From IMG/VR virus record IMGVR_UViG_3300025674_000031: DNA of 64,000 nt; one strand, given 5' to 3'. The notes beneath the pieces are model-generated. The model had not been told where the DNA came from, made no database searches, and saw only the letters and a program-made list of their open reading frames with translations. Shown one piece after another: positions 1-64,000 of this stretch. The translations under genes were made by a program, and so were the position numbers. How positions within the stretch are numbered: position 1 is the first letter of the stretch; each line of letters starts with the position of its first letter. This stretch comes from a virus.

Positions 1-1
1 C

Positions 2-1102
2 CTCCTTAACGAGGTAAAACTAGAAGACGTAAAGCAACGTTTCCAGTCAAAAAAGTTTAAAAAAGCATTTAGCGATAAATCAGAATCAGTAAGCAAGAAA
101 CTTCTCGATCAAGTCCCCAACGACATAGAAGAAAAGTACAAAGGCGCCTTGTTAAATTGGCTTATCAGTTGGGCAATTAAAAACAGAAACGTCAATATCC
201 CCGGCAACTTTAAAGCTTCCGCCGAAATATTCTTTCAGATCAAAGAACAAAACCTCCAGCGCCTTCTATCAAAAAAGTCCATAGCGCAAATAAGCTCACC
301 CGAAGAATTGATTTCTGTTGTTGCGCAAGCCAAGCCAGAATACGACAAGCACATAGCAGATAAAATAGAAAACTCCCGCAAAGGTGAAGGTCAAAACTTA
401 ATCTACCAAACCGATAAGTGGGAAGTTTACGTCCCCGAAACAAAAGGTGCATCCTGTGCCCTCGGCAAAGGCACCGAATGGTGTACAGCAGCGCCGGGAT
501 TAGATTACTACGAAGACACCCACAGCAAAGAACATCCGTTAATTATCTTTATCAACAAGCAAAACCCCGACGAAAAGTACCAATTCCATTATAAGACAAA
601 TCAGTTCATGGATAAAAACGACAAAAAGGTTAAGCCTAAGTTAATTTTTTTCAAGCTTAACGAAATCGTAAAGTCGCTCTCAGATAAACTACCCAAAGAA
701 ACCATCAAAAGCGCCAATCGATATAAAATTGAAAAACTTCCAAATGGCGAGTATGCACAAACAATTGAAAAAGCAAACGGAGACAAGTACTGGTACCAAA
801 ACGGCAAACTTCACCGTGAAAATGGTCCAGCAGTTGAAAAAGCAAACGGCGACAAACACTGGTTCCTAAACGCTAATCGCCACCGTGAAGACGGCCCAGC
901 AATTGAATATGCAGACGGTGAAAAGCAATGGTGGCTAAATAACAAACAGCACCGTGAAGATGGTCCAGCAGTTATAAGAGCAAACGGCAATAAGTCTTGG
1001 TGGTTAAATGACAAAAGACTTTCTTATTCCGAATGGAAAAAGGAAGTTCGCAATCAAAACAAGATTGCGTCTCTTTTTAATTATTTCAAGAAAAAAGTAT
1101 AA
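2..1102 (+). CDS. 5'-truncated protein with a GTxWCT (PcfJ-like) domain and C-terminal HREDGPA (MORN/YwqK-like) repeats; paralog of 6094..7461
   Basis: The frame is open from base 2 (LLNEVKLEDVKQRFQSKKFKK...IEEKYKGALLNW), so the true start lies upstream of the window. It aligns with the 6094 N-terminus and has 3 HRE(D/N)GPA units. Confidence 0.85.
   Translation, partial: LLNEVKLEDVKQRFQSKKFKKAFSDKSESVSKKLLDQVPNDIEEKYKGALLNWLISWAIKNRNVNIPGNFKASAEIFFQIKEQNLQRLLSKKSIAQISSPEELISVVAQAKPEYDKHIADKIENSRKGEGQNLIYQTDKWEVYVPETKGASCALGKGTEWCTAAPGLDYYEDTHSKEHPLIIFINKQNPDEKYQFHYKTNQFMDKNDKKVKPKLIFFKLNEIVKSLSDKLPKETIKSANRYKIEKLPNGEYAQTIEKANGDKYWYQNGKLHRENGPAVEKANGDKHWFLNANRHREDGPAIEYADGEKQWWLNNKQHREDGPAVIRANGNKSWWLNDKRLSYSEWKKEVRNQNKIASLFNYFKKKV
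767..1020 (+). repeat. 69-bp (23-aa) coding tandem repeat, about 3.5 units
   Basis: EKANGDKxWxxNGKxHREDGPA[VI] units, with CACCGTGAA invariant in each full unit. Confidence 0.9.
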
Positions 1103-1128
1103 ATCTAATGGCGTGCAGTAACACAACC

Positions 1129-1151
1129 ACTATTTATAAGCTATTTATAGC
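1129..1151 (+). promoter_or_regulatory. Tandem cTATTTATa motif, putative late promoter
   Basis: ACTATTTATAAGCTATTTATAGC upstream of the 1191 start; the same motif precedes many other genes. Confidence 0.5.
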
Positions 1152-1190
1152 ATACCGCCCCGAATGAACGGCGTAAGGAAAGCAACAATA

Positions 1191-1979
1191 ATGAGTGACA
1201 TTAAACTAATCTTAGAAAATTTTAGGAAAAAGCTAAATGAGGCCGATGATTTCGCCAGCGAAGATGGTTCATACCCCGGTGACGGTATAATTCCTCTATT
1301 TTCACCCGAAGAGCTTGAAGAGCTAGTTGACTTGGATATGCCAATGACCGAGGCTGAGAAAAAGTCAAAAGAATTGGTAGTTGCCGAGCGAGAAATGAAA
1401 GCAGGACTCGTAATCGCCGCCATAGCAATGGCCGCAGGCTTTCTTGATGTCACGCTGGTCATGTTAGGTGACAGATTCCCAGAATTTCGTCGAAAGATGA
1501 ACGACTATATTCAAGCAATAGCGCAAGAGTCTGTCAATCGCATGGCTGACGCCGAAGCTGATTTAGTGGCAAGGCAAGATGCCGATTATAAAGCAGCCCA
1601 AAAAGAAAAGAGGGAAGCAGCTAAAGAAAAGGCTCGTGAGATTAAGGCTAAAATCAAAAAAGTTGTCGAAGCCGATAAAGAACTCAACAGACTTCGTGAA
1701 GAAGCAGAACGCCTAACCTACCTTGTGCAAACCTCCCACCGTCAAAGAAAAGACAAGGGCCCCGGCATTAAAGGACTCCGCACCCCCGAAGCCACAGAGA
1801 TTCGTAAAAAGCAAAAAGAGGTTTTTGCACAATTCAAGGATCGAATCGAAATTGTTGTCGTGGAGGCTCTTAAAGCAGCAGAGGTTGAAGACCGACGGTA
1901 TAAATCTAGAACAAACTACGCAACCGACGACGGCGGCCCCGGCGATTACGCCACTAACTTAGCTCGTAAAGGAAAGTAA
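1191..1979 (+). CDS. Hypothetical protein with an LxE leader, one hydrophobic helix and a coiled coil
   Basis: The ORF track starts at 1164; ATG 1191 is preferred (AAGGA upstream, MSDIKLILENFRKKLNE leader). Confidence 0.7.
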   Translation: MSDIKLILENFRKKLNEADDFASEDGSYPGDGIIPLFSPEELEELVDLDMPMTEAEKKSKELVVAEREMKAGLVIAAIAMAAGFLDVTLVMLGDRFPEFRRKMNDYIQAIAQESVNRMADAEADLVARQDADYKAAQKEKREAAKEKAREIKAKIKKVVEADKELNRLREEAERLTYLVQTSHRQRKDKGPGIKGLRTPEATEIRKKQKEVFAQFKDRIEIVVVEALKAAEVEDRRYKSRTNYATDDGGPGDYATNLARKGK

Positions 1980-2004
1980 GCTTCGGCATTCTCTGACAAC
2001 CCCA

Positions 2005-2041
2005 TTACCCCCTTTAAGGCTAATAACTTTAAAGGGGGTAA
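2005..2041. terminator. Perfect 13-bp inverted repeat, possible terminator hairpin
   Basis: TTACCCCCTTTAA (2005-2017) and TTAAAGGGGGTAA (2029-2041) with an 11-nt loop, 26 nt after the 1979 stop. Confidence 0.6.
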
Positions 2042-2084
2042 GCTTTCCAGCGTACAGGACATCAAAGAGTTAGAACAGAATCTA

Positions 2085-2282
2085 AGCATTGGATTATTGA
2101 TTGGAAAATGGTCTTATGCTGGGTTAGAATCTGCTTGGGGATCAAGATTGCTTGGCTTTGGATTGTCTTATGTCAGTTTTCCAATTCTTACTTGGTTGTT
2201 GCTTGGCGAATCCGCTTTTACACCTAAGAACATGATAAGTCCTTTTTTAGCTTTTACTTTAGTGGCAATTCAAATTTTTTGA
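2085..2282 (+). pseudogene. 5'-truncated paralog of the small membrane protein 8302..8643
   Basis: SAWGSRLLGFGLSYVSFPILTWLLLGES...IQIF aligns to SAWSARLMAFGLSYISFPFLTYVFLKES...IQIFW. About 45 N-terminal aa are missing, and the terminal W codon appears to have lost one G (TTTTGAAAACC vs TTCTGGAAAACC). Confidence 0.7.
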
Positions 2283-2313
2283 AAACCTTAATATGTTGCT
2301 AGTTTGTGCTTGT

Positions 2314-2342
2314 TTGACTAAATTTTAGAACCGTGATATTCT
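2314..2342 (+). promoter_or_regulatory. Sigma70-type (early) promoter
   Basis: TTGACT-N17-TATTCT with an extended -10 TG. Confidence 0.7.
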
Positions 2343-2356
2343 GGTATCATGATTTG

Positions 2357-2390
2357 CTCAAATGGAGTTCTAAAATATGAAAAAAATTAT
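2357..2390 (+). repeat. 34-bp leader cassette, copy 1 (RBS plus first codons)
   Basis: CTCAAATGGAGTTCTAAAATATGAAAAAAATTAT, identical to 3653..3686. Confidence 0.95.
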
Positions 2391-2916
2391 TATAGTGTTT
2401 TTAATGTTGTTAATTTGTTTAGGCTCTTTCATTTGTTTTGCAAATAACGACAGCACAACGATTCGAAAAATTGAAAATAAGATCAAACAATATAAAATTC
2501 GAACAAAAAGTAAAATAATTTTTATTGACTATTCTGCTCCAATTTATAGTAAAAGGCTGTATGTTTATGACATAAAAAATAAAAAAATTATTAAAAAAAC
2601 ATATGTTGGACATGCTTTGTTAAGTGGTCTAAGAAAGCCAACTGATATATCGAACAAAATCGGATCGTGGAAAACAATCGATGGCCTATTCAAAACTGGA
2701 ACGAAATATATAGGCGGTTCAGGTAAATCCATGAATGTTCATGGGTTACTTAAGAAAAATAAAAACACCTTTAAAAGAAGAATTGTTTTTCATGGACCAA
2801 GTTATTTTGGTGCTATATGGAGTCAGGGTTGTTTCGTTGTTTTTCCAAAAGAGGACTTAAATTATATAATCGATAATTTTAAGAATGGTACACTTTTAAT
2901 AGTCAGCGTCGAATAG
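2377..2916 (+). CDS. Secreted murein L,D-transpeptidase catalytic-domain protein (YkuD_2-like)
   Basis: Signal peptide; IDYS..KRLYVYD, VGH..SG, SN..GS, RRIVFHG, SQGCF (His/Cys catalytic motif). Confidence 0.8.
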   Translation: MKKIIIVFLMLLICLGSFICFANNDSTTIRKIENKIKQYKIRTKSKIIFIDYSAPIYSKRLYVYDIKNKKIIKKTYVGHALLSGLRKPTDISNKIGSWKTIDGLFKTGTKYIGGSGKSMNVHGLLKKNKNTFKRRIVFHGPSYFGAIWSQGCFVVFPKEDLNYIIDNFKNGTLLIVSVE

Positions 2917-3606
2917 GAATGGGTATTGAACTTTTAAATATATCTCACTTCTCCTTCCTATTCTATTCATAGTCCACCATTTAGCAAAATCTGGCATGTC
3001 TGTGCCTAAATCTAAACAGCCAGAACTACCCTCTAATTCCCCGCCGTGTATAAAAAAACCACCACGATGACGAACCATTTCTGGGTAAAGTTTTGGTAAG
3101 CCCCTACCATAAATTGGTATTCGATGTTCGCCCCATGCAATTTTGCTTCCTATGGTTTTAGCTTGAAATGCATGATGCTGTTTCTTTCCGCCAAACATCG
3201 CCCCAATTTCACGCCCTACATATTTTAATTTATCAAACATGCCCGGTTCAACATATTTTTTTGCCGTTTGTAGGCCGCCGACTCTATACATTCCTTCCGG
3301 AATTCCACCAAAGTCTTTTACACCCTGCAAAGCTTTCCTCATAAAGTTTGGAGTATTTATTATTAAATCTAGCTTGCCGGTTGTTGCAGCCCATCTTCTT
3401 ACAACTTGCCCATCTGCCACTGCTTTTAAATGATCGCCATTGAATACAAGAAGAAGTTTTTTTGCTTTTAAAGCTTTTTCATCTCTAGTCGGGTCTCCTT
3501 GAAAAAAATGCAGTATTGAGTCTATGGTGCCCGTTATTTCTTTAAGTAATTCTTTTTCAAATTCTTCTTTAATAATTTGTTTTAATTTTTGACGTGTTAC
3601 CCTCAC
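2896..3606 (-). CDS. DUF2778/Tlde1-like L,D-transpeptidase-fold protein with an LxE leader
   Basis: GGIPEGMYRV, AWGEHRI, RGGFFIHGGELEGSSGC; GTG start with an AGGAG RBS; leader MRVTRQKLKQIIKEE..LLKE. Confidence 0.75.
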   Translation of the reverse strand: MRVTRQKLKQIIKEEFEKELLKEITGTIDSILHFFQGDPTRDEKALKAKKLLLVFNGDHLKAVADGQVVRRWAATTGKLDLIINTPNFMRKALQGVKDFGGIPEGMYRVGGLQTAKKYVEPGMFDKLKYVGREIGAMFGGKKQHHAFQAKTIGSKIAWGEHRIPIYGRGLPKLYPEMVRHRGGFFIHGGELEGSSGCLDLGTDMPDFAKWWTMNRIGRRSEIYLKVQYPFLFDADY

Positions 3607-3635
3607 TTGACTTTGCTCCTAATATATCGTACAAT
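3607..3635 (+). promoter_or_regulatory. Sigma70-type (early) promoter
   Basis: TTGACT-N17-TACAAT. Confidence 0.75.
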
Positions 3636-3643
3636 AATTAGTG
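3634..3643 (-). promoter_or_regulatory. cACTAATTAT late-type motif for 2896..3606
   Basis: The reverse complement reads CACTAATTAT, followed by AGGAG and the GTG start. Confidence 0.45.
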
Positions 3644-3652
3644 TAATATCTA

Positions 3653-3686
3653 CTCAAATGGAGTTCTAAAATATGAAAAAAATTAT
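3653..3686 (+). repeat. 34-bp leader cassette, copy 2
   Basis: Identical to 2357..2390. Confidence 0.95.
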
Positions 3687-4404
3687 GATTATCACAGGGG
3701 CGGCTTTTATTAGTGTCGCTTGTTTTGTGACTTTGTGGCTGGGTGTCGTACCAATTCGATATACACCACTCCCGCATGTAGATCTTGAAACAACACCACA
3801 TTCTACATGGATTGATCCATTCGAACAAATTCGTATTACGTCAATGCGATTTGATAAAAAGACATGTAAAGAGGTTTTGAAAAAACCGTATATTGATGCA
3901 GTACCACTAAAATCAAATCTGAAAAGCAATGGGTGCGGCTGGGTTAATGGTTTTAAAGTAAGAAGAGTTGCTGGCGCCAAGCTCGGTCGATCCGGTGCGG
4001 TCTTAAGTTGTCAAATGGCAACGAGTTTAGCTATGTGGATGCAGCATGTTCAGAAAAGAGCCGAAAAAATCTACGGGGTGCCAATTATTAAGATTCACCA
4101 CTATGGCACCTACAATTGTCGAAAAATTCGTAATAGTTGGATGCCAAGCCAACACTCATATGCCAATGGTATTGATATTAGTGGCTTTACACTACAGAAT
4201 GGCAGAAAGATTAGAGTGTACGGAAACTGGCACAAAGACAGTAAAGAATCTAATCTGATTAGATACGCCTACTCACAGTCCTGTACTTATTTCAATGTTA
4301 AGCTTGGTCCAAACAACGATAAAAGTCATCAGGATCACTTTCATCTTGATAATGGTCCTGCAATTTCATGGTGTAAAGCTCACGATAAAAGTTATTTTAA
4401 ATAA
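3673..4404 (+). CDS. Extensin-like family protein (Extensin-like_C), secreted or membrane-anchored
   Basis: N-terminal hydrophobic segment; CGW, LSCQMA, GTYNCRKI, SQHSYANGIDISGF, LGP..D..HQDHFHLD. Confidence 0.8.
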   Translation: MKKIMIITGAAFISVACFVTLWLGVVPIRYTPLPHVDLETTPHSTWIDPFEQIRITSMRFDKKTCKEVLKKPYIDAVPLKSNLKSNGCGWVNGFKVRRVAGAKLGRSGAVLSCQMATSLAMWMQHVQKRAEKIYGVPIIKIHHYGTYNCRKIRNSWMPSQHSYANGIDISGFTLQNGRKIRVYGNWHKDSKESNLIRYAYSQSCTYFNVKLGPNNDKSHQDHFHLDNGPAISWCKAHDKSYFK

Positions 4405-5954
4405 GTTAGCTTAGCGCCGGGCTTTTTTGGTATTTTTAAACGTATGGGGAACCCTTTATAAGTACTGTATGCCTCAGTTTCCCAAGGATATTTATCTGAT
4501 GGCCTAAGTGCGTGCCGGATTGGCAAGAAACATCGGGCAAAATTATATAGCCTCCCTTTGCCTTTCCTGTGCGCACACTTGGCACCGAGCTTGGTTTGTT
4601 TCCCTACAATTTGATCTTTTGAACCTTCTAAGGCTTCATAAATTTTTTTGTAATACTCTTGAAAACCAGCATTATTATCTGCTAATTCCGTCCAATCATT
4701 AAAATCAAAAAAGTCTTCGATAAGCCAATAATTTCCCTTATTTATAACTCTAAATTGACCCATCAGAAGTTTTAACATGCCGACAGTCGTCTTAGGATTT
4801 ACTTTTACTTCACCACCTTTTAGTGGATTTATTTTTCTGAATGCAGCGTAAAGCTCGTTATTACACTCTTTACCCCTGCAACCAAACGCTCTATTACCAA
4901 ATGAATAACTCCCGTTCGGTTTGCGAACATTTTCTGCTTGTGCTTTAAAAAACCTTCCATACCTACCAGCCTTTCTCATTATCCGCCTGTACTCGGGATT
5001 TTGGGGGTTAGTCATATTGTCCATAAATTTTGAAATTTGATCTATTTCACTCTGCTCCAAATCTTTTTCGGTAAAGGGGGTTGTACTGCCGGCAGCAAAT
5101 TTAAAAGCAGCACGATAATGTGGTGGACCATACTTAATAAATTTCAAAAATCTAGGCACAGTTTCAATAGCATCCCATACAGAAAACGGAATTGCTCCAT
5201 ATGCATCTCTAATATGATCTTTTACGTCTTGTGACATCGTCGTCGCATCATCTAATTGTGTTGTGATATCTTTTTTTGCTGCCTTACCAGCTAAAATCGC
5301 TAATGCCTGATTTTTTAGCTTATGAACACCCATAACACCCCTGATTGTAGCTTGCAGACCATCACCAGTTATACTCATATATTTTTGCGACACTGCTGCC
5401 AAAATACCATTTTTATCCGCAAACTTTAAGAGTGTAACAACATTTTTCATTTCGCCTTCATCAACATAGCCACTTAAATCACTTTGAAGCCTTGCAGCTA
5501 TACCATTCGTCAACGCAACTTTTCTATTTTGAGGCTCTTTAGCTTTTGGAGCAGACTTTGGTTGTTCTTCTGAACTGCCGCTAGCTTGCTGCAACAGGGC
5601 CATAGTCATTGGGCCTGCAATACCATCAATATTGCTACGTCCTCTTTCATTTCTAGGTGGCATTTTTTTTGCTTTAACTTGCGTTCTTTGAAAATCCTTT
5701 ACGGCTTCTTGCGTTTTCCCACCATAGACGCCATCAGGTTGTTCGGCATAAAGAGGCGGCTTTAGATTCTTTAGCATGTTCTGAAGTTTGTGAATTGGAC
5801 CATTGGGGTCTTTATCTCGCATTCCTCGTCTTAGCACTTGCACTTTCTGCTCTGTTAAAACGTCTTCAAGTTGATCGGTGGCAACATCTATTTTTTCTTG
5901 ATCATTTTCATTCTCTCGGATATAAGCTCGCCATTTGTTTAGTAGTTTCTGCAT
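4392..5954 (-). CDS. Protein with an LxE leader, a peptidoglycan-binding domain and an unknown C-terminal region
   Basis: LRRG..KLQ..L..PDGVYGGKTQEAVKDFQ..IDGIAGPMT. Start ATG 5954 (MQKLLNKWRAYIRE) is preferred over 5972. Confidence 0.75.
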   Translation of the reverse strand: MQKLLNKWRAYIRENENDQEKIDVATDQLEDVLTEQKVQVLRRGMRDKDPNGPIHKLQNMLKNLKPPLYAEQPDGVYGGKTQEAVKDFQRTQVKAKKMPPRNERGRSNIDGIAGPMTMALLQQASGSSEEQPKSAPKAKEPQNRKVALTNGIAARLQSDLSGYVDEGEMKNVVTLLKFADKNGILAAVSQKYMSITGDGLQATIRGVMGVHKLKNQALAILAGKAAKKDITTQLDDATTMSQDVKDHIRDAYGAIPFSVWDAIETVPRFLKFIKYGPPHYRAAFKFAAGSTTPFTEKDLEQSEIDQISKFMDNMTNPQNPEYRRIMRKAGRYGRFFKAQAENVRKPNGSYSFGNRAFGCRGKECNNELYAAFRKINPLKGGEVKVNPKTTVGMLKLLMGQFRVINKGNYWLIEDFFDFNDWTELADNNAGFQEYYKKIYEALEGSKDQIVGKQTKLGAKCAHRKGKGRLYNFARCFLPIRHALRPSDKYPWETEAYSTYKGFPIRLKIPKKPGAKLTYLK

Positions 5955-5955
5955 G

Positions 5956-5965
5956 TAATAAATAG
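5956..5965 (-). promoter_or_regulatory. CTATTTATTA late-type motif
   Basis: The reverse complement reads CTATTTATTACATG, the same context as 46121 (GTATTTATTACATG). Confidence 0.5.
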
Positions 5966-5980
5966 AAAACAAAATCTGAA

Positions 5981-6025
5981 AAATACTATAATTGCAAAGG
6001 CGAACACCACCGTGAAGACGGCCCC
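5981..6025 (+). pseudogene. Orphan intergenic HREDGP repeat unit
   Basis: Reads KYYNCKGEHHREDGP with no start codon. The 18 bp CCACCGTGAAGACGGCCC is identical to 880..897 and to units in the 6094 gene. Confidence 0.75.
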
Positions 6026-6081
6026 CAGCCCTTCGGGCTATTACATTACTGATAAAAGGCTTTAATCTTGAAATGCTGTAA

Positions 6082-6091
6082 ACTAATTATA
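6082..6091 (+). promoter_or_regulatory. ACTAATTATA late-type motif
   Basis: 2 nt before ATG 6094. Confidence 0.45.
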
Positions 6092-6093
6092 AC

Positions 6094-7461
6094 ATGATAA
6101 AGCTGATAATAGAAAGCAAGGCCCTTCTTAGTGAAGTAAAGCTAGAAGATGCGCTTCTGCGTCTTGATTCTAAAAAATTTAAAAAGGCTTATCCCGAAAT
6201 AACCCCTCTAAAGTCTTCAGCTACTAAAAAATATATTAATTCCGCTATTCCTAGCGATATAGAAGAAAAATACAAAGGCGTGCTTGCGAATTGGATGATA
6301 TCTTATTTGATTAAAAATAAGCCCAAGCTTACAGACCTTCATGATATATTTGATCCAGAATTCACCAATTCCGCAGAACTGTTCTTCCAGATCAAACAAC
6401 AAAACCTTCAGCGCTTCTTAGCAAAGAAGTCTCTGTCTCAAATCGATTCACCTGAAGAGCTGATTTTTACTGTTGCGGAAGCCAAGCCAGAATACGACAA
6501 GCATATAGCAGATAAAATTGAAAACTCCCGCAAAGGTGAAGGCCAAAACCTAATCTATGAGGATGATAAATGGAAAGTTTACATTCCCGAAACAAAAGGT
6601 GCTTCCTGCGCCCTTGGCAAAGGTACCGATTGGTGTACCGCAGCGCCCGGTCTGGATTATTACGAAGACTATCATAAGCCCGACGACCCCTTGATTATCT
6701 TCATTAGCAAAAAAGATCCCAGCGAAAAGTACCAATTCCATTATGGAAGAAAGCATTTTATGGACAAAGATGATGCTCCCATTAAAAAAGATAAGGTCTT
6801 TTACGAGCTTAATGAAATTGTAAAATCTTTAAAAGACGTAATGCCTGATCGGGTCAAACAGGGCGCCGCCCGCTTTGACTATAGAATTCTTGATAATGGC
6901 GGGTATTATATTAAGAATCCCGGTTATTACAAATACTACGACAAAAAGGGACAATTACACCGTGAAGATGGCCCAGCAGTTAAATGGGCAGGTTTCCTTA
7001 CAGAATGGCGTCGGCACGGCAAACGCCACCGTGAAGACGGCCCAGCAGTTAAATATGATAACGGCAACGAGGAATGGTACATAAACGGCAAACGCCACCG
7101 TGAAGACGGCCCAGCGATTGAATTTGCAAACGGCGACAAGGCATGGTATCAAAACGACAAACTTCACCGTGAAGACGGCCCAGCATTTGAAAGTGCAAAC
7201 GGTGACAAGAGCTGGTGGCTAAACGACAAACGTCACCGTGAAGATGGCCCAGCAATTGAAGAAGCCAACGGCACCAAGGAATGGTTCCTAAACGGCAAAC
7301 GCCACCGTGAAGACGGCCCAGCAATTGAATGGGCAAACGGCGACAAGTCTTGGTTCCTAAACGGCAAAGAGCTTTCTCATTCCGAATGGAAACAGGAAGT
7401 CACTAAACTCAAACCCAATGAAGCCAGAACTCTTAAAGAACACTTCCAAAGATACCTATAA
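6094..7461 (+). CDS. GTxWCT (PcfJ-like) domain protein with 6 HREDGPA repeats
   Basis: The core is nearly identical to ORF 2..1102 (AKPEYDKHIADKIENSRKGEGQNLIY...GASCALGKGTxWCTAAPGLDYYED). Confidence 0.85.
   Translation: MIKLIIESKALLSEVKLEDALLRLDSKKFKKAYPEITPLKSSATKKYINSAIPSDIEEKYKGVLANWMISYLIKNKPKLTDLHDIFDPEFTNSAELFFQIKQQNLQRFLAKKSLSQIDSPEELIFTVAEAKPEYDKHIADKIENSRKGEGQNLIYEDDKWKVYIPETKGASCALGKGTDWCTAAPGLDYYEDYHKPDDPLIIFISKKDPSEKYQFHYGRKHFMDKDDAPIKKDKVFYELNEIVKSLKDVMPDRVKQGAARFDYRILDNGGYYIKNPGYYKYYDKKGQLHREDGPAVKWAGFLTEWRRHGKRHREDGPAVKYDNGNEEWYINGKRHREDGPAIEFANGDKAWYQNDKLHREDGPAFESANGDKSWWLNDKRHREDGPAIEEANGTKEWFLNGKRHREDGPAIEWANGDKSWFLNGKELSHSEWKQEVTKLKPNEARTLKEHFQRYL
6940..7371 (+). repeat. 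69-bp coding tandem repeat, 6 HREDGPA units
   Basis: Repeated CACCGTGAAGA(C/T)GGCCCAGC. Confidence 0.9.
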
Positions 7462-7552
7462 TTTCAACTTAAGAGCTTGACTTTGGCGACGATCTCTATT
7501 CCAGATTTTGAAATTTGCGTATTAAACTTCTCAGTCTCTTTTTCTATCAAGG

Positions 7553-7900
7553 CTAGATCTTATATGATAGAAACTTTTTTTTAGTTTTTTTGAGATTTTC
7601 ATGGTTTTGCTTTAAAACTTGGTCAGGATTTTCTATGAATAGCTTTTTAGAGGGCCAAGTGTGCTCTGTTACGTGTCTTATAGGTTGAAGCGTGACTACG
7701 TTTAGTGGGTTTCCATGATGTATTGTATAAAGTAGGGCGATTGTTCCATCTAGCCTTGAAATTATATCAAGATTTATGCTTGCCCTCCAGATGCCATGCT
7801 GATTAAAGCTTTTTCTGTTGAACGCTCCTGTTGCTTGATAGAGGCTGATACATAAGTTTCTGAATTGTGCCTGTATGTCTGCCTCTACCTCTTTTATCAT
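7553..7900 (-). CDS. Hypothetical protein
   Basis: Follows 7907..8302 in a minus-strand run; no recognisable motif. Confidence 0.55.
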   Translation of the reverse strand: MIKEVEADIQAQFRNLCISLYQATGAFNRKSFNQHGIWRASINLDIISRLDGTIALLYTIHHGNPLNVVTLQPIRHVTEHTWPSKKLFIENPDQVLKQNHENLKKTKKKFLSYKI

Positions 7901-7906
7901 TTTAGT

Positions 7907-8302
7907 TTACTCTTGACAGTCCTCTAAATCATAGCGAAAATAAGTATTTAAAATATGATCAGCAATATTCTTTGCCTGCTCTTCTTCTGGAACATCAAGC
8001 AAGCCTAAAGATGGCAGGTCGTAGCCGCCTAGCTTTGTATGAGACGTGAATTTCCTCGGCTTATTGACCTTGTTTTCAAGATATCCAATAGTCGAAACTC
8101 GAACGACTACATGCAGAGCCTCAACAGAACTAAGAGTAGATTCGGCTGAGTCGTCTCTCACAAGACGCCGTGTTCGGAACGGTCTTGTTACTGAAACCTC
8201 TATGGTACGTTTGGACTTGTCGTAAAGTGGGATATTATTAAATCGTTCTGTTAGAATTTCTTTTATAGCGTTTTTTCTTTTTTCTGTGGTGGGGTTTATC
8301 AT
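7907..8302 (-). CDS. Hypothetical protein
   Basis: Start overlaps the upstream stop at 8302. Confidence 0.6.
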   Translation of the reverse strand: MINPTTEKRKNAIKEILTERFNNIPLYDKSKRTIEVSVTRPFRTRRLVRDDSAESTLSSVEALHVVVRVSTIGYLENKVNKPRKFTSHTKLGGYDLPSLGLLDVPEEEQAKNIADHILNTYFRYDLEDCQE

Positions 8303-8643
8303 TAGTTGGTTTTCCAGAATATTTGAATCATTATCAGCAATACTGCTAAAAGATTGCTAATGAAGATCTTTGGTTCGAAAATAGACTCTTTGAGAAAAAC
8401 ATAGGTTAAAAAGGGAAAAGATATATATGAAAGGCCAAAGGCCATCAGCCTTGCCGACCATGCAGACCCTGTAACAGTGTAGACCTCTTTAGTCCCTAGC
8501 GTAAAACATACAGTTATAGGTATTGAAACCAACAACGCCAGCGTTATGGAATTTTGTCGAGGCCACTTCCAAACAAACTGAGCATTAGATGCAAACCACG
8601 CCAGTGTCTGACCAATGGTGTAATAAAAAAAAGCTTTGCTCAT
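8302..8643 (-). CDS. Small multi-pass membrane protein (DMT/SMR-like size and topology)
   Basis: 113 aa with about 4 hydrophobic helices and an AGGA RBS. Confidence 0.65.
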   Translation of the reverse strand: MSKAFFYYTIGQTLAWFASNAQFVWKWPRQNSITLALLVSIPITVCFTLGTKEVYTVTGSAWSARLMAFGLSYISFPFLTYVFLKESIFEPKIFISNLLAVLLIMIQIFWKTN

Positions 8644-8673
8644 TGTTTCCTATTTATTTAGAGGGGTTCTTCT

Positions 8674-9180
8674 ATGAAAGCTATAATTCATTTTTTTTCT
8701 AAAAAAGCGCATAGGCTCTTAGCCTTGATGCTCATTCTAGGAGGGGCCTGCTTGTATGTAAGCGAGCATGTAAAGCATGACTATAGGGTTTCAAGGGAAA
8801 ATAGAATACTAAATGAAGAAATAGGTAAACTATCCTCTTATATAGCTCTCTTGGAGAAAGAGTCTAGCAGGATTATAGCCCATGAAGCCGAGCTTGTCAA
8901 GTACAAAGAACAGAATTCTCCTGAAATCATTGAAGGTTTAAGAACTATTGCTGATATCATACACCCTAGAATCTTGCTGCTCAAGGCGGCACACAACAAT
9001 AACCACAAAATAGACTATGAGTCGTGTAAAATGGTCATGGATCGGTTTCGTCACCAAGCCGAGCATATTTTCAAAAATGAAGAATGGGCTCCCCATCAAA
9101 AGAAGTACCTCATCTCAGTTCTCTTATATGAACAAACATTCTTTGGAGCTGTCTGTCAAAATGTCGAGCCTCCTGTCTAA
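8674..9180 (+). CDS. Hypothetical protein with an N-terminal membrane anchor and coiled coil
   Basis: LLALMLILGGACLYV; GAGGGG RBS preceded by CTATTTATTTA. Confidence 0.6.
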   Translation: MKAIIHFFSKKAHRLLALMLILGGACLYVSEHVKHDYRVSRENRILNEEIGKLSSYIALLEKESSRIIAHEAELVKYKEQNSPEIIEGLRTIADIIHPRILLLKAAHNNNHKIDYESCKMVMDRFRHQAEHIFKNEEWAPHQKKYLISVLLYEQTFFGAVCQNVEPPV

Positions 9181-9214
9181 AATATGGACTATTTACCTTA
9201 GACGGAGAACCGAC

Positions 9215-9772
9215 ATGAAGATAAAATTGGGAAAGCTTAAGCGGCTGATCAAAGAAGAGGTTGAAAAAATCATAAATGAGTCTGCCAAGATTAATACTAG
9301 CGTATTGGAAAAATCTCTAACTAGAGATAGGCTTGGTAAATACAGAAAGTGTCAGCAGCCCGGATTTATTGGCTTAAAGAGAAATTGTATGGGAGAGACT
9401 GTCGCAAAACTTCAGGGAGCCATCAATCAATATTTCCTTGAAAAAGAACGAGTCTCTGATATGATTTCGGTAGATGGAATTTATGGAGAGTTAACTGCTG
9501 GAGCGTTAGGGTACATTGTTGCCATGACTAGTGAAGACGGCAACACTCCAAGGCTAGTGAACTCGGTCACCCCTGTTGTAGATAGAGAGTTGGCCAATAT
9601 CGAACAATCTGGGCAGGCCATAACCGCAGTAGCTAATGCTATCAACAGTATATCCAGAATGACTGCTTCCCCGAAAAAATCATCGGCAGAGGAACGAGCA
9701 GTTGACGCCGGCAAGCATCAGTTAGGTGTGGACATATCAAGACCTGAGGACTACATGCCTGCGTCTGACTAA
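9215..9772 (+). CDS. Protein with an LxE leader and a peptidoglycan-binding-like domain
   Basis: True start ATG 9215 (GGAGA RBS, ACTATTTACC motif at 9188); MKIKLGKLKRLIKEE..IINE; LKR..GETVAKLQ..VDGIYGELT. Confidence 0.65.
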   Translation: MKIKLGKLKRLIKEEVEKIINESAKINTSVLEKSLTRDRLGKYRKCQQPGFIGLKRNCMGETVAKLQGAINQYFLEKERVSDMISVDGIYGELTAGALGYIVAMTSEDGNTPRLVNSVTPVVDRELANIEQSGQAITAVANAINSISRMTASPKKSSAEERAVDAGKHQLGVDISRPEDYMPASD

Positions 9773-9773
9773 T

Positions 9774-10661
9774 ATGAATCCAATCGCACAATTAAAAAAA
9801 GTAATAGAGGAGTCTTTAGAGACAACTATACCTAGCAAACCCTCCTCTAAAAAGCTATTCTTGAACAATGAGGATAGAGTTTCATCTATAAACAACAATT
9901 TAAGGGTCATGCTCGACACCTTTCAAAAAAGCTACGCATTTAGAAGCATAATAGCGTCCTCTTGGAGCGAAGATCATGATGTTTTTAACGAGAAAGAGTT
10001 GTCTGCTGGCGATGGAGAAAAATTTATTAATTGGCTCGTAAGATACAACTCTATTTTTCAAAAAGTTAATCTAGAAAGGTTCCTTGGCGCAGGCTCGTTT
10101 GGAGCTGTTTGGCTCCTAGACAATGACCACGTCCTAAAGGTATTTTCAGGTTCGCTTGACAATGAGGCCCATGACCATACAGCCGCCAAAGATCGAACAA
10201 GGTATGACATGGAAGCCGATAAGCTGTTCTCAGGACTTGGCTCTAACACCAATCTAATGGTATATGATCATGGTAGATTGAAAACCATGAACGGTAAAAC
10301 AATGTATTGGGTCGAGATGCAAAAAGTCGATATGTTGATAGACGTTGTTGCTGTTGCAAACAATAAAACTAGCGATAGAGACAAGTTCTATCTGGAAGAT
10401 GAACTACAGGAAATAATTGTAACTATTAAGTCAAAAATACGGCATAGTTCTGAGTCGGATGAACATAAACTAGTTCTGTCCATTAAAGACTGGATAAAGA
10501 GGTTGTATACCATTGTTCCAGATAGACTGCTCTTAAGTTTGATTAGCGAAATGGTAAAAGTGGCAAAAAACGAGGGCGTTTCTGAGCTGGCCGATGTCAG
10601 GACAGTGAACATAGGCGTAAGCCCTAGTGATCCTAATTCAGTTGTGCTGTTTGATAGATAA
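9774..10661 (+). CDS. Protein kinase-like fold protein
   Basis: LGAGSFGAVW Gly-loop, VLK lysine, ADVRTVN catalytic-loop-like segment and VLFD (DFG-like); start ATG 9774 after the 9772 stop. Confidence 0.7.
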   Translation: MNPIAQLKKVIEESLETTIPSKPSSKKLFLNNEDRVSSINNNLRVMLDTFQKSYAFRSIIASSWSEDHDVFNEKELSAGDGEKFINWLVRYNSIFQKVNLERFLGAGSFGAVWLLDNDHVLKVFSGSLDNEAHDHTAAKDRTRYDMEADKLFSGLGSNTNLMVYDHGRLKTMNGKTMYWVEMQKVDMLIDVVAVANNKTSDRDKFYLEDELQEIIVTIKSKIRHSSESDEHKLVLSIKDWIKRLYTIVPDRLLLSLISEMVKVAKNEGVSELADVRTVNIGVSPSDPNSVVLFDR

Positions 10662-10666
10662 TTCAA

Positions 10667-10972
10667 CTAGTGTAGCCTTACAGACACAAGCTCAGACAAT
10701 TCTTTTTCAATCGCAGCCGCATCTAGTAGATTAGAATATAGCACTTTTAGCTTTTCTTGATCACCATATACGTTTGTGCTTATGTAGCCTTTATCATCTT
10801 TTAAGATCTCTGAGAGGTTTTCTGAGCATATCATCATAGCAACGAACAACTCGCACAAAAGCAGCAAAGTTCTTTCCCCACCTACTGTATCGTAATCGGC
10901 AAGTAAATACTTGACTCTTTTCTTAACAGTGGTCAGTGCTGTGGCAATTGCAAATAAAGAAGTAATATTCAT
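10667..10972 (-). CDS. Hypothetical protein
   Basis: GGAGA RBS; fills the gap between flanking genes. Confidence 0.55.
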   Translation of the reverse strand: MNITSLFAIATALTTVKKRVKYLLADYDTVGGERTLLLLCELFVAMMICSENLSEILKDDKGYISTNVYGDQEKLKVLYSNLLDAAAIEKELSELVSVRLH

Positions 10973-11015
10973 GTTGTCTCCAAGCTAGTTATAGTGTAGC
11001 ATTTTTGGTAAAAAA

Positions 11016-11228
11016 GTGAAGACGTTTAAAGAACTAAATTTAGAGATCGAAGGATTAAAAAGCAAACTACAAGAACTTGAAGACGAAAATGCCTCACTTT
11101 GGTTCTTATTAGATGAGTTAGAGAAGTCCAACATTGCAAATCCAGAATATCGAGAGTTATTTAAAGGTGTTTATGATAAATTGCGTTTTCAAAGCTTGAT
11201 GACAACTACCTCAGAGGGTGAGGCTTAA
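11016..11228 (+). CDS. Small coiled-coil hypothetical protein
   Basis: Heptad pattern; stop overlaps the Nudix start. Confidence 0.55.
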
Positions 11229-11692
11229 TGTACAGCGAAGTTGATTCGCAAGGAAGGCAGTTTTCAGCCCTCGTTGTGTTAAAGAGAGGTGATGAATTTT
11301 TACTTCTTTTAAGACCGGTTGGAATGAATATCAAATTTCCCAATATGTGGTCTTTTCCCGGTGGTGGATCTGAAAAAGGAGAAGAACCTCTACAGACAGC
11401 CATTAGAGAAGTTTATGAAGAGACTGGTTTAAGAGTATATCCTCAAGATTTAAAAATCTTATACCAAACAAAGGGCCCTGATGATAAAAAGAATGTTTAT
11501 TTCTTTGCTTGTGAGAAATGGGAAGGGAAAATAGACCAAAACAAAGTCAAGTCTGAGCATCAGAAATCTGAATGGGTCAAACTTTCAGACATGAAAAACT
11601 ATAAAATGCCTCCGAATAATTTAAACTTAATGAAAAGATTAGCTAACAAAACACTAATTGGTAAAAAAATTAAACTAATTATTAAACGATGA
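11228..11692 (+). CDS. Nudix hydrolase
   Basis: Nudix box [23 protein letters not shown]. Confidence 0.92.
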
Positions 11693-12084
11693 ATATTAAA
11701 ATAAAAGTATCCAAAAAATTTAAATGTCCTCCAGCGACTCAAGATATAAACTTGAATTTAAAAAATCGCAACAAAGCTATTAAAGAGCAAAACTACGGAC
11801 CACCAGACCCATCTAAACCAAATGAAAAGTTTTGGGCTGCAAAGATGGAGATGTGGAACGTTGATTCCGAAGAAGAATTAAAAGATATGATTTGTGGAAC
11901 TTGTGCTGCTTTCAATCTTAAAAAGAAAATGCAGTCTTGTATAGCAGAAGGCATTGGTGATGAAGGTGAACCATGGGCAACAATTGATGCTGGAAGGGTT
12001 GGATATTGTCAGTTTTTAAAATTTAAGTGTGCTGCTAAAAGAACATGTGATGCTTGGGTCTCAGGTGGACCAATCGAGGATTAA
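11689..12084 (+). CDS. Cys-rich conserved phage hypothetical protein
   Basis: [36 protein letters not shown]; ACTAATTATT motif at 11674. Confidence 0.75.
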
Positions 12085-12085
12085 A

Positions 12086-12499
12086 ATGCCCTACACTACT
12101 ATAGAAAGAAAGTGTAAAACGGAAAGTGGCAAAAGTGGCACTCATGTTATATACAAGAAAAGTGGTGAAAAACTAACTAGAGTTGGCGGCACTTCAGATC
12201 CAGATGGTGCAATTAAAGCAAGATATGCAGCAGAGACGCAAACTATCAAAAAAAATCAATTAATGGAAACTATTGAAGAGTTAGTTTATGAAGAATTGGC
12301 TGCGATAGTAGAGAAAAGAAAAAAACGCAAATCAAAACGCAAATCAAAACGCAAGAAGAAAAAGAAGACTAAAAGAGACGCTTGCTATTACAAAGTTAAG
12401 GCTCGCTACTCAGTGTTCCCTTCTGCTTATGCGTCTGGTGCCTTAGTAAAGTGTCGCAAAGTTGGTGCTAAAAACTGGGGAAATAAATCTAAAAAATGA
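12086..12499 (+). CDS. Basic protein with a DACYxKVK..PSAYASGALVKCR domain
   Basis: Start ATG 12086 preferred; poly-Lys/Arg tract before a Cys domain I recall from T4-like marine phages. Confidence 0.7.
   Translation: MPYTTIERKCKTESGKSGTHVIYKKSGEKLTRVGGTSDPDGAIKARYAAETQTIKKNQLMETIEELVYEELAAIVEKRKKRKSKRKSKRKKKKKTKRDACYYKVKARYSVFPSAYASGALVKCRKVGAKNWGNKSKK
12322..12354 (+). repeat. 12-bp tandem repeat, about 2.75 copies (KRKS)
   Basis: AAAACGCAAATC twice plus a partial copy. Confidence 0.85.
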
Positions 12500-12942
12500 A
12501 AGAAAAGCTTACCAAAAAGGAAAAGCCCAAGTTGAAAAAAATAAAAATTAAACTTAAAAAGTCTGCTACCGAACATGCAAAGCAGGCTAGACAGGCAACA
12601 GATATTGCAAAAGCTTCAGAAAAATCATCTGAACTTCATAATCAACAAGTAGACGTAATAGATAAAATACTTGATGAGAAAAAAAAGAAAAGAAAGAAGG
12701 CTGGCACTGAATCAAGTAAAGAAAGTTCGCTAAGAGATTGGTTTAAACGTAAAGGTGCTCCCGGTAAAAAGGGAGGTTGGGTGGACTGCAATACTTGCCG
12801 TAACGGAAAATGCAAGCCATGCGGCAGAAAAAAAGGCGAAAAGAGGGCAAAATACCCTTCGTGCCGGCCCACTCCTGCTGCGTGCAAAGAAAAAGGTCGA
12901 GGCAAGTCTTGGGGAAAGAAATCAGCAAAAGGTAAAAAATAA
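12496..12942 (+). CDS. Basic Cys-rich phage protein
   Basis: SLRDWF..WVDC..CKPCGR..KYPSCRPTP. Confidence 0.7.
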   Translation: MKEKLTKKEKPKLKKIKIKLKKSATEHAKQARQATDIAKASEKSSELHNQQVDVIDKILDEKKKKRKKAGTESSKESSLRDWFKRKGAPGKKGGWVDCNTCRNGKCKPCGRKKGEKRAKYPSCRPTPAACKEKGRGKSWGKKSAKGKK

Positions 12943-13595
12943 TGAATAAGAAATGGAACGACTTTAAAATAAACAAAAAAGAAGACTCGGCTGCACTAAT
13001 AGACGCAGCCCTATCTAGAGAGCAGGAAATGGACTCCCTTATACAGGAAACCCGGCAAATATTTGAAGACGCCATCTCAGAAAATTTAGCCTATCATATA
13101 AAGAATAAAATCAGCATCTCAGAAAATATCTTTCGACCCTCATCCAAAGCGGACTTAGAACTTATAAACGAAGCACGCAATCTCTGGAAAAAAGGCTTAT
13201 ACCATGCTAATGAAGATGAAGAAGAATTATTTAAGTCAGACGTAGGTCTAGTTGGAGTCTATGAAGGGAAAAAAGTGCTACTGGATATGCCAATGTTGAT
13301 TAAAGAAAAAAAAGTTAAAGAAAAAAAAGACCCTCCTTTGAACAAGCCAAAGCGTAATTCTGGCGGTAAAAAGTATAAAGTATATGTCCGTGACCCTAAA
13401 ACAAAAAATATCAAGAAAATTACCTATGGAGATTCATCTGGGGGCCTAAAGGGCAATTGGAATGATTCCGATGCACGGGCGTCTTTTGCTAAAAGACATA
13501 AATGCTCTGAAAAGAAAGATAAGACGAAAGCAGGTTACTGGGCCTGTCGAGCACACAAGGACTTTGGCGAAGATGTACCCGGAAGATTTTGGTAA
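12942..13595 (+). CDS. Basic conserved phage protein
   Basis: PLNKPKR..KKYKVYV..ARASFAKRHKC..AGYWACR. Confidence 0.75.
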   Translation: MNKKWNDFKINKKEDSAALIDAALSREQEMDSLIQETRQIFEDAISENLAYHIKNKISISENIFRPSSKADLELINEARNLWKKGLYHANEDEEELFKSDVGLVGVYEGKKVLLDMPMLIKEKKVKEKKDPPLNKPKRNSGGKKYKVYVRDPKTKNIKKITYGDSSGGLKGNWNDSDARASFAKRHKCSEKKDKTKAGYWACRAHKDFGEDVPGRFW

Positions 13596-13869
13596 GGTTC
13601 CAGCCCTACCTTTCAGCCAAGTTATATTAGATAATGGCGTCATATTAAGAGAATTTAGCAGTTCTGTCCCAGTAAAAGAACTAGTCTGGCACATGGATGA
13701 AAAAGACAGGCATGTATTAGTCTTGGAAAGCGATGGGTGGTGTTTTCAAATGGATAATGAACTACCTCAAAAACTTTACAAGGGAGCAAAGCTCTTTATA
13801 CCAAAAATGACTTGGCACAGAGTAATTAAAGGTAGAGGGCCGTTCGTAATATCTATTAAAGAAAGCTAA
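13573..13869 (+). CDS. Small cupin-like phage protein (start uncertain)
   Basis: ELVWHMDEKDR..QMDNELP..IPKMTWHRVIKG; the track start at 13462 overlaps the upstream gene too far. Confidence 0.6.
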   Translation: MYPEDFGKVPALPFSQVILDNGVILREFSSSVPVKELVWHMDEKDRHVLVLESDGWCFQMDNELPQKLYKGAKLFIPKMTWHRVIKGRGPFVISIKES

Positions 13870-14564
13870 TGTCAAATTATTTAGATTTTAAATCAAAAGG
13901 CAAATTACATCCTAAGTTCTGGGATGAGGATGACAAACTCTCAACCTCAGTAAAATCTGCCTTGATGATCATTGCAGAAGAGTTCTTAGGTTTTTTAGGA
14001 ATTGACAACATCCAGTATGACGATATTAGATTTACAGGAAGTTTAGCAAACCTTGTTTATCATCCTGCTAGCGATATAGACCTTCATATTGTTGTTGATT
14101 ATGATAAAATCAACGAATATAAAGATGTGCTTAGAGAGCTCTTTTCAGCTAAAGCAGCTCTTTGGAACCAAAAGCATGATATAAAGATAAGGGGCCATGA
14201 AGTTGAGATTTATGTAGAGGATATATCCGAGCCTCACCACTCAACAGGTGTATACAGTATACTTAATGATGCATGGATCTCGTTTCCATCTGACCGAGCA
14301 GCAATATATGATATGGCTGCCCTTACAAAAAAAGTTTACCGCTATAGACGAAAAATAGAGTTCTTGCTTCGCAGGAAGCACCCAACACATTCTCAAGTTA
14401 ATCGATTAATCAAAAAAATCAAATCAATGAGGTCAACGGGTCTAAAAAAAGACGGTCCCGCATCCATAGAGAACTTAACTTTCAAAGCTTTGCGGCGGGC
14501 TGGGCTACTTGATGATTTATTTGACCTCAAGAACAGATTATATGATGAAAAATTTACTATTTAA
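13869..14564 (+). CDS. Pol-beta superfamily nucleotidyltransferase
   Basis: FTGSLAN..ASDIDLHIV (GS..DxD) plus EVEIYVED. Confidence 0.8.
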   Translation: MSNYLDFKSKGKLHPKFWDEDDKLSTSVKSALMIIAEEFLGFLGIDNIQYDDIRFTGSLANLVYHPASDIDLHIVVDYDKINEYKDVLRELFSAKAALWNQKHDIKIRGHEVEIYVEDISEPHHSTGVYSILNDAWISFPSDRAAIYDMAALTKKVYRYRRKIEFLLRRKHPTHSQVNRLIKKIKSMRSTGLKKDGPASIENLTFKALRRAGLLDDLFDLKNRLYDEKFTI

Positions 14565-14567
14565 TAT

Positions 14568-16955
14568 ATGAGCGACACTCCTTGGTATAAAAGAACCTAC
14601 GAAAGAGATACAAAAAATCGTAATGCCCTATTAGGCAAAAGAAAAGCCTCTAATAAGGGCTGGGAAGCGTACCCTGCTCGGCGGCCAGTAGATGAGCTTA
14701 GTGCTCCACCGATTACGGAAGGTGTCGCCGCCGATGTAGGCCATGTTCTTTTAGATGGTCTGGGGGTGATAGGCGATTTCTTCTACGGCTCTGGAGCAAT
14801 ATTCGACGCTGCTAATATGGTCTGGTACGCCAAAGAAGCACTTGAATATTATTCTGAGTTTGAAAAAACAGGTTACAGTGCCGTCAGTTTGCTAGCGAAA
14901 GCTGAACTGGGGTCGGTAGATCCAAGGGAAGCAGGTAAACTGAAACATGCGAGCGGTCTGTTAAGTAAAGCCCTAACCGCAGCCCTGTATAGTGCTCTTT
15001 CTGGTATTTCGATATTCCCCGGAGTCGGTGATCTGGCCGGTAAAAGTATAAAGTATACATTTAAGTCTCTTGATTTAATGCCTAAATTTATTTCTAGAGG
15101 CGCTGCAATGCTGGGCAAGCACCCGGAGAAACTAAACAAAGTCCTAACTGCTGCCGTTGATAAACGCATGATGACCACTGAGGAGGCGATTAAATTTATT
15201 GATATTATAGATGGGGCCAAAGTTGTAGCAAAAGAAGAGCTAAAAAACCCTCACATAGTAAGAAGAATGTTCGATATGGCCTCGGGGAGCTTTAAATTCG
15301 CAAGAGGCACACACAAATTCGCATCCGGCGCAGCCAAAGCAAGCGGAGAATTTGTTAGCAAGGCTACCCTTGGATCTGCCGCTAAAAGAACTTTAGGAGT
15401 TGTAGGAGAAATTGGTAAGTATAAGAAACTAACATCTCAGGCAGGGGAACTAGTAGACCCTGAAAAAAACGATACTCTCAAAGACACTCTCTCCAAGACT
15501 ATTGATCCTACTAATAAAGAAAGCGAAGTGTCAAAGCTTGTTAATAAGTTTGCAGGTGAAGGTATAGATGTTGCCAGCCTAACAAAGATGATATCATCTG
15601 ACAATGCTATTTCAACTATTGGGCAAGTGCTTTTAGCAATTTTTGCAATTAGTGGTGTATTAATAGGGAAACTTTTCTCAAGTGCATTTAACTTAATTCC
15701 CGATGCACCGACTATTTTGAAAAAATACAATAGCCCTTCTATTTATCCGGGCGGCGTTGCCATTCTCGCTGGTGACAGCCAAATGGCCGGTGGAATTGGT
15801 AAAGTTCTTGAGTCGGAACTGAGTTCTCGTGGTACCACAGTAATTGGAGGTCCGGGTAGCTCTTTGGCCCGTCCCGGTCGAAGCATCGGGCAGATGACTA
15901 ACGACAGCAGCTTCTTTGAAACACTGGAAAAAACCCAAGAACAAGTCGGGAACACCGACCGACAACTCAATGAAGCAGTAAAAGCGTCTCAGCGACTAAG
16001 CGTTGTCTTGAACTTGGGAGGCAATGGCCCAACATCAGGAGCGGCCAGCTTGGTTCAAAAAATCCACAAGATCTCTCCAAAGGCTCTTATTATTTTTTTA
16101 GGACCACCACCGCCAGTAGTAAGCAAATCAGGCTCTAAGAAATATTTAAAATTATTCAAAGAAAGGGAAGAGAAGAACAGAAGACTTGAAAGCCAGCTAA
16201 GTGTATTTCCTTATGTTAAATTTGTAGATCCTTACGACTATGTTCTCCCCTACTATAAAAAGGGCGGCGACGGCCTGCATATGCCGGAACCTATAGCCAA
16301 GAAATATATTTCAGACGTTTTGTCTAATATGCCACCAAGAATGTCCGACCCTGCGTCGATGCAAAGGCTCTTGTCCAAGCAGGATAAAGGATTTTCTCAA
16401 AGTACAAGTTCAGATTTAAAATTAAATGCTAATTTAAGCGGGGAACAGCTTGTAAACTTAAGAATTATATACAATTCCCTAACAAGTTACGGGTTCTCTG
16501 ACTTGATTGCTAAAGCCGCAATTGTTAATGCTTACGCCGAGTCTAGATTAAGATCAGAAGCGGTAGGAGATTCAGGTAATTCAATTGGCTTGTTCCAAGT
16601 CCATAGAAATGGCGCAGGGACACTGGTAAGCAAAAACAACCCAAAACTTGCTAACGAGTTCAATAAAACAAGAGAACTTTACAAAAGAATAAGGCCCGGC
16701 AAGTTTAATAAATCTTTTGCAGATAGTCGTCTTGCCTCGGGCGATATTCGATTCAGCCCTGAGCAAAATACAGCTATTATAGCTAAAGAGCTACAAGGCG
16801 GATTCGGCAGAAGGTTCCAGAACGAGCTTCAAGGAGTAGACGACATCCCCACCGCAGCCGCCCTATTTTCTAAGTATATTGAGCGACCAAAGGATAAAGA
16901 ACTTGCCATGAAGAAGAGGTACCAGCTAGCTAAAAAAATGTTTTCGGCAGCTTAG
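14568..16955 (+). CDS. Multidomain protein: PT-TG-like helical region, SGNH/GDSL hydrolase and phage tail lysozyme-like domain
   Basis: LDGLGVIGD..DAAN..IFPGVGD; LAGDSQM..LGGN..DGLH; AIVNAYAES..GDSGNSIGLFQ..YIERP; ACTATTTAAT motif at 14556. Confidence 0.7.
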   Translation: MSDTPWYKRTYERDTKNRNALLGKRKASNKGWEAYPARRPVDELSAPPITEGVAADVGHVLLDGLGVIGDFFYGSGAIFDAANMVWYAKEALEYYSEFEKTGYSAVSLLAKAELGSVDPREAGKLKHASGLLSKALTAALYSALSGISIFPGVGDLAGKSIKYTFKSLDLMPKFISRGAAMLGKHPEKLNKVLTAAVDKRMMTTEEAIKFIDIIDGAKVVAKEELKNPHIVRRMFDMASGSFKFARGTHKFASGAAKASGEFVSKATLGSAAKRTLGVVGEIGKYKKLTSQAGELVDPEKNDTLKDTLSKTIDPTNKESEVSKLVNKFAGEGIDVASLTKMISSDNAISTIGQVLLAIFAISGVLIGKLFSSAFNLIPDAPTILKKYNSPSIYPGGVAILAGDSQMAGGIGKVLESELSSRGTTVIGGPGSSLARPGRSIGQMTNDSSFFETLEKTQEQVGNTDRQLNEAVKASQRLSVVLNLGGNGPTSGAASLVQKIHKISPKALIIFLGPPPPVVSKSGSKKYLKLFKEREEKNRRLESQLSVFPYVKFVDPYDYVLPYYKKGGDGLHMPEPIAKKYISDVLSNMPPRMSDPASMQRLLSKQDKGFSQSTSSDLKLNANLSGEQLVNLRIIYNSLTSYGFSDLIAKAAIVNAYAESRLRSEAVGDSGNSIGLFQVHRNGAGTLVSKNNPKLANEFNKTRELYKRIRPGKFNKSFADSRLASGDIRFSPEQNTAIIAKELQGGFGRRFQNELQGVDDIPTAAALFSKYIERPKDKELAMKKRYQLAKKMFSAA

Positions 16956-16967
16956 CCACTATTTATC

Positions 16968-18485
16968 ATGATGTATGAAATAGTAAATCCAGATAATCTA
17001 TTCTATTCAAAAAATAGCAAACTAGTTAATGATTTTATGGATTTTTCTAGTAAAAATCTAAGGTTTGAAAAGCCGGTTACAATTGATTTTATAGAGGATA
17101 ATAGCGCAGGACAAGATCCGCTTGGCAAGACTGCACACTATAACCCTCAAGAAATGTCCATTGTTGTCTATACCACAAATAGGCACCCAAAGGATATATT
17201 GAGATCACTTTCGCACGAACTTGTACATCATTGCCAAAATTGCAATGGCGAAATTCCTTTGGATTCTAGCACAGAAAAAGGCTATGCCCAAACTGATGAA
17301 ACGATGCGGAGCTTAGAAAACGAAGCATACCAAAAAGGAAATATTGAAAATATCCGAAAATTTATGAATTTCCGTGACTTCGAGGACCAATACAAAATGA
17401 AGGAAAACAAAAAACAAGTGAACGAAGTGGGCGCCGCCCCTAACATAAATCAATCTTTTGCAGCCGACAAGCAGCGCCGGAAAGACCAAGGCCCGGACTT
17501 GCTACCTGCAGAAAAAAAAGAACTGGAAAGAAGAATAATAGACAGACAAGATGTAGCAAAAAGAATAGGAGTTGAACCAGACAAAGTTGCGTATGTAGAC
17601 CTGAAACTTCTTAATACTATCGCACAACTAAAAAAATTATCTGATTCAAGTCCTCTAAGTATGGAAGCTCCAACAGTTAAATCTGTTAGGAGGGAAATTG
17701 CAGCACTCGACGACCGCAAGGCGTTCGCTGCCCTTTATAAAGCTACTCCCTTTCTATGGCGGGGCCGTGTTCGACGCCTTCGGGCCAGCGGCGGCAAGAA
17801 GTCCCGGCTATCGAAGAAACAACGAGAAGGTAAACATATAATATCGCTCCAGAAAGCAATTGAAGACTACCATAAAGAAACTAAAGACCCCGGCATGAAA
17901 ATTAAAGTTACCGGTAAGTATAATAGAGAAACACAAAGAGCAATAAATAAATTGCGGCGCAAGCATTCAGGTTTTCCAAAAAGAAATCGTGATTTTGAAA
18001 AGAGTGTATCTGCTATTACACTTTGGTTACAAACTTGGTTAGAAGTTAGAGAAGATGAAAAGGCTGAGGCTGGCAAGAAGGCTGAGGCTGGCAAGAATGT
18101 CAAGTCCGCTCCTGCTAAGGGGGCGGCGCCAAGCTCTGGCAGTACAAATACAGCCCTTGCCAAATCTGCCGATCTTAGTAAAGAGTATGACCAGTTAATA
18201 GCCGATCGGAGAAGAATTGACCGTATGCCACCGGGACCACTTAAAAGAGAGGCTGAAAGGCAGCACAAAGCGCAATTAGCAGACTTTAAAAGGAGAAGAG
18301 CCGCCGCATCCGGCTTCGGGGTTAATGAGAACGTTGATCCAGCATTTGACCAAGCCGAGGTTTCCAAAAAGAGTAAAAAGCGACCTTTGCGTGAAAATCA
18401 AAAAGCAGATCGTAATGAGATGCTTTCAAGAATCCTAACTGAAAGATTGCTCGGAAATGTTAAAATTAAAATTAAAAATAACTAA
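16968..18485 (+). CDS. Multidomain protein with an N-terminal HExxH zincin-like domain and a possible PG-binding-like segment
   Basis: RHPKDILRSLSHELVHH..ENEAY; ISLQKAI..VTGKYNRETQRAI; ACTATTTATC directly before the ATG. Confidence 0.65.
   Translation: MMYEIVNPDNLFYSKNSKLVNDFMDFSSKNLRFEKPVTIDFIEDNSAGQDPLGKTAHYNPQEMSIVVYTTNRHPKDILRSLSHELVHHCQNCNGEIPLDSSTEKGYAQTDETMRSLENEAYQKGNIENIRKFMNFRDFEDQYKMKENKKQVNEVGAAPNINQSFAADKQRRKDQGPDLLPAEKKELERRIIDRQDVAKRIGVEPDKVAYVDLKLLNTIAQLKKLSDSSPLSMEAPTVKSVRREIAALDDRKAFAALYKATPFLWRGRVRRLRASGGKKSRLSKKQREGKHIISLQKAIEDYHKETKDPGMKIKVTGKYNRETQRAINKLRRKHSGFPKRNRDFEKSVSAITLWLQTWLEVREDEKAEAGKKAEAGKNVKSAPAKGAAPSSGSTNTALAKSADLSKEYDQLIADRRRIDRMPPGPLKREAERQHKAQLADFKRRRAAASGFGVNENVDPAFDQAEVSKKSKKRPLRENQKADRNEMLSRILTERLLGNVKIKIKNN
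18060..18095 (+). repeat. Exact 18-bp tandem duplication (KAEAGK x2)
   Basis: AAGGCTGAGGCTGGCAAG twice. Confidence 0.9.
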
Positions 18486-21400
18486 ATCTTTGTCCGAATC
18501 CGAAGAAGCTGCTAGTGATGCCGCTGACCCTGCCGAACAGGATATCCATTATAATTACAAGAAGCTCGAAGAAATTTCCTCTATGGCAGGCGGGAGCGTA
18601 GCAGGAGGTATATCTGGCTGGGCCGATGATGATTTCGGAAATAATAAGCGCTCTTTAAAAGAGGGCGGCAACATCTTCAAGACGCCAGAAAAAGAACCTG
18701 CAACAAAGCGCATTAAAAGAGAAAATGTAGATGGAACCTTGCAATGGCTAGAGGATTTAACTGGTCTGCCACTAGTAAACAATAAACTAGGCACAACTGG
18801 GAAAAGAGAAACCTCAGGGGACTTAGATATAGCAGTTAGTTATGACTCCTCGAACAAAGATGATCTAACTGCTATTTTATTAAAGTGGTTAATAGAGAAT
18901 AAGCCCGAGCTTGGATTATCAGAATTGCCATCAGCAAAGGGAAAAAGGCTGAAAGAGTTAAAAAAGACTCTACGAGGATGGATCGCCCATTCAGGAAATT
19001 CTGTACATTTTAAAACTCCAATCCTAGGCGACGAATCTAACGGCTTTGTCCAAACTGATTTTATGTTTGGAGATGTTGATTTTATGAAATGGTCAACGCA
19101 GCCTGAGTACGGAGATAAGTATAACGGCCATCATAGGCACGTCCTTTTAAATGCAATAGCCAAAACAAAAGGATACGCTTGGGGCGGTTTTACTGGTTTA
19201 AAGCGCAGAGAGACAAAAGAACAGATTAGTGATCCTGATCAGATAGTTAAAATACTTTTCGATGGAAAACTTAGCAAAGACCAAATGACCTCTATTGACA
19301 ATCTCATCAAATATATAAATGATGAACAAAACGTCAGCGAAGAAGATTATGAAGTAATTCATCAAATGGTCAATAATGTAGTCGATTTGCCTCATCGCAA
19401 CAGTACAGAAAACGATCTTGTCACAGAGGGCACCCTACCAAAAGGAAGAATCCACCATCCTGAGGATCTAATGCTTTGGCAAGGTTCCGAGGGGGCTTTG
19501 ACAGCTTTAGATTTAATCGAAAAAGCATTGAAAGAGAAAAACAGCACAACTCTAAAATGGGACGGCTCCCCTGCTGTTATATTTGGACGTGATGAATCCG
19601 GCGAATTTATATTCGCTGACAAAAATGCGTTTGTAGTCAAATCCTATGACGGTAAAGTGAAAAGCCCCGAGCAGATGCAAGACGTTCTCTTGAACAAGCG
19701 TCATAGAGATAAGGGAAAGGAGCCCTCGGAGTCATACATTCAATTTGCGAATAAAATGACAGAAGCTTTTTCTCTAGTTGAAAAGAACTTTCCAGAGAAC
19801 TTTCAGGGATATTATTTCGGAGACTTACTTTATTTTAATAGACCCGAACTACTAGATGGCCATTATAAGTTTAAGCCGAATGTAGTCGAATACACGGTTA
19901 AGGCTGATTCAGATCTTGGCCGAGACATATCAAAGTCAGAGCTAGCAATTGCTGTTCATGGCATGATTGAACTGGGCGGAGAAAAAAAACCTTTAACGGA
20001 CTTTTCAAACACCTTATTGGGCGATGTACTGTTGTTGAGCCCAGTTCATTCCGATACGGATATCAATTTCGATGTAAGAAAACTGTCTAAAGTCCAAGCA
20101 AAAATAAATTCTTGTAAGGATTCTTTAGATTTTATGGCTGGCGACTTTTCAGCGGCACGCCTATCCGATTTGCCAAATATATTCTACAGGTATATTAACT
20201 TTCAGACAGCTAATGATTTTAATAATTTGGCAAGTAATTTTTTACCTTGGATTGACTCACAGAGTAAATTTACAAATTCAAAAAAAGAATCAATTAAATC
20301 ACTCGTTGAAGATCATAAATCGAAGGTCAACGACCTCTTCGAATGTTACATGGCGTTAATGGAAGTGAAGAACGACATTGTTGCCTCGCTAGATACCAAG
20401 AATGACCAAATACGGGCATCGATTGGGGACATACCAATCGGTGAGGGCTACGTTATATCCTTGGGAGGGACTACAATAAAGTTGGTCGATAGAAGCAAGT
20501 TTACGAGGGCCAATAGATCAGTGATCCGAGAATCAAAAGAGCGTGAGCTATCCAGTATTCTTTTCATCCCCGGTGGATTTAAGCCACCGCACAAAGGGCA
20601 TATAGAGCTTATAAAACAAGCAATCAAAAAAGCCGGCCCGCTTGATCAAGTCTATATTGTATCTGGAAAGGACACAAGAGGGACTGTAACCGCTGAGCAA
20701 GCAGAAAAAGTTTTCGAGATAATGCTTGAAGAAGAAGGTCTATTGGGGTTGGTTGAGTTAGTATACTTTGATAAAGTCGCCACTGGTAAGACCTACAGCG
20801 ACACACCAGCAAACATAAAAAAAGGAATAGCTGGCCAGCCGATCCTATCCAACAGCCCAATGGTTAAAGTTGGTCTCATTGCCGCTGAAGTCGCAAAAGA
20901 TAATGCTGATATTTTAGTTGCAGCATCGAAAGCAGACCCAAAACATACTAAAGTTGCTGATAGAGTTATTAATTACCATGCTAGCGAGGTAGACAAGAGA
21001 TTTAATGTAGAGGCTGTAGTAGTAGACCCATTAGCCGCATCTGAAGATGCTAAAGTAAGTGCTACAGATATGAGAGCGGCAATCCAGTCTGGAAACTATG
21101 AGGAATTCACTAAATTTGTTCCAGACTCTGTCGATCCTGAAAACGTTCAAAAGATCTTCAGCATACTTACAGGAAAGGAGCCTAATTATAACATGAAAAG
21201 CAAGAACGAAATAGTCGAAAAATACAAAAGAGGCAAGCTTTTAGAAGAAAGGGTTCTCAGAAAATACATTAGAGGTAAAATTCTAGAATCAAAGCTCCTG
21301 AAAGAGTTGGCCGATAACGAACTGACTTCAAGTACTGGTACCAATATCGCTGCCAAAACACTTGAAAAATTTATTAAAGGTCTTCCAACCCAGTACAAAA

Positions 21401-22143
21401 CTTTAGCTTCGTCAAAAGAGCAAAGACTTTCTTATGCCGCTCACTATATTCAGGCTATTAAAAATAGCATGATTTCTGTTCTTGCTAAGAAAGGCCTAGA
21501 TCTATCGACTACTGATGAACCTGTTGGCCTCGCCGTGGGAGGCGAGCCCTCAGGAGAAAAATTTACAGTTTCAAAGGCCCCAGATCAAACTGAAGAACCG
21601 CCACCTGCTGAAGATGAGCTAATGTCTGAGCAAGAAGATGACGAGCTTGGCGATCTTAATCTAGATCTGGACGCAGATGAACAGGAAGGGGAGATTGACC
21701 CAGAAGGTGAAGTAATGCCTGTCACTCCAGACGAAAAAGCCAAAGTTAAGAAAGAAAAGGCAGCACAGAAAGTACTTGATCCAGAACAAGAAGAAATGAT
21801 GCCTCAGATTTCTGGTTTGGACGATACAGGTCGTGAATTGGCGTCAGAAGACGTTAAAGTGGCAATCGCTGCCGTAAAAGACGGCGTTAACATGCTTACT
21901 GATGCGACTGATGTTAAGGATTTCATTTCCACCCTCATTACTCAAATTAAGATCCGCTTTAATCTTGCTGAGAGGGAAATAACCGGCACAGATGCAACAA
22001 ATATCAATAGCACTCCAATTTCATCAGCAGAAAAGTTTATGAATCAACTTGAGGAGTCGAAAAGCCCAAACAGCTCTTTAAGTATCGACGACTTTTTGAT
22101 AAAATCATTGAAAGAGATGATGAAAAATGTCAGCAAAAGATGA
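18457..22143 (+). CDS. Polyprotein-like: Pol-beta-type NTase, KxDG ligase-like domain, HIGH-family nucleotidyltransferase and acidic tail
   Basis: GTTGKRETSGDLDIAV..VQTDFM; RIHHPED..TLKWDGSPA; IPGGFKPPHKGH..KVSATDMR. Confidence 0.75.
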   Translation: MLKLKLKITKSLSESEEAASDAADPAEQDIHYNYKKLEEISSMAGGSVAGGISGWADDDFGNNKRSLKEGGNIFKTPEKEPATKRIKRENVDGTLQWLEDLTGLPLVNNKLGTTGKRETSGDLDIAVSYDSSNKDDLTAILLKWLIENKPELGLSELPSAKGKRLKELKKTLRGWIAHSGNSVHFKTPILGDESNGFVQTDFMFGDVDFMKWSTQPEYGDKYNGHHRHVLLNAIAKTKGYAWGGFTGLKRRETKEQISDPDQIVKILFDGKLSKDQMTSIDNLIKYINDEQNVSEEDYEVIHQMVNNVVDLPHRNSTENDLVTEGTLPKGRIHHPEDLMLWQGSEGALTALDLIEKALKEKNSTTLKWDGSPAVIFGRDESGEFIFADKNAFVVKSYDGKVKSPEQMQDVLLNKRHRDKGKEPSESYIQFANKMTEAFSLVEKNFPENFQGYYFGDLLYFNRPELLDGHYKFKPNVVEYTVKADSDLGRDISKSELAIAVHGMIELGGEKKPLTDFSNTLLGDVLLLSPVHSDTDINFDVRKLSKVQAKINSCKDSLDFMAGDFSAARLSDLPNIFYRYINFQTANDFNNLASNFLPWIDSQSKFTNSKKESIKSLVEDHKSKVNDLFECYMALMEVKNDIVASLDTKNDQIRASIGDIPIGEGYVISLGGTTIKLVDRSKFTRANRSVIRESKERELSSILFIPGGFKPPHKGHIELIKQAIKKAGPLDQVYIVSGKDTRGTVTAEQAEKVFEIMLEEEGLLGLVELVYFDKVATGKTYSDTPANIKKGIAGQPILSNSPMVKVGLIAAEVAKDNADILVAASKADPKHTKVADRVINYHASEVDKRFNVEAVVVDPLAASEDAKVSATDMRAAIQSGNYEEFTKFVPDSVDPENVQKIFSILTGKEPNYNMKSKNEIVEKYKRGKLLEERVLRKYIRGKILESKLLKELADNELTSSTGTNIAAKTLEKFIKGLPTQYKTLASSKEQRLSYAAHYIQAIKNSMISVLAKKGLDLSTTDEPVGLAVGGEPSGEKFTVSKAPDQTEEPPPAEDELMSEQEDDELGDLNLDLDADEQEGEIDPEGEVMPVTPDEKAKVKKEKAAQKVLDPEQEEMMPQISGLDDTGRELASEDVKVAIAAVKDGVNMLTDATDVKDFISTLITQIKIRFNLAEREITGTDATNINSTPISSAEKFMNQLEESKSPNSSLSIDDFLIKSLKEMMKNVSKR

Positions 22144-22507
22144 GCCGGTAAGAAGATATAAGTATCACATACCAGATTTCTCAAACGCAAAAAAATTAAT
22201 TGAACAACACAAGTCCTCTAAGGACTTTGAGCAATTTATTGCCAAGCTTTCCTTAGAAGAGTTGATTGCCTTGAAATTAGAAATTTCTGGTAGACTCTTG
22301 AAGGGCCGCTTTTACGGTGTTAATCTATTGCGATCGATGGGCGACATCACAAAAGATGCAGTAATCCGCTATAGTATGTCGGTGAGTCGTAACGGTGTCC
22401 ACATGGCTCGCATCTTAGGCGTAAGTAAAGAAAACCTTCAGGCTCTTGTAAAAGATCGCTTTAACTACTACTTTTATATTCCAGAAGACAACATCGAAAA
22501 GAAGTAG
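22127..22507 (+). CDS. Hypothetical protein, possible C-terminal helix-turn-helix
   Basis: GVHMARILGVSKENLQAL. Confidence 0.55.
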   Translation: MSAKDEPVRRYKYHIPDFSNAKKLIEQHKSSKDFEQFIAKLSLEELIALKLEISGRLLKGRFYGVNLLRSMGDITKDAVIRYSMSVSRNGVHMARILGVSKENLQALVKDRFNYYFYIPEDNIEKK

Positions 22508-22549
22508 CCTTAAAATATCTCTCAAAATATGACACAATCAAAAACGTAA

Positions 22550-22879
22550 ATGAAAGTTACAGAATTGAAAGTAGGTAACATTTACAAAGTAAATAAAAAA
22601 AGTAATTTATATCCAATATATGTAAAATATAAAGATGATAAAGGAAAAGAAGTAATAAAGTTATTATCCTTTCACGATAAAGGTACTTGGATAAATGTTA
22701 ATAATCTTAGACCTGAGCATTGTGTAACTAAAGACTCAAACTATATCTTTATAGCTAAAGAAAAATTACGATTGTATGGTAAGGTAAAACTTACTGCTTA
22801 TAAATTCTGGTGCATAGAACACGCAGAATTTTTTTATTTTAAAAGTAAAAAATTAAGATTTCTAACAGAGGCAATATAA
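22550..22879 (+). CDS. Hypothetical protein (AT-rich)
   Basis: Stop overlaps the purA start. Confidence 0.6.
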   Translation: MKVTELKVGNIYKVNKKSNLYPIYVKYKDDKGKEVIKLLSFHDKGTWINVNNLRPEHCVTKDSNYIFIAKEKLRLYGKVKLTAYKFWCIEHAEFFYFKSKKLRFLTEAI

Positions 22880-23871
22880 TGATCACAGACGTAGTAGTAG
22901 GTTTACAATATGGTGATGAAGGCAAAGGAAAGGTTACTCATCACCTGTGCAAGAAAGGCCACTATTCTCATGTTTTAAGATTTAACGGAGGATGTAATGC
23001 TGGGCACACTATAATCCATAATGGAAAAAAATTTGTGACCCATCACATTCCAGCCGGTGTATTTTTTGGGATTAAGTCTATTATAAGCAACGGCTGTGTA
23101 GTAAACATTGCTCAATTTAAGAAAGAACTAGACTATCTAAACAGCAACGGTGTAAAGACCAAGGGGCTTATTTTTATTGCTAAAAATGCCCACATTATCA
23201 CAGATGAGCATCTTGAGCTAGATCTAAAGGATAAGAAGATTGGCTCAACAAAAAGAGGAAACGGGCCTGCATACTCAGACAAGTATGCTAGGACAGGTTT
23301 GCGAGCCGAAGATGTTCCTGAGCTAAAAGAGTACTTAATTGATCTTTATAGAGAATTCTACCACGACCACAAAAACCCAAGAATACTCTGTGAGGGAGCG
23401 CAGGCATTTGGCCTTGACATTGACTGGGGAGATTACCCCTTTGTAACCTCAAGTCACTGCACTACTGCCTCAATCTTTCTGAATGCTATAGAGCCGTCCT
23501 CTCTTCGTAAGGTTTATGGCGTTTGTAAAGCATATGAGACTTATGTTGGCATGAAAAGGTTCCAGCCCACCAACCCTGTTTTCAAAAAGCTACAGTTGTA
23601 TGGTAATGAGTATGGTTCAACAACTGGAAGAGCAAGGCAATGTAACTGGCTCAATTTAGACTTTCTAAAGAAATCCATTAAAATGAACTACGTTACTCAT
23701 TTAGTAATAAACAAGATGGACGTTCTGAATGATTTAGGAGTTTGGAGCCTTTACGAAGGCGATAATACAATGTACTTCCCTTCAGATAAAGAATTTAAGA
23801 AGCATATTACTGAGAACTGCGATAATGGTCTAGCTTCAATTCAGTTCTCATACCATCCAGATAAAATTTAA
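22879..23871 (+). CDS. purA: Adenylosuccinate synthetase (short form)
   Basis: QYGDEGKGK, RFNGGCNAGHT, EGAQ..LDID.GDYPFVTSS, EYGSTTGRAR. Confidence 0.95.
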   Translation: MITDVVVGLQYGDEGKGKVTHHLCKKGHYSHVLRFNGGCNAGHTIIHNGKKFVTHHIPAGVFFGIKSIISNGCVVNIAQFKKELDYLNSNGVKTKGLIFIAKNAHIITDEHLELDLKDKKIGSTKRGNGPAYSDKYARTGLRAEDVPELKEYLIDLYREFYHDHKNPRILCEGAQAFGLDIDWGDYPFVTSSHCTTASIFLNAIEPSSLRKVYGVCKAYETYVGMKRFQPTNPVFKKLQLYGNEYGSTTGRARQCNWLNLDFLKKSIKMNYVTHLVINKMDVLNDLGVWSLYEGDNTMYFPSDKEFKKHITENCDNGLASIQFSYHPDKI

Positions 23872-23882
23872 AGGAGGAAACA

Positions 23883-24092
23883 ATGACAAATAAAGTATAC
23901 AAAGTTCATCTTTACAACGACCAAATGGATCGAGCCAGCTCGTTTGATGTGAAATGTGAAAACTTCAATATAGCCTATGAAGAATTGAACAAGGCACTAA
24001 CCTCAAGGAAGGATTTAGAAGGATTCAGGCTTGTAGGTTTGTATGAAGTCCTATATAATATTGAAAAGTACAATACGCTAGTAAAGAACTAA
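23883..24092 (+). CDS. Hypothetical protein
   Basis: Strong AGGAGG RBS. Confidence 0.65.
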   Translation: MTNKVYKVHLYNDQMDRASSFDVKCENFNIAYEELNKALTSRKDLEGFRLVGLYEVLYNIEKYNTLVKN

Positions 24093-24107
24093 CACAAAGG
24101 AAAAAAG

Positions 24108-24761
24108 ATGCAACAAGGCAAGAAATACTGGTGCAGCGCCGACACCAAAGAAGAAATGGCAAACGAGACACCTCAGCAACAAATTATTTTGTTAGGAGAT
24201 CACGGCGGCGGTAACAATAATTCCAATGCTCCGGTAGAAACAATTGATAACAGTATTATGTTCTATGGAAATGTTGATGGTCCTAATGCAAAACTATTTA
24301 ATAAGGCAGTGAGAACTCTCGACACAGATCTACAAATGTTTGGTGTTCGATATAGAGCAACACCACCACCAATAAGGGTACATATCAGTTCTGATGGCGG
24401 ATCTTTACTAGATGGATTTTCGATGATGGATACGATTGTAAATTCTGTTACGCCTGTACACACATATATTGATGGCCATGCTGCATCGGCAGCTACTTTG
24501 ATCTCTGTTGTTGCAGATAAAAGGTTTATGTTTAAAAATTCCCGATTATTGATTCACCAGCTTTCATCTGCCGTGTGGGGCAAGTTCGAGGATATTGTCG
24601 AAGAGGTAGAAAACCTTGACTCCTTCATGAAGCAGATTAAGAAAATCTACAAAGATCACACTAAGATTAGTGCGAAAGATCTTAACGAAATTCTTAAAAA
24701 AGACAGATGGTTTACTGCTGAAGAGTGCTTGAAGATGGGTATTATTGACGAGATTGTATAA
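24108..24761 (+). CDS. clpP: ClpP-like serine protease
   Basis: ISSDGGS, IDGHAASAA (Ser), LIHQ (His), KDRW (Asp). Confidence 0.85.
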   Translation: MQQGKKYWCSADTKEEMANETPQQQIILLGDHGGGNNNSNAPVETIDNSIMFYGNVDGPNAKLFNKAVRTLDTDLQMFGVRYRATPPPIRVHISSDGGSLLDGFSMMDTIVNSVTPVHTYIDGHAASAATLISVVADKRFMFKNSRLLIHQLSSAVWGKFEDIVEEVENLDSFMKQIKKIYKDHTKISAKDLNEILKKDRWFTAEECLKMGIIDEIV

Positions 24762-26092
24762 TGGCAACTAAAAAAACTTACATCCTAGATACTAATGTAT
24801 ATTTGTCTGACCCTGTAGCTTTCAAGAAGTTTGGAAGATCAGATATTGTAGTCCCATTAAAGGTTCTTGAAGAGATAGATAAGCATAAGAAAAGGCAAGA
24901 TACTGTTGGTGCAAACGCAAGAGCAGCAATACGACACCTTGATGAATTAAGGGGCAAGGGCTCATTGCTCACAGGAGTAAGGATAGAAAAGGGAAAGGGG
25001 CTTTTATATAGCAAAACATCGGATATAAGTCTTTTACCGGATGAAGCCAATAGAAACGACAGCGACAATGTAATTCTTGCTTGTGCTCTTTCATTACAGA
25101 AGGAAAACAAGAAAGTAATTGTAGTCTCAATAGACATTAATTTGAGAGTCCGATGTGACGCTCTAGGGTTAAAGTCCGAAGATTATAATATCAATCAAGT
25201 TGTTTCCGAAAAGGACGACTTATACACTGGCTTTACCAAGCACTTAGTAGATGATGAAATCATTGATCGTTACTACTCGGGCGACGATGTTTATATCGAC
25301 AAGGAAGAGAAAGAGTTGCTACCAAATCAGTTTGTAATGCTGGTATCTTCCTCTAACGAAAAAAAGACTGCACTTGCGAGATTTGCAGACTATAACACGC
25401 CCTTGCTCAAAGTTCGATCTAAGTCAAGCTCTAAAAGTGTTTTTGGTGTTCGCCCAAGAAACAAAGAGCAGTCTTTCGCTCTAGACCTTTTGCTCGATCC
25501 CAACATTCCAATCGTTTCTTTGATCGGCGCTGCGGGGTGTGGCAAAACCCTTTTAGCAGTAGCCGCCGGTATGGAACAGGTTTTAGAGCCGCCCGAAAAT
25601 GCAGATCAGGCCCGCTACAAGAAATTAGTAGTATCCAGACCCATCATGCCAATGGGAAGGGATATTGGTTTCCTCCCCGGCACAGTTGAAGAAAAGCTCG
25701 CCCCGTGGCTAGCCCCAATTCAGGATAATCTAAAGTTCCTTATCGGAGATGATAGAACAACTCTTGATATCTACATGGACAAAGGATTAATCGAAATGGA
25801 GGCTTTGACGTATATCAGAGGAAGATCTATAGCCAATGCTTTCATTATCATTGATGAGGCGCAGAACCTTTCTGTTCACGAGTTAAAGACAATCCTTACA
25901 AGGGTGGGCGAGGGTACCAAAATTGTATTAACTGGCGATATTGAGCAGATCGACACTGTTTATCTGGATGCTACCACTAATGGGCTGTCCTATGCGGTCG
26001 AAAAATTTAAAGAACATGCTATCGCAGGACACATTACTCTGAAGAAAGGTGAGCGGTCAAACGTTGCAACACTAGCTGCTAAGGTTCTTTAA
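24761..26092 (+). CDS. phoH: PIN domain plus PhoH ATPase (PhoH2/YlaK-like)
   Basis: LDTNV, DNVIL, GAAGCGKT, GRDIGFLPG, YIRGRSI, IIDEAQNL. Confidence 0.92.
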   Translation: MATKKTYILDTNVYLSDPVAFKKFGRSDIVVPLKVLEEIDKHKKRQDTVGANARAAIRHLDELRGKGSLLTGVRIEKGKGLLYSKTSDISLLPDEANRNDSDNVILACALSLQKENKKVIVVSIDINLRVRCDALGLKSEDYNINQVVSEKDDLYTGFTKHLVDDEIIDRYYSGDDVYIDKEEKELLPNQFVMLVSSSNEKKTALARFADYNTPLLKVRSKSSSKSVFGVRPRNKEQSFALDLLLDPNIPIVSLIGAAGCGKTLLAVAAGMEQVLEPPENADQARYKKLVVSRPIMPMGRDIGFLPGTVEEKLAPWLAPIQDNLKFLIGDDRTTLDIYMDKGLIEMEALTYIRGRSIANAFIIIDEAQNLSVHELKTILTRVGEGTKIVLTGDIEQIDTVYLDATTNGLSYAVEKFKEHAIAGHITLKKGERSNVATLAAKVL

Positions 26093-26093
26093 G

Positions 26094-26768
26094 TTGTTAA
26101 AGTATATACAAGAAAGTGCAAATAGAAAACAAAGTATTCATGGCGTGCCGGTGTCAGATCAAATCAACATTGGTCAACGCTTAAACCTTTCTTTGATTAA
26201 AGATTGGATAGAAGCTAACATTCCCCGTAAAGCATTCAACGATATCATCGAAGTTTGTTTTACAAATGAAGCTGAATATAATGAGCGAATGATCAATGCC
26301 TACTATGATAGGGAAAGCCGCTGTATTTTTCTATCCGATAAGCAAGAAAATGAAAAGGACTGCATAAATGACATAGTTCATGAATTATCACATGCCCTAC
26401 AAGAACGCTATGGGCAACATGTATTCATGGACGGTGAATTAAAAAACGAGTTCGTTTCAAAGCGAATGAAGATGGCATCAGTTTTACACCGTGCCGGTTA
26501 CGATGAAATTCCCCGCCGCAGTTATGCTATGGTAGAGTATAGCAACTTGCTTGATGAATATTTTTTCAATATTGTAGGGTATCAAAAGATTAACTCGCTC
26601 CTCGGCGCAACATTTCCGTCAGCGTATGCCTGCACTTCATTGGAAGAATATTACGCTGAAGGGTTTGAAGCTTATTATTGTAAAGAAAATGGGCGCTCTT
26701 ACCTTAAAAAATATTGCCCAGTTCTCTTTACCAAGCTAAGTACATTAGAAAAAGAACTTTACAAATAA
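26094..26768 (+). CDS. HExxH zincin-like metallopeptidase
   Basis: IVHELSHAL plus EEYYAEGF. Confidence 0.55.
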   Translation: MLKYIQESANRKQSIHGVPVSDQINIGQRLNLSLIKDWIEANIPRKAFNDIIEVCFTNEAEYNERMINAYYDRESRCIFLSDKQENEKDCINDIVHELSHALQERYGQHVFMDGELKNEFVSKRMKMASVLHRAGYDEIPRRSYAMVEYSNLLDEYFFNIVGYQKINSLLGATFPSAYACTSLEEYYAEGFEAYYCKENGRSYLKKYCPVLFTKLSTLEKELYK

Positions 26769-26786
26769 ACTAAAATTTGAGATAAT
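26758..26786 (+). promoter_or_regulatory. Sigma70-type promoter
   Basis: TTTACA-N17-GATAAT with an extended -10 TG, 6 nt before ATG 26793. Confidence 0.5.
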
Positions 26787-26792
26787 AAAAGC

Positions 26793-27575
26793 ATGGAAAA
26801 AATAAGCTATTCTCAGCTTGACGTATGGAATACATGCCCGCACAAGTACAAGCTACGATACATTGACAATGTAGACAAATTCAGCGTCACCGAGTTCACT
26901 GCTTTTGGTAGAGCAATCCACTCTGCTGCTGAAATGATAGCAAAATCCGATAAGTCGTTTGATGGAGTGCCTCATTTTAATGATGAATTTTTTAAAGAAA
27001 TCAAAGAGGTGAAAGAGTCATATGCTAAAGAAGACAAAGAAATTCGCAAAGATCTTGTCTTGGCGATGCTCGAACAAGGCTCTATCCTGTGTAAGCTTAT
27101 TAGGCCCACACTAGACTCGCATTTCCCAAACTACGAAATCTTCTCAGTAGAGGAAAGGCTGAAGGTTCCAATTGATGGGGAAGATGATGTCGATTTCAAA
27201 GGGTTCGTTGACTTAGTGATAAAAGATCGAAATGGTAGAATTATTATGATCGATTGGAAGTCTTGTTCGTGGGGCTGGGACTCAAAAAAGAGGACCGACA
27301 AAATGAAGGCCTACCAACTAGTTCTCTATAAGCACTTTTTCTCGAAAAAGCACGATATACCCCCTGAGAATATCGATGTGTATTTTGGTCTCCTGAAAAG
27401 GACTGCGAAAAAAGACAATACAGAGCTATTCAAGATAACAAGTGGGTCAAAAAGGGTCAAAAACGCTCTTAAACTTCTTTCAAGCGCCATCTATAATATT
27501 GATTCCGGTTTTCTAATAAAAAACAGAACATCGTGCAGTAGATGCGATTTTTATAAAACAGAGTATTGTAAATGA
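26793..27575 (+). CDS. PD-(D/E)XK exonuclease (RecB/Cas4-like family)
   Basis: ISYSQL..CPHKY, GFVDL, IDWKS, YQL..Y, CSRCDF..C. Confidence 0.85.
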   Translation: MEKISYSQLDVWNTCPHKYKLRYIDNVDKFSVTEFTAFGRAIHSAAEMIAKSDKSFDGVPHFNDEFFKEIKEVKESYAKEDKEIRKDLVLAMLEQGSILCKLIRPTLDSHFPNYEIFSVEERLKVPIDGEDDVDFKGFVDLVIKDRNGRIIMIDWKSCSWGWDSKKRTDKMKAYQLVLYKHFFSKKHDIPPENIDVYFGLLKRTAKKDNTELFKITSGSKRVKNALKLLSSAIYNIDSGFLIKNRTSCSRCDFYKTEYCK

Positions 27576-28825
27576 AAAAAATTAAAGTTATGACAATATC
27601 AGATATGCCGTTTTCGGTTTCTGGCGTTGCTCACCAAACAAAAATCTTTATCGAGTCTCTTCTAAAGACAGGAGAATTTGAGATAGTAAGCTTGGGCGGA
27701 TTATTAAAACACGATAACTATAATCCAATCAAAACAAAAGAATACGGCGACGCTTGGATCACATACCCAGTTGATAAATTTGGAACTCCAGACATTGTTA
27801 GAACAGTCATCAAGATGCACAAGCCAGATGTTTTATGGTTTATGACAGACCCAAGATATTTTGAGTGGCTATGGGCTATCGAGGATGAGATTCGACCCTT
27901 AATGCCTATGGTTTATTATCATGTCTGGGATAACCACCCAGCGCCATTGTTTAACAAGCCATACTATGACTCAACAGATAAAATTGTAACCATTTCTAAG
28001 GTAACTGATGAGATTGTTTCTGAGGTATCCCCTGAAACGGATAGAGAATACCTTCCTCATTCAGTCCATAGTGAGGTCTTTAAGGCCCATACGGACGAGG
28101 TCGTAGACAAACTCAGAACAGATAATCTCAAAGAAGACAAAGATAAGTTTATTTTCTTCTGGAATAATAGAAACGCCAGAAGAAAGCTGGCTGGCACAGT
28201 CATTTATTGGTTTGGTAAGTTCTTGGATGAAGTAGGGCACGATAAGGCAAAATTATTAATGCACACGGAGCCTCACGATCCAAACGGTCCAAACCTTACT
28301 GATATTTTATCTAGATTTGGCTTGGATAAGGGGCAGGTTTCTTTTTCAACCACTAAAATGCCTCCTGAGCAGCTAGCAATGATGTATAACCTTGCAGATT
28401 GTACAATAAACATTTCTGATGCTGAAGGCTTTGGATTATCGACGCTTGAGTCTTTATCCTGTGAACGCCCCGTCATTGTTAACAAGACGGGCGGCCTGAA
28501 AGAGCAAATAACAGATGGAAAGTGCGAGTTCGGTGTTGGCATTGACCCTGCCTCGCAGATCATCGTGGGCACTCAGAACGTGCCATATATCTATGAAGAT
28601 CGTGTAGCCGAGAGGGACTTTGTTGCTGCTCTCAAGAAGATGTATGAGATGTCTCCTGAGGATCGAAGAGAGTTAGGAAGAAAGGGCCGTGCTCATGTAG
28701 TAAAGAACTATAATTTTGAGAATATTGTAAAGCGCTGGCCGGAACTCATTAAAGAGATCCATAAGAAATATGGATCATGGGATACAAGAAAGGGTTATGC
28801 ACTTTGGGAACTAAAAGAGGTATAA
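27572..28825 (+). CDS. GT-B (GT4) glycosyltransferase
   Basis: NNRNARRK, AEGFGLSTLE..PVI..GG..E. Confidence 0.85.
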   Translation: MKKIKVMTISDMPFSVSGVAHQTKIFIESLLKTGEFEIVSLGGLLKHDNYNPIKTKEYGDAWITYPVDKFGTPDIVRTVIKMHKPDVLWFMTDPRYFEWLWAIEDEIRPLMPMVYYHVWDNHPAPLFNKPYYDSTDKIVTISKVTDEIVSEVSPETDREYLPHSVHSEVFKAHTDEVVDKLRTDNLKEDKDKFIFFWNNRNARRKLAGTVIYWFGKFLDEVGHDKAKLLMHTEPHDPNGPNLTDILSRFGLDKGQVSFSTTKMPPEQLAMMYNLADCTINISDAEGFGLSTLESLSCERPVIVNKTGGLKEQITDGKCEFGVGIDPASQIIVGTQNVPYIYEDRVAERDFVAALKKMYEMSPEDRRELGRKGRAHVVKNYNFENIVKRWPELIKEIHKKYGSWDTRKGYALWELKEV

Positions 28826-28826
28826 G

Positions 28827-30824
28827 ATGAAAAAGAGAGTATTGTTAACAGGCCCCATTCTTACGCATTCCGGCTATGGCGAGCACGCCCGGTTTGTGTG
28901 GCGTGCTTTGAAAGCCCGGCCCGACCTTTTTGATGTATATGTTAAACCTGTTAATTGGGGCCAATCCGCTTGGATGTGGGATAGCACCCCAGAGCGACAA
29001 GCGATTGACGAAGATATTGCCCGCACCGCAGCATCGGTTCAACAGGGAAAACTCATGATTGATTTGAATATCATGGTTACGATTGCTCCTGAGTTTAAAG
29101 CTTATCATGTGCCTAATTGTACTAACATTGGAGTGACTGCTGGTATCGAAACAGATAAGGTGGCTCCAGAATGGCTAGCTCAGATCAATGAAATCTGCGA
29201 TAAAGTTATCGTACCCTCGGAGTTCGCAAAAGAAAGCATTATAAATGCAGTCTACGAAGCTAAAGACCAGTTCGGCAATGAATTAGCTCTTAAGTGTGAG
29301 AAGCCAGTTGAAGTTGCACACTACCCCGTAAAAGAATACAAAAATGTCGATCTTAGTCTAGATCTAACCACAGATTTTAACTTTTTATGTGTTGCACAGT
29401 GGTCTCCAAGAAAAAACATTCGAGAAACGCTCCGTGCGTTTTTAGAACAATTCAAGAATGATTCAGGGGTTGGGCTGATTCTAAAAACACAGAAGCTGAG
29501 AAATTCCACTCTTGATCGTTACCATGTTAGCAAAGACATAAAAGAGGTAAAGGATGAATATCCTGATGCAAAGTGCAAAGTCTATCTCTTACATGGATAC
29601 TTGACCAACGATGAGATGCACTCTCTTTATATGAATGATAAGGTTAAGGCGATTGTGAACTTTGGTCATGGCGAAGGTTATGGCCTGCCTCTTTTTGAGG
29701 CAGCGTATTGTGGTTTACCTGTGATAACTCATGATTTTGGTGGTCAAAAGGATTTCCTTTATGCTCCTAAAGGAAAGGATGCCAAAAAGCGTTCTTTCTT
29801 CACAAAGGTACCTTACAAGCTGGACAAAGTAGATCAGGCCGCAGTTTCTCAGAACTTAATTCATCCTGATATGTCTTGGGCATACCCAAACTTTTTTGCA
29901 TGTAAGAAGGCAATGGAGGATGTACACAAGAACTACGGCCTTGCAAAATCTAAGGCTGATAAGCTTAAAGAGTGGGTTTGTGAAGAGTTTGAAGAGGCTA
30001 GAAAATACAATAAATTCTTAAGATTAATCTTAAAAGATCAAGATTTCTTTGATTATTCTGATATAGAAGTAAAAGATCTTCCAAAGATTTCATTTATAAC
30101 ATCTATGTTTAATAGTGAAGAATTTTTTGAAGGATTTATGCAAGATATTACAAGACAAACCATCTTTAAAGACAAGTGTGAGCTTGTATTGGTAAATTGC
30201 GCCTCAGAACAAAATGAAGACGAGCTAGTTAAGCCTTGGCTAGACAAATACCCAAACAACATCAAGTATATCAAATTGGATAAAGATCCGGGTATCTATG
30301 CAGCTTGGAATTTAGCAATTAAAGAATCAAGTGGTGAGTTTGTATCAAACGCCAATATGGATGATAGAAAGTCTCCTGAATTTGCAGAGAAACTAGCAAA
30401 ATATCTATATGCACATAAAGATGTAGATTGTGTATATACAGAAAACCTCTTAACCAAGAAGCCAAATGAGACATTTGAAGAAAATTCATCAAATGGACAA
30501 GTCTATCCAGCAGAAGAGTTTTCTAAGGATGCAATGCTGAGAGGGAATCCTCCACACTGTATGCCTATGTGGAGAAAATCTCTTCACAATGATGATAATT
30601 ACTTCTGTGAAGAATATAGATCAGCAAGCGATTGGGATTTTTGGCTAAAATGCACATTCTCAGGGTCTAGATTTAAGAAAGTAGGAGAGCCTCTTGGTTT
30701 ATATTATTTTAATCCTAAAGGCATGAGTACTGATAAAGAAAATAGTAAATGGAAAAGAGAAGAAGAGAGAAAGATATTTAAAGAATATCTTAGAAAATTT
30801 AGAGAAGGAGTACAAGGTGCTTAA
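28827..30824 (+). CDS. Fused GT4 and GT2-like glycosyltransferase
   Basis: N-terminal QWSPRKN..GEGYGLPLFEA; C-terminal ISFITSM..GIYAAWN..NANMDD..DWDFW. Confidence 0.85.
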   Translation: MKKRVLLTGPILTHSGYGEHARFVWRALKARPDLFDVYVKPVNWGQSAWMWDSTPERQAIDEDIARTAASVQQGKLMIDLNIMVTIAPEFKAYHVPNCTNIGVTAGIETDKVAPEWLAQINEICDKVIVPSEFAKESIINAVYEAKDQFGNELALKCEKPVEVAHYPVKEYKNVDLSLDLTTDFNFLCVAQWSPRKNIRETLRAFLEQFKNDSGVGLILKTQKLRNSTLDRYHVSKDIKEVKDEYPDAKCKVYLLHGYLTNDEMHSLYMNDKVKAIVNFGHGEGYGLPLFEAAYCGLPVITHDFGGQKDFLYAPKGKDAKKRSFFTKVPYKLDKVDQAAVSQNLIHPDMSWAYPNFFACKKAMEDVHKNYGLAKSKADKLKEWVCEEFEEARKYNKFLRLILKDQDFFDYSDIEVKDLPKISFITSMFNSEEFFEGFMQDITRQTIFKDKCELVLVNCASEQNEDELVKPWLDKYPNNIKYIKLDKDPGIYAAWNLAIKESSGEFVSNANMDDRKSPEFAEKLAKYLYAHKDVDCVYTENLLTKKPNETFEENSSNGQVYPAEEFSKDAMLRGNPPHCMPMWRKSLHNDDNYFCEEYRSASDWDFWLKCTFSGSRFKKVGEPLGLYYFNPKGMSTDKENSKWKREEERKIFKEYLRKFREGVQGA

Positions 30825-31494
30825 TAAGACAATAGCTTTTTCTTTATGGGGAAACAATCCAAAATATACTGCCGGTGCAATTAAAAATGCTGAATTGTCT
30901 AGTAAATTTTATACTGACTGGAAGCAGAAATATTATATAGGAAGCTCAGTCCCAAATCAGATAGTTTATTTATTAGAAGAATTTTCCAATGTTGAAATAA
31001 TAGAGAAGGAAGGTTTAGAAGATTGGACATCTTTATTTTGGAGGTTTGAAGCATCATATGATGATGATAGTGATGTAGTAATTTTTAGAGATACAGATTC
31101 TAGACTTTCATTAAGAGAAGAATTGGCAGTAAAAGAATGGCTTGATAGCGACAAGACTTTTCATATTATGAGAGATCACCCTTATCATAAATTTCCTATC
31201 CTAGGAGGTATGTGGGGCTTAAAGAAAAGTAAAAAATATAATTTACAAAATATATTAGAAAGATTTATAAAAGAACAAGCTTTTGATAAATACGGAACAG
31301 ATTATGAATTCTTAGGTAATATACTGTATCCAAAAATTATTGAGGATGTATTAATTCATGATGAATTTTTTTCGAATAATCCCTTTCCAAGCAAAAGAAG
31401 AGATGGCCACTATGTAGGAAAACCTTTTGAATATGATGATAGGCCTTCTTTGCCAGAAGCAGAGTTAAAACGATTCGGGATTTATTTTGAATAA
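30817..31494 (+). CDS. Putative GT-A-fold glycan biosynthesis protein
   Basis: IAFSLWG, FWRF, FRDTDSR, MRDHPYH..ILGGMWG. Confidence 0.6.
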   Translation: MLNKTIAFSLWGNNPKYTAGAIKNAELSSKFYTDWKQKYYIGSSVPNQIVYLLEEFSNVEIIEKEGLEDWTSLFWRFEASYDDDSDVVIFRDTDSRLSLREELAVKEWLDSDKTFHIMRDHPYHKFPILGGMWGLKKSKKYNLQNILERFIKEQAFDKYGTDYEFLGNILYPKIIEDVLIHDEFFSNNPFPSKRRDGHYVGKPFEYDDRPSLPEAELKRFGIYFE

Positions 31495-31562
31495 TTCTGT
31501 GTAGAAAATGTGAATGTGCAAGAGAAATATCGGTTAGCAAAAAAAGTAAGGATATAAATAAA

Positions 31563-32438
31563 ATGAAAATAGATAAGATAGTTTTTTGTTCGTCAGAAGA
31601 ATTTAGTCCTTTTTGGAATTTACAATCTTTTGTTTGGAAAGAAGTTTTAAATATTGAGCCTGTTTGTATTTTATGGGGAAAAGTTAAAAACACAAACATG
31701 AGTGACAAGTACGGAACTATTATTGAAAAGAGCTATAATAATAAATTAGTGAAATCATTTCAGTTAACATGGAGCAAATTTTATCACACAAAAACAGAGC
31801 CTGAAACAACATGGTTAATAGGTGATATAGATCTATTACCACTACAAAAAGAACTGTTTACTAGCACAATAGACGACCTTGATGAGAATATTTACACACA
31901 CTTAGCTTCAAATGTTGTAACAAACCAAAAATTTGAACACGCAGGCGGTTGGTTACCTGCATATTATCATGCTGCAAAGGGAAAAACATTTGATAAGGCT
32001 TTGTCACTAAGTGAGCATTCTTTTGATGAACAAATAAAACTTGTCACTTCAGATGAAAGATTTTTTTATTCCAAGCAGGAAGCGATGAAAATGTTTGGAC
32101 ATCGGAGCGGCAATAAAGTAAGAATAGATGAAAATGAATATCCATTTTGGTTAGCCGACGAAAGGTACAGTAGTTATAAAATATTTGATAATCATAAAAG
32201 AGGGGTGATAAATTTTCAAACAGCTATTGAATATCAAATTTGTCATCATAGCTCTGCCGCACAGACAAGAATAGATAGAGCTAGCTTTCGAAATGGGCTT
32301 TACACAAACTATAATGAACTTATGTTATTAAATAACAAGCTGATTGATATACATTGTCATAGACCTTTTGAAGAACAAAAAAAATCATTATATGAAATAA
32401 TTGGGAAAGCTTTTGAAGTATCAATAAAAGATGAATAA
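31563..32438 (+). CDS. Putative GT-A-like protein
   Basis: GDIDLLP DxD motif and cluster context. Confidence 0.45.
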   Translation: MKIDKIVFCSSEEFSPFWNLQSFVWKEVLNIEPVCILWGKVKNTNMSDKYGTIIEKSYNNKLVKSFQLTWSKFYHTKTEPETTWLIGDIDLLPLQKELFTSTIDDLDENIYTHLASNVVTNQKFEHAGGWLPAYYHAAKGKTFDKALSLSEHSFDEQIKLVTSDERFFYSKQEAMKMFGHRSGNKVRIDENEYPFWLADERYSSYKIFDNHKRGVINFQTAIEYQICHHSSAAQTRIDRASFRNGLYTNYNELMLLNNKLIDIHCHRPFEEQKKSLYEIIGKAFEVSIKDE

Positions 32439-33765
32439 AATAATATCAATTTCTGGACCCTCTGGTGTAGGAAAAACAACAATTTCAAACTTAATTATGT
32501 CTGTACTTGACGCAGGCAGCACTACTATTATTAGTGGTGATGATGCACACAGGTGGGAAAGGGGTAACGATAATTGGAAAAAATTTACACATCTCAATCC
32601 TGCGGCAAATAATATTGAACAAGACTTTAAACAATTATTAGATCTAAAAAACAATAAACAAATTAAAAGAAGGCATTACAATCATAATACTGGCATGTTT
32701 GATAGTCCAGAGATTATAATTCCTAAAAAAAATATAATTTATGAAGGCTTGCATGGACTATATTTAAAAGAGATCAGAGGCCTTTCAGATATAAAAATTT
32801 ATGTTGATACCGATGAAGACCTAAAGATTGCTTGGAAGATGAAGCGAGATATGGAGAAGAGGGGCTATACCGAAGAACAGGTAATGATCGCAATTCAACG
32901 TCGTCACGACGACGAGCAAAAATATATTGTTCCTCAAAAAAAATATGCTGATGCGGTAGTTAAATTTACTTTTTGTGGAACGGAAGTGGGTTTTAATTTT
33001 GAAACAAGCAATAAAGAGTGCGAAAAGTTATTGGAAAAAGTAAAAACTTTTTATTATTTAAAAAAAGAGTTTATAAAAACCTGTATTTCGTTGTCCCAAG
33101 ATCAAAATTTAGTACAAAATAAGGGCGGTAATGTTTCATTTAAATACGAAGACAAAATAATAATTACTTCGTCAGGAGTGGAGCTAAACAAAGTATCCAT
33201 CTTTGACGGGTCGTGCATTGTTTCATTGCGGGATAAGAACGAACTCATTTTCAAAAATGGTCGCCCCTCTCTTGAATTAGACTCACACATTAATTTGAAA
33301 AACAGTGTTGTTCATGCCCACCCCAAAAATCTTTTAGTGTTGCTTTGTAGTAATGAGGCAAGACAAAAAATCAAAGATTTATTTTCGATGTTTAAATATG
33401 ATTATATTGAATATGTTGCACCCGGTGCTGAATTAGCTCAAAGAATGAAAACCTGCAAAGAAGAAATCATTTTCTGCGAGAACCACGGTGTCTTTATTTC
33501 AAGTGAAAATCTTGAGAATTGTTTTGATTTATTAAAGAAAATAGAAAAAATAGCAAAAGATAGTCTTGTAGAAACAGGGCTTCAACTTGAATGTCCCGGT
33601 CATTTGTTTCCTGATAGTGCTGTTTTGCAAAAAAAGAATAAAAGTTTTAATAATTTATTATATAGTATAATCGTGTCCAACAATATGACTGCCAAACTTT
33701 TAAATAATGAACAGGTAGAAAAGTTATTGAACATGGAAGGTGAAAAATACAGGAGCGGTGTATGA
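32431..33765 (+). CDS. Uridine kinase/PRK-like P-loop kinase fused to a class II aldolase domain
   Basis: GPSGVGKT, YEGLH, WKMKRD..RG; GGNVS, PSLE..H, VHAHP, ENHGV. Confidence 0.8.
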   Translation: MNKIISISGPSGVGKTTISNLIMSVLDAGSTTIISGDDAHRWERGNDNWKKFTHLNPAANNIEQDFKQLLDLKNNKQIKRRHYNHNTGMFDSPEIIIPKKNIIYEGLHGLYLKEIRGLSDIKIYVDTDEDLKIAWKMKRDMEKRGYTEEQVMIAIQRRHDDEQKYIVPQKKYADAVVKFTFCGTEVGFNFETSNKECEKLLEKVKTFYYLKKEFIKTCISLSQDQNLVQNKGGNVSFKYEDKIIITSSGVELNKVSIFDGSCIVSLRDKNELIFKNGRPSLELDSHINLKNSVVHAHPKNLLVLLCSNEARQKIKDLFSMFKYDYIEYVAPGAELAQRMKTCKEEIIFCENHGVFISSENLENCFDLLKKIEKIAKDSLVETGLQLECPGHLFPDSAVLQKKNKSFNNLLYSIIVSNNMTAKLLNNEQVEKLLNMEGEKYRSGV

Positions 33766-34589
33766 AGGTGATAATCCCAATGGCTGGAATGGGCGACAGA
33801 TTTGCTCAGAGAGGCTATAAAGACCCAAAGCCTCTTATAAAGGTAGGGGACAAAAGAATAATAGAATATATTTTAGATTTATTCTCCAAAGAAGATGAAA
33901 TAGTTTTCATCTGTAATGAAAAACACCTAAATGAAACAAACATTAAAAATGTTCTTTCTAAACTAAGACCAGATTCAAAAATTGTTTCAATAGGTCAGCA
34001 CAAAAAAGGGCCTGTCTATACTGTCAAGCCTCATTATGATTTAATCGATGACAGCGAAGAGGTGTTGGTTTGTTATTGTGACAATCCATTTATTTGGAAC
34101 CGATCAGATTTTATTTTACAGGTTAGAGAAAATGATTATGATGGTTGTATCCTAACACACACCGGAATACACCCACACACTCTAAATTCTACCAAAATGG
34201 CTTTTTTGAAGGTGGACGGAAAGAGAGTTTTAGAAATAAAAGAAAAGGAGTGTTATACGGACGATCCGATGAGTGAGCACGCATCAACAGGGGCATATTA
34301 TTTTAAAAGTGGTAAAATTTTAAAAAAATATTTTGATAAGCTTATGAGCCTAGACATAAACTATGGTGGAGAGTATTATGTAACCCTTGTTTATAATTTA
34401 TTAATTGAGAGTGGATTAAAAGTAGGCTATTATGATACTGAATTTGTAACAGTCTTTGGCACTCCTGATGAATTAGAGAGCTTTGAAGCTTGGAAGACTA
34501 TTTTATCATCTGGGCAAGTCAAGAGTGAGGCAGACGCCGTTTCTTGTTACAATTATTGGAAGAGGTATCATGAAAACGATTTATGTTGA
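33762..34589 (+). CDS. Sugar-phosphate nucleotidyltransferase (NTP_transferase)
   Basis: IIPMAGMGDRF..PKPLI, CYCD, TGAYYF, GEYYV. Confidence 0.85.
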   Translation: MKVIIPMAGMGDRFAQRGYKDPKPLIKVGDKRIIEYILDLFSKEDEIVFICNEKHLNETNIKNVLSKLRPDSKIVSIGQHKKGPVYTVKPHYDLIDDSEEVLVCYCDNPFIWNRSDFILQVRENDYDGCILTHTGIHPHTLNSTKMAFLKVDGKRVLEIKEKECYTDDPMSEHASTGAYYFKSGKILKKYFDKLMSLDINYGGEYYVTLVYNLLIESGLKVGYYDTEFVTVFGTPDELESFEAWKTILSSGQVKSEADAVSCYNYWKRYHENDLC

Positions 34590-34881
34590 TATAGATGAAA
34601 CAATTTGTTTTTACGAACAAGAGCACGAACTGGACAGTAAAAAAGATTATTCTTTAGCTATTCCAAATTTTACTAATATTGAAAAAATTAATAAACTATA
34701 CGACAATGGAAATAGAATTGTTTATTGGACTGCTAGGGGAAGTAGAAGCGGAATAGATTGGCATGATTTTACAGAAAAACAATTGAAAGAGTGGGGTGCA
34801 AAGTTTAATTTATTAAAATGCGATAAACCCTATTATGATATTTTTATAGACGATAGAAACAAGAGGATAGAGGAAATATAA
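34570..34881 (+). CDS. HAD-like (capsule biosynthesis-type) phosphatase
   Basis: Start ATG 34570; YVDIDETI, WTARG, KPYYDIFIDD. Confidence 0.8.
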   Translation: MKTIYVDIDETICFYEQEHELDSKKDYSLAIPNFTNIEKINKLYDNGNRIVYWTARGSRSGIDWHDFTEKQLKEWGAKFNLLKCDKPYYDIFIDDRNKRIEEI

Positions 34882-35342
34882 TGATTATAATTTCACATCG
34901 TGGTAACTTAAACGGGATAGATCTAGAAAGAGAAAACAATCCATATTTTATTGATGATTGTATTTCAAAAGGCTTTGATGTTGAGATAGATTTAAGAACT
35001 AAAGAAAATAAACTTTTTTTAGGACATGATTTTCCCCAATACGAAGTTGATATTGATTGGCTTTTGAAGAGAAAAAAGAATCTATGGATTCATGTAAAGG
35101 AATATGGCGCATTGAATCTTATAATGCCTTACAGAAACGAACTAACATTTTTTTGCCACGAAAAAGATAAATTTACTCTATTAAGTAATGGAAAAATATG
35201 GTCTCACGATCTGGAAAATGAAATGAGTAATGACTGTGTGGTTCCTCTGTTGTCCTTGAAAGAAGTATTACAATATAAACACAAACATTTTTATGCTGTT
35301 TGCACTGACTATGTTTATGAGTGTGAAAAAAAATTTTTATAA
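34881..35342 (+). CDS. GDPD/PLC-like phosphodiesterase-fold protein
   Basis: ISHRGN..EN..GFDVEID..GHD..HVK. Confidence 0.75.
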   Translation: MIIISHRGNLNGIDLERENNPYFIDDCISKGFDVEIDLRTKENKLFLGHDFPQYEVDIDWLLKRKKNLWIHVKEYGALNLIMPYRNELTFFCHEKDKFTLLSNGKIWSHDLENEMSNDCVVPLLSLKEVLQYKHKHFYAVCTDYVYECEKKFL

Positions 35343-35366
35343 AACAAAGGAAATAATAATTAAAAA

Positions 35367-36161
35367 ATGAATATTGGAAAATTATTTGAAGGAACAAAAA
35401 TAGCTTGTTATGGATTGTGTTCGTGCTGTAATCAAGTTGACTTTATAAGTAAAAATATAATAAATAATAATTGTTGGGAACCAAACATTACATCATTATT
35501 TATAGAACTCTTAAAAGGCAAAAGTGATAACATTGTTTTTGATGTAGGGTGTAACATAGGATATTTCAGTTTAATTTCTGCAAAATATAGTTCTAAAGTT
35601 TATTCATTTGATGCAAATGAACAAAACATTAATCTTTTGAATTTATCAAAAAAAATTAATAACATTAATAATATAGAAGTAAAAAATGTGGCAATTGTAG
35701 ATAACATAAAAAGTTTTTATAAAACAGATAAAATTCACGAACATAATGTTGGTTCATTAAAAATTGTCGAATGTTCGAAGGAACAATCAAATTTAGAATC
35801 AGTTGAGCTTGATTCGTTTATAGAGAGGGAAGGGCTTAAAAAAATTGATTTAATTAAAATAGACATTGAAGGCACCGAACTTTCTTGCTTGAGAGGATTA
35901 AAAAAGTCCTTAGACAACAAAATTATAAAAAATGTTATTATAGAAATAACGCCACTTTGGAGTGTTGAAGAAAGTAAAAAGATATTACAATTTTTAAAAG
36001 ATAAAGATTACAATTTATTTAATGCAGGATTAAATGAAACAGGACAATACTCTGATCAGACAAACTATTTAGACTTTTGTTTTAATAATAAAATTAATAA
36101 TATAGACAAATTTATAAAGACAATTAAAGTTCAAACAAACATATTAGCGGTAGCAAAATGA
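35367..36161 (+). CDS. FkbM-family methyltransferase
   Basis: FDVGCNIGYF, IKIDIEGTE. Confidence 0.85.
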   Translation: MNIGKLFEGTKIACYGLCSCCNQVDFISKNIINNNCWEPNITSLFIELLKGKSDNIVFDVGCNIGYFSLISAKYSSKVYSFDANEQNINLLNLSKKINNINNIEVKNVAIVDNIKSFYKTDKIHEHNVGSLKIVECSKEQSNLESVELDSFIEREGLKKIDLIKIDIEGTELSCLRGLKKSLDNKIIKNVIIEITPLWSVEESKKILQFLKDKDYNLFNAGLNETGQYSDQTNYLDFCFNNKINNIDKFIKTIKVQTNILAVAK

Positions 36162-36835
36162 AGTTTGCAGTTTTATTGTCCGGTCATGTTAGAGACTCTC
36201 TAAAACATGACAATGTAAAAAAAATAATAAAAGCTATTGAAAAAAAAGGAGAGTGCGATGTTTATTGTTGGACATTTTATAATAAAGACCACTCAACAAA
36301 AACATGGTATCAGCAGGATAGGCAACTTCAAAACGAGAAGATAAATCTTTACGATCTAAAAAATTTTTTAAATTTTAAAAAAATAAAAATTTCTAAAGAA
36401 AAGAAGTACACAAAACAAGAAATAAACAATTTGTGGGGTAAATCACCGGTTTCTTTTGTTGGTGTTAAATCAATGTATAATGGTATTTTTGAGTGTTTAA
36501 AGTTGTTAGAGCAAAAATACGATTATGTTTTTAGAATGCGATTTGACTACCATAAATTTAACTATGCAAACTATACAAGGGACATTCTTGACTTGTTGTC
36601 AAAAATTGATTTTTTTGATAATTCTGTAAATTCTGTTAAAGTTAAAAATAGTAGGGGAGAGGATTGTTTTTTTTATTCAAGTCAAAAAAATTTTACAAAA
36701 ATTTTAGAATACATTATAATAAATTTTGATAAAATAGAGTCTGAAATAAAAAAATTAAATTATTATTTTATGCCAGAAGATTTATTACTCTACTCTTGTA
36801 AAAAACAAAATATAATTTATAAGGTTCATAACTAA
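36158..36835 (+). CDS. Hypothetical glycan biosynthesis protein
   Basis: AVLLSGHVR, YVFRMRFD; cluster context. Confidence 0.5.
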   Translation: MKFAVLLSGHVRDSLKHDNVKKIIKAIEKKGECDVYCWTFYNKDHSTKTWYQQDRQLQNEKINLYDLKNFLNFKKIKISKEKKYTKQEINNLWGKSPVSFVGVKSMYNGIFECLKLLEQKYDYVFRMRFDYHKFNYANYTRDILDLLSKIDFFDNSVNSVKVKNSRGEDCFFYSSQKNFTKILEYIIINFDKIESEIKKLNYYFMPEDLLLYSCKKQNIIYKVHN

Positions 36836-36836
36836 A

Positions 36837-37775
36837 ATGATTTCAATTGGAATTCTAACATTTAATTCTCCAAAAACACTAAAAAGTTCTTTAGAGAGTT
36901 ACAAAATTTCTGGAATTTTAGATTACACAGATGATATAAAATGTCTAATACAGCCGTCACAATTACAAAATGAAGAGATCAGATTATGTAAAGAATATAA
37001 AATTAAATATATCTTAGAAAACACCAACACAATGATGGCTGGTGCCATAAAGAAATTAGTCAGGGCAGCAAAATACGAACTATTTTTGTTTTTAGAGGCA
37101 GACTTCAGAAGCTGTAAATCTAAAACTGTTAATAATAAAATTTTAGATTTCGCTGCTAGCAAACTACAAAGTAAGCAACTTGATGTGGTTAGATTAAGAA
37201 ATTTAAAAAATCCTGGTCATCCAATCCACTGGAGTTTACAAAAAAAAGATGGAATTAATTATAATAATAATAGTGAATTATATCTTTGTACACATTATTT
37301 AAAAAATCCTCATATTGTTTATGCAAATTTTATTAAAAAAATTAACAATTCTCCTATTTTATATGAAATAAATTCTAAAAACTGTGTTTACACAAATAAT
37401 CCAAATCTAACATCGAGATCTTTTTATGAAAAAAATATTTTACCATTTGCAATAGATGGAAAACACTTAGAGCCTGAAATATTTCATTATTGGAACAATG
37501 CAAATTTTAAAATAGGTATTAGTTCTGGTATTTTTACACATGTAAGAATAGACGGTCATGAGGGAAAAAAATGTTATTGTTGTCCCGAAGAGATGGGAGG
37601 GTTTTCAAATAACATTAATTGTGTTTGTTGTACAGAACCTTATAAACCAAGAAGTTTTGACCCAAACATAGACATTTCTAATTCACTAGATGATGTGTTA
37701 GATGAGGAAAAGTTAAATAAAATTTACAATAATTTACAATTTAAATATTTTTCAAACTCAAACGGAGCAGAATGA
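36837..37775 (+). CDS. Putative GT2-like protein
   Basis: ISIGILT, FLFLEADF, Cys-rich tail. Confidence 0.5.
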   Translation: MISIGILTFNSPKTLKSSLESYKISGILDYTDDIKCLIQPSQLQNEEIRLCKEYKIKYILENTNTMMAGAIKKLVRAAKYELFLFLEADFRSCKSKTVNNKILDFAASKLQSKQLDVVRLRNLKNPGHPIHWSLQKKDGINYNNNSELYLCTHYLKNPHIVYANFIKKINNSPILYEINSKNCVYTNNPNLTSRSFYEKNILPFAIDGKHLEPEIFHYWNNANFKIGISSGIFTHVRIDGHEGKKCYCCPEEMGGFSNNINCVCCTEPYKPRSFDPNIDISNSLDDVLDEEKLNKIYNNLQFKYFSNSNGAE

Positions 37776-38692
37776 TCATCACAGGCGGTACAGGCATGGT
37801 GGGTTCTGCATTTAAGCGAGTCTTACCAGAGGCAGAATATCCAAATCGTTTTCAGCTACAAGGCATGACTAGTAATGATTATTGCAAGGGTAGTTTTACT
37901 GATAAGCAAGTAATCCACCTTGCAGCTAAAGTGGGGGGTGTGAAGGCAAATGCAGAGCAAGTCGCCAACTTTTATATGGTGAACGCAAACTTGAATGAAA
38001 GGCTTTTATATTCTGCCCATCGTTCGGGAGCAAACAAGGTTCTGTCGCTCCTATCAACCTGTGTTTACCCAGACACTCCGTATATCAACTACCCACTGAC
38101 AGAAGACCAGCTACACCTTGGACCACCACATCATTCCAACTTTGGCTATGCTTATGCCAAGAGAATGGTTGATGTTATGTCCAGAGCATACAGACAACAA
38201 TACGGCTGCAACTTTATCACAGCCATCCCAAACAACCTCTATGGTGAGAATGACAACTTTGACTTGGAGAACAGTCATGTCATTCCCGCCCTTATTCGCA
38301 AAGTCTGGGAGGCAAAAATAAATAAAGAACCTTCTGTATTCTGCTGGGGCGATGGCTCACCACTTCGTGAATTCACTTACTCAGAAGATATTGCTCGCAT
38401 TCTTCTATTCCTTATGGAGAACTACGATGAACCAGAGCCAATCAATATCGGCAACACAGATGAATATTCCATCAAAGAAGTTGTAGAGATGATATGTGAT
38501 ATTCTGGGATATGATGGTGAGCTAGAGTGGCAAACAGAGCAGCCTTCTGGGCAGCTTAGAAAGCCAAGTTCAAACCAAAAGCTGCTTGACTTAGGGTGGA
38601 AAAAAGAAAATTATACACCACTAAAAGAAGGTTTAAAAAAGACATGCGAATGGTTTATAATTAATTATCCAAACGTCAGGGGCGTCAGATGA
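37772..38692 (+). CDS. fcl: GDP-L-fucose synthase
   Basis: GGTGMVG, HLAAKVGG, LSTCVYP, YAYAK, PNNLYG, SHVIPALI, GDGSPLREF. Confidence 0.93.
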   Translation: MIITGGTGMVGSAFKRVLPEAEYPNRFQLQGMTSNDYCKGSFTDKQVIHLAAKVGGVKANAEQVANFYMVNANLNERLLYSAHRSGANKVLSLLSTCVYPDTPYINYPLTEDQLHLGPPHHSNFGYAYAKRMVDVMSRAYRQQYGCNFITAIPNNLYGENDNFDLENSHVIPALIRKVWEAKINKEPSVFCWGDGSPLREFTYSEDIARILLFLMENYDEPEPINIGNTDEYSIKEVVEMICDILGYDGELEWQTEQPSGQLRKPSSNQKLLDLGWKKENYTPLKEGLKKTCEWFIINYPNVRGVR

Positions 38693-39675
38693 AGACCGCA
38701 ATTATTAGTGGAGTTACTGGGCAAGATGGCTCTTATCTAGCAGAGCTGCTTTTGGATAAAGGGTATTTTGTTGTTGGGCTTAAAAGAAGGACTTCCCTTA
38801 TCTGCACAGATAGAATAGACTCTATTTATTCCCATAAAAACTTTAAAATGGAATATTGGGACTTGAATGATTCATCTTCTACATATAGGCTTTTATTAAA
38901 ATATAAGCCAGATGAATTTTATAATTTGGCTGCTCAATCCCATGTAAAAGTATCCTTTGAAGTTCCAGAAGACACTGTTAACACAATTGCAAACGGAACA
39001 TTGAAAATTTTAGAAGGAATTAGAAATATTTTGCCTACTTGCAAATTTTATCAAGCTAGTTCATCTGAAATGTTTGGAGACAATCCAGACATGCCAGAAA
39101 ATGGATACAATGAAGATTCCAAGCTAATGCCAGCTTCGCCATATGCTTGTGCTAAAGTTTTTGCCCATAATTTAGTTAGAAATTATAGAGTATCTTATGG
39201 TATTCATGCTTCAAGCGGAATATTGTTTAATCATGAATCACCAAGGAGGGGCGAGACCTTCGTTACTAGAAAGATAACCCTTGCCGCCGCTAAAATTAAA
39301 TTAGGGATTCAAGACAAAATACAATTGGGCAATTTAGATGCTAAAAGAGATTGGGGTCATGCCAAAGATTATGTTAGGGCTATGCATCTAATGTTGCAAA
39401 AAGATACCCCGGATGACTATGTAATAGCTACAGGAGAAACTTATTCTGTAGAAGATTTTCTAAATAAAGTATGGGATATAGCTAGATTAGGAAGCCCATC
39501 TAACCATTTAGTTATAAATGAAAAATACTTTAGGCCTCATGAAGTACCGTTGTTGCTTGGGGATAGCTCAAAGGCAAGAAGGAATCTAGGATGGAATCCG
39601 AAATATGATTTAGATTCTTTAGCAAGAGACATGTATATTAGCGACTACACTATCTTAAAAAGGAGTAATAAATGA
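38689..39675 (+). CDS. gmd: GDP-mannose 4,6-dehydratase
   Basis: GVTGQDGSYL, NLAAQSHV, QASSSE, YACAK, FNHESPRRGETFVTRKI. Confidence 0.96.
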   Translation: MKTAIISGVTGQDGSYLAELLLDKGYFVVGLKRRTSLICTDRIDSIYSHKNFKMEYWDLNDSSSTYRLLLKYKPDEFYNLAAQSHVKVSFEVPEDTVNTIANGTLKILEGIRNILPTCKFYQASSSEMFGDNPDMPENGYNEDSKLMPASPYACAKVFAHNLVRNYRVSYGIHASSGILFNHESPRRGETFVTRKITLAAAKIKLGIQDKIQLGNLDAKRDWGHAKDYVRAMHLMLQKDTPDDYVIATGETYSVEDFLNKVWDIARLGSPSNHLVINEKYFRPHEVPLLLGDSSKARRNLGWNPKYDLDSLARDMYISDYTILKRSNK

Positions 39676-39890
39676 AACTATCAGATCAAGCCATTTCATG
39701 TGTAATGATGGCAATGCAAAAAGGAATTCTAGAAAGAGTGGACATCACAGAAGTCCTAAGAGAGATGGACTTATCAGTGTCTGGCTCAGACCAGAGCCAG
39801 TTAGTAGTAACTAATCCGCCACATTTAGAGATTAAAGATGATTTAGTGAAAACCGATGGTTCTGATAACGAAGAGGAAGTTGATGCCTAA
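39672..39890 (+). CDS. Small hypothetical protein
   Basis: Translationally coupled to both neighbours. Confidence 0.6.
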   Translation: MKLSDQAISCVMMAMQKGILERVDITEVLREMDLSVSGSDQSQLVVTNPPHLEIKDDLVKTDGSDNEEEVDA

Positions 39891-40137
39891 ATATCACTAC
39901 CAATGCGAGGACTGCGAACACAGCTATGAGGCTTGGCATTCGCTAATGGCAGAAATGCCTCATTGTCCAAAGTGCAAGTCAGGTATGATAAAGAAGGTGC
40001 CAGCTTTTTTCGTGGTTAAAAAAGCTAACGTTGAATATGTAGAGGAAAAGAAAGTTGGAGAACTTACCAAGGAAACTATTGAAAAAAATAAAAAAAGCCT
40101 CAAGCAGTTAAAAGATGAATCTAGGAAGGACTTATAA
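39883..40137 (+). CDS. FmdB-family zinc-ribbon protein
   Basis: MPKYHYQCEDC..CPKC; start ATG 39883. Confidence 0.8.
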   Translation: MPKYHYQCEDCEHSYEAWHSLMAEMPHCPKCKSGMIKKVPAFFVVKKANVEYVEEKKVGELTKETIEKNKKSLKQLKDESRKDL

Positions 40138-40470
40138 ATGAGCGATAAAATAACGATAATTGTTGGATTACTTGCCGTGTATTCATCAATAGTTTCTATA
40201 CTTATAGCTGCTTTAGCATTTACAGGCTATAAGGTATTAAAGCGCTTATTGACGAATATAGAGATCGTAGAGAGAATAGAGAATAGATCAGGTGACCTGT
40301 TTGTTTCCTTGGAAGCTTTTCAGGAGCATATTGTTGCACTCCAAAACAATGATGTTTTCTTACATGAACCACTAATAATTGAACTTAAAAGGCACGCTGA
40401 TAAAGTCTCAGGAGACATCGATGATTTCAGGTCAGGACTTTTGGAGGATGCCAATGGCACCGAAGATTAA
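40138..40470 (+). CDS. Hypothetical single-pass membrane protein
   Basis: N-terminal hydrophobic helix. Confidence 0.6.
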   Translation: MSDKITIIVGLLAVYSSIVSILIAALAFTGYKVLKRLLTNIEIVERIENRSGDLFVSLEAFQEHIVALQNNDVFLHEPLIIELKRHADKVSGDIDDFRSGLLEDANGTED

Positions 40471-41185
40471 AAAGAAGCGTAGGAAAAAGACTAAAAACCT
40501 ATATTTTACAAAAGTTCACCAACGGGCAATTGTTGATTATGTACGATCAGAAGACAAGTTAGAGCGAGAGCGTCTATATACAAGGTTGATCGGACCAGCG
40601 TTCAGTGAATTAGTTGACAAGATATGCTTTACATATAAATTCACCAGCCTTCCTAACTCAGACGTTCTTAGGGATGAATGCAAAATTCATTTGTCAACAA
40701 TCCTTCAAAAGTTTGACGAAAAAAAAGGCCCCAAGGCTTTTTCTTATTTTAGTGTTGTGACTAAAAATTGGTTTATCCAGAAAGCAAAAAAGAATGCCAA
40801 GAGAATGACCCGTGAGGTTAATATACGGGATGCTCAATCAGAAATTGACGAGACATATGAACATCTTTCGACGAATTATTTAGATGAGAAAGAAGATCAG
40901 CAGTTCTGGGCCAGTCTCTTGACTAGTGTCGATAATTGGGAAAAAGAGATCCGTAAGGATGTCGATAATAAAGTTCCAAAGTCAGAAATTGACTTAAAAG
41001 TAGTTAGAGCGATAAAGGACATGCTTGTCTATCCAGAACGCCTTGATATATTAAACAAAAAAGCGGCCTATATCTATATGAGAGAAATAACAGGCCTCAA
41101 CACTAAACAAATAACTTCATCTTTAACGAAACTAAAGTCTAATTATCGTCAGTTCAAGGTAAATTGGCAATCCGGCGACGTGTAA
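40454..41185 (+). CDS. T4 gp55-like late sigma factor
   Basis: LYFT..AIVDY, ELVDKI..YKF, KFDEKKGPKAFSYF (region-2-like); start ATG 40454 with a GGAGG RBS. Confidence 0.7.
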   Translation: MAPKIKKKRRKKTKNLYFTKVHQRAIVDYVRSEDKLERERLYTRLIGPAFSELVDKICFTYKFTSLPNSDVLRDECKIHLSTILQKFDEKKGPKAFSYFSVVTKNWFIQKAKKNAKRMTREVNIRDAQSEIDETYEHLSTNYLDEKEDQQFWASLLTSVDNWEKEIRKDVDNKVPKSEIDLKVVRAIKDMLVYPERLDILNKKAAYIYMREITGLNTKQITSSLTKLKSNYRQFKVNWQSGDV

Positions 41186-41207
41186 AGTTAGAAATCTCCT
41201 AGCCAGC

Positions 41208-41217
41208 GTATTTATAG
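41208..41217 (+). promoter_or_regulatory. GTATTTATAG late-type motif
   Basis: Upstream of an AGGAG RBS and ATG 41234. Confidence 0.5.
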
Positions 41218-41233
41218 TAGCAGGAGATCGGCT

Positions 41234-41542
41234 ATGTCTAATAAAACTCAAGAACTTTTTGATGAAGCGATAAAAAATATTCGGAAGGATAGAAAAGAAA
41301 CAGAGGGTCTGCTTAAAGACCTTATGAGAGACATCAAGGCCGATAAAACAGACTATGCTAGGTCAGGCGGCACTACGGCAAAATACCTAGAATCTCTCCA
41401 ACGTTCAAACGAACAATTAGTCAAAATAGTAATGACCTTGATGAAGCAGCAAGGCGACCTGAACGAAGAACTCGACGACGACGAAAAGGCAGAGGTGTAT
41501 GAACTCATTCAGGGTGGAAACCGCCGCCGTATTGAGGATTAA
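41234..41542 (+). CDS. Hypothetical helical protein
   Basis: RBS plus motif; coupled to the next gene. Confidence 0.7.
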   Translation: MSNKTQELFDEAIKNIRKDRKETEGLLKDLMRDIKADKTDYARSGGTTAKYLESLQRSNEQLVKIVMTLMKQQGDLNEELDDDEKAEVYELIQGGNRRRIED

Positions 41543-42099
41543 TGAGCACCAACGTAGGCAAGCCAAAAGCCGCTAAAAGAAAAATCTCTTATGAGATTTC
41601 TTATGAAGAATTCATAAGTGAGTCTATTCTTGAAAGCGCTCAAAGAGATAAGCCTGATGAATTTATGGCTTATGTCAGGGAAATCGTTCAGTATCAAAAC
41701 GACAGACAAGATTTTTTCTTCTCAAATACAGACCCGTTTCATTTTCCTGAAGTGAATGAGAAAAGGATGATGAATGCTGGCTTTATTAAAAATTATCCGC
41801 AAGTGACCTACATGCATGTAGAGATCCCTGCTGTTTTTAATAATATGTTTTCAACCGAAAAGAATCCCCAAGTGACACTTTTTACTTTAGTAAAAGTTGA
41901 TATCACGCATTTAAATAGAAAGCCGGCCAAGGGAGACATAGTCTATATCAAGTTTAAAGATCCTAAAGACCTGACCGGCCCCTCCTTTTCATCTTTTAAG
42001 CAAGACAAGCAAGGCCGCTCAGTCGTGAAGAATGACGATACAGTAACTTTCAAGATTCAAGAAAAAGTATTTGGGGTTACAGAGGAGGATTTGGTATAA
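41542..42099 (+). CDS. Hypothetical protein, possibly baseplate hub-associated
   Basis: Position only. Confidence 0.45.
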   Translation: MSTNVGKPKAAKRKISYEISYEEFISESILESAQRDKPDEFMAYVREIVQYQNDRQDFFFSNTDPFHFPEVNEKRMMNAGFIKNYPQVTYMHVEIPAVFNNMFSTEKNPQVTLFTLVKVDITHLNRKPAKGDIVYIKFKDPKDLTGPSFSSFKQDKQGRSVVKNDDTVTFKIQEKVFGVTEEDLV

Positions 42100-43013
42100 T
42101 GTCTTCGGTAAGATTAATACCTAACAATATCGACAATGATCCTGATGATATTTCTCCACGAATAATTGCCAAGCAAATAAACGTTACGCCCCTAATCAGT
42201 TACGAACCCGGACCCCGTGACGGAACATACATCTTTAGCTATCGTGACTATAGAGAAGGTAAAATTAATAGCCACACGGCGACCCTTTTAATGGGCGCAG
42301 GAGTCACAAAGGAATCAGACTATGAAATAAACTGGTCAAGTCCAGAAGTTGCTACCCAGCGTTCCGGCGCAGATATGGCCGCCGGCCTAATTCTTCACGA
42401 GGGCGCTGAAACTCCCCCTAATAAGGCTTTTTTAAGCTATCGTGGAGAGTCAGAATCCAGTGTTTCTTTAGTAGTCCCCGGATTTTATCAAGATAATGAA
42501 GAAATTCCCTATAAGGGCCTTTCTAGCAACACTATGTTTGCAGATATCGTACAGTTCGTCGCTCGTGGAGATGTTAATTTATATGCGGGCGCATCCTCTA
42601 AATTTACTCATGGACAACCAAACTTAACTAGGAACTCAATAAATCTCATAGCTGGAAATAGGCAGGAAGACTATGAGCAAAACCCGGAGTCGGCGTATAC
42701 ATTAGAACCCTTGTTAAAAGGCTATAAAACCCTTGCCCTTATAGAAGAAGTTTTGAACCAAGCCTCATCAACGACTGGAAACGCCATAGACATGTCTGTC
42801 CGCAAGATCCTTGATGATATTCTAACAGTTTCGCTGCCTGCTGGAGGAATTCCGGGCCCCGTCTACGGTAAGATTGTGTCAGTGGCGGTGAACACTCCAA
42901 AAGAAATTGCCGGCGTGCTACGAGGCGTTGCAGATATTTATAACCAGACAGCCCTTGCCTACAATATGACTGCGACGACCTTATCTCCATTAAGTATAAA
43001 CAGGACAAACTAG
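42099..43013 (+). CDS. Hypothetical protein, possibly gp5/central spike-related
   Basis: Upstream of the gp25-like gene; beta-rich segment; the function call is weak. Confidence 0.4.
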   Translation: MSSVRLIPNNIDNDPDDISPRIIAKQINVTPLISYEPGPRDGTYIFSYRDYREGKINSHTATLLMGAGVTKESDYEINWSSPEVATQRSGADMAAGLILHEGAETPPNKAFLSYRGESESSVSLVVPGFYQDNEEIPYKGLSSNTMFADIVQFVARGDVNLYAGASSKFTHGQPNLTRNSINLIAGNRQEDYEQNPESAYTLEPLLKGYKTLALIEEVLNQASSTTGNAIDMSVRKILDDILTVSLPAGGIPGPVYGKIVSVAVNTPKEIAGVLRGVADIYNQTALAYNMTATTLSPLSINRTN

Positions 43014-43014
43014 T

Positions 43015-44832
43015 ATGACGGAAGACAGAGGAATTGTAAACGACTCGGAAAGAAGTACGGCTCATGTCGTCTTTAATCCGCTTACAGAAGAAAGAACAGA
43101 ATACATGGTTGATGGAACGTCCATTGCTTCAGCACTAGTGTATGCAGCAGGGGCTGTCAATATTTATAATCAAATTGCCTCGATAGGTGGCCTATCATCG
43201 CTTGGGGATGAATTTGACCCTAATGTTGAGATATTTTGCAAGCCAGTTCCCGAAGAAGAACCAGTTGAAGGCTCCCAATCATCGACTGATTACGTTGAAA
43301 AATGTTTTGAAACAAAGGGTGGCATATATCGAGAAATAGGAGATACTTTCAAACAGGCCAAAGATTTGAAACTTGGGCCGAATATTCTTAATTTTTTGAG
43401 CCTTCTGAATAAAGCGTCACAGCCAACGAATCTGCTGGAATGTGTGAATCCTTACTTTTCAAAGTTTTTTCACTTGATCCCTTATCAACTCATCATCAAA
43501 GACTTACTGTCTAAGGCTCTAGAGGGCCTCGGTGATGAAGACAAGCAAGAGGTCTTTAGCAATCTCGGAGATAAGTGTGGACCCGAACTTAAGCTTATAT
43601 ACGAAACCACAGACCCGCTAGATTTAGGAAAATTAGAACCTTTTAACCTACCTCCACTGCCATACGTTAGAATACCAAAACTAGTAGATATAATAAGAAA
43701 GTTTATTATGGATGCTTATTGTCTTGGCTTATGCAATTTTTTGACACCATTTATGGATGGTATAGCGAAAAAGCTCGTGAATAAGCTTTCCAAGATCGAT
43801 GCCCTTGGGCCAGAATCTAATCTTACTATCGAAGTCGAAGAATACGAGAAGAGAGATCTGTCAGAGTACGTTATTGGCCAAGCTTTAGTTGAGGCAGTCA
43901 ACACGGGATTAATAAGCCCCGTTGTTGATGGTTACGATAAGTCGATTAGGAGGGAAGAAAACTTAACTTTGCCTCTTGCGGAGATAGACTCAACCGGTAA
44001 CGAAGTAGTTGCCAACATAAGAGATCTTTTTAATTTACTCTACAATGATCCAGAGCCAGAAGTAGAAGGTGGCAAGATGGCTTTTTTGATGTTTGGCCAA
44101 GCAACTTGTGAAACTTTAGACTACATTGCCAATATCATAAGTCAGGATGATGATTTGTCGACAATTTTCAAGTTTGCCGGTCTTTCAGCCCAACAGAAAC
44201 AAAAAAAAGTTCTTGATTTTTTTAGGTTTATCGGAGAATTTTCAAACAAGATCAGCCTAGTCAACGACTCTATTCCGCCAGATTGCCCAATCGAGCCATG
44301 TACGTTAGATGATATAGACATACAGGACATAAGTGGCTTTTGTCTTCCAGAACCAGAATTGGATACACCAGACTTCTCAGGGCTCTTTGGACTAGATAGT
44401 GCCTCCGCAGCAGTGTTTAGAGTGTTGGTGCAGCCTGTTTTTGACAAGTATCAAGTAGCCCGCCGAACCTACAATTTTGGCGAATATGCAGCAAAAGGGT
44501 TTAGTTCAGAGGGAGAGAAAATGAATGTGTATATTAGAAACATATTTGATGTACCGGATGGGTTAAACTTAGAGCTTGATTATTCAGATTTACTATTTGG
44601 ACCTAGGAACGAATCGGATGAAACAAAAGAAGCTAAAAATTCAAAATTGGTTTCCGAGTACGAGAGCTTAAAAGCTAAGGAAATATTTGAATCGGGCTTT
44701 GATATGTCGGAGACAGATGCCCTCATTGCAGAAAGCTCAAGCTTTTTGACGAGTGAAGAGAAAAGAGACCTTTCTTTACTATCGGAAGCTTGGTTGGCCA
44801 AAATTATCAAGCTAGAAAACGGGGTAGTATAA
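43015..44832 (+). CDS. Hypothetical acidic virion-region protein
   Basis: Long ORF in the structural operon. Confidence 0.65.
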   Translation: MTEDRGIVNDSERSTAHVVFNPLTEERTEYMVDGTSIASALVYAAGAVNIYNQIASIGGLSSLGDEFDPNVEIFCKPVPEEEPVEGSQSSTDYVEKCFETKGGIYREIGDTFKQAKDLKLGPNILNFLSLLNKASQPTNLLECVNPYFSKFFHLIPYQLIIKDLLSKALEGLGDEDKQEVFSNLGDKCGPELKLIYETTDPLDLGKLEPFNLPPLPYVRIPKLVDIIRKFIMDAYCLGLCNFLTPFMDGIAKKLVNKLSKIDALGPESNLTIEVEEYEKRDLSEYVIGQALVEAVNTGLISPVVDGYDKSIRREENLTLPLAEIDSTGNEVVANIRDLFNLLYNDPEPEVEGGKMAFLMFGQATCETLDYIANIISQDDDLSTIFKFAGLSAQQKQKKVLDFFRFIGEFSNKISLVNDSIPPDCPIEPCTLDDIDIQDISGFCLPEPELDTPDFSGLFGLDSASAAVFRVLVQPVFDKYQVARRTYNFGEYAAKGFSSEGEKMNVYIRNIFDVPDGLNLELDYSDLLFGPRNESDETKEAKNSKLVSEYESLKAKEIFESGFDMSETDALIAESSSFLTSEEKRDLSLLSEAWLAKIIKLENGVV

Positions 44833-44834
44833 AA

Positions 44835-46118
44835 ATGCAGAACCAAAATGCCATCTTGATAAAAAATGCAGAGAAGATTCTTCAAACTAAAATACGCCTT
44901 TGGGTGGCTAGGTCGATAAATAAGCTAAGCTATATACAGAGCGATAAAGGATTCGAGGAATTTCTAAAAGATTCTAGGTTTGCCGCTAAGGAAATATTGG
45001 CCACGCCCACAAACACCTCTGAAAACTTACAAAAGGCCTATATAAAGCTTATTGATTTTGCTAGCTTGCTGGTACTTGCTTTAAGATATTGCGAAGACAA
45101 GGATGTTAAGTTTGCTGACGTTACTGACGACTTAAAAAGCACTATCGAAGACGATTTTGGAAAAGAAATACCTACAATATCCACTTCTTTGTACTCTTCA
45201 TACCAGCCAAAATTCTTATACATTTTTTACTATTCCGAAATAGATAAAATAAAAAATTCTGCACTAGACGCCAACTATCTTCCTGTAAATAAAATAGCCG
45301 ATCCCATACCTAGGCTTCCAGCAGAGCTATTCACTAGTAATATATCAGTGGTAGGGTTGAAAAATAGGATAAAATCTGAATATTCTTATTTTGTTTCAAC
45401 GTCTCGAAATATATCAGCGATATCTAATAAAAAAGAAAATAGTATTGAATACTATAATGTGTCTTATAGAGTTGAAGGGAACATAAACGACTTAAAGAAA
45501 ATTAAGTCTGACCAGATATTAAAAAACAAGACATTCTTTATCACAATTGAACCGGGGGCTGGGACTATAACATATCTTTGTTATTATGATACCCAATCTA
45601 CACTAGACTTGACATATTTGGCAGATTTTTTGGTTAAGTTGAAAGACGGCACAACGATTATAGCTGCTCCGATCTTTATAACCAATGGCATACCATCAAC
45701 GGTTACTCCAGAAATTCCAGTTGATAATATTGTGGCTCATGCTTTTTTTGAGAGGTTCTATATTGTGAACACTTTCTTAGATAATGAACAAAAGTACTAT
45801 AGATTTTTATTGAGAAATCATAATTACGGCAAGTTTGAAGAACTCAACCCGCTGCCCGAGAACACCCCGCTTGGGAATGGAGAGCATTACTTACCCGATT
45901 TTACTACAAGAACAGATAAAAATTTTTTCAAGATATATCGTGAGGTAATAAAGATGGTTAATAAGAAAGAGGGAGAACACCCGATTAATCCATTTATATA
46001 TAACTTTTCAGTGATTGCAGATCGCCACAACCAGACCCCTTTTTCATCAGAAGAGTTTCAGATGATGTCTAGCCGTCTGGACGCCGCCTTATATTTCACT
46101 TTGCAAACATACCTATAG
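44835..46118 (+). CDS. Hypothetical protein
   Basis: Start ATG 44835 preferred (directly after the upstream stop). Confidence 0.6.
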   Translation: MQNQNAILIKNAEKILQTKIRLWVARSINKLSYIQSDKGFEEFLKDSRFAAKEILATPTNTSENLQKAYIKLIDFASLLVLALRYCEDKDVKFADVTDDLKSTIEDDFGKEIPTISTSLYSSYQPKFLYIFYYSEIDKIKNSALDANYLPVNKIADPIPRLPAELFTSNISVVGLKNRIKSEYSYFVSTSRNISAISNKKENSIEYYNVSYRVEGNINDLKKIKSDQILKNKTFFITIEPGAGTITYLCYYDTQSTLDLTYLADFLVKLKDGTTIIAAPIFITNGIPSTVTPEIPVDNIVAHAFFERFYIVNTFLDNEQKYYRFLLRNHNYGKFEELNPLPENTPLGNGEHYLPDFTTRTDKNFFKIYREVIKMVNKKEGEHPINPFIYNFSVIADRHNQTPFSSEEFQMMSSRLDAALYFTLQTYL

Positions 46119-46120
46119 TA

Positions 46121-46130
46121 GTATTTATTA
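46121..46130 (+). promoter_or_regulatory. GTATTTATTA late-type motif
   Basis: 1 nt before the ATG of the gp25-like gene. Confidence 0.5.
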
Positions 46131-46131
46131 C

Positions 46132-46521
46132 ATGGCAGTGGCACCTAAGATATCAGTAAGTCTACCCCTACAGTATGGCGACAAAGATGGTCCATATGAA
46201 ATGCTTGACAATTTAAGAGATGTAGTTAGGCAGCACTTCAAGAACTTAATACTGACTATTCCGGGGGAAAGAGTGATGATTCCGGATTTTGGGATAGGAG
46301 TTCACCAGTACCTTTTCGAACAGCCCAGCCCTCAAATACTGGACGAGATTAGGTCGAAGATCCAGCAAAAAACAAGAAAATATATTCCATCTATTGTTCT
46401 AAGCAACATATTCTTGAATTTTGATGAGTCAACTAGCTCATTACTAATTAAGATAGAGTATTTCATAGCAAAACTCAACGCCGCAGATACGCTCGAACTG
46501 TCAGTATCCGCCCCATTGTAG
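46132..46521 (+). CDS. Baseplate wedge subunit, gp25/GPW-like
   Basis: KNLILTIPGERVMIPDFGIGV..LFE. Confidence 0.9.
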   Translation: MAVAPKISVSLPLQYGDKDGPYEMLDNLRDVVRQHFKNLILTIPGERVMIPDFGIGVHQYLFEQPSPQILDEIRSKIQQKTRKYIPSIVLSNIFLNFDESTSSLLIKIEYFIAKLNAADTLELSVSAPL

Positions 46522-46527
46522 GAAAAA

Positions 46528-48312
46528 ATGGTAGAAAAAAGACCGCCAATTAAATTAACCAATAGAGACTTTGAAACGATCAAGAAATCTCTTGTTGAGT
46601 ACGCCAAGGTATATTATCCTGACACATATAGAGACTTCAATGATGCATCATTCGGTGCCCTCATGATGGATCTTGTTGCATATGTCGGAGATATATTGTC
46701 TTTCTATGTTGACTATTCTTCGAATGAGTCATTTTTAGATTCAGCGATTGAAAGAAGAAACGTTATTAGATTAGCCAAGCAACTTGGATATAAGTACCCT
46801 GCTGCCCCTAGTTCAACAGGAACTGTCAATGTTTACATCACAGTCCCAGCCGGCACCAATGGATCGTTTGACACGACAAAAGTGCCAATTCTAAAAAAAG
46901 GTGCCACCTTGCAGTCAGACTCTGGAGCATCATTTATCCTTAACGAAGATGTTGATTTTCTTGAAACAAACGCAGAAGTTGTCGTAGCAACAGTTGATCC
47001 CGATGGAACTCCAACCTCTTATGCCATTAAGAAGTCTGCCCAAGTAGTATCGGGTGAATTGGAGACACAACTCGTTAATATTGATTCGTTAGAAAAGTTT
47101 CTAAAGCTAGAGCTAGAATCAGATAATGTGTCAGAGATACTGTCAGTAGTGGATTCGGAAGGGAATGACTTTCACGAAGTAGAATATTTGTCTCAAAATG
47201 TAATTTTTGAAGCAGTAAGGAATGTGAACTCGGATTCAGAACTAGCCCCATATATCCTCAGAGAACGTTTAGTACCAAGAAGGTTTATTGTGGAGTATGA
47301 TGAAGACTACAGGCCGACTTTAACATTTGGGTACGGGTCAGAAAGCACTTTAGCAAACAATGAGTATCCAGATCCATCATCAGTAGTGTTGCAACAAACT
47401 GGAAAGCAGTATTACACGGACAACTCTTTTGATCCAAACAAAGTATTAGAAACAGATAAGTTTGGAGTTATACCCCCAGTTGGTACAATGTCGGTGACCC
47501 TAAGGAAAAACTCAGAATTAAACGTAAATGTTCCAGCACTTTCCCTTAATTCAATAGCGAATGCTGAACTCTATTTCAGAACAGACGTTTCAGACTCAGT
47601 AAGATCTGCCGCCTTGTCGTCGATTCAAGTTGAAAACGAGAATCCTATTAATGGTCAGGTCAGAAAACCTACAATTGAAGATGTGCGCCGTGCTTCAATT
47701 GATAATTTTGCAACTCAAAATAGAGCTGTTACCAAACAAGATTATTTAAGCTTGATTTATCGTATGCCATCAAAGTTTGGAGCCGTGAAACGAGCGAACA
47801 TTGTACAAGACACAGATTCCTTTAAAAGGAACCTAAACCTCTACTTGGTGGCCGAAAATGAGCAGGGCCATTTAACGACTGCGACAAACACCTTAAAGAA
47901 TAATGTTAAGAGATGGTTGAATAATTATAAAATGTTGAACGATTCAATAGACATCCTTGACGGAAAAGTGGCAAATATCGGCATCGAGTTCAAAGTAATC
48001 ATTAAGCTGGACGCTAACCCGAACCAAGTACTAGTGGAATGTATTGACAGACTACAACAGAAATTTGCTACGAAGTTTGATATGGGCACCCCGCTTTATA
48101 TTTCCGAAATATATAAGCTTTTGAATTCAATTCCAGAGGTAGTAGACACAAGAGACGTAAAAATAGTTAATAAGAACGGATCTGGCTATTCTGGAAGCGT
48201 GTACGATGCAGAAAATAATGTTTCGTCTGACGGAAGATACATTTCTGTACCGGAAGATACAGTGCTTGAAATCAGATACCTTGACAAAGATATAATCGGA
48301 GTAGTAGTGTAA
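46528..48312 (+). CDS. Baseplate wedge subunit, T4 gp6/baseplate J-like
   Basis: RDFETIK, DFNDASFG, LSFYVD..NESFLDSA, AKQLGY, NRAVTKQDY. Confidence 0.9.
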   Translation: MVEKRPPIKLTNRDFETIKKSLVEYAKVYYPDTYRDFNDASFGALMMDLVAYVGDILSFYVDYSSNESFLDSAIERRNVIRLAKQLGYKYPAAPSSTGTVNVYITVPAGTNGSFDTTKVPILKKGATLQSDSGASFILNEDVDFLETNAEVVVATVDPDGTPTSYAIKKSAQVVSGELETQLVNIDSLEKFLKLELESDNVSEILSVVDSEGNDFHEVEYLSQNVIFEAVRNVNSDSELAPYILRERLVPRRFIVEYDEDYRPTLTFGYGSESTLANNEYPDPSSVVLQQTGKQYYTDNSFDPNKVLETDKFGVIPPVGTMSVTLRKNSELNVNVPALSLNSIANAELYFRTDVSDSVRSAALSSIQVENENPINGQVRKPTIEDVRRASIDNFATQNRAVTKQDYLSLIYRMPSKFGAVKRANIVQDTDSFKRNLNLYLVAENEQGHLTTATNTLKNNVKRWLNNYKMLNDSIDILDGKVANIGIEFKVIIKLDANPNQVLVECIDRLQQKFATKFDMGTPLYISEIYKLLNSIPEVVDTRDVKIVNKNGSGYSGSVYDAENNVSSDGRYISVPEDTVLEIRYLDKDIIGVVV

Positions 48313-49757
48313 TGGCAATAAAAAGGTTTACCGCAAACGCCGACAATACGATAACTAATGCATTTAAATCTGATTTAGTCACTAGAGCTACCGGCTCAAA
48401 TATGGGCAAGTCGGATATTTTAGAGGTTTTTAGTATTTATGCTCAATCCACAAGTACTTCGCAAGAAGCTGCAAGGATTTTAATTAATTTCGACATTGCA
48501 GGAATAGCAAGCGCTAGGTCATCAGGAGAAATCCCTGCTCCCGGTTCCGTTAATTTTTACCTAAGAATGTTCAACGCCGAACATTCATCTACTCTGCCAG
48601 AAAACTTTAATTTGGTTGTTGCGCCGGTATCATCTTCATGGTCCGAGGGAACTGGGCTTGATATGGACGAGTATCAGGATGAGGCCGTATCAAACTGGAT
48701 TAATCGTCAGTCTAGTACAGCTTGGACTGTTCAAGGCGGCGATTTTTTAACAGGGTCATCAGATTTTACAGTAGAACAGACCTTTACAAATGGTTATGAA
48801 GATTTACTAGTAGATGTTACACAGCAAGTTGAAGAATGGGTAAATGATAATACAGGCAGCTACGGCTTTGGCGTATTTCTAACTTCTAGTTTGGAAAGCG
48901 ACACCAACTCTTATTACACTAAGAAGTTTCATGCACGCCGATCAGAATATTTTTTGAAAAGGCCCGTTCTTGAAGCCCGTTGGGACTCTTCGAGGCAAGA
49001 CGACTCTTCTAAATTTTATCTAAGAACTGGTAAATTAACAAATGCGCAGGCAAAGAACACTTTATACTTTTACAATGTCATTGATGGCGAGCTGGCCAAT
49101 ATTAGTGGAGATCCATCGACGATATATTTAAGTCTGTATAGCGCATCTGGTCCAGCCGGAAACCGCTTAGCTCTTCCAATAGGGTTTGGAGTTTCTGTTG
49201 CTGGCGACACTGAGATTACAGGGAGTAAGATATCGACAGGAATTTATTCAGCTTCGTTGATGTTTGATAGTTCGTCAATAAGTACGGTATATCCGCTATG
49301 GCACAACAATTCATCCATAGAATACCACACAGGCTCGGCTGTAACGGTTCGTTCACGACCCGGTGGCAACATCTATGATGTTCCAGAATATGTTGCCAAG
49401 ATAACCAATTTAAAGTCAGTCTATCGAAACACAGAAGAGGCAACCTTTAGAGTCTACACAAGAAAGAAGAATTGGCAGCCCACAATCTATACAGTGGCAC
49501 AAAACTGCGCTCCTTTAGATATAATCCCAAAGTTTTACTGGAGCATAACTCGGATAGAAGATGGAGAAGAAGTTATTCCATACGGAACAGGCTCTGTAGA
49601 GTTTACAAAGCTGTCTTATGATGCTTCTGGTAGCTATTTTGACTTGGATATGAGTATGCTAGAGCCAGATTATGCCTATGAAATTAGTTTCATTTATAGG
49701 CAAGCATCTACATATCATGCGGTGAAAGATCGTTTTAAGTTCCGTGTGGAAGAATAA
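48312..49757 (+). CDS. Putative baseplate/tail structural protein
   Basis: Coupled to the gp6-like gene; beta-rich composition. Confidence 0.6.
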   Translation: MAIKRFTANADNTITNAFKSDLVTRATGSNMGKSDILEVFSIYAQSTSTSQEAARILINFDIAGIASARSSGEIPAPGSVNFYLRMFNAEHSSTLPENFNLVVAPVSSSWSEGTGLDMDEYQDEAVSNWINRQSSTAWTVQGGDFLTGSSDFTVEQTFTNGYEDLLVDVTQQVEEWVNDNTGSYGFGVFLTSSLESDTNSYYTKKFHARRSEYFLKRPVLEARWDSSRQDDSSKFYLRTGKLTNAQAKNTLYFYNVIDGELANISGDPSTIYLSLYSASGPAGNRLALPIGFGVSVAGDTEITGSKISTGIYSASLMFDSSSISTVYPLWHNNSSIEYHTGSAVTVRSRPGGNIYDVPEYVAKITNLKSVYRNTEEATFRVYTRKKNWQPTIYTVAQNCAPLDIIPKFYWSITRIEDGEEVIPYGTGSVEFTKLSYDASGSYFDLDMSMLEPDYAYEISFIYRQASTYHAVKDRFKFRVEE

Positions 49758-49765
49758 TTATATAG

Positions 49766-52700
49766 ATGGGCTCTAAAAACTTTTTCAAAAATCAAGAGAA
49801 GACAGGGAATGCCAAGAAAATTGGAGAAGTAATTGGTAATGCAATTACTGCTTCTGGTCTTGCCGAGTCTGCATTTCATGTAGCACAAAAAAGAGAACTT
49901 GACCGAAGATTCATTCCCGATGTTGACTATTCAAAGCCGAAGAATTTTGCTAAATATGGATTGGCCGAGTCTTATTACGAAGACGCAATAAAAAGGATCT
50001 ACTCTCAATATCCGTATGATGGCTCTGAAGCAGAAAAAATTGAATTTGAGAACAATCTAACAGAACTAGAAAGATACCTACTTAAAAACAAGTATCCGAA
50101 GGCGACCGGGTATGTCACGTTTGGAGATACATGGGGTGGCACCAGCACAATTTCTGACGGGGTACTAGGGTCATCAAGTTCTCCAGAGTATATTTTCGCA
50201 GGCAATTATGCAGTTGGGGCCCAATACGATACAGCGTCGAACAAGGTTGGTAGTCTAGATTTAGATTTTGAACTGGGAGCGACTGTAGAATTTTGGCTAA
50301 AAAAGAACAGCTTTACGAACCCAGCAACAGAAACAAAATACGAGACTATATGCTATATTACCGATGACCATGATAACTCTGGTGATGAAACAAAGTACTT
50401 CTTTATACACACTAATGCGAGCAGCCCCGATAAGATTTATGCTTCTTACAAGAAGATAGACAATACAGTCTCTACAACAACGCCGGAATTTAACTTTGAC
50501 ATCGACACGAGCCTTGCAACCCTAGCAGATTCAAATTGGCATCATTACACTTTAGCAATACAATCAGCGTCTGGAGGATATGCTTGCGAGTTTTATTTAG
50601 ACGGACGGTATGTTTCTAGAACAACTGACTCGAAGGTATCACCAGATTATAAAATAACCGGCTCCAACACAATGACGATTGGGTCATTTGGAGGTTATTA
50701 CACACATAACCTTGATTTGTTTGGTTATGGAAAATTATCAGGCTCTTTAGACGAATTCAGGATATGGCAAGAGAAAAGAACTGCCGAGGAAATTGGACTA
50801 AACTATTTTAAGGGAGTTCACGGCGGTGTTCGAACAGATACGAATAAATACAATTCAACTACTCCGGTCAATTTAGGAATTTACTATAAGTTCAATGAAG
50901 GCTTGACTAATGATGATGCGACAGATAGTGTGGTTCTAGATTATTCTGGCCATATATCAAACGGGTTGTTTGTAGGTTATGACTCGACAAGCCGATCAAC
51001 AGGGTCCGCTATGACTACTGCCCTCTATGATTCCTTGGGAATCTCAGAAGAGGGGGATTATATCGTAAGGGAAACAAACACCCTTATCAGCAACTTGCAA
51101 ACCGAAATGCGAGTATCTGGCTCAAGCTGGGATTACGAAAACGGTGGCTCTCTATACAGTATGATGCCTTCATGGATAAGAGAAGAAGATTCCGCTACCG
51201 ATTTTGAATTGAAAAAGCTGACCCAAGTGATGGGTACTTATTTTGACACGCTTCATAATCAAATCGGGGCGATTTCTAGCTTGCAGGATACCAAATATCT
51301 ACAAACAGCTAGTCACGAATCAGCAACAGGGTTGCCGGAAAAATTATTAGAGTCGCATGGCTTTAAGACATCTGGGTACTTTATTGAATCTGACGTTCTC
51401 GGCTCTATCCTTAAGCAGGATGATAAGAGAAATTTTTCTAAAGATATCAGTGGATTGAAAAATTTAGTATATCGAAATGTCTATAATAACCTTTCTTATA
51501 TCTATAAGTCTAAAGGCACTGAAAAGTCTTTTCGAAATTTATTTCGCTGCTTTGGCGTCGATCAGGACTTGATTAAGTTAAAGCTGTACGGTGATAACTC
51601 AGAAGTTCACATTAGAGACGACAAATATAGCACACTTGTCAATAAAAAAGCTTTAGATTTTAGTGGAATTTCTAATGAAGAGTCCAGAGCATCAAACATT
51701 TTCAACTATGAGAATTCCTCGGGGGATACAGGTTATATTCCTTCACAATCGAGTGCAGATACATCAATCACAATCGAAGCAGAGTTAGTATTTCCAAAGT
51801 TTGCCAGCAACACTAAAAACTATTCTGCGCTTGCTCGCCTAACAACATCTTCGTTGTTCGGCTTACATAGTGCTGCTACTGACGGAACCGATACAACTTT
51901 CCAAAGTCCTGATTACGATTTTCAGGTATACGCCATTAAAGACAACAAAGATAGGGTAAAGTTTTTGCTAACTTCCAGCAATGGAGTATTTCCTGAACTT
52001 AGTTCGTCGTTTTATCCTACCAGCACCTCAGACTTTGAGAACGTCTATAACAACTCTCATTGGGTTTTTGCGGTAAGGCTATCACCGAATGGGTATCCAT
52101 ATTATGGGACCATAGAAGATAACGAAGGTTACAATTTAGAGTTTTACGGCGTGAACTACTCGCTTTCAGAGAAGGTAAGAAGCTTTTCAGTGTCTGGGAG
52201 CGTTTCATATGCAACTGGCAGCGCTTTTCTGACTGGCTCAAATAAGAGATTATATCTTGGAGCACATAGAACTAATTTTACCGGTTCTTTACAAACGAAG
52301 TCAGATGTCAAAGCTCTTGGCCTAAGATACTGGGAAAGTTATTTGTCAGAGTCCGAGATTGACTCTCATTGCCTTGATTCTAGTAATTTTGGACTAGAAA
52401 TGCCTTCACGCAATGCCTATCTTTTCGAAGATACGGCAGGAAACTATAACAGCAGAATCGATAGCTTGGCACTAAGCTGGGATTTTTCTCTAGTAACTTC
52501 GTCGAGCGTCTCAGGCACAATTGAGATATTAAATTCTTTTGGCTATGATGGGATCAATTCTTATCATGCTAAAGGCCAAAACTTTCCCAATAGTACCCAA
52601 GCATACAGTTATGAATACCTAAACGCTTCTAAGACTCAGATACCCGAGAATCTTTATTCGTCAGACTTGGTAGACATAAGAAACTATGATGATGTCTTGT

Positions 52701-53458
52701 TTGGGCCTCAGACAAGAGGGATAAGGCACTTCTTTTCAATTGAAACCAGCATGTATGATATTATATCTGATAATATTATGCAGTTTTTCTCATCTGTTAT
52801 TGAGTACAATACATTAGTTGGTAACCCGGTCGAGTCCTTTAGAACAAGGTATAAAGGGCTAGAGAAGCTAAGGGGGATTTTCTTCAAAAGAATTCAAAAT
52901 AGCCCTGATTTAGACAAATTTGTTCAAGTTTATAAGTTTTTGGATTCTGCAATAGACTCTGTCCTTTACAATATGATTCCAGCTTCAGTAGCTTCCTCGG
53001 AACAAGTAAGAACAATTGTCGAGAGTCATATATTGGAAAGAAACAAACACCCAAGAAGGCTCAACATCATCAAGGATTCTACACCTGACACTGCCCAGAT
53101 AGGGGAGAAACCCCAAGGAGGTACCGACGACGGCGACGGTTCTGATTCGGTCGGGGACTCTACGACTACCAAAAAAGTAATTGTTTCGAAAGGGTCACCA
53201 GTCCCTGCCCCCTCTATCAGTTCATTTAGTCAGCCCGACTTATCTTTCGAAGAAGAGTCATATGTCAAAGAAGAGGGGAACTATGACCCTTTTAATCCTA
53301 AACTAAATGACGCCCCGACCGACGACCCACCACCAGAATATACCCCTAAGGTCGATAAATTGCCTGCAAATAGCCCCAGAGTTGATACGGATATTTCTGG
53401 GACAGTCCCAAGCCTCCCTGGGTCCGACCCCGGACCCGGCCCAGTTCCAAGATTTTGA
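49766..53458 (+). CDS. Large virion protein with LamG/concanavalin-like domain(s) and a Pro-rich tail
   Basis: TVEFWLKK, WHHY, SGSLDEFRIW, IYYKFNE. Confidence 0.7.
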   Translation: MGSKNFFKNQEKTGNAKKIGEVIGNAITASGLAESAFHVAQKRELDRRFIPDVDYSKPKNFAKYGLAESYYEDAIKRIYSQYPYDGSEAEKIEFENNLTELERYLLKNKYPKATGYVTFGDTWGGTSTISDGVLGSSSSPEYIFAGNYAVGAQYDTASNKVGSLDLDFELGATVEFWLKKNSFTNPATETKYETICYITDDHDNSGDETKYFFIHTNASSPDKIYASYKKIDNTVSTTTPEFNFDIDTSLATLADSNWHHYTLAIQSASGGYACEFYLDGRYVSRTTDSKVSPDYKITGSNTMTIGSFGGYYTHNLDLFGYGKLSGSLDEFRIWQEKRTAEEIGLNYFKGVHGGVRTDTNKYNSTTPVNLGIYYKFNEGLTNDDATDSVVLDYSGHISNGLFVGYDSTSRSTGSAMTTALYDSLGISEEGDYIVRETNTLISNLQTEMRVSGSSWDYENGGSLYSMMPSWIREEDSATDFELKKLTQVMGTYFDTLHNQIGAISSLQDTKYLQTASHESATGLPEKLLESHGFKTSGYFIESDVLGSILKQDDKRNFSKDISGLKNLVYRNVYNNLSYIYKSKGTEKSFRNLFRCFGVDQDLIKLKLYGDNSEVHIRDDKYSTLVNKKALDFSGISNEESRASNIFNYENSSGDTGYIPSQSSADTSITIEAELVFPKFASNTKNYSALARLTTSSLFGLHSAATDGTDTTFQSPDYDFQVYAIKDNKDRVKFLLTSSNGVFPELSSSFYPTSTSDFENVYNNSHWVFAVRLSPNGYPYYGTIEDNEGYNLEFYGVNYSLSEKVRSFSVSGSVSYATGSAFLTGSNKRLYLGAHRTNFTGSLQTKSDVKALGLRYWESYLSESEIDSHCLDSSNFGLEMPSRNAYLFEDTAGNYNSRIDSLALSWDFSLVTSSSVSGTIEILNSFGYDGINSYHAKGQNFPNSTQAYSYEYLNASKTQIPENLYSSDLVDIRNYDDVLFGPQTRGIRHFFSIETSMYDIISDNIMQFFSSVIEYNTLVGNPVESFRTRYKGLEKLRGIFFKRIQNSPDLDKFVQVYKFLDSAIDSVLYNMIPASVASSEQVRTIVESHILERNKHPRRLNIIKDSTPDTAQIGEKPQGGTDDGDGSDSVGDSTTTKKVIVSKGSPVPAPSISSFSQPDLSFEEESYVKEEGNYDPFNPKLNDAPTDDPPPEYTPKVDKLPANSPRVDTDISGTVPSLPGSDPGPGPVPRF

Positions 53459-53491
53459 AGCACCCTATTTAATATATAAAGAGGCCGGCCT

Positions 53492-56400
53492 ATGCCAAAA
53501 AAAATAGAATCTAAAATAAAAAATATAACAGTCATTGACACTTTAGAGAATTACGGCGAGTCAAGACTGCTTGATTCAAAATATGGAAGAGACTACAGGA
53601 CATATTCTTTCCAAAAGGCATCTGATGGCGCAGTCTGGGTTGATAAAAAGCAAAAAAAGACAGATCCGTCGTTAACCTCAGGCGACTCGTCGGTTGATGA
53701 AAATAGAGAACAATTAAAATACAATGGTCTTGTTCAGTATGGATATTCCAAGGGCAAGCCAGTTAGATTGGCATTCCCAGAGAATACCAACGCTGACATT
53801 CTAGCCATTGGACAGAATACATTAGAGCGCCGCTCCGCATATGAATTCTTTAAAAGCACTCTAAAAGAACATCCAGAGACTGGCTCTACGTTTTCTTCTT
53901 ACTTAGATGGCCTCGTAGTAACTCACGAAGACACATTGTTTTCGGTTTATGATGGCAGAAATCAAACTAGTGGCCTTTCCGTGAACTGCCTTCCATTTGA
54001 GCCAATTTCCCAAAGCTCAGGCCTATCAGTGAAAAATACTAAAGTAGGACACAATTGGTATGGCGGCACCTACGAACTACCGTTAATGAGCCCATTCACC
54101 TCTAAATTCGGTGGTGAATCAGCACAAGATGAAAAACTAACCTTGCTGATTACAGAGTCAGCAAACCGCCCAGAAGCATATTCTCTTATAATTGATGACG
54201 CCAATCAACAGATCTTCTTGATGCATCCAAGACATATTAACACTGCTAGCTATGACGATGCTAGACCAGTAGGGTTTTACAGGGACGGCCATAAAAAGAC
54301 TGTTCATGTCGGGAACCTTTTAAACCAAAACTTTAAAAAGAATTATGAGCTGGTTTCGTTTGCCCACACCAGATTTCATAAAAGGGCTGCCGTGTCCTCG
54401 ACTTCTTCCCTGCCCTTTGGCTTATTTGAAGGCGACGAGAGTTACAGAAACTTTGATCAGACTTTGCCAGATATGACCTCGGGCTCGTCGCAGTCCTCGC
54501 TGATTAGTCGCTTCTCGGCACCCGGCGGGGAAGAAGTAGAATCGTTTAGATACCTAGACAAGGCTCTAACAGAATATAGCATCTATAATTCTTTAAACTA
54601 TAGAAATACTTATGTTCGCAATGCTTTAAATGTTAGTGAGTCAAGGCCATCAGATTTTAATTATTACGACAGTGTCCTTGAAAGCCCAAACTTGAACTTT
54701 CACAAGGTTCATGCTAACAGAAGAAGGGTTCCAAACCCAGCGGATACTTCATCATATGTCTTCAAATATGATAATAAGTTTGTTAATCATCCAATACCCT
54801 TTAATGATATTGGATATTCTTGGATTAGGTCAGGATGGATAGCATATCTACCTACAGGATCAAATGTCTTATCAGGCTCAGACGGCGCTACTGTTTTAGC
54901 TACTGATAATCTCTTATTGGCCCATCCAAGATATACTGAAGAATACTACAGAAGTGTTACTGCATCCTCCGAAGGAATCAATACAGTGGGCACCGTCGAT
55001 GTGTTGGACGAAGAATCAACACTGGTTAATATAACTCGTCAAGCCGACGGCTCTGTTCTAATAAAGCAGGACACTTTGGACGATTCTCGATTTGACTTGA
55101 ATACAAATCTTTTAAATCGAGAAGGGGCACATGAAGCTCCAATGTGGAGGATCATAGATATCCACGAAAAACCACATAAAAGACTAAACAAAAAATATCA
55201 GCTATTTGATGTCCAGAACAATGAAGTGTTTAGTTCTAATGAATTAGCAGTTGGAATGAACCAGAAACCCTCTTCGGTGTTTATAGACTCTGGAAGCAGG
55301 TATTTTGAAATTTCTCATGGAAACGAGACTAGTGGATTTGCTGCTAATGTATATTACTCGTCCTCGTCAGGCCTTACTGGTCTGGAAAATTCAAATAAGA
55401 AATTTGGCTATCAAGTATCGATGGACAAAAAAGACCTACTTCAGCTTGAAAAATACGGAGTTGAGCCATCGGCTATAAAGTATCATATACCAGTTTTTCC
55501 AAAAAATGACAATGTTGGTAGAAAAGTAATACGATCAAGAGAATATGATGGCTCTGATTACTATGGGTTTCTTTGGAAAGATTCCCAATCTCAGAGAAAC
55601 ACCCCGGCTTATATATTTACTGGATCTTTTGATAACTTAAGTCCATCGCCCCGGTATGCCAATTCTATTTGGCCAACCGATTATTATGCTTTGGATGGTG
55701 TTAGCGGCTCTTTGATGCAAACTCCTGTTAACAGAACTGGTACTGGACCTTTATCGCCGGCTTATGTATTCAACACTGAAACCGGCATTCTTCCCGATAA
55801 TAGAGTCCAGACAGAATCAGGTCGAGGCCCGTTTTCCGACTCTTATGCTGCTTGGTCTCAGAATCTAAGAATCTACAATAAAGGATACTCTATTGTACCC
55901 GAATTCAAGATTTCAAGCTATGTAGACTATGCAATCGAGAACAGGAAAAGCTTTTTCGAAAAAGACTTGCATGACCTATACAAGTTGGAACTTAAAAACG
56001 AAAATATTGATGCGACTTCAAGCCTCAACCCTCAAACCAAGTTTTTAGAATTATTCGCACATTCAGAGGATTTTGGAGATTATGATGAGGTTGTGGAGAA
56101 ATTTGGAGATCCAGACTACATCGAACTAGAACTAGATTCTTTGATTAAGTTCTTGCCAGAAGACGACCTTTATGTTCAAAACTATTCTAGGAAATTAGCG
56201 ACAAAGTTTTTAGAAAAATATGTTGATGGCGACATCAGTATCCTACAGGGTACTGCCGGTACAAATTTGAAGGCACAGGTGCTTCTGGACAATTATTTTG
56301 CACCGGGAATCTTCTTTAACACTGTCAAGGCAGGAGTTGCTGTTTCGTATCCTGCTATAGTAGACGCCGGCACGGTTAAGACATCGGGGTCTTTTCCATT

Positions 56401-57982
56401 TGAAAGCATTATTGAGCCGTCGCACTTCATAGGCTCAATTAGCGGTTCGATCAATGAGATAGATGGTAAAGCAAAAATATATGATACATTCGGGAATGAT
56501 GCGACCGCTTCGCTGGTCCCAAGCCCAACAGATAGGTCTTTTGATTACATGTCCAGCCAGTATCACGCAGGCGTTGTTGGCTTCTTTATCGATAAGATTT
56601 CCTCAGTCATATCAAAAGATGAGGTATTCGATTTTTCGTCTCAAGGAGAGCTATCGTCATCGTCTGGCATTAAAAAGTTTATGATGGATGTTGTGCTAGA
56701 AAAAAATGGAGTCATAAACACAAGCAATATTGCATATTATGGTCAAAGTCCTTATTACAATTATGCGCCACCTTATTTCTCGATAGGAAATCTTGCTTCG
56801 GGAGCGTACTACGATACGATAAACCCTTTTGATAATCCAGTAAGCGCTTATAATCTTGGAAAGGGAATTGCAAGGGTGACGTTTGACCCTTCATATATTG
56901 CATCCAGCAATCCAGAGAAATTTGCTTCAGCTAGATTCACAGCCGAAGATATTCTTTCTAATATTAGTGTTGAATACATAAACTATAATCTAGCAGATAA
57001 TAGTATTAACCCTGATCAAGATTTTACGAAATTCATGCCCCTTAAGGATTCTATCAACATACTGAATAAGACTAGAACAGGTCGCTTGGCGGTCGCTACT
57101 AAGTTCGAATGCCCTGTGCTTGATTTCACGTCAGTGACTCCTTATAGGTCCGGGTCGGTAGATACAAACGCAGAACAGCAATTATGGAGCCAGTATGGCT
57201 CTTTACCTGCGGGAGATAAAGGTCTTTGGTTGAAAATTGAAGAAACAAGGGATGTGTATGGAGCCACAAGAGCGACCATCGATACTGATACAACAGGGTC
57301 GCTAGCAAAAGCTCTTAATTTTAATATACTAAAAGATGATGTAGGAAAGTTGCCAGAAAATAAAAATCTAGAAGAGGCCATCGTCGCAGTGCCCTTTTAC
57401 ATTAATGAGTGCGGAGAAGAAGAGTATTACTATCATGACGAATCCACCGCCGCAAGGGAAGCCGCTCTCTTTAGCGACGGTAAATTGGGGCCCGACAACG
57501 CCGACTCCTTTATCAGAAGGCAAGTCAAGCTTATGGGCAAGTACAATATGATCCCCTCATATGATTGGGTAAGCTGCTATAAAAACAAGAGAGACTTCAA
57601 GGATACTCTTGGCCCAGTGGTTTTTTATATTTTCGAAAACTCCATGAAAGTGTCAGCATCTGATCTATCGGATATTTGGCAAGGTGTTGCCCCTAGCAAA
57701 ACTAACGAAGATCCTTTGTTTTACAAGTCACGAATTAAACATAGGATATCAGACGTTTTTAGTTCTGGCCTCAAAAAGGGGACTAGATGGAAACTATTTA
57801 AAATCAAGAAAAAGGCTCCAAGCAACTATTTCAAAGAGTATGAGCGCCAAACACAATTGGTATTAAAAGACAAAGGGTCTTTACCAGATTTAGAGTACAA
57901 CTACAACTACCCATACGACCATTTTTCAATCACAGAAGGGGTAAAGCTGGGAGTCAGCTTCGACTTCGAGACGGGCAACTAA
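53492..57982 (+). CDS. Large hypothetical structural protein (1496 aa)
   Basis: Long ORF with CTATTTAAT motif at 53465 and a GAGG RBS. Confidence 0.7.
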   Translation: MPKKIESKIKNITVIDTLENYGESRLLDSKYGRDYRTYSFQKASDGAVWVDKKQKKTDPSLTSGDSSVDENREQLKYNGLVQYGYSKGKPVRLAFPENTNADILAIGQNTLERRSAYEFFKSTLKEHPETGSTFSSYLDGLVVTHEDTLFSVYDGRNQTSGLSVNCLPFEPISQSSGLSVKNTKVGHNWYGGTYELPLMSPFTSKFGGESAQDEKLTLLITESANRPEAYSLIIDDANQQIFLMHPRHINTASYDDARPVGFYRDGHKKTVHVGNLLNQNFKKNYELVSFAHTRFHKRAAVSSTSSLPFGLFEGDESYRNFDQTLPDMTSGSSQSSLISRFSAPGGEEVESFRYLDKALTEYSIYNSLNYRNTYVRNALNVSESRPSDFNYYDSVLESPNLNFHKVHANRRRVPNPADTSSYVFKYDNKFVNHPIPFNDIGYSWIRSGWIAYLPTGSNVLSGSDGATVLATDNLLLAHPRYTEEYYRSVTASSEGINTVGTVDVLDEESTLVNITRQADGSVLIKQDTLDDSRFDLNTNLLNREGAHEAPMWRIIDIHEKPHKRLNKKYQLFDVQNNEVFSSNELAVGMNQKPSSVFIDSGSRYFEISHGNETSGFAANVYYSSSSGLTGLENSNKKFGYQVSMDKKDLLQLEKYGVEPSAIKYHIPVFPKNDNVGRKVIRSREYDGSDYYGFLWKDSQSQRNTPAYIFTGSFDNLSPSPRYANSIWPTDYYALDGVSGSLMQTPVNRTGTGPLSPAYVFNTETGILPDNRVQTESGRGPFSDSYAAWSQNLRIYNKGYSIVPEFKISSYVDYAIENRKSFFEKDLHDLYKLELKNENIDATSSLNPQTKFLELFAHSEDFGDYDEVVEKFGDPDYIELELDSLIKFLPEDDLYVQNYSRKLATKFLEKYVDGDISILQGTAGTNLKAQVLLDNYFAPGIFFNTVKAGVAVSYPAIVDAGTVKTSGSFPFESIIEPSHFIGSISGSINEIDGKAKIYDTFGNDATASLVPSPTDRSFDYMSSQYHAGVVGFFIDKISSVISKDEVFDFSSQGELSSSSGIKKFMMDVVLEKNGVINTSNIAYYGQSPYYNYAPPYFSIGNLASGAYYDTINPFDNPVSAYNLGKGIARVTFDPSYIASSNPEKFASARFTAEDILSNISVEYINYNLADNSINPDQDFTKFMPLKDSINILNKTRTGRLAVATKFECPVLDFTSVTPYRSGSVDTNAEQQLWSQYGSLPAGDKGLWLKIEETRDVYGATRATIDTDTTGSLAKALNFNILKDDVGKLPENKNLEEAIVAVPFYINECGEEEYYYHDESTAAREAALFSDGKLGPDNADSFIRRQVKLMGKYNMIPSYDWVSCYKNKRDFKDTLGPVVFYIFENSMKVSASDLSDIWQGVAPSKTNEDPLFYKSRIKHRISDVFSSGLKKGTRWKLFKIKKKAPSNYFKEYERQTQLVLKDKGSLPDLEYNYNYPYDHFSITEGVKLGVSFDFETGN

Positions 57983-57991
57983 TTATTCTGT

Positions 57992-58774
57992 ATGGAATTT
58001 TTTGATAAAAAAGAAGAAGTGCTCGACATAGTGCTTACTAGAAAGGGCAAAGAAAAGCTCGCTGCTGGAAAGCTAAGCCCCGCTTATTATAAGTTTCATG
58101 ACGATGCCATATCTTACGATATAGGCTTTGACGGGGGTTTATCAGAATTACAAAATGAAACGCACCAGAGAATTAAAGACTCTGTGTGTCTCAAATCGCA
58201 TGTGCTAGACAATGTTGTTTTAGGTAAGTACAGCACTGTGCCCCTCGGAGTTATTTTAGGTAAGGACAGCACTGTGCCCCTCGGAGAACATTATCTCCCA
58301 GAAATAGGAACATATGACTCCAAAACTCAATCGAGGCCAAGATTCGAACTTGAAATGCTTCAGGGGGAAATGACAGGTTCAGTGCAATATGTCCCACTGG
58401 AAAGCAATTTAAAGTCAGGAAGTTACAATGAGATACCACAGCTTGATATGGTCTGTGTGTATGAGATTAACAATTCTGAACTAGGCAAGCTTTATTTATA
58501 CAAATCCTCAATGGACTTCTTAATCCGCTTAAAAGAAGAAAATTCTATAGACACTAATGATAATTTTACGATTGAAGCATTTGAGTACGACTACAGCACG
58601 AATCCCAATATGCCGAAACTAAAGCAATTGAGTTTTGATTTATCCGAGGCAATAGACGAGAATAATTTCTACTACTACTTTGATGCAGTTTTAGATTCTG
58701 ATGGCCAAGATGAACTTGTTGATTACGAGCAATTGGTAGGCCCGGAATTCATTGAAAGCGATAGCGAGTGTTAA
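57992..58774 (+). CDS. Hypothetical structural protein; N-terminus paralogous to the 63105 ORF
   Basis: LDIVLTRKGKEKLAAG..FHDDAISY vs LDAVLTEVGRRKLAQG..LGDDEIDY. Confidence 0.65.
   Translation: MEFFDKKEEVLDIVLTRKGKEKLAAGKLSPAYYKFHDDAISYDIGFDGGLSELQNETHQRIKDSVCLKSHVLDNVVLGKYSTVPLGVILGKDSTVPLGEHYLPEIGTYDSKTQSRPRFELEMLQGEMTGSVQYVPLESNLKSGSYNEIPQLDMVCVYEINNSELGKLYLYKSSMDFLIRLKEENSIDTNDNFTIEAFEYDYSTNPNMPKLKQLSFDLSEAIDENNFYYYFDAVLDSDGQDELVDYEQLVGPEFIESDSEC
58214..58286 (+). repeat. 36-bp tandem duplication (2 mismatches)
   Basis: Encodes VVLGKYSTVPLG then VILGKDSTVPLG. Confidence 0.9.
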
Positions 58775-58775
58775 A

Positions 58776-60464
58776 ATGAGAGATATATTTGTTCGGAACA
58801 CAAACGTCGTGCCAGACAACTTTTCCAATACTAGATCGGGCCGAGTAGATTATCGGAAGATCACTCTCTACGATAACAAGATTGTCATTAAAAACCTAAA
58901 CACCGACAAACCTAAAGTTCGCCTTGGCGTGTGTACTGGTAAAAAATCTTGCGCTTCGTTTCGGCAATTTATTAAAACTTTCAATTTTAGAGATACATTC
59001 TTTTATGGTGAGATAAAAAGTAGAGACCCGTTTCTTACTGTCGATGATAGTTTGCAGTTGCACTTATCAAGGAAAGATTTAGAATACGCCGAGTTTCCGA
59101 TTGTCAATCTAAAGGATGATGCCTATCTTATCGTAATAACAGAAGGCGATTTTGAAGTTGACGTGTATGGCGTAGAATTATTGAGATCCGGCAAGGTGGT
59201 TAGCAACAGGATAATAGACTTAAGAACACCACTTACTTCTCCTGACTCTAAAAACACCACGGAAGAATTCAGTCTTAAAGGAATTAATGCCCATGTTGAT
59301 TCTTTTATTTGTTCTTCTGCGAAAGGCTATATCGAGGGAGCCGTTGTTTTAAATGCAGAAGCTTTAATAGCGGAGCTGGTAAAGTATAAAAGTTTGATAA
59401 ATCCGAATCGATTAGAAGAGATGCTACGAGAAGTACACTTGAGTCGTTCTGTCGTGCTGACGGACTTGTCTCACCCACTAGAATCGGACTCTTTAGAGGT
59501 CAAACTAGAACCTTTAAAGCTGAACTATGATAAAGCCTATAAATTTTATGGCTTCAAAGATAGCCAAGTGTACAGGGGCCAGAGTTATCAGTATCGTCTT
59601 AGAATTTCGATTGAAGATTTGACGCCGCTGATACTGTCGAATGCCCTGACCAAGGTCAGTTCTTTTGCAAATATGATCACGGATATCGAGTCATCATCCA
59701 CTCTGGCGCTACAACTAGACACCGCCATAGACGCCTTGTCTGATCTACTCTCCGTAGCAGACCAACAAGGTCTATCGTCAGAAGATATAGGTCTGCTTTA
59801 TAGATTGGCAAACCAAGAGACAGACATAGATGCAGAGATTCTTGAAAGAATTGCATCTTCTTTGAGGTCGCTAATCCACAACCTCAACAACGGCCTACTG
59901 AATCAGGTTAATCTGTACGGCTCTAATTCCTCGGCCTACAACCTTTCTAGATTTATGGAGCAAGAAATCGTACTTGATAATATTAGAAAGAATGCTTCAA
60001 AAGAGCAGACAACGGCGCCTTTTATCGAATCAAGAACCTTATCAAGACTCCCATTGTCAGATTTGCCAAATGTTGCATTTTTGAGCGAAAACAGACTGAC
60101 GACTACAGTTTCTAAAATTCCGCCAAGGACTTCCATAGAGGGGAGTCTTCAAGTTAGAACCCGCTCCGTAGGAACATTAGTAGAGAAATTAGCTGAACGG
60201 GTCAATATAGGCCTTTGCGCTGTCGAGGAAGCAGTTACTCAAACTTCCCTAAACAACCGTAAGACAGAGGTTTTTAAGACAGAAAAACTAGTACCAGCAA
60301 AAATCTCTTATTTGGCGGGTTTCCACAGCTCTTCAAAAACAAACTTTTGGAAGCCATTAACTAATGAAGTATTAGATGATATAATTAAAAACGACCTTTC
60401 CTACTTATTTAGAGTGGATGGCTCAGATCTAATAGAGAACAAGTTTTTCTTGTCAAGTGAATAA
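58776..60464 (+). CDS. Hypothetical protein
   Basis: Start ATG 58776 preferred over TTG 58752. Confidence 0.6.
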   Translation: MRDIFVRNTNVVPDNFSNTRSGRVDYRKITLYDNKIVIKNLNTDKPKVRLGVCTGKKSCASFRQFIKTFNFRDTFFYGEIKSRDPFLTVDDSLQLHLSRKDLEYAEFPIVNLKDDAYLIVITEGDFEVDVYGVELLRSGKVVSNRIIDLRTPLTSPDSKNTTEEFSLKGINAHVDSFICSSAKGYIEGAVVLNAEALIAELVKYKSLINPNRLEEMLREVHLSRSVVLTDLSHPLESDSLEVKLEPLKLNYDKAYKFYGFKDSQVYRGQSYQYRLRISIEDLTPLILSNALTKVSSFANMITDIESSSTLALQLDTAIDALSDLLSVADQQGLSSEDIGLLYRLANQETDIDAEILERIASSLRSLIHNLNNGLLNQVNLYGSNSSAYNLSRFMEQEIVLDNIRKNASKEQTTAPFIESRTLSRLPLSDLPNVAFLSENRLTTTVSKIPPRTSIEGSLQVRTRSVGTLVEKLAERVNIGLCAVEEAVTQTSLNNRKTEVFKTEKLVPAKISYLAGFHSSSKTNFWKPLTNEVLDDIIKNDLSYLFRVDGSDLIENKFFLSSE

Positions 60465-63063
60465 TATGCCTAATTACTCTTTAGAAGAATTGACAAAAAA
60501 AGGTACGCAAGCTAGCCTTGATGACCCATCAGCGGTCCCTTCCTCCTCGCCGTCCGGGCAGATGAGTGATGAAATTAACGTTGATGGCGCAGTGGCGGAC
60601 ACTAGTCCCTCCTCAGCGCCGCAAACTCCGCAAACTCAGTTTACTACTTCAACCATAAACAAGGCCCTGTACGATTACAGGATCATTTCGGACGCCCGTT
60701 TTGTTGTTGAGATGTTTCAGAGCAATGAAGCCTATTTCAATGGAGCCTATGTCCTTTTTGATAACCTGTTTAAAAAGAAGTCAAATATTTTAGAATATCT
60801 TAAGGCAGCGTTTATTATTTCCCTGAGCAAGAACCATTTTATTTTAGAGCCTAGTATCTTCGATACAAATGCTGATGCCCATAAGTATTTCGACAACAAA
60901 GAGTCGGACTGGAAAATGGCTAGCTGGATAACCAGTCTTGGCTTGACTAAGAAAGACCTTTCCAGTGATAAGCAGATTGGCTTGAAAAAGCTACTCGCTT
61001 ATTCAATAATAAAGCACTCAGCAAAGATCGCCTTTAACGTTGACACACTAGATTCCGACCCAACGAGATTTAGTAACTCGCAATATAAAATATCCCTTGC
61101 GCACGACAGATTCATGCAGGCGAAGAAATTATATCCTAGCTTGCCAACACCTGAAGAAAAAGTATTGGAAGATCTGGTAATCACGAAGGACTATGGAGTA
61201 GAGCAGGCAATAGGGTTTATCGGCAACATCTTCGGCAGCCAGCGAGTATTTGTTGGCAAGGAATATACCGACTATCCTTTAATCTACGGAGAACTTGGGA
61301 GCTTTGGAGTTTTTACATCCTCTCCCTCATTCGAGTGTGAAGACAAAAAGAGTGAGGTCAGCGAAAGAAGTATTGCCAGCTTGTACAATCTTTCCAACGG
61401 TTGCACTTATGATTTTGAAGCCGATAACATATATTTAACAGGCCAAGAAGTTCCAAGTTTGCCAGCAAGACAAGTGTTTTCGACAGTATCTTTTTCTTAT
61501 GATATGTCAAGAAATGCCCTTTTTTACAAGCCTAATCATATCAGCTACGAAATTACAGGGCCGCTTGTTAATCAATCTAATTTAGTGGCGAAAGACAAAG
61601 TAAAAGACTACTATTTGGCTGAATTGTCAGCGGCTGAAAAGTTGGCGCTGCCCTTCTCCACCGCCAGCATGGACTTTACGCCGTACCAAGAAATATATGC
61701 TAATAGTTTTTACAAACTAGGCGAACTAAAATACTCTTTAGTGCAAAGATACTACCAGACGGGTATAACTCTTAAAAAGTCGGGTGGAGAGAGTGACAGT
61801 CATGTAGAGAGCGTAAAATTTAGTTTTACAGATCAATTAGCTTTCATAAAAGAGTCTTATTTGGACAATAGAGTAAAAATTTCTAATTCGTATAGCTATG
61901 CTCCGTATTTAAATTTAGTATCAAGGAATTTGAAATATAGAATTCACTATAAAAACTTGAGCCCCTTGTATGAGGTCAGTTCCCCGGCACCAAGCCGCCC
62001 GTTAAGTTTCGCCGGCTCCGACCCAATTGATATTGGGCCCATAGATGTGCTTTTCAACTCTTTCGAAACTAATGTCGTTGGCGTCAACATATACGATGAC
62101 TATTCTGCACTAACAGGCGAGGAGAAAAAGAATTATCTTACAAAAAGAATGTATGGGTTTATAGATTTTTCTAAGCCATCAGATATTGCCAATGGCAACT
62201 TAGACGATAAAGATAAAGCTGGTTTAGATTTTACAATTTATATTGATCTTCTCAAAGAGATCCCCAATGAAGTGATCGACTATGACTTTAACTTTTCTAA
62301 AGTGCCCGAAGATATAACTCCTTATTATGCTTACGAGGTGCCATTATTGGATAGTTCTGAGGTCATCAAGGTGGAAATTCTGCCGCCATTGGCGCCTTTG
62401 CTATCTTTCTATGGACTATCTAAAATTAATAACAAGGTTAGAGTTCTGGTTCAGAAAGGATTAGGAGAATTGACAGATTCAACCGGTAAAGTATTGGCTG
62501 ACGGCATTGATAAGATAGGTAGGTTTGAACTAGAGGTATCAGAGGAGCCTAGATTTAGTAATGCCTTCATCTTAGAAATAGAGGCCCCAGCATCGAGCAC
62601 CGATTTAACAATAGAGCCCAACAAAAAGTATTATGTCCGGGCCCGCTCTTATGGCAAGTTCTCTAAAGAGTTTTCGGATTTTACTTCTATCTACCAAATA
62701 GAATTGGTAGACGATAATGGAGTAGTTATCCCATCTATATCTTTATATGTTCCAAGTGAGAAAAAAATGAAAGAGCACTTGGAGTTTAGAAAGCACTTTA
62801 GGCTAAAGCCTGCATTTTTGCAGAGAGCGCCTAACCTGATCAATAATCAGCTAGACTTAGGGCACCTTGACAAATCGGTGTTTGGGACAGAGGAAGATAA
62901 TATCAACTCTACCAATCTTCCTACAGGACACTCAGTAAAGCCAAAATTTAAAATCAGGATTACATCCAAGAAGACTGGCAAGAAGATTGATATGAATGTT
63001 CTTTTCATAAAAAAGAAATCGGATTCAAAAAAGGAAGGGTCGGTTCTAATTTTCGACTCATAA
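60457..63063 (+). CDS. Hypothetical structural protein, possible Fn3-like C-terminal domain
   Basis: IEPNKKYYVRARSY; long ORF. Confidence 0.6.
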   Translation: MNNMPNYSLEELTKKGTQASLDDPSAVPSSSPSGQMSDEINVDGAVADTSPSSAPQTPQTQFTTSTINKALYDYRIISDARFVVEMFQSNEAYFNGAYVLFDNLFKKKSNILEYLKAAFIISLSKNHFILEPSIFDTNADAHKYFDNKESDWKMASWITSLGLTKKDLSSDKQIGLKKLLAYSIIKHSAKIAFNVDTLDSDPTRFSNSQYKISLAHDRFMQAKKLYPSLPTPEEKVLEDLVITKDYGVEQAIGFIGNIFGSQRVFVGKEYTDYPLIYGELGSFGVFTSSPSFECEDKKSEVSERSIASLYNLSNGCTYDFEADNIYLTGQEVPSLPARQVFSTVSFSYDMSRNALFYKPNHISYEITGPLVNQSNLVAKDKVKDYYLAELSAAEKLALPFSTASMDFTPYQEIYANSFYKLGELKYSLVQRYYQTGITLKKSGGESDSHVESVKFSFTDQLAFIKESYLDNRVKISNSYSYAPYLNLVSRNLKYRIHYKNLSPLYEVSSPAPSRPLSFAGSDPIDIGPIDVLFNSFETNVVGVNIYDDYSALTGEEKKNYLTKRMYGFIDFSKPSDIANGNLDDKDKAGLDFTIYIDLLKEIPNEVIDYDFNFSKVPEDITPYYAYEVPLLDSSEVIKVEILPPLAPLLSFYGLSKINNKVRVLVQKGLGELTDSTGKVLADGIDKIGRFELEVSEEPRFSNAFILEIEAPASSTDLTIEPNKKYYVRARSYGKFSKEFSDFTSIYQIELVDDNGVVIPSISLYVPSEKKMKEHLEFRKHFRLKPAFLQRAPNLINNQLDLGHLDKSVFGTEEDNINSTNLPTGHSVKPKFKIRITSKKTGKKIDMNVLFIKKKSDSKKEGSVLIFDS

Positions 63064-63104
63064 GAGAAAGTAGCACTATTTACTATACGGATTGAGGAAA
63101 AGAT

Positions 63105-64000
63105 ATGGCATTTTTAGATAACACTGGGGATATAATTTTAGACGCTGTGCTAACCGAGGTCGGCAGACGAAAGCTGGCTCAGGGCAATGGTTCATTTAAA
63201 ATTTCAAGGTTTTATTTAGGGGACGACGAAATAGATTACAGCCTGTACAATGCAAACGACCCGTCAGGATCAGCATATGCAGGTAAAGATATTTTGCTAA
63301 CACCCGTACTTCAGGCCAGCACCGACGCCAAGGTTGGGGTGAAACACGCTCTTTTTTCAGTTGCGAACTACAACCCCTTGTATCTGCCCGGCCTAGAACT
63401 TTTAACAAGTGGCAGGCTCGGCCAGCCTTTAAATACTGACTCTGGGTATACAAACACATATGTACTGTTGGCTACTCAAACAGCCGTCGATGCTTTTTCT
63501 ACATTCCCAACTGACGGAGTGCTGAATGGTGTTAGCATTGCAGAATCAGCAAGGTCAGAGTTTACAATCAGACTTGATCAAGGCATAGCTCAGCCCAATG
63601 CCGACAATCTTACATGGCAGGATAAACTTCCAGACGAACTCAATAACACGTCTTTTGCAATAACTGTAGATCACCGTTTATTAAGAATCTTAGAGCCGGA
63701 TGGCTCAGAGGCGCCTTTTAGCCAAGCTAATACAAATGGGGAAAATTTAGCCACCTATATTGTTACAAAGCAGACCACGCCAAGGCACTTCCCCGGCGTT
63801 CCCAATGCCGCAAAATCAGATTCTGATTTGGCAGGAGCCCGAGGCGACCGGCTAGCCCTTAACTTAAAGGTAGCACCTCAAGTTCAAGCTTCGCAAGGTG
63901 CGAGAAGTAATATTGGGTTTACGACTCTTTCCAGCGCTTTTAGTGTTTTGGGTGCTTCGACAAATCCAACATCGGACGTAGGACAAATTAAAGTAACGGA
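63105..64000 (+). CDS. 3'-truncated structural protein missed by the ORF track
   Basis: Translated by hand: MAFLDNTGDIILDAVLTEVGRRKLAQGNGSFKISRFYLGDDEIDY..., open to the window end; GAGGA RBS and ACTATTTACT motif at 63075. Confidence 0.85.
   Translation, partial: MAFLDNTGDIILDAVLTEVGRRKLAQGNGSFKISRFYLGDDEIDYSLYNANDPSGSAYAGKDILLTPVLQASTDAKVGVKHALFSVANYNPLYLPGLELLTSGRLGQPLNTDSGYTNTYVLLATQTAVDAFSTFPTDGVLNGVSIAESARSEFTIRLDQGIAQPNADNLTWQDKLPDELNNTSFAITVDHRLLRILEPDGSEAPFSQANTNGENLATYIVTKQTTPRHFPGVPNAAKSDSDLAGARGDRLALNLKVAPQVQASQGARSNIGFTTLSSAFSVLGASTNPTSDVGQIKVT

Follow-up and report, generated by a model that had tools for sequence, protein, structure and literature searches.

A short N-terminal leader of 22-23 residues, with the consensus MKITKxQLKQIIKEELxxVLxE, is by its sequence a portable module carried on hundreds of otherwise unrelated proteins in an uncultured clade of marine T4-like phages. 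Two genes in the window (the whole 64-kb stretch of viral DNA that was analysed) bear this leader: 2896-3606 on the minus strand, referred to here as 3606(-), and 9215-9772 on the plus strand, referred to as 9215. On these genes, as elsewhere in the clade, the leader has in our estimate an even chance of being a head-targeting propeptide like the CTS of T4, an interpretation that leans on sequence features and on analogy.

The leader in the window and in environmental phages

The initial annotation of positions 1-22,143 described leaders ending in [LIV]xE on unrelated proteins, and all seven of the N-termini that it quoted are present in the 64-kb sequence. A profile built from environmental copies of the leader bears out the description for 3606(-) (E=2.5e-8) and 9215 (E=2.2e-6); with the strict leader profile, 3606(-) is found at E=3.6e-7. 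The same environmental profile gives an insignificant value for 9774 (E=4.2), which is a possible third case, and does not match 1191, 5954, 6094 or 18457, for which the description did not hold. Searching the six-frame translation of the whole 64 kb for the motif L[KR][KRQ][LIV]I[KRE]E returns exactly three matches, in 3606(-), 9215 and 9774, each lying 5-8 residues from the start of its gene. The DNA identity among these three copies is low, and the bodies of 3606(-) and 9215 are unlike each other despite their common leader. The leaders and the motifs upstream of them are as follows.

3538..3606, minus strand: 23-residue leader (V->M)RVTRQKLKQIIKEEFEKELLKE of gene 2896-3606(-), containing IKE (residues 12-14) and LKE (residues 21-23); profile E=2.5e-8
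9215..9280, plus strand: 22-residue leader MKIKLGKLKRLIKEEVEKIINE of gene 9215-9772, containing IKE (residues 12-14) and INE (residues 20-22); profile E=2.2e-6
9774..9821, plus strand: doubtful degenerate leader of gene 9774-10661, MNPIAQLKKVIEESLE, matched by a hand-made regular expression; profile E=4.2
3635..3641, minus strand: upstream motif CTAATTA, 35 nt ahead of the start of 3606(-)
9189..9195, plus strand: upstream motif CTATTTA, 26 nt ahead of the start of 9215

Gene 3606(-) begins with a GTG start codon, and a homologue with 87% identity has the N-terminus MKITSQKLKQIIKEELEKELLKE. In six homologues of 9215 (84-94% identity), leader residues I12, K13, E14, E15, I20, N21 and E22 are invariant. 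The body of 9774 is protein-kinase-like as an ESM-Atlas lead only, and sister contig L263 has a leaderless 250-aa gene in its place. The late-type upstream motif that had been described is real: CTAWTTA is strand-biased (20 copies on the plus strand vs 3 on the minus) and stands ahead of 1191, 3606(-), 5954(-), 6094, 9215, 11689, 14568 and 16968, as well as ahead of two large genes farther downstream, 53492 and 57992, both of which adjoin the baseplate block. Upstream of environmental leader genes, the T4 late promoter TATAAATA shows no enrichment.

The remaining genes that had been credited with leaders lie outside the family, and their N-termini are given below.

1191..1979, plus strand: gene 1191, N-terminus MSDIKLILENFRKKLNE, no match to either leader profile
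4392..5954, minus strand: gene 5954(-), N-terminus MQKLLNKWRAYIRE, outside the leader family; PG_binding_1 and endolysin-like
6094..7461, plus strand: gene 6094, N-terminus MIKLIIESKALLSE, in neither family; E=4.3 against the MIKLKDLLKE profile
18457..22143, plus strand: gene 18457, a 1228-aa multidomain protein (DUF6267 and cytidylyltransferase-like) whose N-terminus has no leader

A second leader family, MIKLKDLLKE, was considered for these other N-termini, with a profile built from 98 IMG/VR loci, and was rejected; its best match was 6094, followed by 18457 (E=49) and 1191 (E=50). The KLNE of 1191 becomes KMAE in sister phages.

Beyond the window, IMG/VR was searched with a degenerate DNA pattern for the LKQIIKEE core, which gave at least 161 sites in at least 120 contigs. 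Among the listed sites, 96% lie at the start of an ORF, the start codon being 4-9 codons upstream; several leader copies occur in 25 of the loci listed. Some leader genes stand in tandem although their bodies are unrelated, as in arrays of five genes (L024 and L106) and of four (L060). A profile search of the listed loci (about 1 Mb) identified 236 leader ORFs, whose bodies form 190 BLASTP clusters, 176 of which are singletons; these bodies are mostly small, half are acidic (pI <5.5) and nearly none belongs to a Pfam or PHROG family. Reversed-pattern controls gave 0 matches. In a control search of 596 Gb of prokaryotic genomes, single matches alone were found, about seven of them leader-like and all of these on marine MAG contigs. 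The leaders are a large and previously unnamed family, shown to be homologous, N-terminal and specific to viral contigs. The strict leader pattern does not occur in eight phage genomes (immuto, Mel-JY01, Syn9, P-SSM2, HTVC008M, S-PM2, S-CAM1 and the uncultured LR756508). A tblastn search of cultured phages with the 22-aa consensus gave one match, at E=2, which is uninformative since the query is short and of low complexity. A text search of the literature did not find the leader strings, and for a link between cyanophages and the CTS it found nothing beyond one general T4 review.

Putative cell-wall cargo and the carrier phages

The body of 3606(-) is, from its sequence and a predicted structure, a Tlde1/YkuD L,D-transpeptidase fold with a His...Cys catalytic motif. 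Pfam assigns it to YkuD at 24.5 bits, above the cut-off, and of 81 homologues, 68 contain Tlde1_dom and 63 YkuD. The invariant alignment columns are G188, G189, S194, G196 and C197. An AF2 model based on a multiple alignment (pLDDT 85.9) has Salmonella Tlde1a (7uma) as its best Foldseek match, with E=1e-8; this model was used in place of a single-sequence model that was unusable (pLDDT 32). Distant Tlde1-like homologues have a similar type of leader, and one homologue of 3606(-) is fused with the head protein domain Phage_Mu_F. A T6SS delivery context (VgrG/PAAR neighbours or Tldi immunity) was not found at 3606(-), whose neighbours are signal-peptide YkuD_2 and signal-peptide Extensin-like_C proteins in a phage accessory cassette. 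For the body of 9215, Pfam and PHROG gave no match; the nearest ESM-Atlas clusters (0.89-0.90) are viral hypothetical proteins and PG_binding_1, so that it is possibly a peptidoglycan-binding domain, as a lead only.

2899..3459, minus strand: body of 3606(-), Tlde1-like L,D-transpeptidase-fold domain, residues about 50-236, with HGG...GSSGC, His187 and Cys197
9281..9769, plus strand: body of 9215, 163 residues, possible peptidoglycan-binding domain (lead only)
2377..5954: four-gene cell-wall cassette, from Pfam and PHROG matches

The cassette comprises, in order, the signal-peptide YkuD_2 protein, the leader-bearing Tlde1-like protein, the signal-peptide Extensin-like_C protein and a 520-aa PG_binding_1/endolysin-like protein. 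Sister contigs L262, L263 and L264 are without it, and in these a 262-aa gene is followed directly by the 6094 paralogue. By this comparison of sequences, the cassette is an accessory insertion. Genes 2377 and 3673 are signal-peptide genes, just as the initial annotation had them, and they begin with an identical RBS-plus-start cassette.

The contigs that carry the leader are T4-like. Of 50 carrier records, 35 have an S77 (gp21-type) protease, among them all six that are at least 90% complete; gp23 was found in 5/5 complete carrier records tested. For one carrier, L108, the protease most resembles those of Flavobacterium phage immuto and Microcystis phage Mel-JY01. Both phages encode S77 and, by gp6 wedge protein, are the window's nearest kin; they are the closest cultured relatives of this myovirus clade. 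The 64-kb window itself contains no protease gene and no head gene. Clade membership alone may explain why S77 and the leader occur together. Canonical leader genes lie within or adjoin the head module in G041, G029, G045 and G031, and in complete genomes most strict leader genes are 12-95 kb away from it; distance to the head module was for that reason set aside as uninformative. Among 148 sampled neighbours that lie no more than 2.5 kb from leader genes, the top families were portal, S77 protease and terminase, an enrichment that is confounded by the way in which short viral contigs are recognised. A complex prediction for a leader protein and the G041 scaffold scored 0.00, which is uninformative either way.

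Proposed head targeting and its alternatives

In leader ORFs [LIVM]xE occurs at residues 10-17 in 84% and at residues 18-27 in 60%, compared with 14% at control residues 41-50. The second [LIVM]xE is at position +12 or +13 in 59%, and the information content of the leader falls to baseline immediately past it. That conservation ends at [LIVM]xE, that carriers encode S77 and that T4 provides a precedent in its CTS together favour a head-targeting propeptide. The leader, an amphipathic helix of 22-23 residues, would dock the protein onto the prohead core. Cleavage behind Glu by the gp21-type protease would follow, in IKE (residues 12-14) and/or LxE (residues 20-23), and the released body would remain inside the head and exit with the DNA. 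In the window, the Tlde1-like enzyme and the small, possibly peptidoglycan-binding protein would become virion-delivered cell-wall factors. The T4-like capsid-addressing propeptide that the initial annotation had put forward fits 2896-3606(-) and 9215-9772, perhaps 9774, and does not fit the other genes. Several observations sit awkwardly with head targeting: the acidic half of the bodies is unlike the basic T4 IPs, and peptidoglycan-directed cargo is odd since T4 delivers its IPs into the cytoplasm. Also counting against it are the distance of most leader genes from the head module in complete genomes, the missing enrichment of a T4-type promoter, the lack of similarity to the T4 CTS and the absence of the leader from the eight phage genomes named above.

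Should the leader prove to be a head-loading tag, it would supply a sequence rule that predicts which orphan genes of the clade end up inside the particle. The proteins so predicted would be the first to reach the host, or would help to shape the core of the prohead. Virions would then be able to deliver T6SS-effector-like cell-wall enzymes, and those engineering the clade's phages would have in the leader a candidate packaging tag.

Alternatively, the leader may be a real common module with a partner other than the capsid. It would then be a helix for docking or oligomerisation, and a membrane, a host target, a chaperone or a modifying enzyme could be what it binds. In that case, [LI]xE would be a by-product of an amphipathic helix rich in K, E, I and L, which easily yields [LIV]xE. 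The acidity of the bodies, mostly unlike basic T4 IPs, would be less surprising, as would the distance of most leader genes from head genes in complete genomes, and the cell-wall direction of both window cargos would suit a role in lysis or at the envelope. However, a plain helix predicts neither the fixed distance of the second [LIVM]xE nor its position at the exact end of conservation. The leader is also restricted to phages with a gp21-type protease, and no non-structural partner enzyme recurs among the 148 sampled neighbours. We regard a non-capsid partner as somewhat unlikely. An extension of head targeting, in which the leader is the head-loading address of a widespread clade whose injected (or core) proteome of hundreds of orphan families could be read directly from sequence, the Tlde1-fold editor is loaded in the virion and the early-secreted YkuD_2 protein serves as its wall-premodifying 'immunity' or superinfection-exclusion partner, is in our opinion rather improbable; the pairing of YkuD_2 with a Tlde1-like protein is also seen in L265.

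A purely compositional explanation holds that there is no common leader, and that [LIV]xE arises by chance in the K/E/I/L-rich N-termini of an AT-rich phage. For the other five N-termini and for the linkers, this explanation stands. Within 1-22,143, 22 genes have 17 [LIV]xE sites among their first 30 residues, spread over 11 genes, compared with 11.0 +/- 3.3 expected from internal stretches of 30 aa drawn at random from these proteins (P=0.06) and 11.4 from shuffled N-termini (P=0.04). When 3606(-) and 9215 are left out, the excess vanishes (13 sites vs 10.4 expected; P=0.24), and even with them the N-terminal enrichment is marginal. Over whole proteins, [LIV]xE is as frequent within the region (1.63 per 100 aa) as beyond it (1.75). 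In protein 18457, the 1228 aa contain 28 sites, or one per 44 aa, a density at which a site close to any domain border is expected, and 14568 and 16968, with five sites each, are below background. Generic [LIV]xE at N-termini is thus near chance, internal 'border' sites are at background density, and the proposed cut sites between domains are not supported. Nor is the proposed 20-kb modular cargo library whose products are cut into single domains. Four of the seven 'leaders' match neither this leader family nor MIKLKDLLKE. The 795-, 505- and 1228-residue proteins showed no tie to the capsid. Ordinary composition accounts for the other 'leaders', for the sites between domains and for the library idea; as a rule, loose [LIV]xE over-calls, with five of the seven examples and every 'linker' site at background. 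Megablast of 1-22,143 against 50,697 phage records gave no match, and a blastn search of E. coli genomes, an uninformative choice of target, gave none. For the leader of 3606(-) and 9215 themselves, chance composition is refuted by their profile matches, by hundreds of copies at ORF starts and by the empty reversed-pattern controls, and we consider it highly improbable as a general account.

Equally remote is a nucleic-acid device (a cassette that acts in translation initiation or in the mRNA, or else a site of recombination for swapping genes behind one start), since, for all that the tandem arrays with unrelated bodies resemble cassette shuffling and that 2377 and 3673 share their RBS-plus-start cassette, the eight core residues at 158 listed sites are written in 107 distinct 24-mers with synonymous codons freely used, which implies selection at the peptide level, and the window's three copies have little DNA identity, so that conservation is of protein and not of DNA.

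Comparison with known systems

In T4, propeptides of 10-19 residues are cut after L/I-x-E by gp21, and the IPs that bear them are diverse, have only the CTS in common and co-purify with gp22 (PMC9026906, PMC3012670). The leader resembles the CTS of IPI, IPII, IPIII and Alt in being a short propeptide-like N-terminus on unrelated, dispensable proteins that ends in [L/I]-x-E. As in T4, carrier phages also code for an S77 protease of the gp21 type, for gp23 and for a scaffold like gp22, and the gene repertoire behind the leader is very variable. It differs in its length of 22-23 residues with two candidate cut sites, and in the hundreds of body families, half of them acidic, that take the place of three or four. 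The leader has no detectable sequence similarity to the T4 CTS MKTYQEFIAE or to T4 core proteins (gp67, gp68, gp21 and gp22, at most 1.5 bits) and resembles scaffold N-termini (MxxxLKEAIAEAK) only loosely.

The hypervariable internal-protein loci of T-even phages contain a 'highly diverse set ... with only a conserved CTS' (PMC3012670). Both systems would combine a constant address with exchangeable bodies, and the lack of the 3606(-) cassette in sister contigs agrees with a pattern of presence and absence at the level of strains. Unlike those loci, leader genes are scattered as well as tandem, and the two window bodies are candidate cell-wall proteins instead of anti-restriction factors.

The giant phages phiKZ and SPN3US are reported to package ejection proteins in the head that are trimmed by the prohead protease (PMC5694885, PMC7411985, PMC10052503). 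The likeness is in the many protease-processed head proteins that are delivered into the host; the lineage is another one. We know of no common 22-residue leader on the phiKZ and SPN3US ejection proteins.

For the cargo, the closest relatives are the Salmonella T6SS effector Tlde1a (7uma) and the YkuD L,D-transpeptidases, which share the predicted fold and the His/Cys motif of the 3606(-) body. Unlike Tlde1a, 3606(-) is a phage gene with a phage leader, found with no T6SS context or Tldi-type immunity gene and next to a signal-peptide YkuD_2 gene. MuF-domain head proteins, in which toxin domains are fused to a head-internal domain, offer a further parallel, as a cell-wall or toxin domain would in both cases be joined to a head-internal address. 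In MuF fusions this address is the whole MuF domain, whereas here it would be a short helix that is a candidate for cleavage.

A leader family in environmental phage contigs

When the window is translated in all six frames, the pattern L[KR][KRQ][LIV]I[KRE]E is found exactly three times, in 3606(-), 9215 and 9774, each 5 to 8 residues from a start codon, and the likeness among these three N termini extends past the [LIV]xE motif. A leader profile was iterated on environmental N termini and then scored against the window genes, here named by their start coordinates.

2896-3606 (-), gene 3606(-): leader profile E=2.5e-8
9215-9772 (+), gene 9215: leader profile E=2.2e-6
9774-10661 (+), gene 9774: leader profile E=4.2, not significant
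Genes 1191, 5954, 6094 and 18457: no match to the leader profile

Two genes in the window, perhaps three, are members. A search of IMG/VR with a degenerate DNA pattern encoding LKQIIKEE found at least 120 contigs. Among the matches listed, there are 161 sites, 96% of them N-terminal and nearly all preceded by an ATG at a distance of exactly 7 or 5 codons; their consensus is MKITKSQLKQIIKEELEKVLNE, and 25 loci hold multiple copies, with up to five in tandem. Among these matches, 107 different 24-mers encode the eight core residues, so conservation acts on the peptide. The same pattern gave only single matches in 596 Gb of prokaryote genomes, mostly internal, and the few true look-alikes in this control all lie on marine MAG contigs.

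Among the matches listed, about 1 Mb of loci contains 236 leader ORFs (median 114 aa), whose bodies form 190 BLASTP clusters, 176 of them singletons, and have almost no Pfam or PHROG family. No description of the leader strings was found in the literature. The LKQIIKEE leader is a real family that looks like a T4 capsid-targeting sequence (CTS).

In about 13 environmental leader genes, including those in loci L106, L030 and L041, conserved DNA, TATGAATGGATTA, stands immediately before the ATG. It reads ...YEWISN in frame and is enriched 9-fold relative to other genes; one sub-lineage may use it as a promoter or RBS element. Another leader of 10 residues, MIKLKDLLKE, unrelated to the first, occurs in 98 loci on other viral contigs (IMG/VR L267-L364), at the head of about 100 diverse proteins (median length 136 aa) with stop codons a median of 6 codons upstream. 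Window N termini were rejected as members of this second family, as none matches.

The generic [LIV]xE motif

The initial annotation had described positions 1-22143 as a candidate capsid-addressed payload library, in which unrelated proteins carry leaders and linkers with [LIV]xE. The seven N termini it quoted do read as given. As a general rule, leaders ending in [LIV]xE are statistically unconvincing: the first 30 residues of 22 genes contain 17 sites, spread over 11 genes, versus about 11 expected (11.0 +/- 3.3 when internal windows are drawn at random from these proteins, P=0.06; 11.4 with shuffled N termini, P=0.04). Without 3606(-) and 9215, 13 sites are left versus 10.4 (P=0.24), and the density is the same inside the region (1.63 per 100 aa) and outside it (1.75). 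Sites proposed at internal domain borders are unremarkable by this measure, since the 1228-residue protein has one every 44 residues and the 795- and 505-residue proteins just five apiece, and nothing points to cleavage between domains. The observation is partly confirmed and its interpretation partly supported: a leader family resembling a CTS does head unrelated proteins, but in the window it does not extend to a 20-kb library.

Carriers of the leader and the case for head targeting

The best reading of the LKQIIKEE leader, and one on which we are evenly divided, is that it would act as a head-targeting propeptide. The gp21 protease of T4 cleaves after L/I-x-E, T4 internal proteins are directed to the core by propeptides 10-19 residues long, and T-even internal proteins are diverse, with the CTS alone in common (PMC9026906, PMC3012670). 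In the leader, [LIVM]xE is found at residues 10-17 in 84% of copies and at residues 18-27 in 60%, versus 14% in a control stretch; the second site has a fixed offset, and sequence information is at baseline directly after it. In several genomes, canonical leader genes sit within the head module or immediately follow the protease gene. Against this, in complete genomes the majority of leader genes lie far from head genes, and half of the leader ORFs have acidic bodies, which also counts against head targeting. The leader has no similarity to the T4 CTS, and the 64-kb window contains no protease or head genes. Scaffold N termini of the clade (MxxxLKEAIAEAK) and T4 gp22 (MLKEQLIAEAQK) bear a loose resemblance to the core of the leader, with no significant match.

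Peptidase_S77, the T4-type prohead protease family, is encoded in 35 of 50 leader-bearing records, including each of the six with a completeness of 90% or more, and gp23 in all five complete records tested. CheckV completeness indicates that every leader-bearing record is a fragment of a genome about 150-190 kb long. In one carrier, L108, the protease is most similar to those of Flavobacterium phage immuto and Microcystis phage Mel-JY01. Both of these phages encode S77 and, along with a 484-kb uncultured phage, are the window's nearest kin by gp6 (31-32% identity). The leader is thus characteristic of a single far-T4 marine clade that includes the window; it is absent from eight sequenced phages, including Syn9, P-SSM2, S-PM2 and HTVC008M. 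The link between S77 and the leader may be mere clade membership. No alternative partner enzyme emerged from the neighbour survey, in which portal, protease and terminase are enriched, with a bias from contig ascertainment.

In L141 (G041), L139, L140 and L108, a conserved small protein directly downstream of the S77 protease starts MKKAELKKxLKPxxKECIKEVLFE(E/D)GVLSG. Its leader-like helix scores E=0.009 against the leader profile, and the protein could be a core component connected with the leader's origin. Leader-bearing contigs also encode a ribosomal protein S21 homologue and, in several cases, tubulin/FtsZ-family proteins (4 of 148 sampled neighbours; loci L108:3676-4053(-) and L265:192-1037).

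Window leader genes and their setting

The window phage is an uncultured myovirus with distant T4 likeness, and has no close DNA relatives among 50,697 phage records.

46132-48312: gp25- and gp6-type baseplate wedge genes

Its 28000-38000 stretch is a low-GC island (0.28-0.32 versus about 0.40) with apparent sugar-nucleotide and glycosyltransferase-type genes, judged by N-terminal sequences only, and has the look of a block acquired separately.

The body of 3606(-) has a Tlde1-like L,D-transpeptidase fold. Its match to Pfam YkuD is above cut-off, Tlde1_dom matches 68 of 81 homologues, and His187 and Cys197 are retained. An MSA-based model (pLDDT 85.9), in which the leader helix spans residues 5-36 and the domain starts at about residue 50, has Salmonella Tlde1a as its top structural match. 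Distant homologues of the domain bear the same kind of leader; one homologue is a fusion with the head-protein domain Phage_Mu_F and one with an eCIS core domain. PG_binding_1 occurs in 24 of the 81 homologues, and a signal-peptide-like N terminus in only 4 of 148 (P0010-P0157). For the other two bodies there is only a lead, PG_binding_1 for 9215 (from Atlas neighbours) and kinase-like for 9774.

The leader-tagged Tlde1-like gene is partnered with a 179-aa YkuD_2 protein bearing a signal peptide, in two arrangements.

Window 2377-2916 with 2896-3606(-): YkuD_2 and Tlde1-like pair, convergent and overlapping
L265:1372-3260, unrelated contig: YkuD_2 and Tlde1-like pair in tandem, behind a 439-aa leader-PG_binding-Tlde1 protein

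This conserved pairing could be effector/immunity-like or a two-step wall-editing pair. A common stretch, ...CTCAAATGGAGTTCTAAAAT, precedes genes 2377 and 3673 (window 2357-2379 and 3653-3675), which both then begin MKKI; beyond this the two genes are unrelated, and each product carries a signal peptide.

The motif CTAWTTA has a strong strand bias and lies upstream of both leader genes and of the large downstream genes 53492 and 57992, a placement compatible with co-expression of leader genes with late genes. Gene 9215 is kept in the sister contigs (84-87% protein identity). The four-gene cell-wall cassette 2377-5954, with 3606(-) inside, is missing from sister contigs L262, L263 and L264, where a 386-aa paralogue of 6094-7461 comes directly after the homologue of 1191-1979, and in L263 a leaderless gene takes the place of 9774. 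These differences mark the leader genes as accessory and variable, like the internal protein genes of T-even phages.

Follow-up and report, generated by a model that had tools for sequence, protein, structure and literature searches.

A single gene of the virus represented by IMG/VR record IMGVR_UViG_3300025674_000031 encodes, in one polypeptide, a family-X-type mini polymerase, a DUF6267 ligase-type enzyme and an NMNAT/PPAT-like adenylyltransferase. We call this gene and its product P0001, its three modules N, M and C, and its tail T; the window is the whole 64-kb stretch of DNA that was analysed. Our preferred reading, held tentatively and at a little short of an even chance, is that P0001 is a modular phage enzyme that heals and seals nucleic-acid ends, with RNA, probably cleaved tRNA, slightly favoured as substrate. 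Hundreds of marine phages carry the same modules, as split or neighbouring genes or in another order, and this distribution suggests an RNA/DNA end-mending kit.

Architecture of P0001

P0001 is a genuine gene, as shown by an identical protein encoded on an ENA metagenome contig and by full-length relatives at 40-43% identity. Its start overlaps the upstream open reading frame by 29 nt. A search of 1.84 billion representatives returned 1390 relatives at E<=0.001. The initial annotation had described a single polypeptide with three unrelated nucleotidyl-transfer folds followed by an acidic tail. One open reading frame was indeed found (Table 1), each quoted motif was present at its place, fold and profile evidence supported three separate superfamilies, and the tail showed an acidic run at about residues 1040-1100. 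The upstream neighbour of P0001 carries a tail-lysozyme domain, and NUDIX and PurZ-like nucleotide enzymes are encoded nearby.

Most relatives have no leader, and their N-termini read M..L.EGGN(V/I)FK. The linear motif LEEISSMAGGSVAGGIS, found within the leader of P0001, has in relatives the form (L/I)EE(M/I)S.M(A/G)GG.V.G(Y)S(L)PLG and is placed after the C domain. When IMG/VR was scanned with this pattern, 20 of the 25 hits were in proteins homologous to the M, C or T part of P0001, and five were in ORFs that showed no such homology. The T tail is common to P0003, P0004, P0006, P0062 and L025, and stand-alone proteins consisting of a LEEISSMAGGSVAGGIS-type motif and T also occur. T gave zero Pfam matches, and its ESM Atlas neighbours were all unnamed viral clusters.

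Table 1. Features of P0001 and their positions in the window.
Feature	Residues	Positions	Strand	Description
Whole gene P0001	1228 aa	18457..22143	+	Leader, N, M, C, tail; from ORF list and translation
N-terminal leader	68 aa	18457..18660	+	Missing from most relatives
Linear motif LEEISSMAGGSVAGGIS		18565..18615	+	Conserved; within leader
LKE/GGNIF junction	67-74	18655-18678	+	Upstream edge of N
N domain	69-325	18661..19431	+	Minimal family-X-polymerase-like palm and thumb; AF2 and structure matches
SGDLD	120-124	18814..18828	+	First two predicted metal-binding carboxylates, D122 and D124
VQTDF	198-202	19048..19062	+	Third predicted catalytic carboxylate, D201
N-M junction VTE/GT	322-326	19420-19434	+	(L/I/V/M)xE(G/A) site before RIxHxED start of M
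M domain	326-695	19432..20541	+	DUF6267; predicted covalent nucleotidyltransferase (ligase) fold, helical insert, no OB domain
KWDG	367-370	19555..19566	+	Ligase motif I; K367 predicted nucleotidyl-lysine
GEGYV ... IKLVDR		20440..20493	+	Ligase motifs IV (E663, G664) and V (K675)
M-C junction IRE/SK	690-694	20524-20538	+	(V/I)x-R-E/x form kept in fused relatives
C domain	696-960	20542..21336	+	Predicted HIGH-type nucleotidyltransferase, NMNAT/PPAT-like; sequence profiles
PPHKGH	710-715	20584..20601	+	HxGH nucleotide-binding signature
SATDMR	868-873	21058..21075	+	Second HIGH-fold signature (ISxTxxR type)
T tail	961-1228	21337..22143	+	Two conserved helical blocks flanking acidic low-complexity run (about 21574-21756)

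The N domain resembles a minimal family X polymerase

The AF2 model of N (pLDDT 92.7) was submitted to Foldseek, as the initial annotation had proposed, and the top 50 PDB matches were all Pol lambda, mu or beta. With VIA-align the nine best matches were all family X enzymes (Pol beta, lambda, mu, TdT and ASFV PolX), with Z values of 7.3-8.7, which are moderate, over 153-180 residues. Solved family-X enzymes were matched over both the palm and the thumb subdomain that follows it, whereas other Pol-beta-fold NTases aligned over only about 85-115 residues, and CD-NTases, cGAS and OAS over the palm core only (Z <= 5.2). Fingers and the 8-kDa dRP-lyase domain are absent from the model, which consists of palm and thumb with nothing folded upstream of residue 69. 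The Pol-beta palm signature and the third carboxylate are present (TSGDLD and VQTD) in the alignment of 62 sequences (A1), where D65 and Q140 are invariant and S61, G62, D63, V139 and D142 nearly so. Taken from these models, N is a family-X-type palm and thumb, predicted to act as a nucleotidyltransferase.

Profile A1 found zero PDB chains, and a Pfam search of residues 40-340 at E<=1 returned zero families. N is therefore unmatched by PF10127 (RlaP). It is abundant, with more than 549 IMG/VR loci.

The M domain has a predicted ligase fold

Pfam DUF6267 (PF19782) matched M with an E-value of 2e-34 (120 bits for a cut-off of 27) over profile positions 4-371 of 376. Ligases dominated the Foldseek lists obtained with the AF2 model (pLDDT 95.2), with weak E-values, in line with the ligase-like domain of the initial annotation. 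VIA-align matched M to at least 20 RNA or DNA ligases and one capping enzyme (Z 5-7.8, 142-196 residues). NgrRnl (Z 7.8 over 183 residues) and Trl1-LIG (7.2 over 195) came first, followed by REL1, Rnl1 and Rnl2, while DNA ligases scored below these RNA ligases at Z 5-6.8. The scores (6-7.8) are middling, and as judged from the models RNA and DNA ligases are effectively tied. In the BFVD top 50, the named ligases from outside the family were RNA ligases or a kinase/ligase, with zero DNA ligases among the named neighbours. Sequence profiles left M unconnected to the Trl1 and T4 Rnl1 families.

In an alignment of 116 sequences (A2), K42, D44, G45, E338 and G339 are invariant, and V341, K350, V352 and R354 nearly invariant. 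Motif V reads IKLVxR, with only the first lysine of K-x-K and with R354 nearby; the presence of one lysine instead of two counts against the end-healing reading. An OB-fold domain is absent from the model, in which a single helix follows motif V, and the extra module of M is an all-helical insert at model residues 215-323. By its modelled structure M is best described as a covalent nucleotidyltransferase of the ligase fold, whose nearest named neighbours are RNA ligases.

The C domain resembles NMN and phosphopantetheine-type adenylyltransferases

Pfam CTP_transf_like scored 21.1 bits against isolated C, for a cut-off of 21, and 17.6 bits in the whole protein; PHROG cytidyltransferase families also matched C. 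Searched against the PDB, the C profile (A3) found MJ0541 (E 8e-6), then PPAT and NMNAT/NadD chains. Both HIGH signatures of C align with MJ0541 and PPAT, and SATDMR aligns with LSASKMR of the S-WAM1 cytidyltransferase. P16, G17, F19, K20, P21, P22, H23, H26, A180 and R184 are invariant in A3, and S179 nearly invariant. These profiles identify C as a predicted HIGH-type nucleotidyltransferase, closest to archaeal NMNAT and PPAT.

The kinship of C with NMNAT and PPAT speaks for a role of P0001 in nucleotide or cofactor metabolism that has nothing to do with polynucleotide ends, in which C would make NAD+ or another dinucleotide while N and M would make or destroy small nucleotide signals, against NAD+-depleting or cyclic-nucleotide defences. 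Ligases and Pol-beta NTases are able to make dinucleoside polyphosphates or cyclic nucleotides, one relative bears an Acb1-like fusion, and the NUDIX and PurZ-like enzymes near P0001 would also fit. However, N matches template-binding family-X polymerases over palm and thumb and the signal-making enzymes over the palm only, M has kept the full ligase motif set, and Nampt, Adps and Namat partners were not found among the window ORFs examined. We consider this role very improbable. The decoy second messengers of the initial annotation had a single point in their favour, the same Acb1-like fusion.

The modules are split, fused and permuted in relatives

Whether relatives encode the domains separately had been proposed as a check, and they do: split, adjacent, fused and permuted arrangements were all found. 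Among the best 150 of the 1390 relatives, M stands alone in 75, and the orders N-M (41), N-M-C (9), M-N (6), C-N-M (6) and N-C (2) were also seen; N-alone proteins exist as well. At 65 of 80 IMG/VR loci N is followed by M, adjacent and on the same strand, with a median gap of -4 nt. M and C are encoded by adjacent genes in the cyanomyoviruses S-WAM1 and S-SZBM1; S-PM2 and distant relatives from AFDB and BFVD have them as a fusion. By tblastn, M homologues were detected in 162 phage records, almost all of them cyanomyoviruses; in this group M and C are present and N was not found. In evolution N is thereby seen to be tightly linked to M, and M to C.

Proposed healing and sealing of RNA or DNA ends

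In the preferred reading, N would extend a 3'-OH end by one or a few nucleotides, using D122, D124 and D201. M would charge K367 with AMP, pass the AMP to a 5'-phosphate and seal the break. C would make a pyrophosphate-linked adenylate, for which NAD+ is the simplest candidate, and this product would feed into the same pathway or replenish a cofactor that has run low. We infer the substrates, the sequence of steps and any coupling of C to M, and the biochemical role that C might have in a repair module is guesswork.

Several observations point to RNA. An OB domain is missing from M, RNA ligases are its best neighbours among solved structures as well as its named viral ones, and the fusion partners seen in relatives (an NT5C/HAD phosphatase, the uncharacterised DUF2608 and an Acb1-type 2H phosphoesterase) are classic end-healing enzymes. 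The pairing of a Pol-beta NTase with an RNA ligase is established in repair, RlaP having been described (PMC7824862) and found to add 1-2 nucleotides to damaged RNA (2025 preprint, 10.64898/2025.12.29.696909). Counting against an end-healing role, no recurrent repair partner flanks the N-M pair at the IMG/VR loci, and PF10127 is unmatched.

Other observations count against RNA and suggest that the module fills and seals DNA, a possibility that we regard as real if doubtful. N would then be a DNA polymerase that fills gaps or extends ends. M would be the DNA ligase of the phage, the missing one of T4-like marine phages without gp30, and would act in lagging-strand maturation, in recombination-dependent replication, or in the joining or repair of the incoming genome. 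The solved enzymes matching N over its full length are exclusively family X DNA polymerases, among them the 174-aa ASFV PolX, which partners a viral ligase. The M gene adjoins gp41, UvsX and gp43 in cyanomyoviruses and Melnitz and gp46/gp47-like genes in two other phages, and in four MAG-binned phage contigs M has gp41 upstream, although a T4-like replication cluster as neighbourhood is weak evidence. The complete genomes of S-WAM1, Melnitz-3 and S-SZBM1, which all carry M, contain no PF01068, PF01653 or PF09414 ligase, and this lack of another recognisable ligase, for DNA or for RNA, fits a DNA ligase equally well. One relative is fused to an NT5C-type phosphatase of the deoxyribonucleotidase family. 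On the other hand, characterised DNA ligases possess an OB domain, which M lacks, and not one DNA ligase stands among the named viral neighbours of M. Cyanomyoviruses carry M and C without N, and coupling of polymerase and ligase is therefore not universal. Were M to use NAD+, which is pure conjecture, C might turn NMN back into NAD+. RNA end repair is the best supported of the candidate functions listed in the initial annotation, with a DNA role nearly as likely.

Junction sites and possible virion delivery

The initial annotation had also placed protease-like sites between the domains and supposed that these are co-delivered at the start of infection. Motifs of the (L/I/V)xE type are conserved at the junctions; however, these residues are at once part of the conserved sequence with which N and M begin. 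P0001 contains eight [LIVM]xE[GSAT] sites, compared with 6.5 +/- 2.4 in shuffled sequences, hence no enrichment. A hydrophobic-x-E precedes 55 of 57 N-domain starts, and EGGN(V/I)F is retained even 3-6 residues from the initiator Met. (L/I/V/M)xE(G/A) lies no more than 12 residues upstream of the M start in 83 of 99 relatives, as against 6% of random 12-mers; in P0001 this site falls outside the modelled M domain. The form of the M-C junction was also seen in the L025 protein.

Conserved junctions would be expected of a cargo polyprotein, whose pieces, independent early or counter-defence effectors sharing a capsid route, would be cut apart by a prohead protease and injected with the DNA. Split M and C genes retain leaders of 10-25 residues ending in an (L/I/V)xE-type site (MRFRQFIIEA in the cyanophage cytidylyltransferase, MKKFSEIIEA in Melnitz, MRFFEF...xE in M proteins). 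These resemble the logic of T4 propeptides, which include a 10-residue capsid-targeting sequence and are cleaved by gp21 after L/I-x-E (PMC9026906). By eye, however, the MRFFEF leader resembles the GFEFP N-M linker of fused proteins and may therefore have no targeting role. CsCl-purified virions of cyanophages S-SZBM1 and S-CREM2 contained the C homologue (PMC9146016, PMC10665884), although contamination of the virion preparation was conceded as possible (PMC10665884) and DUF6267 is missing from the virion proteins listed for S-SZBM1. The contig of L025, a relative of the same architecture, also encodes a Peptidase_S77 prohead protease (E 6.5e-30), while within the 64-kb window the sole protease is ClpP-type, with neither a gp21-type (Peptidase_S77) protease nor head-module genes detected. 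The Acb1-like anti-CBASS domain of one relative and the tail-lysozyme domain upstream of P0001 would suit such cargo; the regularity with which N precedes, overlaps or is fused to M is too great for unrelated pieces. We judge the independent-cargo scheme unlikely.

A more elaborate scheme, which we find quite improbable, has the polyprotein cut in the capsid into a mini PolX, a ligase of a new OB-less family (DUF6267) and an NMN adenylyltransferase, injected for repair of tRNA or genome ends within seconds. The ligase would use NAD+, C would re-make NAD+ from NMN, and (L/I)EEMSSMAGG.V.GYSLPLG would be a docking signal to the capsid core or sliding clamp. For P0001 itself the virion proteomes and the protease of its relative are indirect evidence of co-delivery. 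The (L/I/V)xE junction sites are conserved but form part of domain starts, and cleavage of P0001 at these sites and its transport in the virion are therefore plausible possibilities.

Comparison with known systems

RlaP (PF10127), found in RNA-repair operons including T4 NrdC.11 and those of jumbo phages, couples a Pol-beta-superfamily NTase to a ligase, as does N-M. It follows the logic proposed here, restoring one or two lost 3' nucleotides before sealing, and HAD and 2H end-healing partners are frequent (PMC7824862; 10.64898/2025.12.29.696909). In contrast, N resembles family-X polymerases with palm and thumb, the ligase of P0001 is DUF6267 and not Rnl1, Rnl2 or RtcB, and a HIGH-type adenylyltransferase is added.

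Fungal and plant Trl1 (LIG-KIN-CPD) and T4 Rnl1 with Pnkp are multi-domain heal-and-seal systems, as proposed for P0001, and M finds some of its best structural matches in Trl1-LIG and T4 Rnl1. The 2H phosphoesterase fused to M in one relative has the same class of fold as the CPD domain of Trl1. P0001 has no kinase domain, and the helical module of M is an insertion ahead of motifs IV and V, not an appended domain. Bacterial LigD unites polymerase, phosphoesterase and ligase in one protein in an order that varies by lineage, much like the P0001 family, but its polymerase is of the primase type instead of family X, and an OB domain is part of its ligase. ASFV PolX, which has palm and thumb only and forms a repair pair with a ligase, matches N with Z 7.7 over 153 of 176 residues. 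Unlike P0001, neither LigD nor the ASFV pair includes a HIGH-type transferase.

The cyanomyovirus DUF6267 hypothetical protein and 'cytidylyltransferase' correspond by homology to M and C and are likewise neighbours or fused, but they occur without N, mostly as separate genes, and have 22-27% identity to P0001; no function is assigned to this pair in the literature (PMC9146016). In T4 internal head proteins and Alt, gp21 removes capsid-targeting propeptides after L/I-x-E, and P0001 has (L/I/V)xE at every module boundary. However, its sites coincide with domain starts, and no gp21-type protease was seen in the window.

Significance

N would represent a new minimal polymerase family without a Pfam entry, and few polymerase-like enzymes known would be as small; in nearly all cases it is coupled to a DUF6267 ligase-type M. 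DUF6267 gains a concrete prediction, that of a ligase with K367 as active lysine, and M is the sole ligase recognisable by Pfam in three complete T4-like marine phage genomes. The cyanophage 'cytidylyltransferase', long annotated as such, gains a biochemical partner. These results suggest a previously unstudied end-mending kit in marine phages. If P0001 is packaged and processed, T4-style protein delivery would be extended to enzymatic repair kits. Should tRNA or genome ends be what the module mends, this would explain how phages that abound in the ocean survive nuclease-based defences.

A conserved fusion gene in a marine phage

The ORF list and its translation gave a single 1228-residue protein (P0001), ordered as a leader, a family-X-polymerase-like domain (N), a DUF6267 ligase-fold domain (M), a HIGH-type nucleotidyltransferase domain (C) and a tail (T). 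This confirmed the three-domain fusion described in the initial annotation, and all motifs quoted there were located where it had placed them. Its interpretation, a co-delivered and protease-separated kit for RNA end repair, cofactor synthesis or decoy messengers, was supported in part. An ENA metagenome contig carries a protein identical to P0001, and a 1158-residue relative with 41% identity is found on several marine contigs in the same gene order (NUDIX, large proteins, fusion, PurZ-like, ClpP-like, PhoH, PD-(D/E)xK, glycosyltransferases). We therefore consider the gene to be real and conserved.

The window is a piece of a large marine myovirus-like phage, with a baseplate wedge gene, a gp55-like late sigma factor, a PurZ-like synthetase, PhoH, a ClpP-type protease and a sugar-modification island. 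No nucleotide-level relative of the window was detected among 50,697 phage records. Scanning IMG/VR for close relatives with a single protein as query returned nothing, whereas the scan succeeded when an alignment was used as query. The positions of the domains and of neighbouring genes are collected in the table. As judged from its genes, this phage may carry 2-aminoadenine in place of adenine in its DNA. The low-GC island may have a role in sugar modification of the surface or of DNA, and the two genes just upstream of the fusion may encode virion-associated products.

Features of P0001 and of the window that carries it
Feature	Position	Observation
Fusion gene (P0001)	18457-22143 (+)	
N domain	P0001 residues 69-325	palm plus thumb; alignment of 62 relatives, AlphaFold model
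M domain	P0001 residues 326-695	Pfam DUF6267, E 2e-34
C domain	P0001 residues 696-960	HxGH-type motifs and profile match
T tail	P0001, after C	two helical blocks flanking an acidic run; conserved
Linear motif	window 18565-18615; loci L106-L130; proteins P0003-P0011	about 22 residues, (L/I)EEMS(S/A/T/G)M(A/G)GG.V.G(Y/F)S(L/M)PLG.K
YkuD-type L,D-transpeptidase-like protein	2896-3606 (-)	
526-aa protein	4392-5972 (-)	endolysin-like segment
NUDIX hydrolase	11228-11692 (+)	11 kb upstream of the PurZ-like gene; both syntenic in a related phage
Second Pol-beta-fold protein, 231 aa	13869-14564 (+)	three genes upstream of the fusion; unrelated to N; PF01909 NTP_transf_2 at threshold; phrog_36119 E 6e-43; N-terminus resembles by eye that of a related phage's 844-aa protein (L005:796-3330)
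795-aa protein	14568-16955 (+)	just upstream of the fusion; C-terminal phage tail lysozyme domain PF18013
505-aa protein	16968-18485 (+)	just upstream of the fusion; no known family; N-terminus resembles by eye that of a 1157-aa protein in a related phage
PurZ-like adenylosuccinate-synthetase homologue	22879-23871 (+)	PF00709 E 7e-84; PHROG '2-aminooxy adenylosuccinate synthetase' E 9e-68
ClpP-type protease	24108-24761 (+)	PF00574 E 8e-30; PHROG head maturation protease E 2e-40; between PurZ-like and PhoH genes, away from capsid genes
PIN domain fused to PhoH	24761-26092 (+)	PF13638 and PF02562; conserved in a related phage
224-aa protein	26094-26768 (+)	weak zinc-metallopeptidase-family matches PF07737, PF20573
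Low-GC island	about 27570-39700 (+)	28-32% GC versus about 40%; glycosyltransferases, a methyltransferase, two nucleotide-sugar epimerase-like proteins

The N domain is a minimal family-X polymerase fold

No Pfam family recognised N, a profile of N had no match among PDB sequences, and a plain sequence search of whole P0001 against solved structures gave nothing; only folds produced matches. In the alignment of relatives, the start of N, L.EGGN(V/I)FK, is nearly invariant and is followed by LGTTG.K.TSGDLD and VQTD(F/L)MF, which form the Pol-beta-fold signature with three carboxylates. When the AlphaFold model of N (pLDDT 92.7) was searched with Foldseek, the best 50 solved matches were all Pol lambda, mu or beta. 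VIA-align, a search independent of Foldseek, likewise returned family-X polymerases as its best nine matches, among them Pol beta (Z 8.7, 180 residues aligned), ASFV PolX (Z 7.7, 153 of its 176 residues), Leishmania Pol beta, Thermus PolX, TdT, Pol lambda and Pol mu. TUTases, poly(A) polymerases, CCA-adding enzymes, OAS and CD-NTases aligned to N in the palm only, over about 85-115 residues. From the VIA-align comparison, N is therefore a palm-plus-thumb mini-PolX without fingers or 8-kDa domain.

The M domain is a candidate ligase

Across 116 sequences of M, the K, D and G of KWDG and the E and G of GEGYV are invariant, and the lysine of IKLV.R is nearly so; these would correspond to covalent nucleotidyltransferase motifs I, IV and V. 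The model (pLDDT 95.2) lacks an OB domain and has an all-helical insert ahead of motifs IV and V. Neither Foldseek against the PDB at E<=0.001 nor a profile search of solved-structure sequences returned anything for M, and matches came from folds alone. VIA-align placed Naegleria RNA ligase first (Z 7.8) and Trl1-LIG second (7.2), followed by REL1, T4 Rnl1, Rnl2 and Rnl3 and then by DNA ligases (Z 5-6.8), middling scores by which RNA and DNA ligases are effectively tied. In AlphaFold DB clusters, the first ligase-named match outside the family was an 'RNA ligase domain-containing protein'. Among the named matches outside the family in the BFVD top 50, the ligases were RNA ligases or polynucleotide kinase/ligase, and none was a DNA ligase. 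VIA-align, motif invariance and the composition of these hit lists are the basis for the putative assignment of M as a ligase.

Homologues of M were found by tblastn in 162 phage records, nearly all of cyanomyoviruses. A search of 185,579 species genomes gave just 14 loci, all on MAG contigs; these were read as binned phage DNA and rejected as cellular homologues. We read M as phage-specific.

The C domain and the tail

PG.FKPPH.GH and SA..(M/L)R are invariant in C (17 sequences), and both motifs are present in the cyanomyovirus 'cytidylyltransferase'. A profile search returned the archaeal NMNAT MJ0541 first (E 8e-6), followed by numerous PPAT and NMNAT/NadD chains; the Pfam CTP_transf_like score was at threshold. 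C should produce a pyrophosphate-linked adenylate, with NAD+ as the simplest guess; the role of C is the weakest link of the explanation. NAD+ is consumed by NAD+-dependent ligases and by the 2'-phosphotransferases of RNA repair (PMC7824862). The T tail is common to several relatives and is also found as a separate protein; it had no match in Pfam, and its ESM Atlas neighbours were all unnamed.

The modules are linked in related phages

Architectures counted in the 150 best relatives were M alone (75), N-M (41), M-N (6), C-N-M (6), N-M-C with or without tail (9), N alone (7) and N-C (2). The N domain is abundant in IMG/VR, where the alignment-based scan confirmed more than 549 loci. In 65 of 80 retained loci, N and M are separate genes side by side on the same strand. 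N always comes first, and the median gap is -4 nt, an overlap that suggests translational coupling. Since the longest of these contigs (70-148 kb) are rated just 20-43% complete, many carriers are probably jumbo phages. M adjoins C in S-WAM1 and S-SZBM1; the two are fused in S-PM2, as they are in distant relatives (13-14% identity). Other fusion partners are an NT5C/HAD phosphatase, the uncharacterised DUF2608 and an Acb1-type 2H phosphoesterase. The modules N, M and C belong together.

In S-WAM1 and Melnitz, the gene that precedes DUF6267 was considered as N and rejected for want of homology, and no N homologue was found anywhere in S-WAM1. When 66 genes that flank N-M pairs were tallied by Pfam family, no partner recurred.

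Junction sites and delivery

The T4 prohead protease cuts after L/I-x-E and takes off 10-residue targeting leaders (PMC9026906). The initial annotation had taken the (L/I/V)xE sites at the module borders of P0001 as protease-like. [LIVM]xE[GSAT] is not enriched within P0001 (8 sites versus 6.5 +/- 2.4 in shuffles), but the three sites are conserved in position across relatives. Against a protease reading, their residues are part of conserved domain starts, even directly after an initiator Met. A fourth conserved element, (L/I)EE(M/I)S.M(A/G)GG.V.G(Y)S(L)PLG, likewise starts with an (L/I/V)xE site. C-domain proteins carry this motif at their C-terminus and tail-domain proteins at their N-terminus, or it lies between both; in P0001 it has been relocated to the N-terminal leader. 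A pattern scan of IMG/VR gave 25 matches, 20 of them in proteins homologous to P0001 in M, C or T and five in ORFs that showed no such homology. The second half of the motif is reminiscent of QLSLPL, a bacterial clamp-binding hexapeptide.

Processing and delivery would fit with split C proteins that begin MRFRQFIIEA or MKKFSEIIEA, with a 1271-aa protein that has the architecture of P0001 and shares its contig with a Peptidase_S77 protease, and with the cyanophage cytidylyltransferase in purified S-SZBM1 and S-CREM2 virions (PMC9146016, PMC10665884). However, DUF6267 is absent from the listed virion proteins, the leader of split M proteins resembles by eye an internal linker of the fused forms, and in the window the only protease is ClpP-type and no head genes were seen. 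When the T4-core proteins of S-SZBM1 and the head-module proteins of G001 were used as tblastn queries, the window gave no match. Processing and packaging of the fusion are plausible. It is unlikely that the fusion exists merely for a shared delivery route. An MRFFEF leader occurs on 21 of 39 split M proteins versus 15 of 238 in the background, and on 73 of 74 in IMG/VR; we discounted it as a capsid-targeting signal because it resembles the internal GFEFP linker by eye and many of the proteins are close kin. Large related IMG/VR contigs have one or two ClpP-type genes, some far stronger (ClpP score 1e-80), and the ClpP-type gene of the window is at most a candidate prohead protease.

Possible functions: RNA repair or DNA fill-and-seal

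A 3'-end-extending nucleotidyltransferase (N) joined to a ligase (M) would be built like known heal-and-seal systems. We consider RNA repair quite possible, if short of probable. RNA is pointed to by the lack of an OB domain in M, by RNA ligases as its nearest neighbours and by fusion partners that are RNA end-healing enzymes. The pair might instead be a DNA fill-and-seal module, a candidate only slightly less likely: the likeness of N is exclusively to DNA polymerases, and in T4-like phages M is surrounded by gp41, UvsX, gp43 or gp46/47 genes. Furthermore, DUF6267 is the sole ligase-fold gene of the T4-like marine phages S-WAM1, Melnitz-3 and S-SZBM1, in whose complete genomes no Pfam-recognisable ATP- or NAD-dependent DNA ligase or Rnl-type RNA ligase was found (controls were positive).

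For RNA repair, the nearest described paradigm is RlaP, a Pol-beta nucleotidyltransferase found with RNA ligases in bacteria and phages. RlaP extends damaged RNA by 1-2 nucleotides and is required to restore over-trimmed tRNA (2025 preprint 10.64898/2025.12.29.696909). However, N did not match the RlaP profile, and the system would therefore be analogous to RlaP, not homologous. A full-text literature search on DUF6267 or 'cytitidyltransferase' found nothing. N, M and C fall in known superfamilies. The N family, the assignment of DUF6267 as a ligase, the operon of N followed by M and the link to the cyanophage cytidylyltransferase appear to be undescribed.
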